Source: Leucoraja ocellata (lineage: Eukaryota). Taken from it: DNA of 64,000 nt. The number at the start of each line of letters is the position of its first letter. The first letter of the stretch is position 1. The translations under genes and the position numbers were made by a program. Of this stretch, positions 1 through 64,000 are shown piece after piece. The notes beneath the pieces were generated by a model. It did no database searches. It had not been told where the DNA came from and saw nothing but the letters and a program-made list of their open reading frames with translations. The stretch lies in NCBI GenBank assembly GCA_036785375.1, contig JAWMAR010000253.1, forward strand, positions 2,418,001 through 2,482,000. The letters run 5' to 3'.

Positions 1-1239
1 GAGGCCAAGTCAGTGGATATTTCTAAGGCAGATTTAGACACATTTTTGATTAGAATGGGTGTCATGGGTTGTGAGAAGGCAGAAAAATGGGATTAGGAGG
101 CACAGATCAGCCCCGATTGAATGGCGGAGTAGTCTCGATGGGCCGAATGGCCTAATTCTACTCCTAAAACTTGTGAAAAGTCTTTGACTGACGAGACAGC
201 CACAATGGGCATCCCTGCCAAGGTTCACCATCTCCTCAGGCAATCATTGCCCCACCCATTGGTATTGTCATCTCAGTCCATCCACAGACCACCAGGGGAG
301 AGGTATCCAGTTTCTGTCATTACAATCAAGTTGCACATTGGATATTGGACAGACAGAGAATCATTTTCTCTCAAGAGTGTTTATTTATCATACGAATCAG
401 AGCAACAAAATTCTTAAGCTGCAGCTTGACAAACACATTAGATGTAACAACACAAATAAATGCCGTTATATAAAAAAATATTATTTACTTTAAGTAAACT
501 AGTAAAAGCCTGTCTGAAACACATGTCTGAAGAAGGGTCTCGATTCAAAACGTCAACTATTCCTTTTCTCTATAGATGCTGTCTGACCACTTAATTACTC
601 CAGCTTTTTGCGTCAAACTTTAGAAAAAAAACAAAGTATGTCAAGGGTCCATAGTAGGGCAAATTCCTGGTGTCGGGTGCTGAGGTCGGGTCATGCAAGG
701 TGGTTCCTGTTCTTGGTTTCTTGGTTCTCCAAAATATTGCAAATGGAATTTAAACTGGAGGTGGTGAAGGGAGGGATTAAGCCAGAAAGGGTTGAACGGG
801 TTCAAGAAGCTGATGGTTGATGAGAAGAAGCTGTCCTTGAAACTGGAGGTAATGGTTCCCAGGCCTCTGCACCTCACATCATCAGAAATAAGCTAAGCAT
901 GGCAAAGTTATGTTAGTCAAGGGAAAACAAAAGTGGGATTACTCTTTGCACCAGAGTCATCTCAGGGCAACATGCCAACCCAATCTAGTGAATTGACATT
1001 TACGCTATTTGGTTTGAAACTCCAGAATCTTCGCTCCAAAGGATTTGTTCATCATCCTCAGTCGCAATCTAAGTCCTCAGATTCCACAGTTTGAAGAAAG
1101 CGCGGCTGGTGACGGGTACAAAACTGCCCAAAGTCGGGAATTATCTGTGATAAGACATAAAATGTTGGAGTAACTCAGCGGGTCAGGGAGGGTCTCCGGT
1201 AAGAAGGAATAGGTGATGTTTCAGGTCAAGACCCTTCTT

Positions 1240-1657
1240 GGGCTTGTACTCGCTAGAATTTAGAAGATTGAGGGAGGGATCTTATATAAACTTACAAAAT
1301 TCTTAAGGGGTTGGACAGGCTAGATGCAGGAAGATTATTCCCGATGTTGGGGAAGTCCAGAACTAGGGGTCACAATTTAAGGATAAGGGGGAAGTCTTTT
1401 AGGACCAAGATGAGAAAATCATTTTTTACACAGAGGATGATGAATCTGTGGAATTCTCTGCCACAGAAGGTAGTTGAGGCCAGTTCATTGGCTATATTTA
1501 TGAGGGAGTTAGATGTGGCCTTTGTGGCTAAAGGGATCAGGGGGTATGGAGAGAAGGCAGGTACAGGATACTGAGTTGGATGATCATATTGAATGGCAGT
1601 GCAGGCTCGAAGGGCCGAATGGCCTACTCTTGCACCTATTTTCTATGTTTCTATGTT
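1240..1657 (+). mobile_element. CR1 3' fragment, left-arm specific
   Basis: SRTRGHN...LWNSLP, tttctatg tail; absent at the mirror site ~50860. Confidence 0.9.
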
Positions 1658-2074
1658 CACTCTAAAGAGGGACCTCGACCAAAAACATCACCTATTCCTT
1701 TTCTCCAGAGATGCTGCCTGGTCCGCTGAGTTACTCAAGCATTTTGTGTCCATCTCCGTTGTCACCTAGCATCTGCAGTTCCTTCCTACACACCAGTGAA
1801 TTATCTGTGCTGGATGTAGAGGGAGAGTTACAGCAGCGTTGTAGCAGAGAAACTAGATCTAGCATCACACCTTTCAGCTTAGACAGCAAGAACAACAGAG
1901 AGGAAAGCAGATTTGATCAGTTGTAAAAGTTACATTCTGTTATTGTCAACTATTGCAGAAAGAGCAGGAGATAAAACATGAAAGAGTTACTCTGAGCGTG
2001 GAAAAGAATGGTTTCACAGACTACGCGTTGAGTCTTTATACAATTTCACCCATGCTACCATGAGACAATAGGCT

Positions 2075-2540
2075 GAAAATGCTGGAGAAACTCAGTGGGA
2101 CAGGCAGCATCTCTGGACAAAAGGAACCCAGTCTGAAGAAAGACCTCAACCCATTCCTTCTCTCCAGAGATGCTGCCTGTCCCGCTGAGTTACTACAGCA
2201 TGTTATGCCTCTCTTTGGTTTAAACCGGCAGCTGCAGTTCCTTCCTACACAAGAGAGCATCTCTGGAGAAAAAGGATAGATGACATTTCGAATTAGCGTC
2301 CTGACCCAAAACGTCACCCATCTGTTTTCACCAGAGATGCTGCCTGACCCGCTGAGTTACCCCAGCATTTTGTGTCTATCAGCAACAGCTTACCTGGGCT
2401 TGCATTGGATGGTACGTAATTGAACAATCTTTCATCATGTCCTATCCAACACATGTGATGTAGATTTTCCCGCTGAGTTGCTCCAGCACTTTGTGACTAT
2501 CTTTGGTATAAACCAGCATCTGCAGTTCCTTCCTACACAC
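2075..2540. repeat. Penelope-type terminal-repeat remnants in alternating orientation (also ~525-610, 1153-1790, 11560-11672, 31360-31510, 44870-45190, 50100-50565, 59050-59140)
   Basis: Recurrent ATGCTGGAGTAACTCAGCGGG.CAGGCAGCATCTCTGGAG and its reverse complement, with CTGAAGA...GAAAC cores. Confidence 0.7.
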
Positions 2541-2543
2541 TAA

Positions 2544-2759
2544 TGCCCTTGTCCCACTTAGGACACCTGAACGGAGACCTCTGGAGACTTTGCGCCTCAC
2601 CCAAGGTTTCCGTGTGGTTCCCGGAGGTTTTTGTCAGTCTCCCTACCTGCTTCCACTACCTGCAACCACCTGCAACCTCCGGGAACCGCACGGAAACCTT
2701 GGGTGGGACGCAAAGTCTCCAGAGGTTTCCATTCAGGTTTCCTAAGTGGGACAGGGGCA
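2544..2759. mobile_element. PIF/Harbinger-type palindromic MITE, left-arm specific (partial copy at ~30759-30907)
   Basis: TIR TGCCC(C/T)TGTCCCACTTAGG, TAA/TTA flanks; empty site at ~50098. Confidence 0.85.
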
Positions 2760-2799
2760 TTAGGCTGCTGTTGATATGTGTGGAGCAGGGCATTTGGGA

Positions 2800-2977
2800 T
2801 CACTCAGTGGGAGAGAGGGTGCTGGGTCGGGAGATCGATGGGTAACTCAAGTAAGGTAGGGGGTAGAGAGCTTGTTCAGTGTTCAGGGTTGGTACCTGGA
2901 GAATAAAGGGGGTGAGTTGCACGGTGAAGAAGGGGCTGAATGTCAGCACCTGACAGGGGCCCATCCTGCGTTTGAAC
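2800..2977 (-). CDS. Candidate cytoplasmic-tail exon(s) of copy A (model unresolved)
   Basis: Acceptors cctgtatag|G (2977) and tttattctccag|G (~2895). The phase-2 frame from 2977 is open to TGA at 2800 and ends ...ALYPLPYLSYPSISRPSTLSPTE*. Confidence 0.3.
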
Positions 2978-3483
2978 CTATACAGGAAGGTATAGTTGAA
3001 GTCAATCAGAAGAAAGACGGACAGGTACTGTGAAAGCCTCTTGAAATGCAGCTGAAGATAGACTGGTGAAGCTGAATTCTGAAGGAGATCTCAAAGACTG
3101 CAAACCATTCTAAAGTGAGTCAACATGCCAGGAATGGTGTACGTTGGACGCCATAGGTGTGCACATACCTGGGGTTCTTTGTGCATCACACTGAAGATCG
3201 CCTAAGGAACTGGAAGAAGGACCACAAACTTTGCAAAGCACCATTTTGAGGTCACAGAATAACATGAAAAACACAGCACACAGGATGGAACGTAGGCGTC
3301 TCCCTTCAAAGGCTTTCTTTGAAGATTTGTTCTGCAGAGAAGGTTGGTCGGTCTCTCCGTTTGTGTTTACCAGCGGGCAAGGAGCTAAAGCCAAAATACG
3401 GTGACTAACATGAGCCGCCTTGTTGTGAAGGGGCATAACCTGGGATTAGACTACATGGTTTAAGAAGAAGAATAGTCGAGTAC

Positions 3484-3598
3484 CTGCCTTCATCGTGGTT
3501 TGGTTTTTTCTTGCAACACATGTAGCCAACGCTAGCTAAGATGATAGCTCCCACCACAATTGCCGCAGTAATCAAGCCAATATGCTGTTGCTTGACAC
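3484..3598 (-). CDS. CD2/SLAM-family receptor, copy A: transmembrane exon
   Basis: Acceptor ccttttcag|GT in phase with the IgC2 exon. HIGLITAAIVVGAIILASVGYMCC followed by the KKK stop-transfer. Donor uncertain (CAG|gtactc, or a GC donor 4 nt earlier). Confidence 0.82.
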
Positions 3599-4263
3599 CT
3601 GAAAAAGGATCAACATTCAACTGTGATTGCATTAGTGCGTTAATGCAGAGAAATATAAAATGTACTTTGCTCAAAAATGAGAAATGCAGCTGAATGCACT
3701 GGTGTGCTGTCTTTTTGTCTATTTTTAGTTATTTTTAGTGTGTTTTAAAAGTATGTATTAATGTTCTCTGGTTTCTTTTATGTGCGGATGAGGGAGGGGG
3801 TCGGGGAAACTTTTTTTTCAGTCTCTTACCTTGCCGGAGATGCGATTGTTTTCCGGATCGTATCTCCGGTCGCTCTGCGGCCTAACATCATGGAGCTGGC
3901 GGCCTTGCTCGAGTGACTTTGACTTTGAGCCCCAACATGGGGCCATGGACTTACCATCGGAGCCTGTGATCCCTTGTGTGGAGGAGCATCGAGGAGCTCG
4001 CAGTCTCGGGTAGAGACTGATGTCGAGAAGCTCCAAAGTCACAAGAGGGTTGACCAGCGGGTAAGCTGAGATCCCCCCCCCGATGTGGGAGCTCGATCAC
4101 CCTGACACGGAGTGCCCGACCACTGGTTATGGGAGCCAAGATCGCCCCGACAACGGAAGTCTTAAGGCCCCCTGACCACAATAGAACAAAGAAGGGAAGA
4201 GAATTAATTCATTTTTCGTCTTCCATCACAGTGAGGAATGTGGAGGAGTCACTGTGGTGGATG

Positions 4264-5285
4264 TAGGTATGTTGCAAAACCTACCTTGAGCGGGGCTGCA
4301 CGTCTGTCCCAGCCCGTGTGCGTGATTTTGGCGCCGTTGAGAGGGGGGCGGGTTTAAAACGCGATTCTCCCTAGGCTATTCAAATCGAGGTTGTTTAGCC
4401 TACTTAGTTGCTGACAAAAAAATCGCTGGGAGATTCTTTCGCTGGAGCTATTTTTAAACATAATTGGTTAATTTAATTGTTATAGTAGGTTAAAAATTAT
4501 CCTCTAAACCCGATAACGGAACGGATCTCATACAGGGGACAACGGAAGGTAGTTTGTTTATTTTTACATTAAAAAGCGCTTCTTAAGATCCCTTTATACA
4601 AAATGTTATGTTGCGAATAGCCCCATTAAATCCCGCAGTATTTTTCTGGGCATATGGGGGTACAAATTTACCGCAATGGGAACGTTCCAAACCAGCTAGT
4701 TCCACAGGATCCCACTCAAAAGCTGATTTAAATGGCCATTAATTTACAGCAATTGAACACTAAATTCCTTCCACTTGGCCTATAAACCATTGTAAATTAG
4801 ATTTAAAAATCATGTTTTATTGTGAATTCTTTGTGAATGTTATTTGGACACTTAGGCTATTTAAAAATGTTAATCTTTTCTTAAGAAATGGATAGATGTT
4901 TAGATCTAGTAATTGAAGTTCGGAATTAGCTACAATTGGGTAACTAACTAATTATATGCTTTAATTTCAGGTCATCCAAGTAAGATTGTTTCATATTTGT
5001 TTCAGAATGCTTCAAACTATAATAACTGAAAACTTCTTTCAATTCTCTTAATTTTTAAGAAAGTTATGGCCATTTGACTGTCCTCGATCACAGCTTTTGT
5101 GTTGTCAATGGAAAATCAATAGGGAACAAGATGCTAATTTCAGAGTATGAAAACTGCCATAACTTTTTTAATACTGAAGATATGAAAGTGAATTAGGTGT
5201 CAAATTAAACTTATTTTTGTGCTTTATCTGATGGGATAAATTGCAGACTTGATTTTTAAAGTCTCAAAATTTTGTAACATTGCTG
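4264..5285. mobile_element. Non-autonomous hAT-like DNA transposon (mirror copy 47666-48696)
   Basis: Imperfect TIRs TAGGTATGTTGCAAAA / TAGCAATGTTACAAAA; 7-bp duplication CATCCAC clean in the right-arm copy; splits an interspersed repeat seen unsplit at ~16195-16350. Confidence 0.8.
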
Positions 5286-7194
5286 TTGGATGTTTATGTT
5301 AAGATGTGTTTTGTTGCTTTTTATTTATATGACTCTATGGCAAATCAAATTCCTCATTTGTTGCAAAACATGCTTGGCTGATAAAGTATGATTATTATGA
5401 TAATGAAATTTGATGACAGAAACTGTTCTTAAGGAGACCTGCAAGATCAAGATTGCAGCCTGAAGGGTCCCCACACTAAAAGTCACCTATCTATGTTTTA
5501 CAGGGATGCTGCCTGACCCGCTGGGTTTAGTTTAGTTTAGACATACAGCGGGGAAACAGGCCCTTCGACCCAATGAGTCCGTACTGACCAGCGACCCCCC
5601 GCACACTAACGCTATCCCACACACAAGTTACAATTGTACCAAGCCAATTAACCTACAAACCAGTGCGTCTTTGGAACGTGGGGGGAAACCGGAGATCCTG
5701 GAGAAAACGCACTCAGGTCACAGGGAGAACATACAAACTGTGTACAGATAAGCACCCGTAGTCAGGATCGAACCTGGGGCTGTGAGGCAGCAACTCTGCT
5801 GCTAGGCCACCGTGCCAACCATCCAGCACTTTGTATCTTTCTTTGTAAACCAGAATCTGCAGCTCTTTGCTTCGACATTTTGTCTGTCAAATTATAACTG
5901 GTTTAAACAGTGTATTGAATAATTCCATATCAAAGATTCGGCAAATCTGTCCCTTCACTGTTTTTATTTGTGATTATTTTTACTAATTCACCCTCCGGCT
6001 GAATAAATCCAAAAGAAAATTTAATTTAGACTTTACATTGGACTTTAGACATACAGCATGGAAACAGGCCTTTTGGCCCACCAAACCTGTGCCAAGCAGC
6101 AATCACCGCATACACTATCACGATCCTACACACTAGGGACAATTTACAATTAACTTAAAGCCATTTAACCTATAAACTTGCACGTCTTGGGAGGAAACCA
6201 GATCACCCAAAGAAAACTCATGCGGTCACAGTGAGAACGTGCAAACTCCATACAGACAGCACTGTAGTCAGGATTGAATCCGGCTCTCTGGCGCTGTAAG
6301 GCAGCAACTCTACCGCTGCGCCACTGTGCTGCCCTCTGTGTCCTCTTAGTTAATTTCACGAGAGTTTTTTTGTTCAAGTTAGAGGCAAGCGGAATAAACA
6401 TTCTGCATTTGAAGGTGGAAAAGTCAGTTGGCGAATTACAGAGATATTATTTCAACCCCAGCTCTGAACTCGGGAAATGATAAAGTCACTAATTTGAAAG
6501 CATACGGTAAAAAGCAGTTCTTGATAAGGGAAACTGTCCTGCAAGCTAGTGTGACAGATTCTCATTACCAGATCTCTGAGTCTGATTGTGATATAGCCAA
6601 TCCAGTGTCACCAACAATTCACCCTTCACAGAAGCAAGACTAGGGATCGCTGGTCGATACGGACACAGTGGGCCGAAGGGCCTTTTCCGTGCTGTATCTC
6701 TAAACTAAATTAAATTAAAAAGCTATTAGTTCCAAATGTTAATCATTTGGTACAAAAAAAAGTTCTCTCCCATCACTTGTGCCTTCTGCCCAGTATCTAT
6801 CCTCTAGCCCTGGAAACATCTGCCAATGAAATAATCATGATGAATGCTGCCGACATTTTGCACAGTGGCATCAAATATTCAGTGCTCTTCCCAACACTTT
6901 TTGAGCTTCATATACATTGGTGTAGTTTAGTTTAGAGATACAGCACGGAAACAAGCCCTTCGGTGCACTGAGTCTGAGCCAACCAATAATCTCCGTACAC
7001 TATCACTATCCTACACTCCAGGGACAATTTACAATTTTTACTGAAGCAAAATTAACCTACAACCCTGTTCATCTTTACAGTATGAGAGGAAACTAGAGTA
7101 CCCGCGGAAAAGATACACGGTCACGGAGCAAACGTACAAACTCCGTACAGACAATACTCGTAGTCAGGACCGAACCTGAGCCACTGAGCACTAG

Positions 7195-7907
7195 TACCTC
7201 TCTCACACCTCCCGCTGCTGAAACTCATCCATGCCTTCATCTCCTCCCGACTGGACTACTGCAACGCACTTCTCCTTGGCATCAGCTCCACCTACATCAA
7301 CCAAATCCAACTGGTCCAGAACGCAGCCGCCCGACTCATCACCCACACCAAATCCTGGCATCACATCACTCCAGTCCTCAAACAACTTCACTGGCTTCCC
7401 ATCTCCCACCGGATCACCTACAAAATCCTGGTCCTCACCTACAAAGCCCTCCACCATATGCCCCCCCCCATATCTCACTGATCTCCTCTCCCCCTACCAA
7501 CCCTCACAGTCCCTCAGAACCACATCAGCCGGTCTCCTCTCCATCCACAAATCCAACCTCCGCAGTTTTGGGGACAGAGCCTTCTCCAGGGCAGCTCCCA
7601 GGCTCTGGAACTCCCTCCCCCAACTGATCCGCAATTCCGTGTCCCTCACCATCTTCCAGTCCCGCCTCAAGACCCATCTCTTCACCTCTGCCTATCCTTA
7701 GCCCCACGTCCCCCTCCCTTTTCATCTGTGCTTTAATTGCCTCATATTGTGTTTTGAATTGAATTCCGTCTTTACTTTGTGTACTAGTCATGTCTCTACT
7801 ATTTATTTCATTCCGCTTACATGTTTTTCCTCTACCTGCTAAATTTTTGTAAGGTGTCCTTGAGACTCTTGAAAGGCGCCCATAAATAAAATTTATTATT
7901 ATTATTA
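7195..7907 (+). mobile_element. L2-clade LINE 3' fragment, left-arm specific
   Basis: LIHAFISSRLDYCN...VQNAAARL...LHWLP...GDRAFS.AAPRLWNSLP; (ATT)n tail. Confidence 0.92.
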
Positions 7908-9629
7908 CAGGTGCACAACCTTTTATCCGAAAGCCTTGGGACCAGACACTTTTCGTAATTCAGAATTTTTCGGCTTTCGGAATGGAAGATTTTTAGCGTA
8001 GATTTTAACGGCTGGCTCAGTGGTAGAGTGCTCGGCTCGTATCCGCAAGGTCGCAAGTTTGCGCCTTGATCCCGGCAGTTACTCGGTCGCGAGTTTGAGT
8101 CTTCAATGTAGATTTTTCTTGCAGAATAGGAGAGAATAGGGAGGGTTAGGCTGGGATCATTCTCTGCGAGATGATCTTAGTGCGGGAGACAAGTGTAGGA
8201 GAGGTGTACTGACTGTGTGGGCAGAACTTTGGAAGTGATTGCCCACCATTCTCAAAAGCCGCTGCGTCTCCCTGTCCCTCCAACTCCAGAGGAATCCGCT
8301 CCCCGTTGGGCCGCTACGGCGACAAGTGGCAGTTCGCCCACAGCCCGAGCTGCGCCCCCTCATCCGCAACCCGGGTTCCTCTGGAGTTGGAGCGGGGCTG
8401 GGCTAGAGTTGTTGCTGGCTGTGAGTCTCTGGGATCTCCGTGTTTGCAGTGGGCCTGGCGGTCGGTGTCCCGATGAGGGGGCGTAGCTGGCTGTGAGTCT
8501 CTGGGATCTCCGTGCTTGCAGTGGGCCTGGGGGTCGGTGTCCCGATGAGGGGGCGCAGCTCGGGCTGTGGGCGAACTGCCACTTGTCGCTGTAGCGGCGC
8601 ATCGGGGAGCGGCTTCTGGTGGTCCTGACGTCTCTCAGCTCCTGTCCAGGGGGGTGGCCGGAGACGTCAGGACCAACAAGAACCCGCTCCCCGATGGGCC
8701 GCTACAGCGACAAGTGGCAGTTCGCCCACAGCCCGAGCTGCACCCTCTCATCCGCAAACCGGGTTCCTCTGGAGTTGGAGCGGGGCTGGGCTAGAGTTGC
8801 TGCTGGCTGTGAGTCTATGGGATCTCCGTGCTTGCAGTCGGTGTCCCGTTGGTCCTGACGTCTCCGGTCACCCCCCTGGAATGGAGCTGAGACTGGGAAC
8901 TGTACCGCCCTTGCCCCCTCCCTCTGCAACTGCAAACAACCCCACAGTTCCCAGTCTCAGCTCCTGTACAGGGGGGTGGCCGGAGACGTCACAGCCCGAG
9001 CCATCAGCTTCTGTCCCTACGGGGACAGCGGAGAGCGTGTTCCTCTGGAATTGGAACGGGGCTGGGCTGCTGCTGGCTGTGGGTCTCTGGGATCTCCGTG
9101 CTTGCAGTGGGCCTGGGGGTCGGTGTCCCGTTGGTCCTGACGTCTCCGGTGACTGGCACTGGCTCCAACGTGAAGACAGTGCAAAGCCCCCGCGCCGGTG
9201 CAATGCGCGGGGAGCTGGAGAGGGGAGGGAAGGGGTCACACACATGGCCGGGGAGCAGAGGGGTATAGGTGGGGTGAAACTGAAGGGAGCGACAATTTGC
9301 TGCTGCCTGCCCGCTGAGTTAAAAAGTTCCCACGCAAGACTCACGATACACTGTGTATCGTGAGTCTACCGTGGGAACTTTTTAACTCAGCGGGCAGGCA
9401 GCAGCAGATTGTCAATTATTAACCCTCCCGCGCAATATACCCTCACCTTCTCTTCTATGAATGGGGATTTAGTTCCCCTTTCTTCGAGGACCGACCGGAG
9501 GTTCCGCTGTCACCTCTGCGGGCCGCCCTCGGTGAACATTTTCAAGGACCTTTCTTCAAGGACTGAAAAAATGTCCGCTATTCGGAGGTTTTCGTTATTT
9601 GGATCTTCGGATAAAAGGTTGTGCACCTG
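7908..9629. mobile_element. Non-autonomous Tc1/mariner-type DNA element nested in the L2 tail
   Basis: TIR CAGGTGCACAACCTTTTATCCGAA at both ends, TA target duplication, no transposase; GC-rich internal repeats at 8260-9160. Confidence 0.85.
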
Positions 9630-10040
9630 TATTATTAAGGCAACAACTCTTCTACTGTGGCACCAAACCACCCTGGTTGCACCAGGTTGTGAGAACCAGT
9701 TTAATTAAACATTCATCAATGGTACAATCAAGAGAGAACGGTGGTAGAGAGAGATTTCCTCAAATATAAATAGTAATTCTAGTGACATCAGTGTTATTAA
9801 ACTTGAATGATTCCCGTCCCTTACAGCCAAACACTGACTAATACACAGATAGGATCAGTTGGAATGAAACAGCAAAGGAAACATTGTAGGTTTACACTCA
9901 AAACTTCACATTCCTGTAAACCATTGATCTATTTATGACCTGACCTGATCTATCGGGAGTTTGACTTGGAAAGAAAGGAAATTAAAAGCCTTGACTGTTA
10001 CTGAATAGTGTGCTTAGTGTGAAAAGATAAAGCCACAAAC

Positions 10041-10331
10041 CTTCATGGGCAGGACAGAGCTGTGTTAGATCCACGCTCCGCGTCTCCTCACTAACAGGGT
10101 TCCCCACGGTGCAGTTGTACACGCTGTTGTTGTTGGGTAGAGGTATGGAGAGTGCCAGCCTTCTCCCTTCATCAGTCAGTATGTGCGACCCATCTGCCGT
10201 GACCTTGCCATCTCCTGACCACCAAGTGTAGACTGGCCCGGTGCCGTGCTCCAGTGAACACACCAAGCTAACGTTACACACCCCGTCACTGAAGGCTTCA
10301 CTGATACTTATTACTGGTAATGACACTCGTT
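10041..10331 (-). CDS. CD2/SLAM-family receptor, copy A: IgC2 exon (291 nt, phase 1-1)
   Basis: Acceptor aaacag|AA, donor GAAG|gtttgt. (Y)ERVSLP...CNVSLVC...YTW...YNCTVGNPVS...C: four-cysteine C2 domain with the NPVS motif typical of the SLAM family. Confidence 0.92.
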
Positions 10332-10961
10332 CTGTTTCAGAGAAAAGCACAAATACAAGCCATGGAATAATAACAACCAGAAGCTGCTAGCCATGAGTTT
10401 CCCCACAAGAACATTAAGTGTAGAAGATTATTTAGTTTAGTTTAGAGATACTGCATGGAAACAAGCCCTTCGGCCCACCGAGTCCTTGCCCACCATCGAT
10501 CCCCGTACACTAACACTATCCCACACCCACTACGGACAATTCACAAACTCTGTACAGACAAGCACCTGTAGTTTTAGTGCAAAATCCTTCCCGTGAGTTT
10601 ACAAAAATGAATCGTCCAGGTTACACTTTGCCACTAAATCTAGATCACAAGTAAACTCATTATTAGCAGAGAAAGTTTAATGACAGGTGGCCCTATCATC
10701 TTACAGAAACGTCAGATGGCTTGGAGAGACCTCCCTTCAAGAACCCATCCTAATGCTCTGCCATTAATATTCAAACAGCAAATACTGGGGATGGGTTCCT
10801 AAATAAGCAAGGACTCCAACCCATGTGATGTTTCAGTATTCACCCTGCCCGTATAACCCACAGACTTGGACTCACATTGTAAGCATTTCCCCATACATCT
10901 TTATGTTCTTAAAGGTTGTTAGAGTGGAAAATGTACCGTTTATAAAATTGAAATAGATTAC

Positions 10962-11291
10962 CATAAATCTTCAGTTCTGTCACTTGTTCATGGGGCCCCT
11001 GATTTGTCCTGATGCCCATTTCATATAGACCTTGATCGTGTTCTGTTAATTTCTGTATTTCCAGACTACAGTCATTCCGGTTTAACCTGATTCCCTGTTT
11101 GCTATATTGTATTGGATTGTTTTGAGATGTTATACATAATTGAATCTTTCCTGTTGTTGGTGAACTGCGGTAATCCCAAGTGAGGATTGTAATGTTTTCT
11201 CCTGAGATACATCCTGGTAACGTGACTGACTGTCCCATTGTCCCATTCACCAAGCGACGAGTGCCTGGTTTCCCTGCAGTCTGTCCCAGAC
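10962..11291 (-). CDS. CD2/SLAM-family receptor, copy A: IgV exon (330 nt, phase 1-1)
   Basis: Acceptor tgtttcag|GT, donor TATG|gtaatc. Protein LVNGTMGQSVTLP...W...CSLEIQKL...DQGLYEM: V-set domain without the canonical B-F cysteine pair, as in CD2/SLAM membrane-distal domains. Confidence 0.9.
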
Positions 11292-12176
11292 CTGAAACAC
11301 AAGGACAAGATATTAGTGCCATCAGCTCTGGGGTGTTGGTGTTCATAGTTTCCCAGCCCAGCAGTGAGTTGTCCCAACCCTAATGGACAAGGGCAGCAGG
11401 CACATGAGTATTCCACCACCCATACAGATGAGGTTCTGAATGAATAATCTTAGAAATCTAGAAATTAGGTGCAGGAGTAGGCCATTCGGCCCTTCGAGCC
11501 AGCATCGTAATTCAATATAATCAAGGCTGATCATCCAGAATCAGAATCCAGAATCTCAACATGAAATGTCACCCATTCCTTCCCTCCAGGGATGCTGCCT
11601 ATCCTGCTGAGTTACTCCAGCAGTTTGTGTCTATCTTCGGTTTAAACCAGCATCTGCAGTTCCCTCCTACATCTTTAGACTTTAGGGATATAGCGTTGAA
11701 ACAAGCCCTTCTGCCCACCGAGTCCATGCCAACCAGCAATCATGCCATAGACTTGCACTATCCTACACACTAGGGACAATTTACCTAAAGACACATCTCT
11801 GGCGTGTGAGAGGAAACTGAAGCACTCGGAGAAGACTCACATGGTCAAAGGAAGAACGTACAAACTCTGTACAGGGAATCAACATTTCTGGCATTGTGAG
11901 ACAGCAGCTCTAACACTGTGCCCGATTTGCCTAGACGGGGAATAACATGTGAAAAGTACAGATGGGTGCTTGATGAGTCAGCATGGACTTGTTCGGTCAA
12001 CTGGCCTGTTTCCAAACTGCGTGACACTATAAGGAAGAATTGCCACGGTGGTTTCTTGAGTAAACACCCTCAATGAATAGACATTGACTTATGCAGTAAA
12101 ACTGCTCCAGATGCCGAAACACTCAGCAGGGAGAGGGATAATAAGAATGTAGTCGTACAGGTACAAAACAGGCCTT

Positions 12177-12830
12177 TAGAAAACATAGACATAGAAAACA
12201 TAGGAAATAGGTGCAGGAGGAGACCATTTGGCCCTTCACTCACTGTGATCATGGCTGATCATCCACAATCAATAACCCGTGCCTGCCTTCTCCCCATATC
12301 CCTTAATTCTGCCAACCCCTAGCGCTTTATCTAACTCTCTTTAAATTCATCCAGTGATTTGGCCTCTAAGAGAATTCCGCAGATTCACAAATCTCTCAGT
12401 GAAAAAGTTTTTTCTAATCTCAGTTTTAAACTGCCTCCGCTTTATTCCTAGACTGTGGCCCCTGGTTCTGGTCTCCGCCAACATTGGGAACATTTTTCCT
12501 GCATCTAGCTTGTCCAGTCCTTTTATAATTTTACATGTTTCTATAAGATTACCTCTCATCCTTCTAGATTCCAGTGAATACAAGCCCAGTCTTTCCAATC
12601 TTTCCTCATATGACAGTCCCGCCATCCCGGGGATTAACCTCGTGAACCTACGCTGCACTACCTCAATAGCAATGATGTCCTTCCTCAAATGAGGAGACCA
12701 AAACTGTACACAATACTCCAGGTGTGGTCCCATCAGGGCCCTGTACAATTGCACAAGGACCTCTTTACTCCAATATACAAATTCTCTCGTTGTGAAGGCC
12801 AACATGCCATTAGCTTTCTTCACTGCAACC
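12177..12830 (-). mobile_element. CR1 3' fragment (mirror at ~38490-39140)
   Basis: PHLEYCVQFWSP...RTRGHS motifs. Confidence 0.9.
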
Positions 12831-13133
12831 CTTAGGTCCAACTCATCCATGCCGATCAAGATACCGCATCTAAGCCAGTTCCCTTGGCCCATGTCGATAG
12901 AGTTATAGAGTGATACAGCGTGGAAACAGGACCTTCGACCAACTTGCCCACACCGGCCAGCGTGCCCCAGCTGCATTAGTTCCATCTGCCCGCGTTTGGC
13001 CTGTATACCTTCAAGTGTCTTTTAAATATTGTTAATAGTACCTGCCTCCTCTGGCAGCTCATTCCATCCACCCTCCACCTTCTGAGTGACAATATTGCTT
13101 GTGATGCACCTATTAAATCTTTCCCCTCTCTCC

Positions 13134-15740
13134 TTAGAAACATAGAAACATAGAAATTAGGTGCAGGAGTAGGCCATTCGACCCTTCGAGCCTGCACCGC
13201 CATTCAATATGATCATGGCTGATCATCCAACTCAGTATCCCGTACCTGCCTTCTCTCCATACCCTCTGATCCCCTTAGCCACAAGGGCCACATCTAACTC
13301 CCTCTTAAATATAGCCAATGAACTGGCCTCGACTACCCTCTGCGGCAGAGAGTTCCAGAGATTCACCACTCTCTGTGTGAAAAAAGTTCTTCTCATCTCG
13401 GTTTTAAAGGATTTCCCCCTTATCCTTAAGCTGTGTCCCCTTGTCCTGGACTTCCCCAACATCGGGAGCAATCTTCCTGCACCTAGCCTGTCCAACCCCT
13501 TAAGAATTTTGTAAGTTTCTATAAGATCCCCTCTCAATGTCCTAAATTCTAGAGAGTATAAACCAAGTCTATCCAGTCTTTCTTCATAAGACAGTCCTGA
13601 CATCCCAGGAATCAGTCTGGTGAACCTTCTCTGCACTCCCTCTATGGCAATAATGTCCTTCCTCAGATTTGGAGAACAAAACTGTACGCAATACTCCAGG
13701 TGTGGTCTCACCAAGACCCTGTACAACTGCAGTAGAACCTCCCTGCTCCTATACTCAAATCCTTTTGCTATGAAAGCTAACATACCATTCGCTTTCTTCA
13801 CTGCCTGCTGCACCTGCATGCCTACTTTCAATGACTGGTGTACCATGACACCCAGGTCTCGCTGCATCTCCCCTTTTCCTAGTCGGCCACCATTTAGATA
13901 ATAGTCTGCCTTCCTGTTTTTGCCACCAAGATGGATAACCTCACATTTATCCATATTATACTGCATCTGCCAAACATTTGCCCACTCACCCAGCCTATCC
14001 AACTCCTAGCATCCTCCTCACAGCTAACACTGCCCCCCAGCTTAGTGTTATCCGCAAACTTGGAGATATTTCCTTCAATTCCCTCATCCAGATCATTAAT
14101 ATATATTGTAAATAGCTGGGGTCCCAGCACTGAGCCTTGCGGTACCCCACTAGTCACTGCCTGCCATTGTGAAAAGGACCCGTTTACTCCTACTCTTTGC
14201 TTCCTGTTTGCCAGCCAGTTCTCTATCCACATCAATACTGAACCCCCAATGCCGTGTACTTTAATTTGTATACTAATCTCTTATGTGGGACCTTGTCGAA
14301 AGTCTTCTGGAAGTCCAGATACACCACATCCACTGGTTATCCCCTATCCACGCTACTAGTTACATCCTCGAAAAATTCTATAAGATTCGTCAGACATGAT
14401 TTACCTTTCGTAAATCCATGCTGACTTTGTCCAATGATTTCACCACTTTCCAAATGTGCTGCTATCCCATCTTTAATAACTGACTCTAGCAGTTTCCCCA
14501 CTACCGATGTTAGACTAGCTGGTCTGTAATTCCCCATTTTCTCTCTCCCTCCCTTCTTAAAAAGTGGGGTTACGTTTGCTACCCGCCAATCCTCAGGAAC
14601 TACTCCAGAATCTAAAGCGTTTTGAAAGATTATTACTAATGCATCCACTATTTCTGGAGCTACTTCCATAAGTACTCTGGGATGCAGCCTATCTGGCCCT
14701 GGGGATTTATCGGCCTTTAATCCATTCAATTTACCCAACACCACTTCCCGGCTAACCTGGATTTCACTCAATTCCTCCAACTCCTTTGACTCGCAGTCCC
14801 CTGCTATTTCCGGCAAATTATTTATGTCTTCCTTAGTGAAGACGGAACCAAAGTATTTATTCAATTGGTCCGCCATATCCTTGTTCCCCATGATCAACTC
14901 ACCTGTTTCTGACTGCAAGGGACCTACATTTGTTTTAACTAATCTCTTTCTTTTCAAATATCTATAAAAACTTTTGCAGTCAGTTTTTATGTTCCCTGCC
15001 AGTTTTCTTTCATAATCAATTTTTCCTTTCCTAATTAAGCCCTTTGTCCTCCTCTGCTGGCCTCTGAATTTCTCCCAGTCCTCCGGTATGCTGCTTTTTC
15101 TGGCTAATTTGTACGCATCATCCTTCGCTTTGATACTATCCTTGATTTCCCTTGTTATCCACGGATGTACTACCTTCCCTGATTTATTCTTTTGCCAAAC
15201 TGGGATGAACAATTTTTGTAGTTCATCCATGCAGTCTTTAAATGTCTTCCATTGCATATCCACCGTCAACCCTTTTAGAATTAATTGCCAGTCAATCTTG
15301 GCCAATTCACGTCTCATACCCTCAAAGTTACCTTTCTTTAAGTTCAGAACCATTGTTTCTGAATTAACAATGTCACTCTCCATCCTAATGAAGAACTCAA
15401 CCATATTATGGTCACTCTTGCCCAAGGGGGCACGTACAACAAGATTGCTAACTAACCCTTCCTCATTACTCAATACCCAGTCTAAAATAGCCTGCTCTCT
15501 CGTTGGTTCCTCTACATGTTGATTTAGATAACTATCCCGCATTCAGTCCAAGAAATTCTCTTCCTCAGCACCCCTGCCAATTTGATTCACCCAATCTATA
15601 TGTAGATTGAAGTCACCCATTATAACTGTTTTGCCTTTGTCGCACGCATTTCTAATTTCCTGTTTGATACCATCTCCAACTTCACTACTACTGTTAGGTG
15701 GCCTGTACACAACACCCACCAGCGTTTTCTGCCCCTTAGT
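13134..15740 (-). mobile_element. 5'-truncated CR1 LINE (same young subfamily)
   Basis: ORF2 fragments 14337-15542, 13894-14235, 13232-14002; tail repeat. Confidence 0.95.
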
Positions 15741-16481
15741 GCCCCTTAAACCTGCATCCCCTGGTTCTCGATTCCCCTGGCATGGTCAGTCACAGCTTTC
15801 TCCCTCCATTCACTGCACATGAAGAGGAAAGGTTTAGAGGGCCATGAGCCAAACCCAACCAGGTGGGACTAGTTTAGAGGGGGCATCTTGCTAGGAATTG
15901 TCTGGGTGGGCAGAAGGGCCTGCTTCCTCGCTGGATGGGGAAATGGCTCCCAGGCTCTAAGCAGTTCATGTTTCAGTTGGTAGACTGACAGACAGTATTG
16001 CAAGCATTTTGTGCAACTGTCGATCTGTCCGTTAGTGAAGCTTTGCAGCCAAACACTTGTTTATTTTGGTCTCAGAGGCAGAGCACACAGCATGGTGACT
16101 GGAGGGAGGAAACCGTGACTGACCAGGGGGGTCAAGAACCAGAGGAGATAGGTTTTGCAGGTGGACAAAGAAGGGAGAGATTGAACGTTTTGTGGCCTTC
16201 CATCACAGTGAGGAATGTGGAGGAGTCACTGTGGTGGATGTTTATGTTGAAATGTATTTTGTGTGTTCTGTTGCTTCTTATTGGTATGACTATGGCTAAT
16301 CAAATTCCTCGTATGTTGCAAATAAAATATGATTATGATTATGATCGTGATTAGATCAGAGGGGCATGATTTGACAGATACCTGTACTAGACGAGCAACA
16401 TTTTCACTCAGAGACGGAGGGTGTAAGAAATTTAGATGAGAGGGTGCAACTACTGTAGTGAAACTAACGTGGGAGTTAAAA

Positions 16482-16554
16482 TCAGATTACATTTCTTGGT
16501 ATGGTTAAATTTTGACTAACGTTGTATATTCTGTGTCCTTTTGTATAGTCTGAC
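16482..16554 (-). CDS. Unknown gene X, terminal coding exon (SDYTKGHRIYNVSQNLTIPRNVI*)
   Basis: cttcattcctgtag|GT acceptor; stop at 16482-16484; AATAAA on the minus strand at 16060-16065. Confidence 0.55.
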
Positions 16555-17188
16555 CTACAGGAATGAAGACATAAACAGATTGCAGGCAAAAATATCAAGT
16601 TCTAACACAAGCAGTGACTTATCTTACTTAGAGTCCAGGCATCAAGTTTAGTCTAGATTACAGACACTGCGTGGACACAGGCCCTTCGGCCCACGGAGTC
16701 TGTACCGACCAGCGATCACCCGTACGCTGGTTCTATCCTACACACCATATAACCATATAACACTTGGAACAATTATTTTACGGAATGTCACCCATTCCTT
16801 CGCTCCAGGGATGCTGCCTGTCCTGCCGAGTTTTTTTCCAAGCAACCTATAAACATCCTTTCCACTCACCCTATCCTGGTCAAATTAGTTGAGGATGGCA
16901 CAGTGGCGCAGCGGTAGAGTAGCTGCCTCACACACCGCCAGAGACCCGAGTTCGATCCTGACTACGGTTGCTGTCTGTGGGGAGTTTGCACGTTCTCCCA
17001 GTGACCGTGTGGGTTTTCTCCGGGTGCTCTGGTTTCCTCCCATATTCCAAAGAGCTGAATTGTAGCTGAATTGGCTCTATAAATTGTCCATAGTTTGTTG
17101 CATAGAACTCATGTGAACTGGTTGGTGTGAACTCAGAGTGCAATGATGTTTAGTCATCCCTATAAAGGATATAAATTCTCATGCTTAC

Positions 17189-17224
17189 AGATCATTTTCA
17201 TTAGTCATTTTAAAAATATGTACC
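17189..17224 (-). CDS. Unknown gene X, tentative 36-nt exon (VHIFKMTNENDL)
   Basis: Good donor TCT|gtaagc, weak acceptor (gactag); open in phase 2. Confidence 0.35.
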
Positions 17225-17505
17225 CTAGTCATATTGTTAACCAGCAGATTTTCCAAAGTAGGTTCTCAGCAAGGCCGTTCTCAGGCTCTCAGCCCTGCCA
17301 TAGCGAACTTATGAAACTTGTAATATGCTGAACTTTGAATGCTGTTTTTTCTCTTCACCTCATTACGGTAGTGCTAACCACTCTCCCCGTCCCACTCAAA
17401 AACACGTACTCCCACAATCCCATTAAACCCAGTGGTATTATGTTACTTAGCATGCTTGCTCGGAGCTGCCTAAGTCACAGAAGGATAGGATTTCACGTTC
17501 CTTAC

Positions 17506-17532
17506 GGGTTTGAATTAATATCAAGTTTCTTC
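17506..17532 (-). CDS. Unknown gene X, 27-nt micro-exon (KKLDINSNP)
   Basis: taatttccag|GA ... CCC|gtaagg; phase 2 to 2. A damaged mirror copy lies at ~35465-35492. Confidence 0.55.
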
Positions 17533-17604
17533 CTGGAAATTATAGATACATTTGGGCAGCACAGTGGCGCAGTTGCTGCCAGAGGCCCGGGTTCAATCTT
17601 GGGC

Positions 17605-18724
17605 AGAGACAGGTTGGGTGAGTGACTTGGACAGGTTGGGTGAGTGCATGGCAGATGCAATTCAATGTGGATAAATGTGAGGCTATCCACTTTGGTAGCA
17701 AAAACAGGAAGGCAGATTATTATCTAAATGGTGTCAAGTGGGGAAAAGGGGATCGGGGGTCCTTGTTCATCAGTCAATGAAAGTAAGCATGCAGGTACAG
17801 CAGGCAGTGAAGAAAGCGAATGGCATGTTTGCTTTCATAACAAGAGCAGTTGAGTATAGGAGCAAAGAGGTCCTTCTGCAGTTGTATAGGGTCCTAGTGG
17901 GACAATACCTGGAGTCTTGTGTGCAGTTTTGGTCCCCTAATTTGAGGAAGGACATTCTTGCTATTGAGGGAGTGCAGCGTAGGTGTAAAGGTTTTCTGTC
18001 AGAGGCAAGGCTCTGTTGTGACTAGCACAAGAGGACACGTCCACACCGAGCTCGTATATTCTGCAATCACTGCCTTTTATCTTGAAGGTCAATTGACCTC
18101 AGTCACGAGGCTCAGGCACAAGTTTATGTTACATATATTACATTACAAAGACATCACATCTCCCTCTTTACTTTTTAAACTTTACAGGCACTGGTATTTA
18201 CACTATATACATATTACATGTATTACATAAAGGCATCACATATAACCATATAACAATTACAGCACGGAAACAGGCCATCTCGGCCCTACATTCCATGCCG
18301 AACAGATTGAAGTCACCCATTATAACTGCTTTGCCTTTGTCGCACGCATTTCTAATTTCCTGTTTGATACCATCTCCAACTTCACTACTACTGTTAGGTG
18401 GCCTGTACACAACACCCACCAGCGTTTTCTGCCCCTTAGTGTTTCGCAGCTCTACCCATACCGATTCCACATCCTCCAAACTAATGTCCTTCCTTTCCAT
18501 TGCGTTAATCTCCTTTCTAATCAGCAACGCTACCCCACCTCCTTTTCCTTTCTCTCTATCCCTCCTGAATATTGAATATCCCTGGATGTTCAGTTCCCAG
18601 CCTTGGTCATCCTGGAGCCATGTCTCCGTGATCCCAACTATATCATAATCATTAATGGCTATCTGCAAGATAATCATTAATGGCTATCTGCACGATAGCC
18701 ACTTAAAGAAGTTCCCCCTCATGT
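17605..18724. mobile_element. CR1 fragments: + strand C-terminal piece (17605-17985) and - strand endonuclease piece joined to a CR1 tail (18240-18700)
   Basis: ORFs 17738-18025 and 18198-18677; mirrored at 34300-35395. Confidence 0.85.
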
Positions 18725-19254
18725 TGATGAATAGAAATTCTGAATCAATGTTATAAGATTGTTCTGAAAGACAAAATGGTTGGCCAGGTAGACTGAAACA
18801 AAGGACATAAGATGGCTGCTGACCAGACTTGCTGGAACAGCAGCCTAGGAGCGAATACACAATCTCTTGCAGTTACTGTGTAGTCATGAATAAAGGATCA
18901 CAGGCCCAGTCTGACAAGATTGAGGAATACACAACCCCCCCCCCCTAGCCAGGAAGACTGAGGAATGTACTGGTCTGAGAGTATGTGTGGTTCCTCTTTC
19001 ATCCCCTTATATGTCCATACTTGGTTTCCTGTTTCTCCCAACGTGTTGGTTCTTTGATCAGGGGAATGTGGGAGGTGCTAAACGGTGGCATTAACATATA
19101 AAGAGCCTTGCAATTAAGGGCAGGCAGCTTGACTCTTTGCCAGGTTGTAACCTGTGTGGAGATTCCTGCTCAATAAACGTACGTTTAAAGCAACCCCGGT
19201 GCCTGGTCGATTATTGTCGAAACAACCGATGTGAGAGAGAAACTTGAATCAACA
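18725..19254 (+). repeat. ERV 5' LTR (TATAAA 19097-19102, AATAAA 19172-19177)
   Basis: TGATGAATAG...AATCAACA, direct repeat of 22554-23083. Confidence 0.95.
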
Positions 19255-19257
19255 TTT

Positions 19258-19275
19258 TGGTGTCAGGAGTGGGAT
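19258..19275 (+). promoter_or_regulatory. Primer-binding site, tRNA-Leu(CAG) type
   Basis: TGGTGTCAGGAGTGGGAT, 3 nt after the LTR, is the reverse complement of the vertebrate tRNA-Leu(CAG) 3' end ...AUCCCACUCCUGACACCA. Confidence 0.88.
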
Positions 19276-19607
19276 GTCAACCAGCGACTGATCGAGCCGG
19301 CAAGTGAATCCACTGGGCGACGGGATCGATGTGAAGGGTGCGCAGCCAAGTGAGTAGATTTAGTTAAATCTCCTCTTGGTCCTTCCTCGTATCCCGGCGT
19401 AGCAGGGTAATTCGCTGACTTGCGTCAGTTGGTGGGACGACATCCGAACATTCCGGTTGTGGGCACGGGGATAGGGCCGTCTCGAGGATTATCCTAGTCT
19501 GATCGAGCGGATAAAACACCCCGTAGAGGGGGACCGTAGACGGTATATAAGAGGAGTGCACTGTGTATAGGAAGTTAACTAGTTGAAAGAGTTAGCAAGT
19601 ATTGAGT

Positions 19608-20010
19608 GTTAGCCGAGACCAAAGTACCCTCATATCTCACAGAAAGTCCACTTTAAAGTGGCCGAGTGAGATACGACGGAACCAAGGACTCACGGTTAAC
19701 CCTGAAATTTTGTTGTGATATTTGTGTAATAAAGTTAACTAGTATTGAGACGTTAACTGAGACCAAGGTACCCCCATATCTCACAGAAAGTCCACTTTAA
19801 AGTGGCCGAGTGAGATACGGAGGAACCAAGGGCTCTAGGTTAACCCTGAAAGAGTTAGCAAGTATTGAGTGTTAGCCGAGACCAAAGTACCTCCGTATCT
19901 CACAGAAAGTCCGCCTTAGACTGGTTGTTAAGAGAGGAAATCCTCCACGCGAAGGTCAGGAATTGAAGTGACCGAGTGAGATACGGTGGAACCAAGGACT
20001 CGCGGTTAAC
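19608..20010 (+). repeat. Three tandem structured repeats in the ERV leader (19608-19700, 19752-19844, 19871-20010)
   Basis: Each unit: GTTARCY-GAG-ACCAARGTA-CCNNCRTATCTCAC-AGAAAGT-[apical]-CCGA-GTGAGATACGNNGG-AACCAAGGR-CTC-NN-GGTTAAC, folding into a long stem-loop. Confidence 0.85.
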
Positions 20011-20046
20011 CCTGAAATATTGTGTGTAATAGTAATAAGTTTAAAA

Positions 20047-20608
20047 ATGGGTAATGGTATGGACACCAGTTGTCACCCAGACCGGCCATTACATCAGCTA
20101 TGTTTCTTGCATCCAGAAATGGAGGAGACCTTTAGGCGTATGTCGGGAGGACTCATTCATAAACTGGGGAAGGATGAATGGCCTGAAGGGGGTTATGAGT
20201 GTGTTATCAAGAGCCCAAAGTGTAATATGGAGAACGGATTTTAAAAAAAAAGAAAAAAAAATGTAAAAGGGCCATTCAGTTGTGGATCGATCATTGTAAC
20301 AAAGAAAAGGCACGGTCTTTAACGGCCAGTTGGCAGAGCAATGCCTTGAAACAGGAATACCCCTGACCGAGGGGGGTCAGGAGAAGTCAGTGACAGTATT
20401 AAAACAGGAATGCAGGCTTGCTAAGGAAAGTAAGGATCGTCAGGAGAGAGAGAGAGACAAAATATGGCCAAGGTAGATAAAGACTTACGTAAGTCGGTGG
20501 CTGGCATAGATTTTGGAGGTGATGACGAGGAGGAGGTAGAGGATTATCCTTGGGGAGTCCGTGGAGCACCCCCGTTGAACCAGCCTGCCCCCGTTGCCAG
20601 TCCTGTTT
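20047..20608 (+). pseudogene. gag: Truncated, frameshifted gag (matrix region)
   Basis: MGNG... myristoylation-type start, WPEGG motif resembling the class I matrix WPxxG, then an acidic/proline-rich stretch before the deletion junction. Confidence 0.7.
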
Positions 20609-21934
20609 GGTAACAGGTTGGCTGACGATGCGGCTAAGTGTGCTTCACGCGGTAAATTTAAAGTGGTGGGTAGTATGATGAGGCAGGTGAAAAGCCTTTA
20701 TATGGGCTCGTCTGAATCTGAGAAACCTATGCCAACCATAAATGATGTATAGCTCTTACAGGGGGACGCCTCTGCTAATGTTATAATGGAATGGGAGCAG
20801 CTGGGCTGTCGGAAGGCTGACTCTGGATTGTGGCTCACGCCGGCCGGACAGACCTGTATGACAGACCAGTTAGCGACCTGGGTTGTTGATTGCCTACATT
20901 TAGCCACTCACTGTGGGGCCACCTTGCTAGTAGACGCTCTCTTACAGGCATGGTGGCATCCTCGACTTAAGGTTTTGGCAGCCCAAACTAGTGCGCGGTG
21001 CCTCACCTGTGCTACACACAACCCTGGTAAACGAGTTGTCTGCCAGACGGGTCGTACTCCATTATCTACTGCTCCGTTTGAAACCTTGCAGATGGATTTT
21101 ATTGATTTGCCTAAGTGTCAGTGTTATAAACATGTACTTGTTATTGTTGATGTGTTTTCTAGATGGATTGAAGCCTTTCCAACCACTGATTGCACTGCCT
21201 CTACGGTGGTGTCTATTTTATTACGGCAGGTTGTTCCTCGTTTCGGGGTTCCAAACACCATCAGTTCGGATAACGGCCCTCACTTCATTGCCGCTATCAA
21301 TAAAGAATTGTACCGACAGCTGGGCGTAACCCAGCGGCTACATTGTGCTTATCGCCCACAGGCTGCAGGAATGGTGGAACACTTGAACTAGACCCTGAAG
21401 ACCAAGCTTGCCAAGCTGGTGGACCAATCAGGCTCCACCTGGGTTAAAATGTTGCCCGTTGCTTTGTTCCAGATCAGAGTCCTTCCAGCAGGGAAGACAA
21501 GGTTGTCTCCTGCAGAGATCATCTATGGCCGACCTCTGCGCACCCCTTGGACAGACATTATCCCGGCCACAATGACGTTGCATCACATGACGGAGGAGAT
21601 GGTCTCTTATGTCCTTGCCCTTACAAGGGCCCTGCGTGAGATTCATGGGAAGGTCAAGGCCGCTTATGTGGGCGACATAGATTTTCCCGTTAATGGACGG
21701 ATCACCCCGGGTTCTTATGTGTTGATTAAGAATTGGGTTCGTAAGGACACCCTTTCTCCTCGATGGTTGGGCCCCTTCCAGGTTCTCCTCACCACCCCCA
21801 CCGCGGTAAAGGTAGAAGGACGATCGGCATGGGTGCATCTGCACCATTGCAAAGTGGTTGGTGACACCAAGCAAAGGTGGGAGGTCGAGGTCAGGGAGGG
21901 GGATCCAGTCCACGGAAAGCAGGGCACGAATTAA
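20609..21934 (+). pseudogene. pol: pol remnant: RNase H C-terminus plus integrase, with in-frame stops
   Basis: GNRLADDAAK; HLATH...CLTC zinc finger; QMDFID...SDNGPHF...GMVE DDE core; WLGPFQVLLTTPTAVKV...WVH GPY/F region. Stops near 20750 and at 21389. Confidence 0.93.
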
Positions 21935-22553
21935 TTTTGCTATGAGATTGCACGTTCTTTTTTTCCCTCCCTTGTCTTCACAGATACGAAATAAATCACT
22001 GAGATCAGGGTCTTTGTGGCATTAATATGTGTGGCGACCACTGCCAGGTTAATCGGTTTCGGCTGGAAATGGACAAAGACTGAACACGGACGGAACTAAC
22101 AGGAGACTCCTAACTAACTCCAATTTATTCATCCAGGCACACAACGAGCTATTCAGGAAGGGGCAGGTGCTTTGTTATCCACAAATGAAATCAGTTACCT
22201 CCCTGTTTACCCCATCCCCTGCATGGGGTTGAACTGAACGACTGGTGAAGTGCCAGGACAAAAAACCGGTCCCCGTCAAGCCCGATTAATGGTGGCCTTA
22301 TTGGGTTTGGGGACCACCCCCGAGGAAGCTAAAAGTTCTGTACGAATGATGGTCTTACAGCGTGAGCAGGAGAGACTGTTACCATTCCCCAGCGACAGCG
22401 AAAACAATGAAGTGCGTGAGGAAGGAGAATTGGGGGATAAAGGTCAGACGGTCCAAGAAGCCTTGGCCAGGGAACTAAAAGGTTACGAGTTTCGGCGAAT
22501 GGGACTTTTAAATGGACTATGAGTGTTGCCATAAGAATGGCAAAAGGGGGGAA

Positions 22554-23083
22554 TGATGAATAGAAATTCTGAATCAATGTTATAAGATTGTTCTGAAAGA
22601 CAAAATGGTTGGCCAGGTAGACTGAAACAAAGGACATAAGATGGCTGCTGACCAGACTTGCTGGAACCGGCTGCAATTAAGGAAATCACAATCTCTTGCA
22701 GTTACTGTGTAGTCATGAATAAAGGATCACAGGCCCAGTCTGACAAGATTGAGGAATACACAACCCCCCCCTAGCCAGAAAGACTAAGGAATGTACTGGT
22801 CTGAGATTATGCGTGGTTCCTCTAACTTCCCCTTATATGGACATACTTGGTTTCCTGTATTCTCCCAACGTGTTGGTCCTTTGATCGGGGGGAATGTGGG
22901 AGGTGCTAAACGGTGGCATTAACATATAAAGAGCCTTGCAATTAAGGGCAGGCAGCTTGACTCTTTGCCAGGTTGTAACCTGTGTGGAGATTCCTGCTCA
23001 ATAAAACGTACGTTTAAAGCAACCCTGGTGCCTGGTCGATTATTGTCGAAACAACCGATGAGAGAGAGAAACGTGAATCAACA
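22554..23083 (+). repeat. ERV 3' LTR, preceded by polypurine tract AAAAGGGGGGAA (22542-22553)
   Basis: Direct repeat of the 5' LTR with the PPT immediately upstream. Confidence 0.95.
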
Positions 23084-23269
23084 GGGGAGGGGGCGAGACA
23101 TGCGGACGGGGAAAACGAACACGGAAAGTCAGGATGACATTGCGGGTGAAAATGGAGAAATCAGGCGGGTATTCCAATATCTTGCCAGTTGCTGGGGAGG
23201 GAGAGGCAGATTGGCAGATGAGGAGACTGGTGTGAGTGGTAAATACAATGAGGATGTAGAGATGGACAA

Positions 23270-24965
23270 TAGGTGTAGGAGTAGGCCATTCGGCCCTTTG
23301 AGCCAGCACCGCCATTCAATGTGATCATGACTGATCATCCCCAATCAGTACCCCGTTCCTGCCTTCTCCCCATATCCCCTGACTCCGCTATCCGCTAGAG
23401 TCCTATCTAGCCAGTGAACCTGTCTCCACCGCCCTCCGAGGCAGAAAATTCCACAGACTCACCACTCTCTAAGAGATAAAGTGTTTCCTCATCTCCGTTC
23501 TAAATGGCTTGCTCCTTATTCTTAAACTGTGGCCCCTGGTTCTGGACCCCCCCCCCCCCCCCCCCTCCCCCAACATCGGGAACATGTTTCCTGCCTCTAG
23601 CATGTCCAAGCCCTTAACAATCTTATATGTTTCAATGAGATCCCTTCTCATCCATCTAAACTCCAGAGTGTACAACCCAGCTGCTCCATTCTCTCAGCAT
23701 ATGACAGTCCCACCATCCCGGGAATTAACCTTGTAAACCTACGCTGCACTCCCTCAATAGCAAGAATGTCCTTCCTCAAATTAGGGGACCAAAACTGCAC
23801 ACAATACTCTAGGTGTGGTCTCACTAAGGCCCTGTACAACTGCAGAAGGACCTCTTTGCTCCTATATTCGATTCCTATTGTTATAAAGGCCAACAAGCCA
23901 TTCGCTTTCTTCACTGCCTGCTGTTACTGCATGCTTACTTTCATAGACTGATGTACAAGGACCCCCAGATCCCGTTGTACTTCCCCTTTTCCCAACTTGA
24001 CGCCATTTAGATAGTAATCTGCCTCCCTGTTTTTGCTACCAAAGTTGATAACCTCACATTTATCCGTATTAAACTTCATCTGCCATGCATCTGCCCACTC
24101 CCCCAACCTGTCCAAGTCACCCTGCATGCTCATAGCATCCTCCTCACAGTTCACACTGCCACCCAGCTTTGTGTCATCTGCAAACTTGCTAATGTTATTT
24201 TGAATCCTTTCATCCAAATCATTGATGTATATTGTAAATAGCTGCGGTCCCAACACTGAGCCTTGCGGTACTCCCACTAGTCACTGCCTGCCATTCTGAA
24301 AGGGACGCGTTAATCCCTACTCATTGTTTCCTTTCAGCCAACCACTTCTCTATCCATGTCAGCACTCTACCCCCAATACCATGTGCCCTAATTTTGCCCA
24401 CTAATCTCCTATGTGGGACCTTATCAAATGCTTTCTGGAAGTCCAGGTACACTACATCCACTGGCTCTCCCTTGTCCATTTTCCTAGTTACATCTTCAAA
24501 ATATTCCAGAAGATTAGTCAAGCATGATTTCCCCTTCGTAAATCCATACTGACTCGGACCGATCCTGTTACTGCTATCCAAATGTTCGGCTATCTCATCT
24601 TTTATAATTGACTACAGTATCTTCCCCACCACCGATATCAGGCTAACTGGTCTATAATTCCCTGTTTTCTCTCCCGCCTTTCTTAAGAAGTGGGATAACA
24701 GCTACCCACCAATCCGCAGGAACTGATCCTGAATCTATAGAACATTGGAAAATTATCACCAATGCATCCACGATTTCTAGAGTCACTTCCTTAAGTACCC
24801 TGGGATTCAGACCATCAGGCCCTGGGGATTTATCAGCCTTCAGTCCCATCTGTCTATCCAACACCATTTCCTGCCTAATGTGGATTTCCTTCAGTTCCTC
24901 TGTCACCCCAGATCCTATGGCCACTACTATATCAGGGAGATTGTTTGTGTCCTCCTTAGTGAAGA
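23270..24965 (-). mobile_element. Decayed CR1 LINE (RT to 3' end)
   Basis: Fragmented ORFs with KSPGPDG, YLDFQKAFDKVPH and FADDTK. Confidence 0.92.
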
Positions 24966-26216
24966 CAGATGTGTGGTGGAGTTGCCGTGATCATACTGAA
25001 CGGGAGGGGACTGGACAGGTGAGGCAATCTACTGCTATTTACTTGCTTTCTTTAGTGGAGGGTGGTTTGATGCGTCTGTACAACCAAGAACACTATAATC
25101 TCATTGTGAAGCAATATATGAACTTCACTGAGGGACTTGACAATGTTTTGCATGCAAGGCTGGTCCAGAAAGCGAAGGCAGGTGGGATCAAAGACAAGTT
25201 GGTAAAATGGACCCACAATTGGTTTAGTGGTTGGAAGTAGAAGGTGGAGGTTGAAGGATGATTTTTCTGCCTGGAGGGTCTGTGACGGCTGGTGTGCAGC
25301 AGAGATCGGTGCAGCAACCATTGCTGTTTATTTTATGTTTTCATGGCTTGGATGTGAATGTAGGAGGTGTGACTACTAAGATTGTGGAGAATGGGTAATG
25401 TTGTGGATAGCAAGGTAGTCTGTCAAAGTCTGCAGCAGGATATAGGCTAGATCATCGAAACCTTATTGTCATGCAGGGATATCAATACTGGAGGACGCAC
25501 AGAAAGTTAATACCTGGAATATTTTGCCAGAGGATGTGATGGAATCAGATGTAACCAGTAACATCTTAGAGACATTGCGATTTAGCAAATGAGGTGTAGA
25601 ATAATACGGCTCTAATGTGGGCAAATAGGATTTGTGTGGCTAGGAAAAAAGGTGGACATGGACGTGATGGGCTGAAGGGCCTCATTCTGTAATGTGCAAC
25701 CATAGCTCTCTGGCTCCAAGAGCATTAAATGATCGATTATGCACAGCCACCGGTGCAGTGAATTCTAAAGGTTGCCTAGTCTCAGCGTGCAGTAATGTCT
25801 CCTTGTCTCTGTCCTAAATGGTGCAGCTCACATTCTGAGAGGGTTTCTGCTGGCTCCAGGCCCCTTCAGACAGGGGAAACATCCTCCCTGCATCCAGCCC
25901 ACTGGGCCCTCTAAGTACTATGTTGGTTTCACTGAGATCTCCTCTAATACACCTGAACTCTCAAGTACGCAGGCCTAGTCTACGCAATTTCACCCAGCAC
26001 AGCAAACATATTCTCCAGGATTTGTTCAAGTGCAAACAAACTTCACTCTCTGTTTCTGTGATACTTCCCCAGAGTCCATTAATACCATTAATCTTCACAT
26101 ATAAGTATTGCATAACGATGTTTTAAAAAAGAACAATGGAAAAGGTATTCGTTTTACCTTGTTTGATATCAGATGCTTCGCTCAATTCTATTTTGTAGTG
26201 TAAGTTGCAATCTTAC

Positions 26217-26273
26217 TTTTCAATGAGAAAAGCCCCATATACCACCAACATTGGTTTGGTTGCATCACGAACC
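26217..26273 (-). CDS. Unknown gene X, 57-nt exon (VRDATKPMLVVYGAFLIEK)
   Basis: ctatttgcag|GG ... AAA|gtaaga; phase 2 to 2; 99-nt upstream intron. Confidence 0.62.
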
Positions 26274-26372
26274 CTGCAAATAGTTAACAGCTGGTTAGAA
26301 ATTGGGCATTAGATGTTTTTTTTGAGCTGTACTATAAAAACATACATTGTTTCAGTCAAAAGCATGTCCTAC

Positions 26373-26395
26373 CTCCTCTTGCGACCAGCTTCCTC
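26373..26395 (-). CDS. Unknown gene X, 23-nt micro-exon (EEAGRKRR)
   Basis: tatttatttcag|GAG ... GAG|gtagga; phase 0 to 2. Confidence 0.62.
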
Positions 26396-26619
26396 CTGAA
26401 ATAAATACAACACAAATCTCAATAGACTGAGATGGATCGTCATGATCCCGACGGCGGGTATTTCACAAAATTGCTGCCAAAAATACCCTCTGCTAATTCC
26501 CATTTCCCAACTCTTTGTCACTGTCACACAGACAGAACTTGGATATTGTCGTAGAGACATTGAACACGGGGGAAAGCAGTAGGAATGTCGTTGAAAATAA
26601 CTGCGAGTATGCAACTTAC

Positions 26620-26738
26620 GAGTAAGTCTGGAGAAGATGTCAGAGATAATGGGATGGAACATTTGAAGGTCAGCGGCGGATATAATGGATGGGGATTGGA
26701 AATATTATCACTACTTGTGGGGAGGAGAAAAATAAAAC
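26620..26738 (-). CDS. Unknown gene X, 119-nt exon (GFIFLLPTSSDNISNPHPLYPPLTFKCSIPLSLTSSPDLL)
   Basis: atatttcag|GT ... CTC|gtaagt; phase 1 to 0, open. Confidence 0.6.
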
Positions 26739-26819
26739 CTGAAATATATGATGGACTTTAACAAATTCCACAAGAAATGCAGTAAACAGAAACTGCAACT
26801 CATAGGGCGGCCTGGTTAT

Positions 26820-29800
26820 TAGAAACATAGAAACATAGAAATTAGGTGCAGGAGTAGGCCATTCGGCCCTTCGAGCCTGCACCGCCATTCAATATGATCA
26901 TGGCTGATCATCCAACTCAGTATCCCGTACCTGCCTTCTCTCCATACCCCCTGATCCCCTTAGCCACAAGGGCCACATCTAACTCCCTCTTAAATATAGC
27001 CAATGAACTGGCCTCAACTACCCTCTGTGGCAGAGAGTTCCAGAGATTCACCACTCTCTGCGTGAAAAAAGTTCTTCTCATCTCGGTTTTAAAGGATTTC
27101 CCCTTTCTCCTTAAGCTGTGACCCCTTGTCCTGGACTTCCCTAACATCGGGAACAATCTTCCTGCATCTAGCCTGTCCAACCCCTTAAGAATTTTGTAAG
27201 TTTCTATAAGATCCCCTCTCAATCTTCTAAATTCTAGAGAGTATAAACCAAGTCTATCCAGTCTTTCTTCATAAGACAGTCCTGACATCCCAGGAATCAG
27301 TCTGGTGAACCGTCTCTGCACTCCCTCTATGGCAATAATGTCCTTCCTCAGATTTGGAGACCAAAACTGTACGCAATACTCCAGGTGTGGTCTCACCAAG
27401 ACCCTGTACAACTGCAGTAGAACCTCTCTGCTCCTATACTCAAATCCTTTTGCAATGAAAGCTAACATACCATTCACTTTCTTTACTGCCTGCTGCACCT
27501 GCATGCCTACCTTCAATGACTGGTGTACCATGACACCCAGGTCTCGCTGCATCTCCCCCTTTCCCAATCGGCCACCATTTAGATAATAGTCTGCTTTCCT
27601 GTTTTTGCCACCAAAATGGATAACCTCACATTTATCCACATTATACTGCATCTGCCAAACATTTGCCCACTCACCCAGCCTATCCAAGTCACCCTGCAGT
27701 CTCCTAGCATCTTCCTCACAGCTAACACTGCCCCCCAGCTTAGTGTCATCCGCAAACTTGGAGATATTGCCTTCAATTCCCTCATCCAGATCATTAATAT
27801 ATATTGTAAATAGCTGGGGTCCCAGTACTGAGCCTTGGGGTACCCCACTAGTCACTGCCTGCCATTGTGAAAAGGACCCGTTTACTCCTACTCTTTGCTT
27901 CCTGTTTGCCAGCCAGTTCTCTATCCACATCAATACTGAACCCCCAATGCCTTGTGCTTTAAGTTTGTATACTAATCTCTTATGTGGGACCTTGTCGAAA
28001 GCCTTCTGGAAGTCCAGATACACCACATCCACTGGTTCTCCCCTATCCACGCTACTAGTTACTTCCTCGAAACATTCTATAAGATTCATCAGACATGATT
28101 TACCTTTCGTAAATCCATGCTGACTTTGGCCAATGATTTCACCACTTTCCAAATGTGCTGCTATCCCATCTTTAATAACTGACTCTAGCAGTTTCCCCAC
28201 TACCGATGTTAGACTAACTGGTCTGTAATTCCCCATTTTCTCTCTCCCTCCCTTCTTAAAAAGTGGGGTTACGTTTGCTACCCGCCAATCTTCAGGAACT
28301 ACTCCAGAATCTAAAGAGTTTTGAAAGATTATTACTAATGCATCCACTATTTCTGGAGCTACTTCCTTAAGTACTCTGGGATGCAGCCTATCTGGCCCTG
28401 GGGATTTATCGGCCTTTAATCCATTCAATTTACCCAACACCACTTTCCGGCTAACCTGGATTTCACTCAATTCCTCCAACTCCTTTGACCCGCGGTCCCC
28501 TGCTATTTCCGGCAAATTATTTATGTCTTCCTTAGTGAAGACGGAACCAAAGTAGTTATTCAATTGGTCCGTCATATCCTTGTTCCCCATGATCAACTCA
28601 CCTGTTTCTGACTGCAAGGGACCTACATTTGTTTTAACTAATCTCTTTCTTTTCACATATCTATAAAAACCTTTGCAGTCAGTTTTTATGTTCCTTGCCA
28701 GTTTACTTTCATAATCTATTTTTCCTTTCCTAATTAAGCCCTTTGTCCTCCTCTGCTGGTCTTTGAATTTCTCCCAGTCCTCCGGTATGCTGCTTTTTCT
28801 GGCTAATTTGTACGCATCATCCTTCGCTTTGATACTATCCCTGATTTCCCTTGTTATCCATGGATGTACTACCTTCCCTGATTTATTCTTTTGCCAACCT
28901 GGGATGAACAATTTTTGTAGTTCATCCATGCAGTCTTTAAATGTCTTCCATTGCATATCCACCGTCAACCCTTTTAGAATTAATTGCCAGTCAATCTTGG
29001 CCAATTCACGTCTCATACCCTCAAAGTTACCTTTCTTTAAGTTCAGAACCATTGTTTCTGAATTAACAATGTCACTCTCCATCCTAATGAAGAACTCAAC
29101 CATATTAAATAAATAAATTGACTCTTGATTATGGTCACTCTTGCCCAAGGGGGCACGTACAACAAGATCGCTAACTAACCCTTCCTCATTACTCAATACC
29201 CAGTCTAAAATAGCCTGCTCTCTCGTTGGTTCCTCTACATGTTGATTTAGATAACTATCCCGCATACATTCCAAGAAATCCTCTTCCTCAGCACCCCTGC
29301 CAATTTGATTCACCCAATCTATATGTAGATTGAAGTCACCCATTATAACCGTTTTGCGTTTGTCGCACGCATTTCTAATTTCCTGTTTGATACCATCTCC
29401 AACTTCACAACTACTGTTAGGTGGCCTGTACACAACACCCACCAGCGTTTTCTGCCCCTTAGTGTTTTGCAGCTCTACCCATACCGATTCCACATCCTCC
29501 AAACTAATGTCCTTCCTTTCCATTGCATTAATCCCCTCTTAATCAGTAACGCTACCCCACCTCCTTTTCTTTTCTGTCTATCCCTCCTGAATATTGAATA
29601 TCCCTGGATGTTCAGCTCCCAGCCTTGGTCACCCTGGAGCCATGTCTCCGTGATCCCAACTATATCATAGTCATTAATAGCTATCTGCACATTCAACTCA
29701 TCCACCTTATTACGAATGCTCCTTGCATTGAGACACAAAGCCCTTCAGGCTTGTTTTTACAACACCTCTTACCCCTTATACAATTATGTGAAAAGTGGCC

Positions 29801-29940
29801 CTTTTTGATTTTTGCCCTGGTTTGTCTGCCTGCCACTTTTACTTTTCACCAAGCTACCTATTTCTTCTACCCTCAATGTACACCCTTCGGTCTCTACGCT
29901 TCACGCATTTAAGAAACCCTTTCCCTTTAACTCCATCCTC
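26820..29940 (-). mobile_element. Near-complete CR1 LINE ORF2 (APE endonuclease + RT), one frameshift near 29530
   Basis: CLNARSIRNK...GITETWL, GDFN, SDHN endonuclease motifs; [17 protein letters not shown]; (TTTCTATG)n tail; 868-aa ORF. Confidence 0.96.
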
Positions 29941-30194
29941 CACTGTCCCATTCAACAACCTGTCCCATTCGACTCTTGCTGCCATTATTGCAGATCAATT
30001 TAAGTTGGTGGAATAAATACAAGAGGATTCCTGGGATTTGGGGCATTATTGTCACATGTGGCGAGTAGATGGAACAGACGGAACATTGACCCAGTACTGA
30101 AATACTGGTAAATGCAGCATTTATTTCAGAAATTTAAACCCACCATTTTGTGACTGTACTCTTTCACTTCACCAAACTGTAGTGCAACCCTCAC

Positions 30195-30233
30195 CTTCAA
30201 GAATATCAGGCCGTTCTTGTGGTTTGTCTGCTC
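30195..30233 (-). CDS. Unknown gene X, exon running into the assembly gap (ADKPQERPDILE-G)
   Basis: Strong donor GAAG|gtgagg, phase 1, compatible with the next exon. Confidence 0.5.
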
Positions 30234-30433
30234 NNNNNNNNNNNNNNNNNNNNNNNNNNNNNNNNNNNNNNNNNNNNNNNNNNNNNNNNNNNNNNNNNNN
30301 NNNNNNNNNNNNNNNNNNNNNNNNNNNNNNNNNNNNNNNNNNNNNNNNNNNNNNNNNNNNNNNNNNNNNNNNNNNNNNNNNNNNNNNNNNNNNNNNNNNN
30401 NNNNNNNNNNNNNNNNNNNNNNNNNNNNNNNNN
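30234..30433. other. Assembly gap (200 N)
   Basis: Run of Ns; the round length suggests a placeholder of unknown true size. Confidence 0.99.
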
Positions 30434-30909
30434 CCAGAAACCCCGAGTTTATATACGTAGAGATCTAAAACCAATTGCATGATGTAATGTACAAAACCTA
30501 TCATCCACCTCCCAATATGGAGTTGTTTTTCACTCTTTGCCAAAAGCCAGTCATCCCAATGGCCTCCTCTGGGCCCCTTCTTATCTAATTAACCTCTTCA
30601 ACTTACATTAAAAAAAACTTGTAAGAGAGCAGTCAACTATTCAAATTAAGTTAAACAAACCCTTGTCACGATGGCAGTTGTCCAAATCTCATCATGCATT
30701 ACAATTGGCCTTTTACAACAAGAAAGCTTAAATATGACAACAAACAATTAATAACTAATGCCCCTGTCCCACTTAGGAAACCTGAACGGAAACCTCTGGA
30801 GACTTTGCGCCCCACCCAAGGTTTCCGTGCGGTTCCTGGAGATTGCAGGTGGTTGCCGGAGGTTGTAGGTAGTGGAAGCAGGTAGGGAGACTGACAAAAC
30901 CCTCCGAGT

Positions 30910-32690
30910 TTAGAAGGATGAGGGGGGTATCTTATAGAAACATATAAAATTATAAAAGGACTGGACAAGCTAGATGCAGGAAAAATGTTCCCAATGTTGG
31001 GCGAGTCCAGAACCAGGGGCCACAGTCTTAGAATAAAGGGGAGGTCATTCGAGACTGAGGTGAGAAAAAACTTTTTCACCCAGAGAGTTGTGAATTTATG
31101 GAATTCCCTGCCACAGAGGGCAGTGGAGGCCAAGTCACTGGATGAGTTTAAGAGAGAGTTAGATAGAGCTCTGGGGGCTAGTGGAGTCAAGGGATATGGG
31201 GAGAAGGCAGGCACGAGTTATTGATTGGGAACGATCAGCCATGATAGAATGGCGGTGCTGGCTCGAAGGGCCGAATGCACCTATGTTCTATGTGTCTATG
31301 TTTCTATGTCTCTGGCGCTGTAACGTATCAATTCAACTGTCACCCAAATCCTGCGCAAAACACAAAATGTTGGAAGAACTCAGCAAGTCAGACAACATCT
31401 GCAGAGGAATGGCCAAGAGATACTTCTGTCCTGACCCAAAACGTCACCTGTCCTCTTCCTTCGCAGATGCTGCCTGACCCGCTGAGTTCTTTCAGCACTT
31501 TATGTTTGGACATGAACTTGCATTGAGACTGAATCAAACTATTGTGGCTCAAGGAGTGCAGAAGATTTAGGGTTGCAATCAAGAACCGAGATAGGTTTAC
31601 TTCTGAGAGGTGCCTTATTGAAAATTGTTGTGGACACTGCTGGGGATGATGGTAGAGTCAGATGCATTAAAGAAGCCACAAGTTGCCCGTGGGATATGCA
31701 TCACGTGAAACCAGAGATTAGATTGACATGGCATCATGTTCAGCATGGACACATGGACATTGTGTTACTTCATAGCAAAAGGATTGGTGTGTAGGAGCAG
31801 GGAGGGTTCTACTGGCAGTTGTACCACGTGTCTTGGTGAGACCACACCTGAGTGTATTGCGTACAGTTTTGGTCTCCTAATCTGGGGAAATATATTATTG
31901 CCATAGAGGGAGTACAGAGAAGGTTCACCAGATCTGATTCTGGGATGTCAGGATTTTCATATGAAGAAAGACTGGATAGACTCGGCTTGTACTCGCTAGA
32001 TTTAGAAAGATTGAGGGGGGATCTTATAGAAGTCTATAGATGGTGGAGTGGGTCAAGAGCTTCAAAATTCCTGGGTGTGCATATCTCTGAAGATCTTTCC
32101 TGGTCCCAGCACACTAATGCAATTATAAAGAAAGCACATCAGCGCCTCTACTTCCTGAGAAGATTACAGAGTCGGTATGTCAAGAGGACTCTCTCAAACT
32201 TCTACAGGTGCACAGTAGAGAGCATGCTGACCGGTTGCATCGTGGCAACTTGAACGTCCAGGAGCGGAAAAGAATGCAGAAAGTTGTGACCACTGCAGTC
32301 CATCATCGGCTCTGATCTCCTCACCATTGAAAGGGATCTATCGCAGTCCTGCTCAAAAGCTGGCAACATCATCAAAGACCCACACCATCCTGGCCACACA
32401 CTCAATCTCCAGTTGCCATCAGGTAGAAGGTACAGGAGCTTGAAATCTGGCACATCCAGGTTCAGGAACAGCTACGCCCCACAGCCATCAGGCTATTAAA
32501 TACAACATCAAACAAACTCTGTACAAGAACAGCCTATTGCACTTTATCTGTCTATTTACGTGTATATATATATTCTAGGTATATAGACACAATGAACTGT
32601 TCTGTATTATGCCTACAACATTTATGTTGTGCTGCAGCAAGCAAGAATTTAATTGTCCTATCTGGGACACATGAGAATAAACTCTCTTGA
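30910..32690 (+). mobile_element. Cluster of CR1 3' fragments (30910-31310, 31770-32035) and a Rex1/Babar 3' fragment (32040-32690)
   Basis: CR1 C-terminal motifs; KFLGVHISEDLSWS...KKAHQRLYFLRRL. Confidence 0.85.
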
Positions 32691-33226
32691 CATGACGTGA
32701 TTTTGTGCCTATATCTGTGCTACTGTCTAATTAGATTGAAGCCAATTAAGTATCTTAACTCAACTAGTTCTAACAGAGCTAGATTAATTCAACGAGTTGC
32801 AGTATCTGTAAAAGGCAGAGGAGCAGAACTCCTTATCACTTTTTGCATGTCTTTGACAGGGCTACACTCGGGGAGCTGCAAAGTGGATCAACCTAAAATC
32901 CATTTATAATCCACAGTGGCACGATGGGCCGAAGGGCCTCCTTTTGTGTTGTTAGCTTCTGAGTTTTGAATTATTGATAGATGGAAAACTGATGAGAACA
33001 ATTGTGCTTGTGCTTTGCTTGTTCATTTTTAATTGAAGCAGCTATATGAGAGACATTTCAAAGTGTCTGAACCACATTCCCGTTTGTCTCTCGTGTGTAG
33101 TGGTGTTGAAACCTGAGAAATTGGTCGGAAGAAACTGCAGATGCTGGCTTAATCCGAAGATAGACACAAAATGCTGGAGTATCTCAGCAGGACAGGCAGT
33201 ATCTCCGGAGAGAAGGAATTGCTGAG

Positions 33227-33645
33227 GTACTCGCTAGAATTTAGAAGATTGAGGGGGGATCTTATAGAAGCTTACAAATTCTTACGGGATTGGACAGGCT
33301 AGATGCAGGAAGATTGTTCCCGATGTTGGGGAAGTCCAGAACAAAGGGGTCACAGTTTAAGGATAAGGGGGAAGTCTTTTAGGACCGAGATGAGAAAAAC
33401 ATTTTCACACAGAGAGTGGTGAATCTGTGGAATTCTCTGCCACAGAATGTAGTTGAGGCCACAGTTCATTGGCTATATTTAAGAGGGAGTTAGATGTGGC
33501 CCTTGTGGCTAAAGGGATCAGGGGGTATGGGGAGAAGCAGGTACAGGATACTGAGTTGGATGATCAGCCATGATCATATTGAATGGAGGTGCAGGCTCGA
33601 AGGGCCGAATGACCTACTCCTGCACCTATTGTCTATGTTTCTATG
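33227..33645 (+). mobile_element. CR1 3' fragment inside a Penelope-type repeat
   Basis: Same 3' sequence and tail as 1240-1657. Confidence 0.88.
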
Positions 33646-35545
33646 AATGGGTGACGTGTCGGCTCGAGACCCTTCTTCAGATTGATGGTCTCGCCCCGAA
33701 ACATCGCCACCATTTTATGTCAATATTCGGTTTAAACCAGCGTCTGCAGTTCCTTCCTCCCACTTTCACAGGAGACTGGTTTTAATTAAAAGGTAATCAC
33801 ATCAAAGCCTTCCTGTTTGGCAGCAGATCAAGCACAGTTTGAAGTAAAACAGGCTCTAGGAGATTAGAAATTGACGTGCTCTGGGCTGAACACACCCAGG
33901 CAGCTGTCTGTCTCGTTCCTTCTGCATTCATGACCAGTGGTTTAATGCTGAAGTGGCAGCACCACAGCTACAGCTGCTGCTTCAAAGCTCCAAATACCCA
34001 GGTTCACATGCTGATCACAGCGATTCTGTGGTGAAGTTTTACAGAGAACTAGTCTAAGTGCAGACCCTTTGGTCCCCCAACGCAGCCGTTCCCTACCCGT
34101 AGCCCCCACGGGAGACTGGTCCTCCAACTCAAGCCGTTCCCGAACATAATAGAGGTCTTTAAAATGATGAGAGGGATAGACAGAGTTGATGTGGACAAGC
34201 TTTTTCCCTTTGAGAGTAGGGAAGATTCAAACAAGAGGACATGACTTCAGAATTAAGGAACAGAAGTATAGGGTAACATGAGGGGGAACTTCTTTAAGCG
34301 GCTATCGTGCAGATAGCCATTAATGATTATCGTGCAGATAGCCATTAATGATTATGATATAGTTGGGATCATGGAGACATGGCTCCAGGGTGACCAAGGC
34401 TGGGAACTGAACATCCAGGATATTCAATATTCAGGAGGGATGAGAGAAAGGAAAAGGAGGTGGGGTAGCGTTGCTGATTAGAAAGGAGATTAACGCAATG
34501 GAAAGGAAGGACATTAGTTTGGAGGATGTGGAATTGGTATGGGTAGAGCTGCGAAACACTAAGGGGCAGAAAACGCTGGTGGGTGTTGTGTACAGGCCGC
34601 CTAACAGTAGTAGTGAAGTTGGAGATGGTATCAAACAGGAAATTAGAAATGCGTGCGACAAAGGCAAAGCAGTTATAATGGGTGACTTCGATCTGTTCGG
34701 CATGGACATGTAGGGCCGAGATGGCCTGTTTCCGTGCTGTAATTGTTATATGGTTATATGTGATGCCTTTATGTAATACATGTAATATATATATAGTGTA
34801 AATACCAGTGCCTGTAAAGTGTAAAAAGTAAAGAGGGAGATGTGATGTCTTTGTAATGTAATATATGTAACATAAACTTGTGCCTGAGCCTCGTGACTGA
34901 GGTCAATTGACCTTCAAGATAAAGGCAGTGATTGCAGAATATACGAGCTCGGTGTGGACGTGTCCTCTTGTGCTAGTCACAACAGCCTTGCCTCTGACAG
35001 AAAACCTTTACACCTACGCTGCACTCCTCAATAGCAAGAATGTCCTTCCTCAAATTAGGGGACCAAAACTGCACACAAGACTCCAGGTGTTGTCCACTAG
35101 GACCCTATACAACTGCAGAAGGACCTCTTTGCTCCTATACTCAACTGCTCTTGTTATGAAAAGCCAGCCAACATGCCATTCGCTTTCTTCACTGCCTGCT
35201 GTACCTGCATGCTTACTTTCATTGACTGATGAACAAGGACCCCCGATCCCCCTTTTCCCACTTGACACCATTTAGATAATAATCTGCCTTCCTGTTTTTG
35301 CTACCAAAGTGGATAGCCTCACATTTATCCACATTGAATTGCATCTGCCTGCACTCACCCAACCTGTCCAAGTCACTCACCCAACCTGTCTCTGCCCAAG
35401 ATTGAACCCGGGCCTCTGGCAGCAACTGCGCCACTGTGCTGCCCAAATGTATCTATAATTTCCAAGAAGAAACTTGATATTAATTCAAACCGTAAGGAAC
35501 GTGAAATCCGATCCTTCTGTGACTTAGGCAGCTCCGAGCAAGCAT

Positions 35546-36185
35546 AGAAACATAGAAATTAGGTGCAGGAGTAGGCCATTCGGCCCTTCGAGCCTGCACC
35601 CGTCATTCAATATGATCATGGCTGATCATCCAACTCAGTATCCCGTACCTGCCTTCTCTCCATACCCCCTGATCCCCTTAGCCACAAGGGCCACATCTAA
35701 CTCCCTCTTAAATATAGCCAATGAACTGGCCTCAACTACCCTCTGTGGCAGAGAGTTCCAGAGATTCACCACTCTCTGTGTGAAAAAGTTCTTCTCATCT
35801 CGGTTTTAAAGGATTTCCCCCTTATCCTTAAGCTGTGACCCCTTGTCCTGGACTTCCCTAACATCGGGAACAATCTTCCTGCATCTAGCCTGTCCAACCC
35901 CTTAAGAATTTTATAAGTTTCTATAAGATCCCCTCTCAATCTCCTAAATTCTAGAGATATGAACCAAGTCTATCCAGTCTTTCTTCATAAGACAGCCCTG
36001 ACATCCCAGGAATCAGTCTGGTGAACCGTCTCTCTGCACTCCCTCTATGGCAATAATGTCCTTCCTCAGATTTGGGAGACCAAAACTGTACGCAATACTC
36101 CAGGTGTGGTCTCACCAAGACCCTGTACAACTGCAGTAGAACCTCCCTGCTCTATACTCAAATCCTTTTGCAATGAAAGCTAACA
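35546..36185 (-). mobile_element. CR1 3' fragment fused back-to-back with the + strand CR1
   Basis: Tail and C-terminal ORF2 sequence on the minus strand, abrupt junction at 36185. Confidence 0.9.
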
Positions 36186-38185
36186 GGGATAGTATCAAAG
36201 CGAAGGATGATGAGTACAATTAGCCAGAAAAAGCAGCATACCGGAGGACTGGGAGAATTCAAAGACAAGCAGAGGAGGACAAAGGGCTTAATTAGGAAAG
36301 GGAAAATAGATTACGAAGAAAACTGGCAGGGAACATAAAAACTGACTGCAAAAGTTTTTATAGATATGTGAAAAGAAAGAGATTAGTTAAACAAATGTAG
36401 GTCCACTTGCAGTCAGAACAGGTGAGTTGATCATGGGGAACAAGGATATTGGCGGACCAATTGAATAACTACTTTGGTTCCGTCTTCACTAAGGAAGACA
36501 TAAATAATTTGCCGGAAATAGCAGGGGACCGCGGGTCAAAGGAGTTGGAGGAATTGAGTGAAATCCAGGTTAGCCGTGAAGGGTGTTGGGTAAATTGAAT
36601 GGATTAAAGGCCGATAAATCCCCAGGGCCAGATAGGCTGCATCCCAGAGTACGTAAGGAAGTAGCTCCAGAAATAGTGGATGCATTAGTAATAATCTTTC
36701 AAAACTCTTTAGATTCTGGACTAGTTCCTGAAGATTGGTGGTAGCAAACGTAACCCCACACTTTTTAAGAAGGGAGGGAGAGAGAAAACGGGGAATTACA
36801 GACCAGTTAGTCTAAAATCGGTAGTGGGGAAACTGCTAGAGGCAGTTATTAAAGATGGGATAGCAGCACATTTGGAAAGTGGTGAAATCATTGGACAGAG
36901 GCAGCATGGATTTACGAAAGGTAAATCATGTCTGACGAATCTTATAGAATTTTTCGAGGATGTAACTAGTAGCGTGGATAGGGGATAAGCAGTGGATGTG
37001 GTGTATCTGGACTTCCAGACGACAAGTTCCCACATAAGAAATTAGTATACAAACTTAAAGTACACGGCATTGGGGGTTCAGTATTGATGTGGATAGAGAA
37101 CTGGCTGGCAAACAGGAAGCAAAGAGTAGGAGTTAACGGGTCCTTTTCACAATGGCAGGCAGTGACTAGTGGGGTACCGCAAGGCTCAGTGCTGGGACCC
37201 CAGCTATTTACAATATATATTAATGATCTGGATGAGGGAATTGAAGGCAATATCTCCAAGTTTGCGGATAACACTAAGCTGGGGGGCAGTGTTAGCTGTG
37301 AGGAGGATGCTAGGAGACTGCAAGGTGACTTGGATAGGCTGGGTGAGTGGGCAAATGTTTGGCAGATGCAGTATAATGTGGATAAATGTGAGGTTATCCA
37401 TTTTGGTGGCAAAAACAGGAAGGCAGACTATTATCTAAATGGTGGCCGACTAGGAAAAGGGGAGATGCAGCGAGACCTGGGTGTCATGGTACACCAGTCA
37501 TTGAAAGTAGGCATGCAGGTGCAGCAGGCAGTGAAGAAAGCGAATGGTATGTTAGCTTTCATAGCAAAAGGATTTGAGTATAGGAGCAGAGAGGTTCTAC
37601 TGCAGTTGTACAGGGTCTTGGTGAGACCGCACCTGGAGTATTGCGTACAGTTTTGGTCTCCAAATCTGAGGAAGGACATTATTGCCATAGAGGGAGTGCA
37701 GAGAAGGTTCACCAGACTGATTCCTGGGATGTCAGGACTGTCTTATGAAGAAAGACTGGATAGACTTGGTTTATACTCTCTAGAATTTAGGAGATTGAGA
37801 AGGGATCTTATAGAAACTTACAAAATTCTTAAGGGGTTGGACAGGCTAGATGCAGGAAGATTGCTCCCGATGTTGGGGAAGTCCAGGACAAGGGGTCACA
37901 GCTTAAGGATAAGGGGGAAATCCTTTAAAACCGAGATGAGAAGAACTTTTTTCACACAGAGAGTGGTGAATCTCTGGAACTCTCTGCCGCAGAGGGTAGT
38001 CGAGGCCAGTTCATTGGCTATATTTAAGAGGGAGTTAGATGTGGCCCTTGTGGCTAAGGGGATCAGAGGGTATGGAGAGAAGGCAGGTACGGGATACTGA
38101 GTTGGATGATCATATTGAATGGCGGTGCAGGCTCGAAGGGCCGAATGGCCTACTCCTGCACCTAATTTCTATGTTTCTATGTTTC
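36186..38185 (+). mobile_element. CR1 LINE, mirror copy of the 13134-15143 element
   Basis: 338-aa RT/C-terminal ORF 37084-38100; same 3' flank as the left-arm copy. Confidence 0.95.
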
Positions 38186-40030
38186 TAAGGAGAGAGGGGA
38201 AAGATTTAATAGGTGCATCACAAGCAATATTGTCACTCAGAAGGTGGAGGGTGTATGGAATGAGCTGCCAGAGGAGGCAGGTACTATTAACATTATTTAA
38301 AAGACACTTGGAGGTATACAGGCCAAACACGGGCAGATGGAACTAATGCAGCTGGGGCACGCTGGCCAGTGTGGGCAAGTTGGTCGAAGGTCCTGTTTCC
38401 ACGCTGTATCACTCTATAACTCTATCGACATGGGCCAAGGGAACTGGCTTAGATGCGGTATCTTGATCAGCATGGATGAGTTGGACCTAAGGGTTGCAGT
38501 GAAGAAAGCTAATGGCATGTTGGCCTTCACAACGAGAGGATTTGTATATTGGAGTAAAGAGGTCCTTGTGCAATTGCACAGGGCCCTGATGGGACCACAT
38601 CTGGAGTATTGTGTACAGTTTTGGTCTCCTCATTTGAGGAAGGACATCATTGCTATTGAGGTAGTGCAGCGTAGGTTCACGAGGTTAATCCCCGGGATGG
38701 CGGGACTGTCATATGAGGAAAGATTGGAAAGACTGGGCTTGTATTCACTGGAATCTAGAAGGATGAGAGGTAATCTTATAGAAACATGTAAAATTATAAA
38801 AGGACTGGACAAGCTAGATGCAGGAAAAATGTTCCCAATGTTGGCGGAGACCAGAACCAGGGGCCACAGTCTAGGAATAAAGTGGAGGCAGTTTAAAACT
38901 GAGATGAGAAAAAACGTTTTCACTGAGAGATTTGTGAATCTGAGGAATTCTCTTAGAGGCCAAATCACTGGATGAATTTAAAGAGAGTTAGATAGAGCGC
39001 TAGGGGTTGGCGGAATTAAGGGATATGGGGAGAAGGCAGGCACGGGTTATTGATTGTGGATGATCAGCCATGATCACAGTGAGTGAAGGGCCAAATGGTC
39101 TCCTCCTGCACCTATTTCCTATGTTTTCTATGTCTATGTTTTCTAAAGGCCTGTTTTGTACCTGTACGACTACATTCTTATTATCCCTCTCCCTGCTTAG
39201 TGTTTTGGCATCTGGAGCAGTTTTACTGCATAAGTCAATGTCTATTCATTGAGGGTGTTTACTCAAGAAACCACTGTGGCCCTTCCTCATTATAGTGGCA
39301 CGCAGTTTGGAAACAGGCCAGTTGACCGAACAAGTCCATGCTGACTCATCAAGCACCCATCTGTACTTTTCACATGTTATTCCCTGTCTAGGCAAATCGG
39401 GCACAGTGTTAGAGCTGCTGTCTCACAATGCCAGAAATGTTGATTCCCTGTACAGAGTTTGTACGTTCTTCCTTTGACCATGTGAGTCTTCTCCAAGTGC
39501 TTCAGTTTCCTCTCACACGCCAGAGATGTGTCTTTAGGTAAATTGTCCCTAGTGTGTAGGATAGTGCAAGTCTATGGCATGATTGCTGGTTGGCATGGAC
39601 TCGGTGGGCAGAAGGGCTTGTTTCTACGCTATATCCCTAAAGTCTAAAGATGTAGGAGGGAACTGCAGATGCTGGTTTAAACCAAAGATAGACACAAACT
39701 GCTGGAGTAACTCAGCAGGACAGGCAGCATCCCTGGAGGGAAGGAATGGGTGACATTTCATGTCGAGATTCTGGATTCTGATTCTGGATGATCAGCCTTG
39801 ATTATATTGAATTACGATGCTGGCTCGAAGGGCCGAATGGCCTACTCCTGCACCTAATTTCTATGTTTCTAAGATTATTCATTCAGAGCCTCATCTGTAT
39901 GGGTGGTGGAATACTCATGTGCCTGCTGCCCTTGTCCATTGGGGTTGGGATAACTCACTGCTGGGCTGGGAAGCTATGGACACCAACACCCCAGAGCTGA
40001 TGGCACTAATATCTTGTCCTTGTGTTTCAG

Positions 40031-40360
40031 GTCTGGGACAGACTGCTGGGAAACCAGGCACTCATCGCTTGGTGAATGGGACACTGGGACAGTCAGTCAC
40101 GTTACCAGGATATATGTCGAGAGAAAACATTTCAATCCTCACTTGGGATTATCGCAGTTCACCAACAACAGGAAAGATTCAATTATGTGCGAAAACTCAA
40201 AACAGTCCAATACAATATAATACACAGGGAATCAGGTTAAACCTGAAGGACTGTAGTCTGGAAATACAGAAATTAACAGAACACGATCAAGGTCTCTATG
40301 AAATGAACTTCAGGACGAATCGAGCTGTCGATGAACAAGTGACAGAACTGAAGATTTATG
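40031..40360 (+). CDS. CD2/SLAM-family receptor, copy B: IgV exon (330 nt)
   Basis: Same splice sites as copy A, open frame, 20 of 110 residues differ from copy A (hand alignment). Confidence 0.9.
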
Positions 40361-40709
40361 GTAATCTATTTCAATTTTATAAACGGTACATTTTCCAATC
40401 TAACAACCTTTAAGAACATAAAGATGTATGGGGAGATGCTTACGATGTGAGTCCAAGTGTGTGGGTTATACGGGCAGGGTGAATACTGAAACATTACATG
40501 GGTTGGAGTCCTTGCTTATTTAGGAACCCATCCTCAGTATTTGCTGTTTGAATATTAATGGTGGAGCACTAGGATGGGTTCTTGAATGGAGGTCTCTCCA
40601 AGCCATCTGACTTCCCTGTAAGATGATAGGGGCCACAGGCATTAAACTTTCTCTGCTAATAACGAGTTTACTTGTGATCTAGTTTTGGTGGCAAAGTGTA
40701 ACCTGGACT

Positions 40710-40750
40710 ATCCAAAAATGGAATCAAATCCCTTGCCGATTACCAGAAAG

Positions 40751-40781
<31 letters not shown>

Positions 40782-42430
40782 AGACAACGCCTCCCTGACG
40801 AGCTAAACCATTTCTATGCTCGTATTGACCAGGACAACAAAACTCCAGCCATCAAAGTTGCTCCACCCCCGAATGAACAACCCCTCAGTCTCTCCACCTC
40901 TGCTGTACAAGATGCACTGAGCAAGGTGAATGAGCACAAAGCTGCCGGCCCCAATGGCATCCCCGGGCGGGTGCTCAGGGCATGTGCTGGACAACTATCC
41001 CTGGTCTTCACTGACATTTTCAATCTGTCACTGGCCCAGGGCGTTGTCCCCACTTGCCTCAAGACATCAACCATTGTGCCAGTGCCCAAACAATCAGCTA
41101 CAGGGAGTCTCAATGACTTCCGCCGAGTGGCACTCACCCTTGTCATTGCTCAGTGCTTTGAGCGGCTGATCTTGGCTCACCTCAAAGCCAGCTTCCCCCC
41201 CACACTGGACCCCCATCGGTTTGCCTACCGGACCAACAGGTCTACAGAGGACACCATATCGGCGGCCCTACACTCTGCCCTGACCCACCTGGACAGCAAT
41301 AACACCTACATCAGGTTGCTGTTTATTGATTTCAGCTCTGCCTTTAACACTGTCATCCCCGCCAGCTTGATCACCAAACTCAGCGGACTTGGCATCTCCA
41401 CCTCCCTCTGCAATTGGACACTGGATTTCCTCACCAACAGACCGCAGTCTGTTAGGATCAACAACCTCACCTCCTCCACTATAACACTGAACACCGGCGT
41501 GCCTCAGGGCTGTGTGCTCAGCCCTCTCCTCTACTCCCTCTTCACCCATGACTGCATCCCTAAGGATGGATCCAACGCCATAATTAAATTTGCCGACGAC
41601 ACCATGGTAGTAGGACTGATCAGTGACAACGACTAGTCAGCCTACAGGGAGGAGGTCCAGCACCTGACAGCCTGGTGTGCCAACAATAACCTCGTCCTCA
41701 ACTCCAAGAAGACGAAGGAAATTATTGTCGACTTCAGGAAGATCAGAGAGGGCAGTCATACCCCCATCCATATAAACGGGACTGAGGTGGAGCGCGTCTC
41801 CAACTACAAATTCCTCGGGGTACACATCTCGGAGGATCTGTCCTGGTCCCTCAACACCTCCAAGCTGATCAAAAAGGCGCAGCAGCGCCTTTACTTCCTG
41901 AGGAGGCTCAAGAAAGCTCGCCTGTCCCCCCCAGATCCTGAACAACTTTTACCGCTGTACCATCGAAAGCATCCTGGCCACCTGCTTCACAGTATGGTAC
42001 AGCAGTTGCACCGTAGCTGACAGGAAGGCACTACAACGGGTGGTGAAAACCGCTCAGTACATCATTGGTGCCCCGCTCCCTGCCATGGATGCCCTCCACC
42101 GAAAACGGTGTCTGAGACAGGCCGGGAAGATCATCAAAGTCCCCTCACACCCCAACCATGGACTGTTTGCCCTCCTCTCATCAGTAAGGCGGTACAGGAG
42201 CCTCAGGTCTCGTACTAGTAGGATGAGGAACAGCTTCTACAACAACACTATCACATTGCTGAACTCGGAGTCCCGCCGATAGATTTCTCCAGTCTCTCCG
42301 TCCACATTGTTTGCTTATTCTGTATTTTTATTTCTATATTGCACTATTACTACGGACTGCCGCTAAACTGCATTTCGTTGTACCCATACTTGTATTTGTG
42401 GAATGACATTAAAGTTGAATTGAATTGAAT
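40710..42430 (+). mobile_element. Rex1/Babar-clade LINE, 5'-truncated, right-arm specific (in the IgV-IgC2 intron)
   Basis: [12 protein letters not shown]...FTDIFNLSL...[11 protein letters not shown]...[10 protein letters not shown]...KFADDT; (TTGAA)n tail; stop at 41634. Confidence 0.9.
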
Positions 42431-42696
42431 TGTAAACTCTCAGGAAGGATTTTGCACTAAAACTACGGGTGTTTGTACAGAGTTTGTAAATTGTCCGTAG
42501 TGTGTAGGATAGTGCTCGTGTGCGGGGATCGCTGGGCGGCGAGGACTCAGTGGGCCAAAGGGCTTGTTTCCATGCAGTATCTCTAAACTAAACTAAAGAA
42601 TCTTCTACGCTTAATGTTCTTGTGGGGAAACTCATGGCTAGCAGCTTCTGGTTGATATTATTCCATGGCTTGTATTTGTGCTTTTCTTTGAAACAG

Positions 42697-42987
42697 AACG
42701 AGTGTCATCACCAGTAATAACTATCAGTGAAGCCTTCACCGAAGGGGTGTGTAACGTTAGCTTGGTGTGTTCACTGGAGCACGGCACCGAGCCAGTGTAC
42801 ACTTGGTGGTCAGGAGATGGCAAGGTCACGGCAGATGGGTCGCACATACTGACTGATGAAGGGAGAAGGCTGGCACTCTCCATACCTCTACCCAACACCA
42901 ACAGCGTGTACAACTGCACCGTGGGGAACCCTGTTAGTGAGGAGACGCGGAGCGTGGATCTAACACAGCTCTGTCCTGCCCATGAAG
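42697..42987 (+). CDS. CD2/SLAM-family receptor, copy B: IgC2 exon (291 nt)
   Basis: aaacag|AACGAGTG ... GAAG|gtttgt; 6 of 97 residues differ from copy A. Confidence 0.92.
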
Positions 42988-43392
42988 GTTTGTGGCTTTA
43001 TCTTTTCATTCTAAGCAAACTATTCAGTGACAATCAAGGTTTTTAATTTCCTTTCTTTCCAAGTCAAACTCCCTATAGATCAGGTCAGGTCATAAATGGA
43101 TCAATGGTTTACAGGAATGTGAAGTCTTGAGTGTAAACCTACAATGTTTCCTTTGCTATTTCATTCCAACTGATCCTATCTGTGAATTAGTCAGTGTTTG
43201 GCTGTAAGGGACGGGAATCATTCAAGTTCAACAACACTGATGTCACTAGAATTACTATTTATATTTGAGGAAATCTCTCTCTACCACCATTATTTCTTGA
43301 TTGTACCATTGATGAATGTTTAATTATACTGGTTCTCACAACCTGGTGCAACCAGGGTGGTTTGGTGGCACAGGGGAAGTGTTGCTGCCTAA

Positions 43393-45768
43393 TAGGCCTT
43401 TCTCACGGGGCGACTTGACGCAACCAGAGTGAAGTGGTCGTGGTCTAGCACGATATCACACGATATAACGGGGGGGGGTAGACAAAGAGTTCCCACGGTA
43501 CTCGGCATTTCTGTTATTTGTGCGAGTGACTTGTCCGTCTCCCGAGCTTTCCCATTAAATCTTGAATGAGCATTGTAAACTGTCAAGTGTAATTAAATCA
43601 TCACGTGGCACAAATGATGTCACTTTTTTTTCACACACTATAAATATCCTCCCTTGGTTGAATTGGCTCATTTGGAGACATGCCTGGGAGGGGGAGAAAG
43701 AGAGAGGTGGGGGAGGGGGAGAAAGAGAGGGGTGGGGGGGAGAGAGAGAAATGAGGGGAGACATATATACACACACAAAGCAGAGTACACAGATGGACTG
43801 AGCACAGTACCTCGGTCTTACTGTGTGTGGGAGAGGGGGAGAAAGAGACGTACACTCACAGAGGCAGAGGGTGGGCGAGGGAGAGGGAGAGAGTGTAAGT
43901 TACCTAAAATTAAATAATTCAATGTTCATAGTGAACACAGACACAAAATGTTGGAGTATCTCAACGGGTCAGGCAACATCTCTAGAGAAAATGCACAGGT
44001 GGCGTTTGTGTCTATCTTCGGTAAAAACCAGCATCCGCAGTTCCTTCCTGCACAATGGATCTCAGTGTCAAGTCTCTGACTCCCGTTGGCAGGCCATTCG
44101 GCCCACAGCCCGCCCAGCGATGACTAACCCATGTCACAGGGGGATGGTGTGAAGGCGGAGTTAGACAGAGCTTGATTAATGTTACGGTTGGGGAATGGGC
44201 CATAATATGGCCAGGGAAACGTTGTTATTCGTGACGCCCCCTCCGCCCTTTCCCAGCTGTTCTCAATCGCACCCCTGGCCACACAAAAATTTATACTTTA
44301 AGAAGGAATACACGGAACATTTAAACTCAGAACGCTTCTAACAGAGTGAGCCATGTGAGCACTTTGATCATTCTCCCTGTATTTGCATTTGACAAAATAG
44401 TCGGAAAAAAATGTTTAAAAGTGTTCATACCTTTTGCTATGCCTAATTGGCCCTTACCTCTGCGAAAATAGTCTGATATTCGTAGGTGAAATGTCACCAA
44501 CAATAATTGATTCTATTATTAATTGACTAATAATTTACTCTATTAGCGGAAAGATGCAATTCTGATCTAATATTATAAGTGCCTCTGTCTTTGGAAGCAA
44601 CACCAGCAATTTATTAAATCTGACTACATGCGGCACAGTGGTAGAGTTGCTGCCTCACAGCCCCAGAGACCGGGGTTCGATCCTGACCATGGGTGCACCG
44701 GTTTCCTCTCACACTCCAGAGATTACAGGTTTGTAAGTTAATCAGCTTCGGTAACATTGTAAAATTGTCCCTGGATTGTATAAGAATAGGTGGTCGGCGC
44801 GGACTCGGTGGGCCGAAGGGCCTGTTTCCGCGCTATATCTCTAAAATCTGAAGTTAGGTAATGTCTAAAGGAACTGCAGATGCTGGTTAATACGCACAAA
44901 AGGACACAAAATGTTGGTGTAACTCAGCAGGTAAGTCAGATCTGGGAAGGAAAACATAAAAAGCTGGAGTAAGTCAGCGGGTCAGGCAGCATCTCTGGAG
45001 AAAAAGAATAGGTGGCGATTCGAATCGGAACCCTCCTTCAGACATCCTAATCGGAATTGAGTCTGAAGATGTGTCTTGTCCCGAAACATCACCTATTTTT
45101 CTCCAGAGATGCTGCTTGACTCGCTGAGTTACTCCAGCTTTTGTGTCTGTCTTCGTTTCAAACCAGCATGTGCAGTTCACTCCTTTACACGGGTCTCTGG
45201 AGAACATTGATTGGTAGCGTTCCGGACACTGCTTCGGAAAGGCATCGATCGCTGGTCGGCGAGGACTCCAAGCTGTATCTCTCAAAGAAGTACATGTGAA
45301 AAATTTCTCACGGACCATAAAAATGCGGGACCTTTCAGTAAAGTCCCTTTTAAAGATTATAGTTATTTTCTTGAATCTCATTAACATAACTCATGCATAA
45401 ATTGATGTCCATATGCGGATGCAAATCTTTATTTTTTTTAATTCAATCCCACAGAAGACAATTTTTCCTCACCTGTCCCCTCTGTCCAGCTTCCGGGTTC
45501 ACCGTTCCCACGGTACACGCAAGAGTTATTACGAATATCGCACCGGCCACTACGTGCATATAATGTTGCAATGTTCAACCACAAGTGTACAAGTCACTCT
45601 TGGAGAAATTCAAGCTTGTTTGAATTTTCTCCCGAGTCACCAAGTTACACGAGTACCTGCCGTTAGTGCCACGGTGGTCCACGAATGCCGTACGGTTATC
45701 GCAAGAGGTTCCCACGATGTTCAACTCTAGTTAACTCTTGCGTCAAGTCGTCCCGTGAGAAAGGGGTT
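43393..45768. mobile_element. PIF/Harbinger-type non-autonomous element, right-arm specific
   Basis: ~30-bp TIR ..CCTTTCTCACGGGRCGACTTGACGCAA, TAA duplication, splits a SINE head. Confidence 0.8.
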
Positions 45769-46617
45769 TAACAGTGCTAGAGACTCGGGTTCGGTCCTGA
45801 CTACGGGTATTGTCTGTACGGAGTTTGTACGTTCACCCCGTGACGTGTATGTGTTTTTCCTGGGTGCTCTGGTAACCGGCAAAGCCTGTTTGTATGTTAA
45901 TTTGGCTTCAGTAAAAATTGTAAATTGTCCCTGGAGTGTAGGATAGCGCTGGTGTACGGAGATTATTGGTCGGCACCGGTGCACCGAAGGGCTTGTTTCC
46001 CGTGCTGTATCTCCAAACTAAACTACACTAATGTATATGAAGCTCAAAAAGTGTTGGGAAGAGCATTGAATATTTTATGCCACTGGGCAAAATGTCAGCA
46101 GCCTTTAAGATGATTTTTCCATTGGCAGACGTTTCCAGGGCTAGAGGATAGATACTGGGCATAAGGCACAAGTGATGGGAGAGAACTTTTTTTGTACCAA
46201 ATGATTATCATTTGGAACTAATAGCTTTTTAATTTAATTTAGTTTAGAGATACAGCACGGAAAAGGCCCTTCGGCCCACTATGTCTGTATCGACCAGCGA
46301 TCCCTAGTCTAACTTCTGAGAAAGGTGAATTGTTGGTGACACTGGATTGGTTATGTCACAGTCAGACTCGGAGATCTGGTAATGAGAATCTGTCACGCTA
46401 GCTTGCAGGACAGTTTCCCTTATCAAGAACTGCTTTTTACTGACTTCATGCTTTCAAATTAGTGATTTTATCATTTCTCGAGTTCAGAGCTGGGGTTGAA
46501 ATAATATCTCTGTAATTCGCCAACTGACTTTTCCACCTTCAAATGCAGAATGTTTATTCCGCTTGCCTTGAACTCGACCAAAATTAGCCACGAGAAATTA
46601 ACTAAGAGGACAAAGAG

Positions 46618-46930
46618 GGCAGCACAGTGGCGCAGCGGTAGAGTTGCTGCCTTATAGCGCCAGAGAGCCGGATTCAATCCTGACTACAGTGCTGTCTGTA
46701 TGGAGTTTGCACGTTCTCACTGTGACCGCATGAGTTTTCTTTGGGTGATCTGGTTTCCTCCCAAGACGTGCAAGTTTATAGGTTAAATGGCTTTAAGTTG
46801 ATTGTAAATTGTCCCTAGTGTGTAGGATAGTGCTAGTGTATGTGGTGATCGCTGATTGGCACAGGTTTGGTGGGCCTAAAGGCCTGTTTCCATGCTGTAT
46901 GTCTAAAGTCCAATGTAAAGTCTAAATTAA
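46618..46930 (+). mobile_element. HE1-type tRNA-derived V-SINE (representative; other copies ~5524-5817, 6030-6333, 6922-7192, 10430-10570, 11675-11925, 16895-17060, 44630-44845, 45772-46025, 47134-47435, 54748-54870, 63155-63925)
   Basis: A box CAGTGGCGCAGCGG, B box GGATTCAATCC, central TTTGCACGTTCTC...GGTTTCCTCCC domain, CR1-like tail GGCCTGTTTCC..GCTGTAT.TCTAAA. Confidence 0.85.
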
Positions 46931-47665
46931 ATTTTCTTTTGGATTTATTCAGCCGGAGTGTGAATTAGTAAAAATAATCTAAATAAAAAACAGTGAAGGG
47001 ACAGATTTGCCGAATCTTTGATATGGAATTGTTCAATACACTGTAAAAACCAGTTATAATCTGACAGACAAAATGTAGAAGCAAAGAGCTGCAGATTCTG
47101 GTTTACAAAGAAAGATACAAAGTGCTGGATGGTTGGCACGGTGGCCTAGCAGCAGAGTTGCTGCCTCACAGCCCCAGAGGCTCAGGTGCGATCCTGACTA
47201 TGGGTGCTTATCTGTACACAGTTTGTATGTTCTCCCTGTGACCTGAGTGCGTTTTCTCCAGGATCTCTGGTTTCCTCCCACATTCCAAATATGCATTGAT
47301 TTGTAGGTTAATTGGCTTGGTATAATTGTAAATTGTGTGGGGGATAGTGTTAGTGTGCAGGGGGTCGCTGGTCAGTACGGACTCATTGGGTCGAAGGGCC
47401 TGTTTCCCCGCTGTATGTCTAAACTAAACTAAACCCAGTGGGTCAGGCAGCATCCCTGTAGAACATAGATAGGTGACTTTTAGTGTGGGGACCCTTCAGG
47501 CTGCAATCTTGATCTTGCAGGTCTCCTTAAGAACAGTTTCTTCATAGTAATCATCATAATCATATTTTATTAGCCAAGTATGTTTTGCAACAAATGAGGA
47601 ATTTGATTTGCCAGAGAGTCATATAAATAAAAAGCAACAAAACACATCTTAACATAAACATCCAC

Positions 47666-48696
47666 TAGCAATGTTACAAAATTTTGAGATTTTAAAAATC
47701 AAGTCTGCAATTTATCCCATCAGATAAAGCACAAAAATAAGTTTAATTTGACACCAAATTCACTTTCATATCTTCAGTATTAAAACAGTTATGGCCATTT
47801 TCATACTCGGAAATTAGCATCTTGTTCCCTATTGATTTTCCATTGACTTAACACAAAAGCTGTGATCGAGGACAGTCAAATGGCCATAACTTTCTTAAAA
47901 ATTGAGAATTGAAAGGAAATGTCAGTTATTATAGATTGAAGCATTCTGAAACAAATATGAAACAATCTTACTTGGATGACCTGAAATTAAAACATATATT
48001 TAGTTAGTTACCCAATTGTAGCTAATTCCAAACTTCAATTACTAGATCTAAACATCTATCCATTTCTTAAGAAAAGATTAACATTTTTAAATAGCCTAAG
48101 TGTCCAAATAACAATCACAAAGAATTCACAATAAAACATGATTTTTAAATCTAATTTACATTAATTTATAGGCCAAGTGGAAGGAATTTAGTGTTCAATT
48201 GCTGTAAATTAATGGCCATTTAAATCAGCTTTCGAGTGGGATCCTGTGGAATTCGCTGGTTTGGAACGTTCCCATTGCGGTAGATTTGTAGCCCCATATG
48301 CCCAGAAAAATACTGCGGGATTTAATGGGGCTATTCGCAACATAAAATTTTGTATAAAGGGATCTTAAGAAGCCCTTTTTAATGTAAAAATAAACAAACT
48401 ACCTTCCGTTGTCCCCGGTATGAGATCCATCCCGTTGTCGGCGGTCGCTGGTTTAGAGGATAATTTTTAACCTACTATAACAATTAAATTAACCAATTAT
48501 GTTTAAAAATAGCTCCAGTGAAAGAATCTCCCAGCGATTTTTTTGTCAGCAACTAAGTAGGCTAAACAACCTAGATTTGAATAGCCTAGGGAGAATCTCG
48601 TTTTAAACCCGCCCCCCTCTCAACGGCGCCAAAATCACGCACACGGGCTGGGACAGATCTGCAGCCCCGCTCAAGGTAGGTTTTGCAACATACCTA
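47666..48696. mobile_element. Non-autonomous hAT-like DNA transposon, right-arm copy
   Basis: As for 4264-5285. Confidence 0.8.
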
Positions 48697-49354
48697 CATC
48701 CACCACAGTGACTCCTCCACATTCCTCACTGTGATTGAAGACGAAAAATGAATTAATTCTCTTCCCTTCTTTGTTCTATTGTGGTCGGGGGGCCTTAAGA
48801 CTTCCGTTGTCGGGGCGATCTTGGCTCCCATAACCAGTGGTTGGGCACTCCGTGTCGGGTGATCGAGCTCCCACATCGGGGGGGATCTCAGCTTACCCGC
48901 TGGTCAACCCTCTTATGACTTTGGAGCTTCCCGACATCAGACTCTACCCGGGACTGCGAGCTCCTCGATGCTCCTCCACACAAGGGATCACAGGCTCCGA
49001 TGGTAAGTCCACGGCCCCGCGTTGGGGCTCAAAGTCAAAGTCACTCGAGCAAGGCCGCCAGCTCCATGATGTTGGGCCGCAGAGCGACCGGAGATACGAT
49101 CCGGAAAACAATCGCATCTCCGGCAAGGTAAGAGACTGAAAAAATGTTTCCCCCGACACCCTCCCTCATCCGCACATAAAACAAACCAGAGAACACACAT
49201 ACTTTGAAAACACACTAAAAATAACAAATGAAAGATGAAAAGACGGCACACCAGTGCATTCAGCTGCATTTCTCATTTTTGAGCAAAGTACATTTTATAT
49301 TTCTCTGCATTAACGCACTAATGCAATCACAGTTGAATGTTGATCCTTTTTCAG

Positions 49355-49478
49355 GTGTCCAGCAACAGCAAGCACTCCATATTGGCTTGATTACTGCGGC
49401 AATTGTGGTGGGAGCTATCATCTTAGCTAGCATTGGCTGCATGTATTACAAGAAAAAACCAAACCACGATGAAGGCAG
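49355..49478 (+). CDS. CD2/SLAM-family receptor, copy B: transmembrane exon
   Basis: tttcag|GTGTCCAG; GVQQQQALHIGLITAAIVVGAIILASIGCMYYKKKPNHDEG; 9-nt in-frame indel relative to copy A. Confidence 0.82.
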
Positions 49479-52254
49479 GTACTCGACTATTCTTCTTCTT
49501 AAACCATGCAGTCTAATCCCAGGTTATGGCCCTTCACAACAAGCCGGCTCATGTAGGCGCCTACAAGTTCCTTCGTGTGTGCTGTGTTTTTCATGTTATT
49601 CTGTGACCTCAAAATGGTGCTTTGCAAAGTTTGTGCTTCTTCTTCCAGTTCCTTAGGCGATCTTCAGTGTGATGCACAAAGAACCCCAGGTATGTGCATA
49701 CCTATGGCGTCCAACGTACACCATTCCTGGCATGTTGACTCACTTTAGAATGGTTTGCAGTCTTTGAGATCTCCTTCAGAATTCAGCTTCACCAGTCTAT
49801 CTTCAGCTGCATTTCAAGAGGCTTTCACAGTACCTGTCCGTCTTTCTTCTGATTGACTTCAACTATACCTTCCTGTATAGGTTCAAACGCAGTTGGATCC
49901 CTTTTCAGGTGCCGACATTCAGCCCCTTCTTCAGACCTTGCAACTCACCCCCTTTATTCTCCAGGTACCAACCCTGAACACTGAACAAGTTCTCTACCCC
50001 CCACCTTACTTGAGTTACCCATCGATCTCCCGACCCAACACCCTCTCTCCCACTGAGTGATCCCAAACCCCTGCTCCACACATATCAACAGCAGCCTAAA
50101 TGTGTAGGAAGGAACTGCAGATGCTGGTTTATACTAAAGATAGTCACAAAGTGCTGGACAACCCAGCGGGAAAATCTACATCCCACGTGTTGGATAGGAC
50201 ATGAGGAAAGATTGTTCCATTACACACCACCCAATGCAAGCCCAGGTAAGCTGATGCCGATAGACATAAAATGCTGAGGCAACTCAGCGGGTCAGGCAGC
50301 ATCTCTGGAGAAAACAGATGGGTGACATTTTGGGTCAGGACCCTAATTCGAAATGTCATCTATTCTTTTTCTCCAGAGATGCTCTCTTGTGTAGGAAGGA
50401 ACTGCAGCTGCTGGTTTAAACCAAAGAGAGGCACAAAATGCTGGAGTAACTCAGCGGGACAGGCAGCATCTCTGGAGAGAAGGAATGGGTTGAGGTCTTT
50501 CTTCAGACTGGGTTCCTTTTGTCTAGAGATGCTGCCTGTCCCGCTGAGTTTCTCCAGCATTTTCTGCCTATTGTCTCATGGTAGCATGGGTGAAATTGTA
50601 TAAAGACTCAACGCGTAGTCTGTGAAACCATTCTTTTCCATGCTCAGAGTAACTCTTTCATGTTTTATCTCCTGCTCTTTCTGCAATAGTTGACACTAAC
50701 AGAATGTAACTTTCACAACTGATCAAATCTGCTCTCCTCTCTGTTGTTCTTGCTGTCTAAGCTGAAAGGAATGACGCTTGATCTAGTTTCTCTGCTACAA
50801 CGCTGCTGTAACTCTCCCTCTGCATCCAGCACAGATAATTCAATGGTGTGTAGGAAGGAACTGATAATTCCCGACTTTGGGCAGTTTTGTACCCGTCACC
50901 AGCCGCGCTTTCTTCGAACTGTGGAATCTGAGGACTTAGATTGCGACTGAGGATGATGAACAAATCCTTTGGAGCGAAGATTCTGGAGTTTCAAACCAAA
51001 TGGCATAAATGCCAATTCACTAGATTGGGTTGGCATGTTGCCCAGAGATGACTCTGGTGCAAAGAGTAATCCAACTTTTGTTTTCCCTTGACTAACAGAA
51101 CTTCGCCATGCTTAGCTTATTTCTGATGATGTGAGGTGCAGAGGCCTGGGAACCATTACCTCCAGTTTCAAGGACAGCTTCTTCTCATCAACCATCAGGT
51201 TCTTGAACCACCTTGCATGACCCGACCTCTGCACCCGACACCAGGAATTTGCACTACTATGGACCCTCGACATACTTTATTTTTTTACTAAAGTTAGACG
51301 CAAAAAGCTGGAGTAATTAAGTGGTCAGACAGCATCTTTAGAGAAAAGGAATAGATGACATTTTGAATCGAGACCCTTCTTCAGACATGTGTTTCAGACA
51401 GGCTTTTACTAGTTTACTTAAAGTAAATAATATTTTTTTATATACGGGTATTTATTTGTGTTGTTACATCTAATGTGTTTGTCAAGCTGCAGCTTAAGAA
51501 TTTTGTTGCTTCTGATTCATATGACAAATAAACACTCTTGAGAGAAAATGATTCTCTGTCTGTCCAATATCCAATGTGCAACTTTGATTGTAATGACATA
51601 AACTGGATACCTCTCCCCTGGTGGTCTGTGGATGGACCGAGGTGACAATACCAATGGGTGGGGCAATGATTGCCTGAGGATATGGTGAACCTTGGCAGGG
51701 ATGCCCATTGTGGCTGTCTCGTCATTAGGAGTAGAGTAGAATTAGGCCATTCGGGCCATCGAGACTACTCCGCCATTCAATCGGGGCTGATCTGTGCCTC
51801 CTAATCCCATTTTTCTGCCTTCTCACCATAACCCTTGAAACCCATTCTAATCAAAAATGTGTCTATATCTGCCTTAAAAATATCCACTGACTTGGCCTCC
51901 ACAACCCTCTGTGGCAATGAGTTCAACAGATTCACCACCCTCTGACTAAAGAAGTTCCCCCTCACCTCCTTTAATTCTGAGGCTATGACCGCAGGTCCAA
52001 GACTCACCCACCAGTGGAAACATCCTTTCTGCATCCACTCTATCTATGCCATTTTGAACAAAGAAGGCATGCCTGGTGGAAGAATTGAGCACAAAGGGGA
52101 AGAGTGTATGGGGAAAATATTTAGTAAAAAGGAAAAGGAGCATGGTTCCAATAGCAATTGTTTTTATTTAAAGCTCCTAACACAGAAAGGAGAAGTGAAC
52201 CACCACTGTATGCTGTGATCGTGAGAGCAAACCAGGCCAGGGACCAGGTTGGTA

Positions 52255-52470
52255 CAAGCTGCAAAGACCGCTTCGCTGAACAAAGCTTGCTGGTTCTCCC
52301 GTCTGCTAACCATTTCAACTCCCCTACCTACCCATCCTCAGACTGACCTTTCTGTCCTGGACCTCCTCTATTGCCAGATTGAGGCCAAACACAAACTGGA
52401 GTAACAGCACCTCATATTCCACTTGGGTAGCTTACAACCCAACGCATGAACATTGAAATTTCTTAATTTA
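52255..52470 (+). mobile_element. Penelope-like element GIY-YIG endonuclease C-terminal remnant
   Basis: DRFAE...ANHFNSP...DLSVL.LL.CQ.EAK.KLE.QHLIF.LGSLQP..MNIE, with stops and frameshifts. Confidence 0.75.
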
Positions 52471-52784
52471 AAATAACATCCTGGTTTCTCCCTCCTTTCT
52501 CTTTCTTCCTCCCACCCCAGTTCGCACCAATTTCTCCCATTATCTGGCCTTTTCTTCCCCCCCCCCCCCCATCCTGGTTTCTCTCCTTTTGATCTCTAGC
52601 CTTTGTCCACCTAGTGTTTATTGGCCATCCCCAAGTCTTGAGATGTTGGTGGCGAGATTCCTTTAACTGCTAGAATCTTTCGGAAGGTGGCCCCTTTGTG
52701 CTGTTGAGGAAGTAAGTGCAGGATTTAGAACCAGTAAAGGTGGAAGAGGAGGGGACAGGTTTCCAGTTCAGCATGATGAGCATA

Positions 52785-54022
52785 ACCATATAATATAACC
52801 ATATAACAATTACAGCACGGAAACAGGCCATCTCGACCCTTCTAGTCCGTTCCGAACACATAATCTCCCCTAGTCCCATAAACCTGCGCTCAGACCATAA
52901 CCCTCCATTCCATTCCCATCCATATAACTATCCAATTTATTTTTAAATGATAAAAACAAACCTGCCTCCACCACCTTCACTGGAAGCTCATTCCACACAG
53001 CTACCACTCTGAGTAAAGAAGTTCCCCCTCATGTTACCCCTAAACTTCAGTCCCTTAATTCTCAAGTCATGTCCCCTTGTTTGAATCTTCCCTACTCTCA
53101 GTGGGAAAAGCTTTTCCACGTCAACTCTGTCTATCCCTCTCATCATTTTAAAAACCTCTATCAAGTCCCCCCTTAACCTTCTGCGCTCCAAAGAATAAAG
53201 CCCTAACTTGTTCAACCTTTCTATGTAACTTAGTTGCTGAAACCCAGGCAACATTCTAGTAAATCTCCTCTGTACTCTCTCTATTTTGTTGACATCCTTC
53301 CTATAATTAGGCGACCAAAATTGTACACCATACTCCAGAATTGGCCTCACCAATGCCTTGTACAATTTTAACATTACATCCCAATTTCTATACTCAATGC
53401 TCTGATTTATAAAGGCCAGCACACCAAAAGCTTTCTTTACCACCCTATCTACATGAGATTCCACTTTCAGGGAACTGTGCACAGTTATTCCCAGATCCCT
53501 CTGTTCACCTACATTCTTCAATTCCCTACCATTTACCATGTCCAGTACCGCCCCTTCTCTAGTAGGTACTTCTATGTATTGTTGCAAAAAACTATCCTGC
53601 ACACATTTTACAAACTCCAACCCATCCAGCCCATTTACAGGATGTGTTTCCCAGTCTATGTGTGGAAAATTGAAATCTCCCACAATCACTACCTTGTGCT
53701 TACTACTAATATCTGCAATCTCCTTACATATTTGCTCTTCCAATTCTCGCTCCCCATTTGGCGGTCTATAATACACCCCTATAAGTGTTGCTACCCCTTT
53801 CCCATTTCTCAGTTCCACCCAAATAGCCTCCCTAGACGAGCCCTCTAATCTATCCTGCCAAAGCACTGCTGTAATATCTTCCCTGATAAGCAATGCAACA
53901 CCTCCACCTCTTGCCGCTCCAATTCTATCACACCTGAAGCAACAAAATCCTGGAATATTTAGTTTCCAATCACAGCCCTCCTGCAACCATGTTTCACTGA
54001 TCGCCACAACATCATACTTCCA
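52785..54022 (-). mobile_element. CR1 LINE (second subfamily) with in-frame deletion of the RT domain
   Basis: 346-aa ORF joins the endonuclease (..PTREGAVLD) to the C-terminus (MVNGRELKNV..); (ATGGTTAT)n tail; GAGCAT flanking duplication. Confidence 0.9.
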
Positions 54023-54940
54023 GAGCATCTTGGGAGGGAGCCTATAGATGACTCCACTTTGACTGCCATCCTAGTCCTGCTAGTCCATCGATGGCACTGC
54101 ACAGAGAGATGCTTGGTGCAGCTGGCAGCAACAAACATGCATGTAGAAATAAGGTGTTGACAAGTTCCATGTAGAGCCATGCTTGGAAAACGCAAGATGC
54201 AGTCAAATTGTAATCTGAGCTTGGGATCCATACATTGAAGCTGTGTATATAAAGTTGAAGGCACCAGGCATCGTCACTGAAATGTAATTCTAAATTGCAA
54301 AGCTGGCAACTCTGTTGTTTTATTTATCTTTTCTTACACTGAGAACTGATGTGTACATTTTACAAAGTACGTCTTCCTGATGTCTCTGCATGATTCTATT
54401 GGCCGCATTAATATTGGATTACTGTTGCCTTTCTGAGTTTAAACCACCCCAATGTTTTGTTCGTACATCTGAAAGAAATGGTGGCATTGATTTAATGCTG
54501 CCTTGCTGATGACTTCAATTTGTTTCTATAATTTCACCAGCATTTACTGGTTCGCCAACACTGTCTCAGTAAGGGTTGGCGTTGCAATTATGTCAATTGT
54601 CCACTTTTTCAAAATCATAGTGGGATGATGCTATCTATTTACGTTTCTTCTTTTAAAAGCAATGCATTGCACAAGCCACGCTTCCTAATGTTGCCACGGG
54701 TTCCCTGACCAAGAACAGTCTTTGTTGAAAGCCAGCAAAAGAGTGACATGGGTAGCACAGCGGTAGAGTTGTTGCCTTACAGCACCAGAGATCCCGGTTC
54801 GATGCTGACAATGGGTGCTGTCTGCATAAAGTTGACATATTCTCCCTGTGACTGAGTGGGTATTTTCCAGGTTCACACCTAGTTCTCCCATTATCCGGCC
54901 TCTTCTTCCCCGCCAATCCTGGTTTCTCCCCTTTTGATCT

Positions 54941-56160
54941 ATATATATATATAACCATATAACCATTACAGCACGGAAACAGGCAATCTCGGCCCTTCTA
55001 GTCCGTGCCGAACACGTATTCTTCCCTAGTCCCATCTCCCTGCACTCAGACCATAACCCTCCATTCCTTTCCCGTCCATATAACTATCCAATTTAATTTT
55101 TAAATGATAAAATCGAACCTGGCACCACCATCACTGAAAGCTCATTCCACACAGCTACCACTCTCTGAGTAAAGAAGTTCCCCCTCATGTTACCCCTAAA
55201 CTTCTGTCCCTTAATTCTCAAGTCATGTTCTCTTGTTTGAATCTTCCCTACTCTCAGTGGGAAAAGCTTATCCACGTCAACTCTGTCTATCCCTCTCATC
55301 ATTTTAAAAACCTCTATCAAGTCCCCCCTTAACCTTCTGCGCTCCAAAGAATAAAGCCCTAACTTGTTCAACCTTTCTCTGTAACTTAGTTGCTGAAACC
55401 CAGGCAACATTCTAGTAAATCTCCTCTGTACTCCAAATCTCCTCTGTATCTCTAGCCTTTGTCCGCTCAGTGTTTATTGGCCATCCCCGAGTGTTCTTGA
55501 GATGTTGGTGGTGAGCTTCCTTTAACTGCTAGAATCATAGGTGGCCCCTTTGTGCTGTTGAGGAAGTAAGTGCAGGATTTAGACCCAGTAACGGTGGAAG
55601 AGGAGTGACATGTTTCCAGTTCAGCGTGATGAGCATCTTGGGAGGGAGCCTATAAATGACTCGCCTTTAACTCCCATCCTAGACCTGCTAGTCCATCGAT
55701 GGCACTGGACAGAGAGATGCTTGGTGCAGCTGTCTCCTTGGCTTGTACTTAGAATTTAGAAGATTGAGGGGGGAATCTTATAGAAACTTACAAAATTCTT
55801 AAGGGGTTGGACAGCTGAGATGCAGGAAGATCGTTCCCGATTTTGAGGAAGTCCAGAACAAGGGGTCACAGTTTAAGGATACAGGGGAATTTTTTTAGGA
55901 CTGAGATGTGAAAAACATTTTTCACACAGAGAATGGTGAATCTCTGGAATTCTCTGCCACAGAAGGTAGTTGAGGCCAGTTCATTGGCTACATTTAAGAG
56001 GGAGTTAGATGTGGCCCTTCTGGCTATAGGGATCAGGGGGTATGGAGAGAAGGCAGGTACAGGATACTGAGTTGGATGATCAGCCATGATCATATTGAAT
56101 GGTGGTGCAGGCTCGAAGGCCGAATGGCCTACTCCTGCACCTATTTTCTATGTTTCTATG
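54941..56160. mobile_element. CR1 3' fragments (- strand 54941-55447; + strand 55735-56160)
   Basis: C-terminal ORF2 motifs and tails. Confidence 0.88.
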
Positions 56161-57539
56161 GTAGTTGCTGTCTATAACTGTCAATAAACCTGAGAAAGCA
56201 GCCCTCCCACAGCTAGTCCTCCAGCACAAAGCTTCAGTCATTATAGCGAACTCTGTATTACCGTAAAGTACTCTCCCTGCAGAGTTGAATCTATACAATT
56301 CCACAAGACAGAGATGACCATAACATTCAGAAGCCTGCAGCACTTGCTCTGCATGTCTTGTGGTACAAAGGCCACTAAAGCCATGATCATATTGAATGGC
56401 GGTGCAGGCTCGAAGGGCCGAATGGCCTACTCCTGCATCTATTTTCTATGTTTCTATACATGAGAAAATTCCTTCAATGTTACTTCAGAACACATCATCT
56501 CTTTCACCAGGCATTTCAGAATTTATAACCGCACAAAACTCTATCTCCCAGTGCCAAGATCTCTCTTGATGTCTGTAAACTGCCTTGTACTCCAAAACTA
56601 TCCTCTGCACTATTCCCTGCACCATGCATTACAAGCCCGAGTCACATAAACACCAGATCTAAACACACGGTCCATTGACAATCTTTCCTTTCATGCCACA
56701 GAGACATTTACGTGAACTGGATGCCAGTGGAGGAGAGCAAAATGGAAACGCACAGCTTACCACGATATACGATGAGATAAAATTCAACCCCAATCTGGAC
56801 ACTGCAGGGGCAAGACCGAATGAGGGAAAGGCGCTCTCTGCCCACCGTTTATCATCTGATACATGAAATTTAACCCCCAGCTTGAATTACGCCTTGAATT
56901 GCACGTCTGCGTTTTGCGTTGAAACTGCTTTCTGCAATACTAATAGCCGACCCGAATGGCTTGTTTGTTGGGGGCAGAGACCTGGAACTTGTTTACAACT
57001 AGATCATTGTTTGAAAGGCCAAGGCAAATGGGAGAAATTCAAGTAGGAAATGTTGGGAATACACAGCAAGACCATAATTTCTAAGGAGGGAACTCGGTGA
57101 AATAGAGACATGGAGGTGATGCCGTGGTTTCCGTCGTGGACTTTAACATCAAAGGAGCCTGCGGTCCACTGCTGAGGATCGCCTGTGAAGGAGCTCCAAC
57201 CACGAGGCCTGTGGACCTTAACACCATGAAGCCTGCGGTCTCCAGTAAGCAGAGGCCGACACGGGAGCAGCACGCCGTGGAGTGTTCCAATCCGTGCCGA
57301 CCCCGGAGTTTCGATCATCCCGACGCGAGGGGTTCGGACATCAGACCGTCGGCAGTGGCGAGTGCGGAGGGTTCAACCCCGACCACGGGTGAAGAAAGGA
57401 GGAAGATGATTGAACTTTATTACCTTCCATCACAGTGAGGAATGTGGATTATGTTGTGGTGGATGATTATGTTCAATTTTATTTTATGTCACTGTGTGTA
57501 TTGTTGCTTTTCACTTGGTATGGCTGTATTGGAAGAGGG

Positions 57540-58505
57540 AATTAGTATTTGGAAGAAGGAATTAGGAGCAACACTAGCAAGTTTGCGGCTGACACAAAGC
57601 TGGTTGGCAGTGCGAACTGTGAATTGGATGTTAGGAGTTTGCAGGGTGACCTGGACAGGTTGAGTGAGTGGGCAGATGCGTGGCAGATGCAGTATAATAT
57701 AGATAAATGTGAGGTTATCCACTTTGGCGGCAAAAACAAGGGGGCAGATTATTATCTCAATGGGGTTAGGTTAGGTAATGGGGAGGTGCAGCGGGACCTG
57801 GGCGTCCTTGTACACCGGTCACTGAAAGTTGGCGTGCAGGTACAGCAGGCAGTGAAGAAAGCTAATGGAATGTTGGCCTTCATAACAAGAAGATTCCAGT
57901 ATAGGAGTAAAGAGGTTCTTCTGCAGTTGTATAGGGCTCTGGTGAGACCACATCTAGAGTATTATGTCCAGTTTTGGTCTCCTAATTTGAGGAAGGACAT
58001 CCTTGTGATTGAGGCAGTGCAGCGTAGGTTCACGAGATTGATCCCTGGGATTGAGGGACTGTCATATGAGGAAAGATTGAAAAGACTAGGCTTGTATTCA
58101 CTGGAGTTTAGAAGGATGAGCGGGAATCTTATAGAAACATATAAAATTATAAAAGAACTGGACAAGCTAGATGCAGGAAAAATGTTCCCAATGTTGGGCG
58201 AGTCCAGAACCAGGGGCCACAGTCTTAGAATAAAGGGGAGGTCATTTAAGGCTGAGGTGAGAAAAAACTATTTCACCCAGAGAGTTGTGAATTTATGGAA
58301 TTCCCTTCCACAGAGGGCAGTGGAGGCCAAGTCACTGGATGGATTTAAGAGAAAGTTAGATAGAGCTCTAGGGGCTAGTGGAGTCAAGGGATATGGGGAG
58401 AAGGCAGGCACGGGTTATTGATAGGGGACCATCAGCCATGATTCATATTGAATGGCGGTGTTGGCTCGAAGGGCCGAATGGCCTCCTCCTGCACCTATTT
58501 TCTCT
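57540..58505 (+). mobile_element. CR1 3' portion
   Basis: 290-aa ORF KFAADTK...RPHLEY...RTRGHSL. Confidence 0.92.
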
Positions 58506-60659
58506 GTAGGGTAACTCAAATATCACTCACCTTAATTAGTGCATGTGACAATAAATGGGAACTTGAACTTGAATTCAAACTCAGTGGGCTGAAGGAATGG
58601 TTTCCATGCTGTATCTCCAAACTAAGGAGAGTAGGGGTAAAGGTAAAATCAGATGGGCCATGATCTTACTGAACACCGAGCAAGCAACAGCACCGTGAAG
58701 CAAACCACTGCTACAGATAAGTCTTGTGGTTTTGTTGATTAAAAGCTGTCAACTGCTGTGCATTTCCACCATTTCCTGTTTGTTTCAGCTATTGTGCCTA
58801 TGTGCATGGTTAGATTTTATTAAATTGTGAAGTAAACTTTTTTTTAAACAAAGCTATTTATCTGTGCGGCTATTTTTTTGCCAACCCAAATGTGTTCTCA
58901 TTCAACAAAGCATTTTAGTTCAGTGTGGCTTTCAATAAAATGTGCCTCAGTCGATTGTACAAAGAGCACCCAGAAACAACACTGTTCTGGGAATTCTTCA
59001 CGGTATACTGCTCTGGAGTGATGGAATACCAGTGGAACAACTACTGTTTGGACAAAATGCTGGAGTAACTCAACAGGACATGCAGCATCACTGGAGAGAA
59101 GGAATCCGTGATGTTTCGGGTCGACATCCTTCTTCAGACTGTTTGGTCAAATTTAGTGTTTGGTCAAATTTTGTCTGCGACTTAGAGCCAAAGCCAAAGT
59201 AGCAAATTTGAGCCTTCAGATTTGGAGAAGGAGGCTCTTCCAGCACCAAATTGTCTTCAGAGCAACTCTACACAATGCACAGGAAACTATATCATCATAC
59301 ATATTCCCAAAATCAAATTGGGTCTGTGAGGCTAAGTACAACCTCATCAAATGTCAGAATTGGCATGATTTAATATCAAAATACAGCAACTGTATATATA
59401 ACAATACAATTACAAAAATATATATATTTAAAAAAAATCATGGAACATTGAAAAAAGTTTTAGGCATCTGCATTGTTAGCCATGGATTAAAGAAATGTTA
59501 TCAGGCAACCGAACTATCCTCCCAACAGGCGATCCTGAGCTACCATCTACTTCATTGAAGAGCCATGAACTATCTTTAATCAGATTTATGTTGCACTAAA
59601 CGTTATCCCCTTTATATCATGTATCTGTATACTGTGGATGGCTTGATTATTTTAATGTGGTCTATTCGCTGGCTGGTTGGCACGCAAAATAGCTTTTCAT
59701 TGTACACGTGACAATAAACTCAACTCAAATGCAGAAAGAAGTGGCAACCATGCATCACAATGCCTCTCACCGATCTTCTTCTGTCTTCTGCTCTTGTGTA
59801 AAGAAAGGTCAAGGTAGATAGGGTCCCCTCACACAGGCCGAGAGTGGAATTTATTGAGTGAAATAAAGCAAATACATTGTGAATCCTATCGCGGAGGTAA
59901 GCATGCTAGTAATACCAACGGACCACGTCAAGTGAGAAAGGAGGATATTGTGTTCATAAAATCATATACGGAAGGAGTGTTCATTAGTCATAGGAGCATA
60001 ATTAGGCCATTCGGTCCATCGGGACTACTCTGCCATCCAATCGTGGCTGATCTATCTTTCCCTCTCAACCCCATTCTCCTGCCTTCTCTACCATAACCCG
60101 ACACCCATACTAATCAACCTATCAATCTCCAACTTAAACACATCCATTGACGTGGCCTCCATGTCTTCTGCAGCAATGAATTACAGATTCATCATCCTCT
60201 GACTAAAGTAATTCTTTCTCATCTCTTCCTGTAGGTCCGTCCTTTTAGATGTGCCTGACCACCAATAAATTCTAAGAATCTGATCCACAAAGTTTTGAAA
60301 TAGGTGACCTATAAATAGCAGATGCTCCACTTACCGCTCTTCTAAATTCTATAGATTGAGATTTTCTGCAAATTGAATCCTGCTGATTATGAATCCATTA
60401 TTTAAGAAAGGAGAGAGAAACTGACCACCTTGGTGTTAATAGCTGAAAAATTGCAAGGATTTAGATTCAGATTCAACTTTAATTGTCATTGTCAGTGTAC
60501 AGTACAGAGACAATGAAATGCAGTGGAGACAACGAAATGCAGTTTATAATGATATATCAGGACATCATGGAATATGCTTGAGCAGAGTAAACACATTTAC
60601 AAACGGAAAATTACACTCGACTAACCTATTGAGAATGTGACTGGCATTCACATATGTGA

Positions 60660-60990
60660 CTGGGGGACTTGATAGAGGTCTTTAAAATGATGAGAGGGAC
60701 AGACAGAGTTGATGTGGACAAGCTTTTCCCTTTGAGAATAGGGAAGATTCAAACAAGAGGACATGACTTCAGAATTAAGGGACAGAAGTTTAGGGGTAAC
60801 ATGAGGGGGAACTTCTTTACTCAGAGAGTGGTAGTGGTGTGGAATGAGCTTCCAGTGAAAGTGGTGGAGGCAGGTTCATTGGTATCATTTAAAAATAAAT
60901 TGGATAGGCATAAGGATGAGAGGGGAATGGAGGGTTATGGTATGAGGGCAGGCAGGCCTGTTTCCGTGCTGTAATTGTTATATGGTTATA
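60660..60990 (+). mobile_element. CR1 3' fragment (second subfamily)
   Basis: QTRGHDFRIKG...FFTQRVV..WNELP. Confidence 0.88.
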
Positions 60991-63172
60991 ATAGATGATG
61001 GGGAATCAATGAATGTGGCTTATTTGGTTTACAGAAGGCTTTGAACAAGGCCCCGTACAGATAACTGGTCAACAAGTTGAGCACACAAGGAATTGAAGGT
61101 TATATGGACAGACAATCAGTTAATGGATAAAAAGCAGAAAGTGAGAAAAACAAACTGATCTTTCTCGGATTGGCACACTGCAGCGAGTGAGATACCGCAT
61201 AGATCCATAGATTGCAACAAAGATTTGGTAGACTGCTTCAGTATAAGGCAAGGTTGAGCAGAATAGGCCAATGTTATTTAGAATTTAATAGAATGAGGGG
61301 TGATCTCGTTGAAATTTACAAAATTCTTATGTGATCTGCAATGTAGATTCACAGATAAATCTGGAACCGTTTCAGAATCATGGATTGAGATAAGAAAATA
61401 TTTATCATTTATCAACAATCTCATTGAGATAAGAAAATATTTATTTGCTGAGATGTTGGAATTCTTCTGTCAGACGTGCAGTCACTGAATTCAATCAAAA
61501 GGCAGATCAATAGGTACTCATTAAACTGTACAAACAAGGCCCTGACATGTGGTCGAACAGGTAAACGCATCTATTAGAGATAAATCCAGCTTTCTTCTCT
61601 CTCCACGACACCAGGCCCTGAACCGGCTCTGCTGTTGATCTGACTAACCTCAACTCCTACCCCAAATCTTTCCCCAAACCCAATTTACCAAGAATCTATC
61701 TCCGTCTTAAAAATAATCACAAGCTCTTGAAATTGAGGAACAAAGGTTCAGAGGCCTCTGAGAAGGGTGTTAACCCAAAATGTCTCCAGAGATGCTGCCT
61801 GCCCCGCTGAGTTACTGTCCAGCTTTATGTGTCTACTTTTAAAAAAACGCCGGGTCTTTGTCTAAAGTAAATGACCCCTTACTTTGAAAGAATGACCCAT
61901 AGCTCCCGTACAAGAGGAGAAATTCTTTACAAATCCATCTATGAAAAACTCCTCAGGAACATGTCATCCCTGAAACATGGGAAACACAGCAGCGAATTAG
62001 CAGATAGCAAGGTCACAAACACAGTAAAGAGAAAACAGGCAATTTATTTTGAGTGATACTGGTTGAACAATAATTCTCGGTCCGAAAGGAATCCAATGAT
62101 GTTCTTTGAAAAACTGTTATTGCCAATCTTCAACATCCACCTGAATCCATTCATAATCCAGTGTAATAATAGGTGAATACAGGAAATACAGGAAACCCTC
62201 AGTGGGTCAGGCAGCATCTGTGGAAAGGGAAAGAGGTTTCAGGTGAAATTCCTTCTTGAGAAAGTAAGCTTGTTTTAGGTTTCAAAGAGGGCGAGGGAAT
62301 GGGATGAATAGCACAAATGGATGGTACGGTGAGCTCAGGGTTTTTTGTGGGGATAACCTTCAGCTTAAACCACTGGTTGATAGGTTAATGAGAATCTTTG
62401 GAGAGAGCAGGAAAAAACTCCAAAGGGACATGTAATAGCTGCGAAGACCATCAGAGCTGTAAGAAATGTACAGCAGATGAGACACTGCCAATGCAGAGAG
62501 AAAACAAGAGTTAATTTTGCAGATGGGTAATATTATTTCCGTCCAAAAAAAGACACAAAGTGCTGGAGTATCTCAGCCAGTGAGACAGCACTTCTGGAGA
62601 ACATGGTTGGGTGACATTTTCGTTTCTTAGTCTGTCCATCTCCATTTATAATTCAGACAAAATACACTGTTTTAATGCAACTAAATGAGCGGAATTCATT
62701 ACGTCCCTTTCTGGGTATGAAGATTTTGTTCTTATTTGGAGCACTTGATTCTCGTTTCATTTACCACAAAAGTCAATGCATCCATCCACATTGCTACTTT
62801 CACAAAGAAAGTTCATATTTATTTGCAGAAATGGTCTAAAAAGTGAACCAAGAGTTTGCCATTGTGGAAGCGGTGAAACATCAGTCAGAGTCTTATTGTG
62901 CAGTGGAGCAGGAACAAGGGATTGAATAGCCTTTTTCCTGTTTTTTTTTTCTGCTGTTTTTATTTTCAATGACTTCACAGTTGTCTCGGTAAAAAACAAA
63001 ACCAAGGCAGAAATCAAAAGCTGTTAAATTTACATATAATCAAGGTGTGAAGTAAGCTGCAGGCAAGACTAGTCAGGACCAGATTCAGCAAGATGGCAGC
63101 ATCATAAAATATTTGAAGGACAGCTCAATGCCAAGGTATAACAGGAACGCATCAGTAGAGTTGCTGCCTTAA

Positions 63173-63669
63173 ACGGCCTGTCCCACGAGCATGCGACCTA
63201 ACGTGGTCACATGAGTTGTACAGCCTCGCGGGGCTGGTCCCACTTTGATCGCCGGAGCCGTATGGAGTTGTGCGGGGCTGGTCCCGAAATTGCGCGGGGC
63301 TCCGAAAAACTGACACTGTCCAAAAATTCCGCGTGGCAAAGGCCTGTCGGCCCGCAGCCGCATTGAGGCCGTATGCAGCGCCTCGACGGGCGTATGCAGC
63401 CTCTCGACGCTGTACGCCCAGCACGTGGCGTTGCGCGATGATGTCACCGCCCGGCGTACCGTTGCGCGATGACGTAACCGCCCGACGTCCAAATTCAGCC
63501 GGCTCGCCCTGTGTCCAGCTGATTGGTGAGTATGATGTTCGGGACCAGCCCCCAACTACAGGCGGCTCTGCGGTTGGAAGCGGGACCAGCCCCGCAAGGC
63601 CGTACGCCTCAAGCCACCACGTTTGGACGCGCTAGACGCATGCAATCTCATGCTGGTGGGACAGGCCCT
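63173..63669. mobile_element. PIF/Harbinger-type MITE inside an HE1-type SINE
   Basis: TIR A(C/G)GGCCTGTCCCAC, TAA duplication, GC-rich palindromic interior; SINE resumes at 63673. Confidence 0.82.
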
Positions 63670-64000
63670 TAAAGCACCAGAGATCCGCTATTCGATTGTG
63701 ACTATGGTGCTGTCTGTACGGAATGTGTACATTCTCTGTGTGACCACTTGGGTTTTCTCCAGGTGCTCCGGTTTCCCTCCACATTCCAAAGATGTACAGG
63801 TTTGTAGATGAATTGGCTGCTGTAAATTGTCCCTACTGCTAGTGTATAAGGGTGATCACTGGTCAGCTCGCACTTTGTGGGCCGAATGGCCAGTTTCCAT
63901 GTTGTATCTCGAAAATTTAAAGTCTAAAAGGTACCAACTGGCAAAGCCACAGATCGATCCCACAATGAACACAAGAATGGACCTTTCTGCCTTTGTGACT

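Follow-up and report, generated by a model that had tools for sequence, protein, structure and literature searches.

The 64-kb window analysed here (the whole stretch of 64,000 nucleotides from Leucoraja ocellata) contains two mirror-image partial copies of a SLAM-type receptor gene, each with intact V, C2 and TM exons. We regard them as likely paralogs belonging to a multi-copy cluster. The prediction for the right copy is signalling via the motif TIYDEI or, by a splice shift, via YVNW. The first-pass annotation ended the gene pair at 49,478; the right gene reaches 56,866 or beyond, with the TIYDEI ITSM exon as its last.

Self-BLAST of the window joins 1-18,725 to 51,899-34,275 in nine collinear inverted blocks, the main ones at E 0.0, far beyond chance.

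1-18,725, minus strand, left mirror arm, reaching the window edge (collinear inverted BLAST blocks)
30,234-30,433, assembly gap of 200 N, within the non-homologous spacer 18,726-34,274
34,275-51,899, plus strand, right mirror arm (collinear inverted BLAST blocks)

The arms differ by 462 substitutions in 12,831 aligned columns (3.6%) and are further separated by about eight large indels. Divergence along them is uneven, ranging from 1.2% to 9.8%, with the lowest value near the gap. The mirror-image inverted duplication described previously is thus borne out by the self-alignment, but its size of about 52 kb is only a minimum because the left arm runs to base 1. Likewise, the extent of about 18 kb per arm stands, with just about 12.8 kb of each arm aligned. 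The copies lie on opposite strands, as a head-to-head pair would, but the adjacency and orientation of the arms are not shown by continuous sequence because a 200-N gap lies between them and the spacer halves on its two sides are non-homologous, having only CR1 fragments in common. We identified no other host gene alongside the pair in the 64-kb window.

In both arms, each of the V (330 nt), C2 (291 nt) and TM exons follows an AG acceptor, joins in phase 1 and keeps an open frame, consistent with the two opposite-strand IgV-IgC2-TM exon sets reported earlier.

3,484-3,598, minus strand, left TM exon, tandem donors GC (3,488) and GT (3,484); the right copy is 9 nt longer
10,041-10,331, minus strand, left IgC2 exon, four Cys and NPVS (translation, splice sites)
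10,962-11,291, minus strand, left IgV exon, Cys27, Cys52 and Cys74, no F-strand Cys (translation; Pfam V-set 1.5e-8; splice sites)
40,031-40,360, plus strand, right IgV exon, Tyr at position 27 (translation; Pfam V-set search)
42,697-42,987, plus strand, right IgC2 exon, four Cys and NPVS
49,355-49,478, plus strand, right TM exon, tandem donors GC (after 49,474) and GT (after 49,478), forming GYNNGY

Translations of both copies agree with the proposed V domain lacking the B-F disulfide and C2 domain with four Cys and NPVS. Specifically, V cysteines are at 27, 52 and 74 in the left copy and at 52 and 74 in the right, and strand F (87-95) has none. Position 27 is Tyr in the right copy and Cys in 15/15 other skate V rows. 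The C2 cysteines (18, 24, 73 and 92 in both copies) are all invariant across 37 homologs. Divergence between the two V exons is three times that of the arms; since dN/dS is 0.81, positive selection on the V exon is not shown by these sequences.

The cytoplasmic portion is encoded by several further exons.

878-909, minus strand, left homologue of the short-tail exon, AG acceptor missing
3,169-3,209, minus strand, left optional 41-nt cytoplasmic exon with the same sequence as its right counterpart (exon type present in RefSeq isoform P0034)
49,649-49,689, plus strand, right optional 41-nt cytoplasmic exon
51,099-51,130, plus strand, short terminal exon encoding a tail that lacks a Tyr motif (16/17 residues match RefSeq-type tail P0029)
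52,174-52,247, plus strand, right cytoplasmic exon 1, PLYAVI (tblastn)
56,702-56,866, plus strand, right last coding exon, dual frame

We predict two readings of the last coding exon, in different frames and with different signalling tails. Frame 1 contains the ITSM TIYDEI (56,762-56,779), which matches the SLAM-subfamily consensus TxYxxV/I/L (PMC3958483), while frame 2 contains DIYVNW (56,703-56,720) and stops at 56,778-56,780. The ITSM was scored in the right copy only; for the left copy, the last exon falls beyond the 64-kb window. Use of the GC donor together with exon 52,174-52,247 would produce an 86-residue ITSM tail, while the GT donor 4 nt downstream, joined directly to the last exon, would produce a 34-residue YVN tail that may recruit Grb2-type adaptors. 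By analogy with mammalian SLAM biology, SAP/EAT-2 or SHP/SHIP phosphatases would be recruited once the ITSM is phosphorylated, and the V domain may interact with itself or with a sister receptor on lymphocytes. Compared with RefSeq-type isoforms, the tails assembled for the right copy agree at 84/86, 34/34 and 16/17 residues. In rays, sharks and Rhinoraja the first tail tyrosine lies in an ITIM- or ITSM-like motif, with an ITIM consensus (VLYAVI, VQYAVI) in most rays and several sharks, whereas the right copy has the non-consensus PLYAVI.

There is close to an even chance that the second frame reflects splicing noise at the GYNNGY donor, its conservation stemming from splice-enhancer constraint near the acceptor or from CpG decay. 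GYNNGY splicing in human and mouse is reported to be mostly noise. The fixed bases sit no more than about 20 nt from the acceptor, the R/H/C variation in the main frame is also what CpG decay would yield, and there is no exon-exon joint among the matches listed for RNA runs of relatives, at <2x depth on exon bins. However, the YVNW/YINW frame is predicted in RefSeq isoforms of six species, comprising chimaera, shark, sawfish and skates, and Y[VI]NW is compatible with 22/22 ITSM-frame proteins, a count that includes isoforms and is not of independent sequences. The Ile codon that forms the frame-2 stop is also invariant, and because this stop sits in the last coding exon, decay of the frame-2 transcript would not be expected. 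Across four lineages the implied third bases are invariant at 4/4 sites under YVNW versus 0/6 under the ITSM (Fisher p=0.005, post hoc). Tentatively, and with rather less than even confidence, we propose a SLAM receptor, present from chimaera to skate, whose last exon is selected in two frames, whose GC/GT tandem donor lets one ectodomain carry either an ITSM tail for SAP/phosphatase binding or a YVNW tail of Grb2 type, and whose converted skate cluster, with distinct V faces on different tails, constitutes a paired-receptor system.

Homologs carry a signal peptide, and the window copies have a TM exon; the first exon is absent from both copies in the assembly. Thus the earlier claim of two receptor genes stands for the V, C2 and TM exons but not for whole genes. 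None of the distinct N-terminal leaders from 33 skate homolog records scored above shuffled background, with two exceptions, one an ORF call reading the V-exon acceptor intron and the other a tandem V-C2 repeat. An ab initio first-exon scan returned repeat-derived candidates only, and no signal-peptide exon was found between the copies. The first exons may lie in the gap or have been lost, the left one perhaps via recombination between two provirus LTRs. The repeats in and beside the arms are as follows.

1,149-1,775, CR1 3' fragment insertion, left only
2,540-2,762, MITE-like palindromic insertion, left only
7,193-9,632, left-only insert, a LINE fragment plus a TA-flanked 1.7-kb element bearing terminal inverted repeats
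13,134-15,741, minus strand, CR1-type LINE common to both arms (right counterpart 36,184-38,188)
15,145-17,451, left-only segment without right-arm counterpart
18,725-23,083, plus strand, endogenous retrovirus remnant at the end of the left arm (Pfam rve, MLVIN_C)
40,715-42,429, plus strand, RT-bearing LINE in the V-C2 intron, right only (Pfam RVT_1)
43,395-45,772, right-only element with ~30-nt terminal inverted repeats

We provisionally take the LINE fragment within 7,193-9,632 to be L2 and its 1.7-kb neighbour Tc1-like, the LINE at 40,715-42,429 to be Rex1-like and the element at 43,395-45,772, which occupies the same alignment position as the left insert 7,193-9,632, to be Harbinger-like. 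The arm-specific insertions are on the sides given by the first-pass annotation, with terminal inverted repeats bounding the Tc1-like, Harbinger-like and MITE-like elements and a Pfam RT domain in the Rex1-like insert. The right-arm CR1 (36,184-38,188) is truncated and fused to an inverted piece, 35,546-36,183. The earlier account of the left arm overlooked the provirus remnant at the arm boundary (18,725-23,083), which consists of LTRs at 18,725-19,254 and 22,554-23,083 and a 3.3-kb internal part with an interrupted integrase frame.

A possible, though doubtful, alternative is that the copies are real paralogs of which the left is a 5'-truncated relic, LTR recombination between different provirus insertions having removed its promoter and first exon; this is compatible with the main explanation for the right copy. 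In its favour, the left arm stops exactly at the first LTR, the interrupted CR1 is not resumed past the second LTR, and the sequences flanking the LTRs lack the match expected of a target-site duplication. The LTRs differ at 19/523 positions compared with 15/1265 in the adjacent arm block (p=0.001), although recent conversion of the inner block would equally account for this contrast. The 18.9 kb upstream of the left copy contain no leader, although one may sit in the gap, and the acceptor of the left short exon is lost. By contrast, the left copy has undamaged V, C2 and TM frames with their splice sites, and its V domain still has Cys27.

We consider it quite probable that the arms are paralogs from an ordinary multi-copy family. 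Sequences and accession runs define three distinct ectodomains in Leucoraja erinacea, four in Amblyraja radiata and five in Rhinoraja longicauda; because related skates each have three to five close copies, a second copy is ordinary. Ectodomains of the related skates are nearly identical to one another yet sit on different tails, and the five Rhinoraja copies cluster (100/99) although their tails differ. The patchy arm divergence is as expected from conversion among several copies: copies would arise and then be made partly uniform by conversion, with the V exons remaining distinct. The window could instead hold a false heterotype duplication, in which one polymorphic SLAM locus is represented by two divergent alleles mirror-scaffolded around the gap, but we regard this as improbable. 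A gap does separate the copies, divergence falls to 1.2% near it, and many right-arm letters are missing in two other samples; 10.1101/2020.05.22.110833 describes this error type as common and skate assemblies as gap-rich. The same source gives a heterozygosity of 0.1-1.6% for VGP genomes, a range exceeded by the arm difference of 3.6% plus large indels. Moreover, between the V exon and the window edge, over >10 kb, the arms still show 3-5% divergence with many TE indels; the two halves of the spacer are non-homologous; and in relatives one tail type occurs on several copies. In one close sample (X1), contigs, which carry no copy number, show three or more sequence types at 46,350-46,351; its third V-flank type differs from the right arm by 19 letters, where left and right differ by five.

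The gene's sequence supports its placement as a skate member of the SLAM branch, with its ITSM tail, rather than of CD2/CD58. All nine matches to the C2 exon are skate proteins (84-97% identical), eight of them named SLAM-like, and a profile search returned 38 proteins, 37 chondrichthyan (one a Logan record) and one marsupial SLAMF9. By profile, the best PDB match is SLAMF6 (3.2e-13 and 1.1e-26 in separate searches). Foldseek with a two-domain homolog model also ranks SLAMF6 first, with CEACAM close behind, while with the V-only model nectin-1 comes first. Nine of the ten next-nearest named proteins are SLAM/CD48/Ly9-like and one is HEPACAM2-like. The CD2/SLAM architecture and cartilaginous-fish origin proposed earlier therefore gain support from profile, Foldseek and C2 matches, and are narrowed to the SLAM branch. 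In the ectodomain tree all 14 skate rows form one clade (100/100), so the supposed recent lineage-specific duplication is indeed lineage-specific but not an isolated recent event, given three to five copies in relatives and divergence of 1.2-9.8%. It is very improbable that the gene encodes a CD2/CD58-type adhesion molecule or CEACAM-like receptor: CEA/CEACAM1 and CD2 rank just under SLAMF6 in sequence and fold searches, but SLAMF6 is the top match and aligns over both domains, most next-nearest proteins are SLAM-like as above, a consensus ITSM is kept from skate to chimaera, and the tail is unlike that of CD2, which is long and proline-rich.

The SLAM-family lineage is already annotated in RefSeq across skates, rays, sharks and chimaera. 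The skate genes, automatically named 'signaling lymphocytic activation molecule-like' (Leucoraja erinacea XP_055522183-193, XP_055520626-628; Amblyraja radiata XP_032903545-551, 632-634; Rhinoraja longicauda XP_078272144-149, 516-520), share the exon set, TM type and nearly identical tail isoforms with the window gene, and are 77-88% (V) and 84-98% (C2) identical to it. The closest RefSeq identity of the window V exons is 88% (right) and 85% (left), neither being close; the right V differs in lacking Cys27 and the window in lacking a first exon. V-exon diversity is concentrated at the predicted binding face. More distant chondrichthyan members (Pristis, Mobula, Hypanus, Heptranchias, Scyliorhinus and Callorhinchus XP_007908711-713) share the V-C2-TM layout and the TIYDEI ITSM at 36-60% identity to the skate homolog, and the YVNW/YINW second-frame isoform is also found in Pristis, S. 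torazame and Callorhinchus.

Human SLAMF6 (NTB-A), CD84 and SLAMF1 share the IgV without B-F disulfide and the four-Cys C2; identity to the human set is about 22-25%, with SLAMF6 the best sequence and Foldseek match, and the window gene differs from these three in having one ITSM. CD2, CD58 and CD48 share the two-domain fold (VIA-align rmsd 1.9-2.8 Å, 165-175 residues). None of the three is known to carry an ITSM tail, and CD48 lacks a cytoplasmic tail. Mammalian SLAM isoforms such as Ly108-1/-2 exist, and our searches returned no two-frame last exon among them. SLAMF3 (Ly9/CD229) combines SAP-binding tyrosines and a Grb2 site, according to PMC5882332. Both motifs of Ly9 are in one tail, below four Ig domains, whereas in the window gene they occupy mutually exclusive predicted frames of one exon.

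The pair itself adds little, as multi-copy SLAM-like genes are already auto-annotated in skates, and mainly flags a gap hiding the first exons. The most interesting feature, the dual-frame last exon, lies outside 3,484-49,478. An sh2d1a-like gene is reported in shark T cells (PMC11372145), and in nurse shark a Slamf6-named gene, which may or may not be the window gene, is reported as a marker of Tfh-like cells (PMC10529500). Should both frames be in use, a single exon would encode two signalling modules that exclude each other and are conserved throughout the cartilaginous fishes, and would offer a handle on SAP-dependent lymphocyte help in the oldest vertebrates with adaptive immunity.

Aligned to itself, the window shows nine inverted blocks in collinear order, the outermost pairing 1-706 with 51,899-51,205 and the innermost 17,452-18,725 with 35,545-34,275. 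Globally aligned, these blocks carry 462 substitutions over 12,831 columns, an arm divergence of 3.6%; values run from 1.2% (innermost block) to 5.1% (around the C2 exon), and divergence is least nearest the gap (p=9e-10), a 200-N stretch at 30,234-30,433 that is the only one in the 64,000-base window. The first-pass annotation described an inverted duplication of ~52 kb; the mirror blocks bear out the inversion, but the size was put too low, because the left arm extends to base 1 and the duplicated unit therefore exceeds 52 kb. Its set of V, C2, and TM exons on opposite strands is confirmed, all being open and phase-1 in both arms. Between the spacer halves flanking the gap, CR1 fragments are the sole homology. 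The copy pair is real, incomplete, and gap-spanning, and as a duplication it is ordinary.

The arms also differ in their repeats. Unlike elements (7193-9632 and 43395-45772) occupy the identical TTA/TAA point of one SINE common to both arms, apparently as two separate insertions into one site. The left segment 15145-17451 is missing from the right arm, which carries an inverted CR1 3' piece (35546-36183) instead. A young CR1-type LINE at 26819-29690 (- strand), with an 873-residue open frame containing endonuclease and RT (Pfam), is 96% identical to the CR1 common to both arms. A GC-rich insert within a SINE at 63160-63660, with short tandem and inverted repeats, is probably a DNA transposon.

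A provirus bounds the left arm, which ends at its first LTR:

18725-23083, + strand, provirus remnant with two ~530-nt LTRs and integrase domains (Pfam)

Its internal part (3.3 kb) lacks most of gag/pol, and the integrase frame is broken at 21389-21391. A primer-binding-site-like stretch, presumably tRNA-Leu-like, lies 3' of the first LTR, and a polypurine tract is present. Comparison of the flanks reveals no target-site duplication, and the CR1 interrupted by the provirus has no continuation past it. Because the LTRs are more diverged from each other (19/523, 3.6%) than the adjoining arm block (15/1265; p=0.001), we infer either two recombined insertions or recent conversion of the inner block.

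The two arms are probably paralogs. A retained haplotig is an unlikely reading, although the gap between diverged copies matches the form of false heterotype duplication described in 10.1101/2020.05.22.110833, namely two diverged copies with a gap between, and divergence is smallest beside that gap; against it stand the 3-5% divergence, about eight large indels along the whole gene, and the several copies sharing a tail type in relatives. Contigs from four sequencing runs of other samples were aligned to 39,880-52,500, with repeat-dominated matches. Among the matches listed, a right-like contig of X1, a closely related sample, shows 2 differences over a 425-nt stretch that separates left from right by 14, an X1 contig agrees with the right arm at every one of 135 nt, three X1 sequence types occur at 46,350-46,351, and X1 has a third V-flank type. 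Of 16 unique sites examined in the aligned contigs, 14 have the left-arm letter as the alternative. The X1 data support several loci in the close relative, without thereby proving these two arms separate.

The right copy has additional exons, the first two located by tblastn with homologs:

52,174-52,247, + strand, further exon
56,702-56,866, + strand, further (last) exon
49,649-49,689, + strand, optional exon
51,099-51,130, + strand, optional exon

Mirrored onto the left, the 52-kb and 56-kb exons would lie beyond the window. No leader exon was found in the window; distinct homolog leaders scored no higher than shuffles with two exceptions, which proved to be an ORF call through the acceptor intron and a tandem V-C2 repeat, and all ab initio candidates lie within repeats. 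The distance from V acceptor to gap is 18.9 kb (left) or 9.6 kb (right). RefSeq isoforms imply two alternative last-exon acceptors, 6 nt apart; at the corresponding site of the right copy (56690-56703) the upstream acceptor is seemingly missing, and the downstream acceptor is intact.

The C2 exon as query retrieves nine proteins, all from skates (84-97% identity), eight named SLAM-like and one unnamed. Among 33 records listed in the clusters of C2-matching proteins, distinct ectodomains, counted from sequences and accession runs, number three in Leucoraja erinacea, four in Amblyraja radiata, and five in Rhinoraja longicauda. Of the 38 proteins found with a profile built from 10 skate homologs, one is a wallaby SLAMF9 and the other 37 belong to skates, rays, and sharks; a search of a representative protein library added a chimaera member. 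The best PDB sequence match of the V exon is SLAMF6 (2.1e-5), which also tops both profiles, with CEA second. For the homolog P0032 from Logan, whose AlphaFold ectodomain has pLDDT mostly 76-97, Foldseek ranks SLAMF6 first and CD2 next, while VIA-align gives a tie among CD48/CD2, B7-H6, JAML, and SLAMF6. A V-only model ranks nectin-1 first, so the fold by itself is undecided on family. The right-copy TIYDEI (56,762-56,779) conforms to the ITSM consensus TxYxxV/I/L (PMC3958483) and occurs in the tails of at least 14 of 41 homolog rows, of which three tails are unparsed and many rows are short isoforms. Where the fold leaves it open, the SLAM assignment is settled by this predicted ITSM. The CD2/SLAM architecture proposed at first pass agrees with these results, and the gene is predicted to encode a SLAM-type receptor with the V, C2, and tail hallmarks of SLAM.

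In an ectodomain tree of 38 rows (Heterodontus2 left out), both window copies fall inside a skate-only clade (100/100). The five Rhinoraja copies cluster (100/99) despite unlike tails, which suggests that the copies evolve in concert or have duplicated repeatedly and recently. Near-identical ectodomains are joined to other TM/tail types in related skates (P0007, P0014, P0016, P0036): one tail is short and free of Tyr, another is longer and unrelated, with an Arg where the TM begins, and in Amblyraja V-C2 is repeated in tandem; such sharing is paired-receptor-like. The copy pair is an addition to a known, automatically annotated family; the literature searched yielded no description of a skate SLAM-like cluster.

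Between arms, 32 of the 327 nt compared in the V exon differ, a rate three times that of the rest (p=3e-7), with 20/109 residues changed in V and 6/96 in C2. Its dN/dS is 0.81, so the excess takes in silent sites, and older V lineages swapped by conversion would fit as well as selection. The differences fall somewhat more often in the BC loop, C'-C'', and F-G regions (borderline, post hoc). Codon 27 of the right V (40109-40111) is Tyr, and 15 other skate V rows have Cys there; only skates carry Cys27 and Cys74, while in rays and sharks a Cys pair is at 52/62.

In both arms the TM exon ends with the same GC and GT donors, 4 bases apart. The GC donor with exon 52,174 and the last exon predicts an 86-residue ITSM tail (84/86 identical to RefSeq-type P0025), and the GT donor with the last exon a 34-residue YVN tail (34/34 to P0026). 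Gene-model isoforms predict the second frame also in Amblyraja, Rhinoraja, Pristis, Scyliorhinus torazame, and Callorhinchus. Around the first tail tyrosine, the window (52174-52247), Leucoraja, and Amblyraja read PLYAVI, neither ITSM nor ITIM; Rhinoraja P0038 has the ITSM form TLYAVI, and rays and several sharks have the ITIM forms VLYAVI/VQYAVI.

Third bases, inferred by combining both frames in four lineages, are invariant at 4/4 sites under YVNW versus 0/6 under the ITSM (p=0.005), or 5/6 versus 0/6 with the two preceding codons (p=0.015), both tests being post hoc; the base creating the second-frame stop is invariant as well. The invariant YVNW-frame sites lie close to the acceptor. The matches listed from the four runs over 39,880-52,500 contain no exon-exon joint, and we found no description of a two-frame SLAM tail in the literature searched. 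The motif pYxN is a ligand of the Grb2 SH2 domain. The mammalian SLAM member described as binding Grb2 is Ly9 (PMC5882332), and mammalian GYNNGY splicing is described as mostly noise (PMC4267661). Shark T cells are described with a Slamf6-named gene (PMC10529500) and an sh2d1a-like gene (PMC11372145). It is the predicted two-frame tail that gives the copy pair its interest.

Follow-up and report, generated by a model that had tools for sequence, protein, structure and literature searches.

Diversification of binding domains accompanied by gene conversion of the ectodomain is already familiar in families of immune receptors, and expanded sets of CD2/SLAM genes have been reported in frogs and carps. 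Sameshima and colleagues are said to have described in 2012 a cyprinid CD2f expansion, in which many CD2-subfamily copies combine similar ectodomains with either long ITSM-bearing or short tails; this lineage is independent of the skate family treated here. Papers on Siglec-11/16 and on CEACAM genes reportedly describe homogenisation restricted to the ectodomains of paired receptors. The paired receptors KLRC, Ly49 and PIR resemble the skate genes in the patchy conversion confined to ectodomain exons, with diverging transmembrane (TM) and tail exons and introns (PMC3210942), and in CEACAM32 selection is described as resisting conversion in the Ig exons (PMC7042247), as we propose for the skate. 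Unlike in these paired receptors, the binding domain of the skate family is the less homogenised of the two Ig exons, and opposite signalling by the two skate classes is putative.

Mammalian SLAM receptors, including SLAMF1/CD150 and SLAMF6/NTB-A, share with the skate genes the IgV-IgC2-TM-tail architecture, a V domain without the B-F disulfide and the motif TxYxxI (PMC4718992, PMC12506779), the ITSM consensus being TxYxxV/I (PMC12506779). However, the mammalian family consists of nine divergent single-copy genes, whereas the skate has about two dozen copies with 88-98% exon identity and one ITSM only. SLAM receptors bind through their V domains to themselves as well as to measles H and E. coli porins (PMC4718992), so by analogy a variable V face would fit either kind of ligand. 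In the CD2/CD58 and 2B4/CD48 pairs, one partner is without a signalling tail (PMC12506779). The Xenopodinae expansion of CD2/SLAM genes (Guselnikov et al. 2011, as described in PMC4536121) is, like that of the skate, lineage-specific, with more than one signalling type and some arginine-bearing TM segments. The frog segments carry NxxR, an adaptor-binding motif for FcR-gamma (PMC4536121), whereas in the short TM of the skate the arginine stands at the outer edge of the hydrophobic stretch without an asparagine. The kind of evolution described here is thus known. In the openly accessible articles searched, no account of a SLAM or CD2 expansion in skates or sharks, and so none of this family, was found, although supplements of genome papers could list such genes. 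A term search of the fish immunity review PMC6795676 returned no mention of SLAM or CD2, and in passages of a study on the nurse shark Cd2 and Slamf6 appear solely as markers (PMC10529500).

The window is a stretch of 64,000 nucleotides from the skate Leucoraja ocellata, on the contig here called C253 of assembly G000. Judged by its sequence, the exon at 40031-40360 (+), of 109 whole codons, codes for the V domain of a skate receptor of CD2/SLAM-like type with an ITSM tail, whose gene we call A. It matches the V-set profile with E=1e-7, and its best solved relative by sequence is SLAMF6 (E=2e-5). The closest homologues are skate proteins (80-88%) named SLAM-like by RefSeq, followed by shark and ray homologues at 44-64%. 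The predicted model of the domain (pLDDT 87) contains strands A'-B-C-C'-C''-D-E-F-G; its best fold match is SLAM in 3alz, and it also matches CD2/CD58, CD48, 2B4 and NTB-A. However, nectin, JAML and CAR match with E-values similar to those of SLAM relatives, so the fold alone does not single out SLAM. The canonical B-F disulfide is absent, there being no cysteine in strand B (22-24) or at F position 91. The membrane-proximal domain is of C2 type with conserved cysteines and is followed by one TM segment, as in the CD2/SLAM family, and the cytoplasmic ITSM that characterises SLAM receptors is present as TIYDEI in A and in its mirror gene B. For V-V binding in trans, which like SAP/EAT-2 recruitment and leukocyte expression is putative in the skate, a predicted homodimer scored 0.16 against a mark of 0.32. 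The V domain has non-canonical cysteines that vary, at codons 40111-40113, 40186-40188, 40216-40218 and 40252-40254 (+). Cys52 is invariant in 28 aligned sequences, and residue 62, its likely partner in C'', is a cysteine in most sharks and in 8 of 19 copies; Cys27 and Cys74 are additions seen in skates. Gene A has tyrosine at 62 as well as at 27, where most copies have cysteine, which leaves two cysteines of A without likely partners.

In the human genome, the SLAM cluster at 1q23 is linked to NCSTN, PEX19 and FCER1G. The skate nicastrin and PEX19, together with an exon that we take to be of zeta/FcR-gamma type, lie on contig C201 and not on C253, beside distant (27-35%) SLAM-like exons. The family in the window therefore belongs either to a CD2/SLAM-like cluster of its own or to a remote stretch of the chromosome that carries these markers. 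The C201 group, with at least seven distant SLAM-like Ig exons near these markers (G000:C201:44571-915858), is probably the canonical SLAM locus of the skate.

Gene A continues on the plus strand with an IgC2 exon (42697-42987), a TM exon of the long-tail class whose hydrophobic core has no charged residue (49355-49478), a first cytoplasmic exon with one tyrosine, in PLYAVI (52174-52247), and a last cytoplasmic exon (56702-56866) that encodes the ITSM TIYDEI (TxYxxI) in one frame and DIYVNW in another. Gene B mirrors it on the minus strand, with an IgV exon at 10962-11291, an IgC2 exon at 10041-10331 and a TM exon of the same class at 3484-3598, 9 nt shorter than that of A; its tail exons are located to the left of the window, in locus L044. 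Both IgV exons have AG/GT ends, the reading frame is uninterrupted in all four exons identified for A and for B, and the last exon of both genes encodes TIYDEI, which is kept in shark and ray homologues. Intron 2 of A contains a 5'-truncated LINE (RVT_1) of about 1.7 kb, with approximate edges at 40750 and 42430 (+), that is absent from B. The TM exon of A has two donors 4 nt apart, GC after 49474 and GT after 49478 (+), through which the last exon (56696-56866, +) is readable in two frames, yielding either the tail with the ITSM or a shorter one that contains a YVN motif, presumably of the Grb2-type YxN. Both tails are annotated in Pristis (P0014/P0065) and in Scyliorhinus (P0019/P0070), so the dual frame is old. 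The first acceptor of the last exon is lost in A, where AAG of B has become ATG (56693-56701, +), but with a CAG that follows in frame 6 nt downstream, neither frame is closed.

The two genes lie in arms of about 23 kb that are 94-97% alike and are separated by an assembly gap of 200 N (30234-30433); leader exons may thus be hidden in the gap, and the head-to-head orientation is unproven. The space between the genes is filled by direct and inverted segmental repeats of 94-98% (13134-15741, 26819-29464, 17452-19254, 22554-23083 and 34275-35545). Searches of the window plus 30 kb on the left and 20 kb on the right, by tblastn with known leaders including 16 N-termini and by blastn, found no leader exon for A or B, and neither did a scan between the arms for exons with an ATG, a hydrophobic stretch and a donor. 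Searches across the genome recovered four long-class leaders, all at C253:2.24-2.28 Mb, and none for A or B. Upstream of the V acceptor, at a distance of 57 nt, an ATG in frame with the exon (39976-40030, +; 11346-11292, -) opens a 19-residue N-terminus identical or nearly identical to that of Logan protein P0006; this could reflect either a second start site or the end of an intron that is retained. The leader of A and B may lie in the gap, the upstream ATG may be used, or the genes may be silent, and A and B may accordingly not be expressed as surface proteins.

Searching the skate genome with the V exon gave 34 matches, which correspond to 28 near-copies, one distant gene and one further partial exon that is excluded from the count of 28. 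Some of these 28 copies are probably alleles. Their TM exons fall into two classes, both of which are present in other skates: six belong to the long-tail class, and 20 matches belong to a short-tail class, in which an arginine marks the outer edge of the TM segment and the tail is without a tyrosine motif. For copies L016, L033, L039, L027 and L034, no TM match was found. In nine copies of the short class, leader, V, C2 and TM are all intact. Single-base indels in V or C2, which may be read errors, occur in eight copies, and L027 is broken by an 11-nt deletion at the start of V and a stop at the start of C2. The short-class arginine is conserved in three skate genera, where NxxR is absent; the best 19-residue hydrophobic window begins just after it in P0048 and includes it in P0064 and P0047. 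Across the family the Ig exons are 88-98% alike, while flanking introns of different classes are 10-20% apart or cannot be aligned. Near-identical ectodomains thus stand on two TM/tail classes, as in paired receptors. On the ectodomain tree the tail classes need three changes, and the starred branches force just one.

Several other features of the family were observed. Short-tail copies L017 (C622:852929-853039) and L018 (C3829:25636-25746) have a second arginine in the TM exon, RVR replacing RVL. Orphan short-tail TM exons that lack a V-exon match occur at G000:C253:2355628-2356628, C846:131530-131640 and C1395:192040-192129, one of them with a broken IgC2. A second head-to-head long-tail pair (G000:C253:2262638-2288003; L025, L026, L050-L052) is 99.2% identical, with identical V exons and crossed leaders, each lying 4 kb upstream of the V exon of the other gene on the opposite strand, and a third leader in between. 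There is a gap between the two members, so this pair may be an assembly duplicate.

Comparison of the IgV exon of A with the reverse complement of that of B reproduced the counts given in the preliminary description: 32 of 330 nucleotides differ, with 20 codons changed in their residue and five synonymous, and the IgC2 exons differ in six residues (8 nt; 6 of 96 whole codons). The differences in V are clustered, 12 of them falling within one 40-nt window (p=0.005), and nine pairs of differences are adjacent where 3.0 are expected (p=0.001). Placement of the changes in the BC, C'/C'' and FG regions stands as far as clustering and the distal loops are concerned (13 of the 20 changed residues are in these loops or at most two residues away, a set of 36 of 109 codons; p=0.003), but the predicted model assigns RN/LK (residues 71-72) to the DE loop and SK/NT (63-64) to the C''D loop. 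Just 8 of the 20 belong to the front-face set (p=0.24). The ratio of 20:5 had been read as an excess of amino acid changes; in fact 72% of sites are non-synonymous, and 23 non-synonymous differences among 32 are no excess (p=0.60). Pairwise dN/dS (NG86) is 0.83-1.09, that is about 1 and not above neutral as had been supposed, which rules out a whole-exon dN/dS>1 for this pair.

How divergent the exon appears depends on the yardstick. Its 9.7% is five times the 1.9% of the repeat-rich upstream arm (36184-40030, +, in A; 11292-15144 in B), twice the 4.9% of the pooled downstream introns (341/6916; p=5e-4) and above the 5.6% of the immediate flanks (p=0.014), but only 1.4 times the 6.8% of intron 2 alone (42/621), which is not a significant excess (p=0.13). 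The comparison of exon with intron, proposed earlier as a check, is therefore borderline: the excess is significant over all downstream introns but not over intron 2. The flanking repeats are indeed much more alike, as had been noted, but the upstream arm is an outlier, most simply through recent homogenisation, which is likely, and the IgC2 exon (2.75%) lies below the introns, so both yardsticks used in the preliminary description are low. In the V exon, A and B are no closer than unrelated family members; their distance is ordinary for the family, 15% of 351 pairs being equally or more distant.

Most of the bases by which A and B differ are shared with other copies. At the 32 sites, the base of A is present among 24 other copies at 28, that of B at 24 and both at 20, when L019 and the partial L041 are excluded, and just four sites are private to A and eight to B. 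The nearest neighbour of A shifts along the V exon: upstream A follows B, and from about 40231 to 43686 it is within 2-3% of L027, including the LINE that these two share. The densest cluster, a patch over strand F and the FG loop (exon 266-305; 40296-40335, +), has 12 differences between A and B and two between A and L027. Hence a third paralog, whose involvement was to speak against the earlier interpretation, accounts for this cluster, and from the FG loop onward A follows this third, broken paralog, with either direction of transfer being compatible. A PHI-like test rejects a single history for V (p=0.0008) and for C2 (p=0.0016), and sites that adjoin each other in the V exon cannot be fitted to one genealogy. 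Over 120 non-independent pairs, distance in intron 2 is a better predictor of distance in IgC2 (r=0.71) than of distance in IgV (r=0.33). The FG motif of A differs in one residue of eleven from Amblyraja P0058, and the NQG type of FG loop found in B turns up again in three skate genomes, among long as well as short copies. Since FG types recur across skate genera and tail classes, the patches are old. Shuffling of patches among copies is well supported; the V exon of L027 is mosaic although this copy is broken, so the patchwork needs no selection on the recipient.

A block of 15.8 kb that includes the B exons (8486-24288) is 99.8% identical to G000:C3022:79786-95590, where L019 lies. Of the 29 substitutions between them, 12 are in the IgV exon, seven in IgC2, none in intron 2, six in intron 3 and four in the 13 kb upstream. 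Point mutation cannot produce such a contrast between 12 V-exon sites and 4 of 12,997 upstream sites (p=7e-17), and the cause is either a natural conversion limited to exons or read polishing that drew on a copy absent from the assembly. A 144-nt contig of sequencing run X1 equals positions 11019-11162 of B with zero differences. The corresponding patch of L019 contains minority bases and is at least eight sites from any of 26 other copies. The region downstream exists in three versions, those of the A arm, the B arm and C3022 (94-98.6% to each), so there are at least two loci.

Diversifying selection on the binding face, the central proposal of the preliminary description, was examined across the family. 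V is more divergent than IgC2 in 93% of 351 pairs, and 76% of non-synonymous diversity falls on 44% of codons (21 copies). In 19 copies, front-face piN is 0.154 compared with a piN of 0.037 and a piS of 0.060 elsewhere in V and IgC2 (bootstrap P<0.001), where the face is a set of 33 codons drawn post hoc, after the alignments had been seen, from the usual strand alternation of V-set domains rather than from side-chain coordinates, and where codon bootstraps ignore linkage. The excess has the same direction in C253-only, long-only and short-only subsets. Synonymous diversity is raised too: piS is 0.12-0.14 in front-sheet segments and 0.057 outside, so that synonymous diversity is roughly doubled in these segments relative to the rest, and non-synonymous diversity is roughly fourfold at face codons. 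No excess of dN over local dS was found on the face (piN 0.154 vs local piS 0.119-0.133, P=0.28), and the ratio for segregating variants is 0.85 in V and 0.91 on the face. CpG hypermutation was rejected as the cause of the face diversity, CpG-type sites making up just 10 of 63 variable face sites.

Codeml-type site models, fitted to 19 of the 28 copies (eight with indels or partial sequence and one identical copy were dropped), gave no trustworthy proof of selection. On a single tree the M2a vs M1a statistic is 18.5 for V, but it is equally high for IgC2 (20.1), and it falls to 1.6 (p=0.45) with segment trees, which are fitted to short stretches and make the test conservative. Simulations with recombination and no positive selection reached 18.45 in 13 of 42 cases; the single-tree signal was accordingly discarded as proof of selection. 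Classical positive selection, in the form of a recombination-proof dN/dS>1, was thus found neither at the domain nor at the site level. Segment-tree lengths along the V exon are 0.42, 1.33, 0.23 and 0.82, so diversity rises and falls in step with protein topology. Joint elevation of dN and dS is what selection on whole patches under conversion would be expected to produce, and the reported escape of CEACAM32 from conversion offers a parallel for selection on patches of an Ig exon (PMC7042247). We consider it likely that selection keeps these patches. What stands of the original proposal is the greater variability of V and its concentration on the front sheet and distal loops family-wide; the pairwise dN/dS of about 1 speaks against the proposal. 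Selection is overstated here by each of three measures: codon counts of 20:5, divergence judged against a homogenised flank, and site models run on a single tree.

We favour, somewhat more than its alternatives combined, an explanation in which the V-exon differences are mostly variants common to the family, likely moved as short conversion patches and likely kept by selection on the predicted ligand-binding sheet. It is shown that a long-tailed gene of sharks and rays has numerous near-identical counterparts in the skate, which fall into two kinds by their membrane/tail exon, that their two Ig exons stay 88-98% alike while the class introns diverge, and that V sites have incompatible histories. 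By inference, conversion and unequal crossing-over would homogenise the ectodomain and reshuffle short patches, and those over strands C, C', C'', F and G and the FG loop would resist homogenisation because different binding surfaces are favoured. Under this proposal, selection on patches would raise synonymous and non-synonymous diversity together, so dN/dS would stay near 1. A variable microbial protein or other members of the family are candidate ligands; the long-tailed copies would putatively signal via SAP/SHP-type SH2 proteins, and the short-tailed ones may be ligands, decoys or adaptor-coupled receptors. A neutral patchwork is the most serious competitor, and we give it a little over a one-in-four chance: conversion would draw from a diverse pool, exposed V positions would be unconstrained, segments already diverged would convert less and so accumulate diversity in the absence of positive selection, which could mimic the observed pattern, and A and B may be leaderless pseudogenes. 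It would account for a dN/dS near 1 at every local scale, for a site-model signal that recombination explains, for the mosaic V exon of the broken L027 and for the missing leaders of A and B. It fits poorly with diversity that alternates high-low-high along the exon to match protein topology, with a face piN 2.6 times the synonymous level elsewhere in both exons, with FG types that persist across genera and with the open frames of A and B.

An assembly effect, in which A and B would be divergent alleles that were assembled back to back around the gap, or their exons would be chimeras produced by read polishing in a family of many copies, is rather improbable. The 200-N gap, the 2-4% difference between probable alleles nearby, single-base indels that hint at noisy reads and the confinement of B/L019 differences to regions where paralogs share sequence are in its favour, but the three downstream versions, the exact match of the X1 contig, the occurrence of the FG motif of A in another genus and the distinctness of the L019 patch argue against it. 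Least probable of all, in our view, is a single inverted duplication followed by point mutations fixed on the binding face, which would have created a heterophilic receptor-ligand pair of the CD2/CD58 or 2B4/CD48 type, as suggested earlier. Changes near the distal loops and the alike arms agree with it; the scarcity of private sites, the 3' half of A following L027 and not B, and the low share of changes on the front face do not. Moreover, A and B do not differ in their type of TM, which is uncharged, or in their ITSM tail, which makes such a pair unlikely and leaves that suggestion without support; any receptor-ligand or on/off pairing is more likely between the long- and short-tailed classes than between A and B. 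On balance, the variation in this exon is real and is best regarded as a patchwork within a CD2/SLAM-like family of many skate copies, in which diversifying selection is likely but unproven.

What is new is the case from cartilaginous fish, which combines some two dozen close copies in two tail classes with patch boundaries that can be seen, and in which the rate of conversion and selection on patches become directly measurable from a few phased genomes. The contrast between B and L019 allows a more speculative reading, to which we give perhaps a quarter of our belief, of a fast germline cassette system: some two dozen copies, whether signalling, short-tailed or broken, would supply short templated patches confined to the exon. 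These would be written into the V exon so frequently that two haplotypes with four differences in 13 kb of flank would differ at 12 sites (seven residues) from C' to the DE region of the binding domain. Allele-level patching, if real, would be an unusually fast system of innate diversification. If the cassette reading is true, the skate would possess a recombination-generated, polymorphic innate recognition repertoire, made up of ITSM receptors together with arginine-TM partners, that could serve to sense pathogens or to tell self from non-self.
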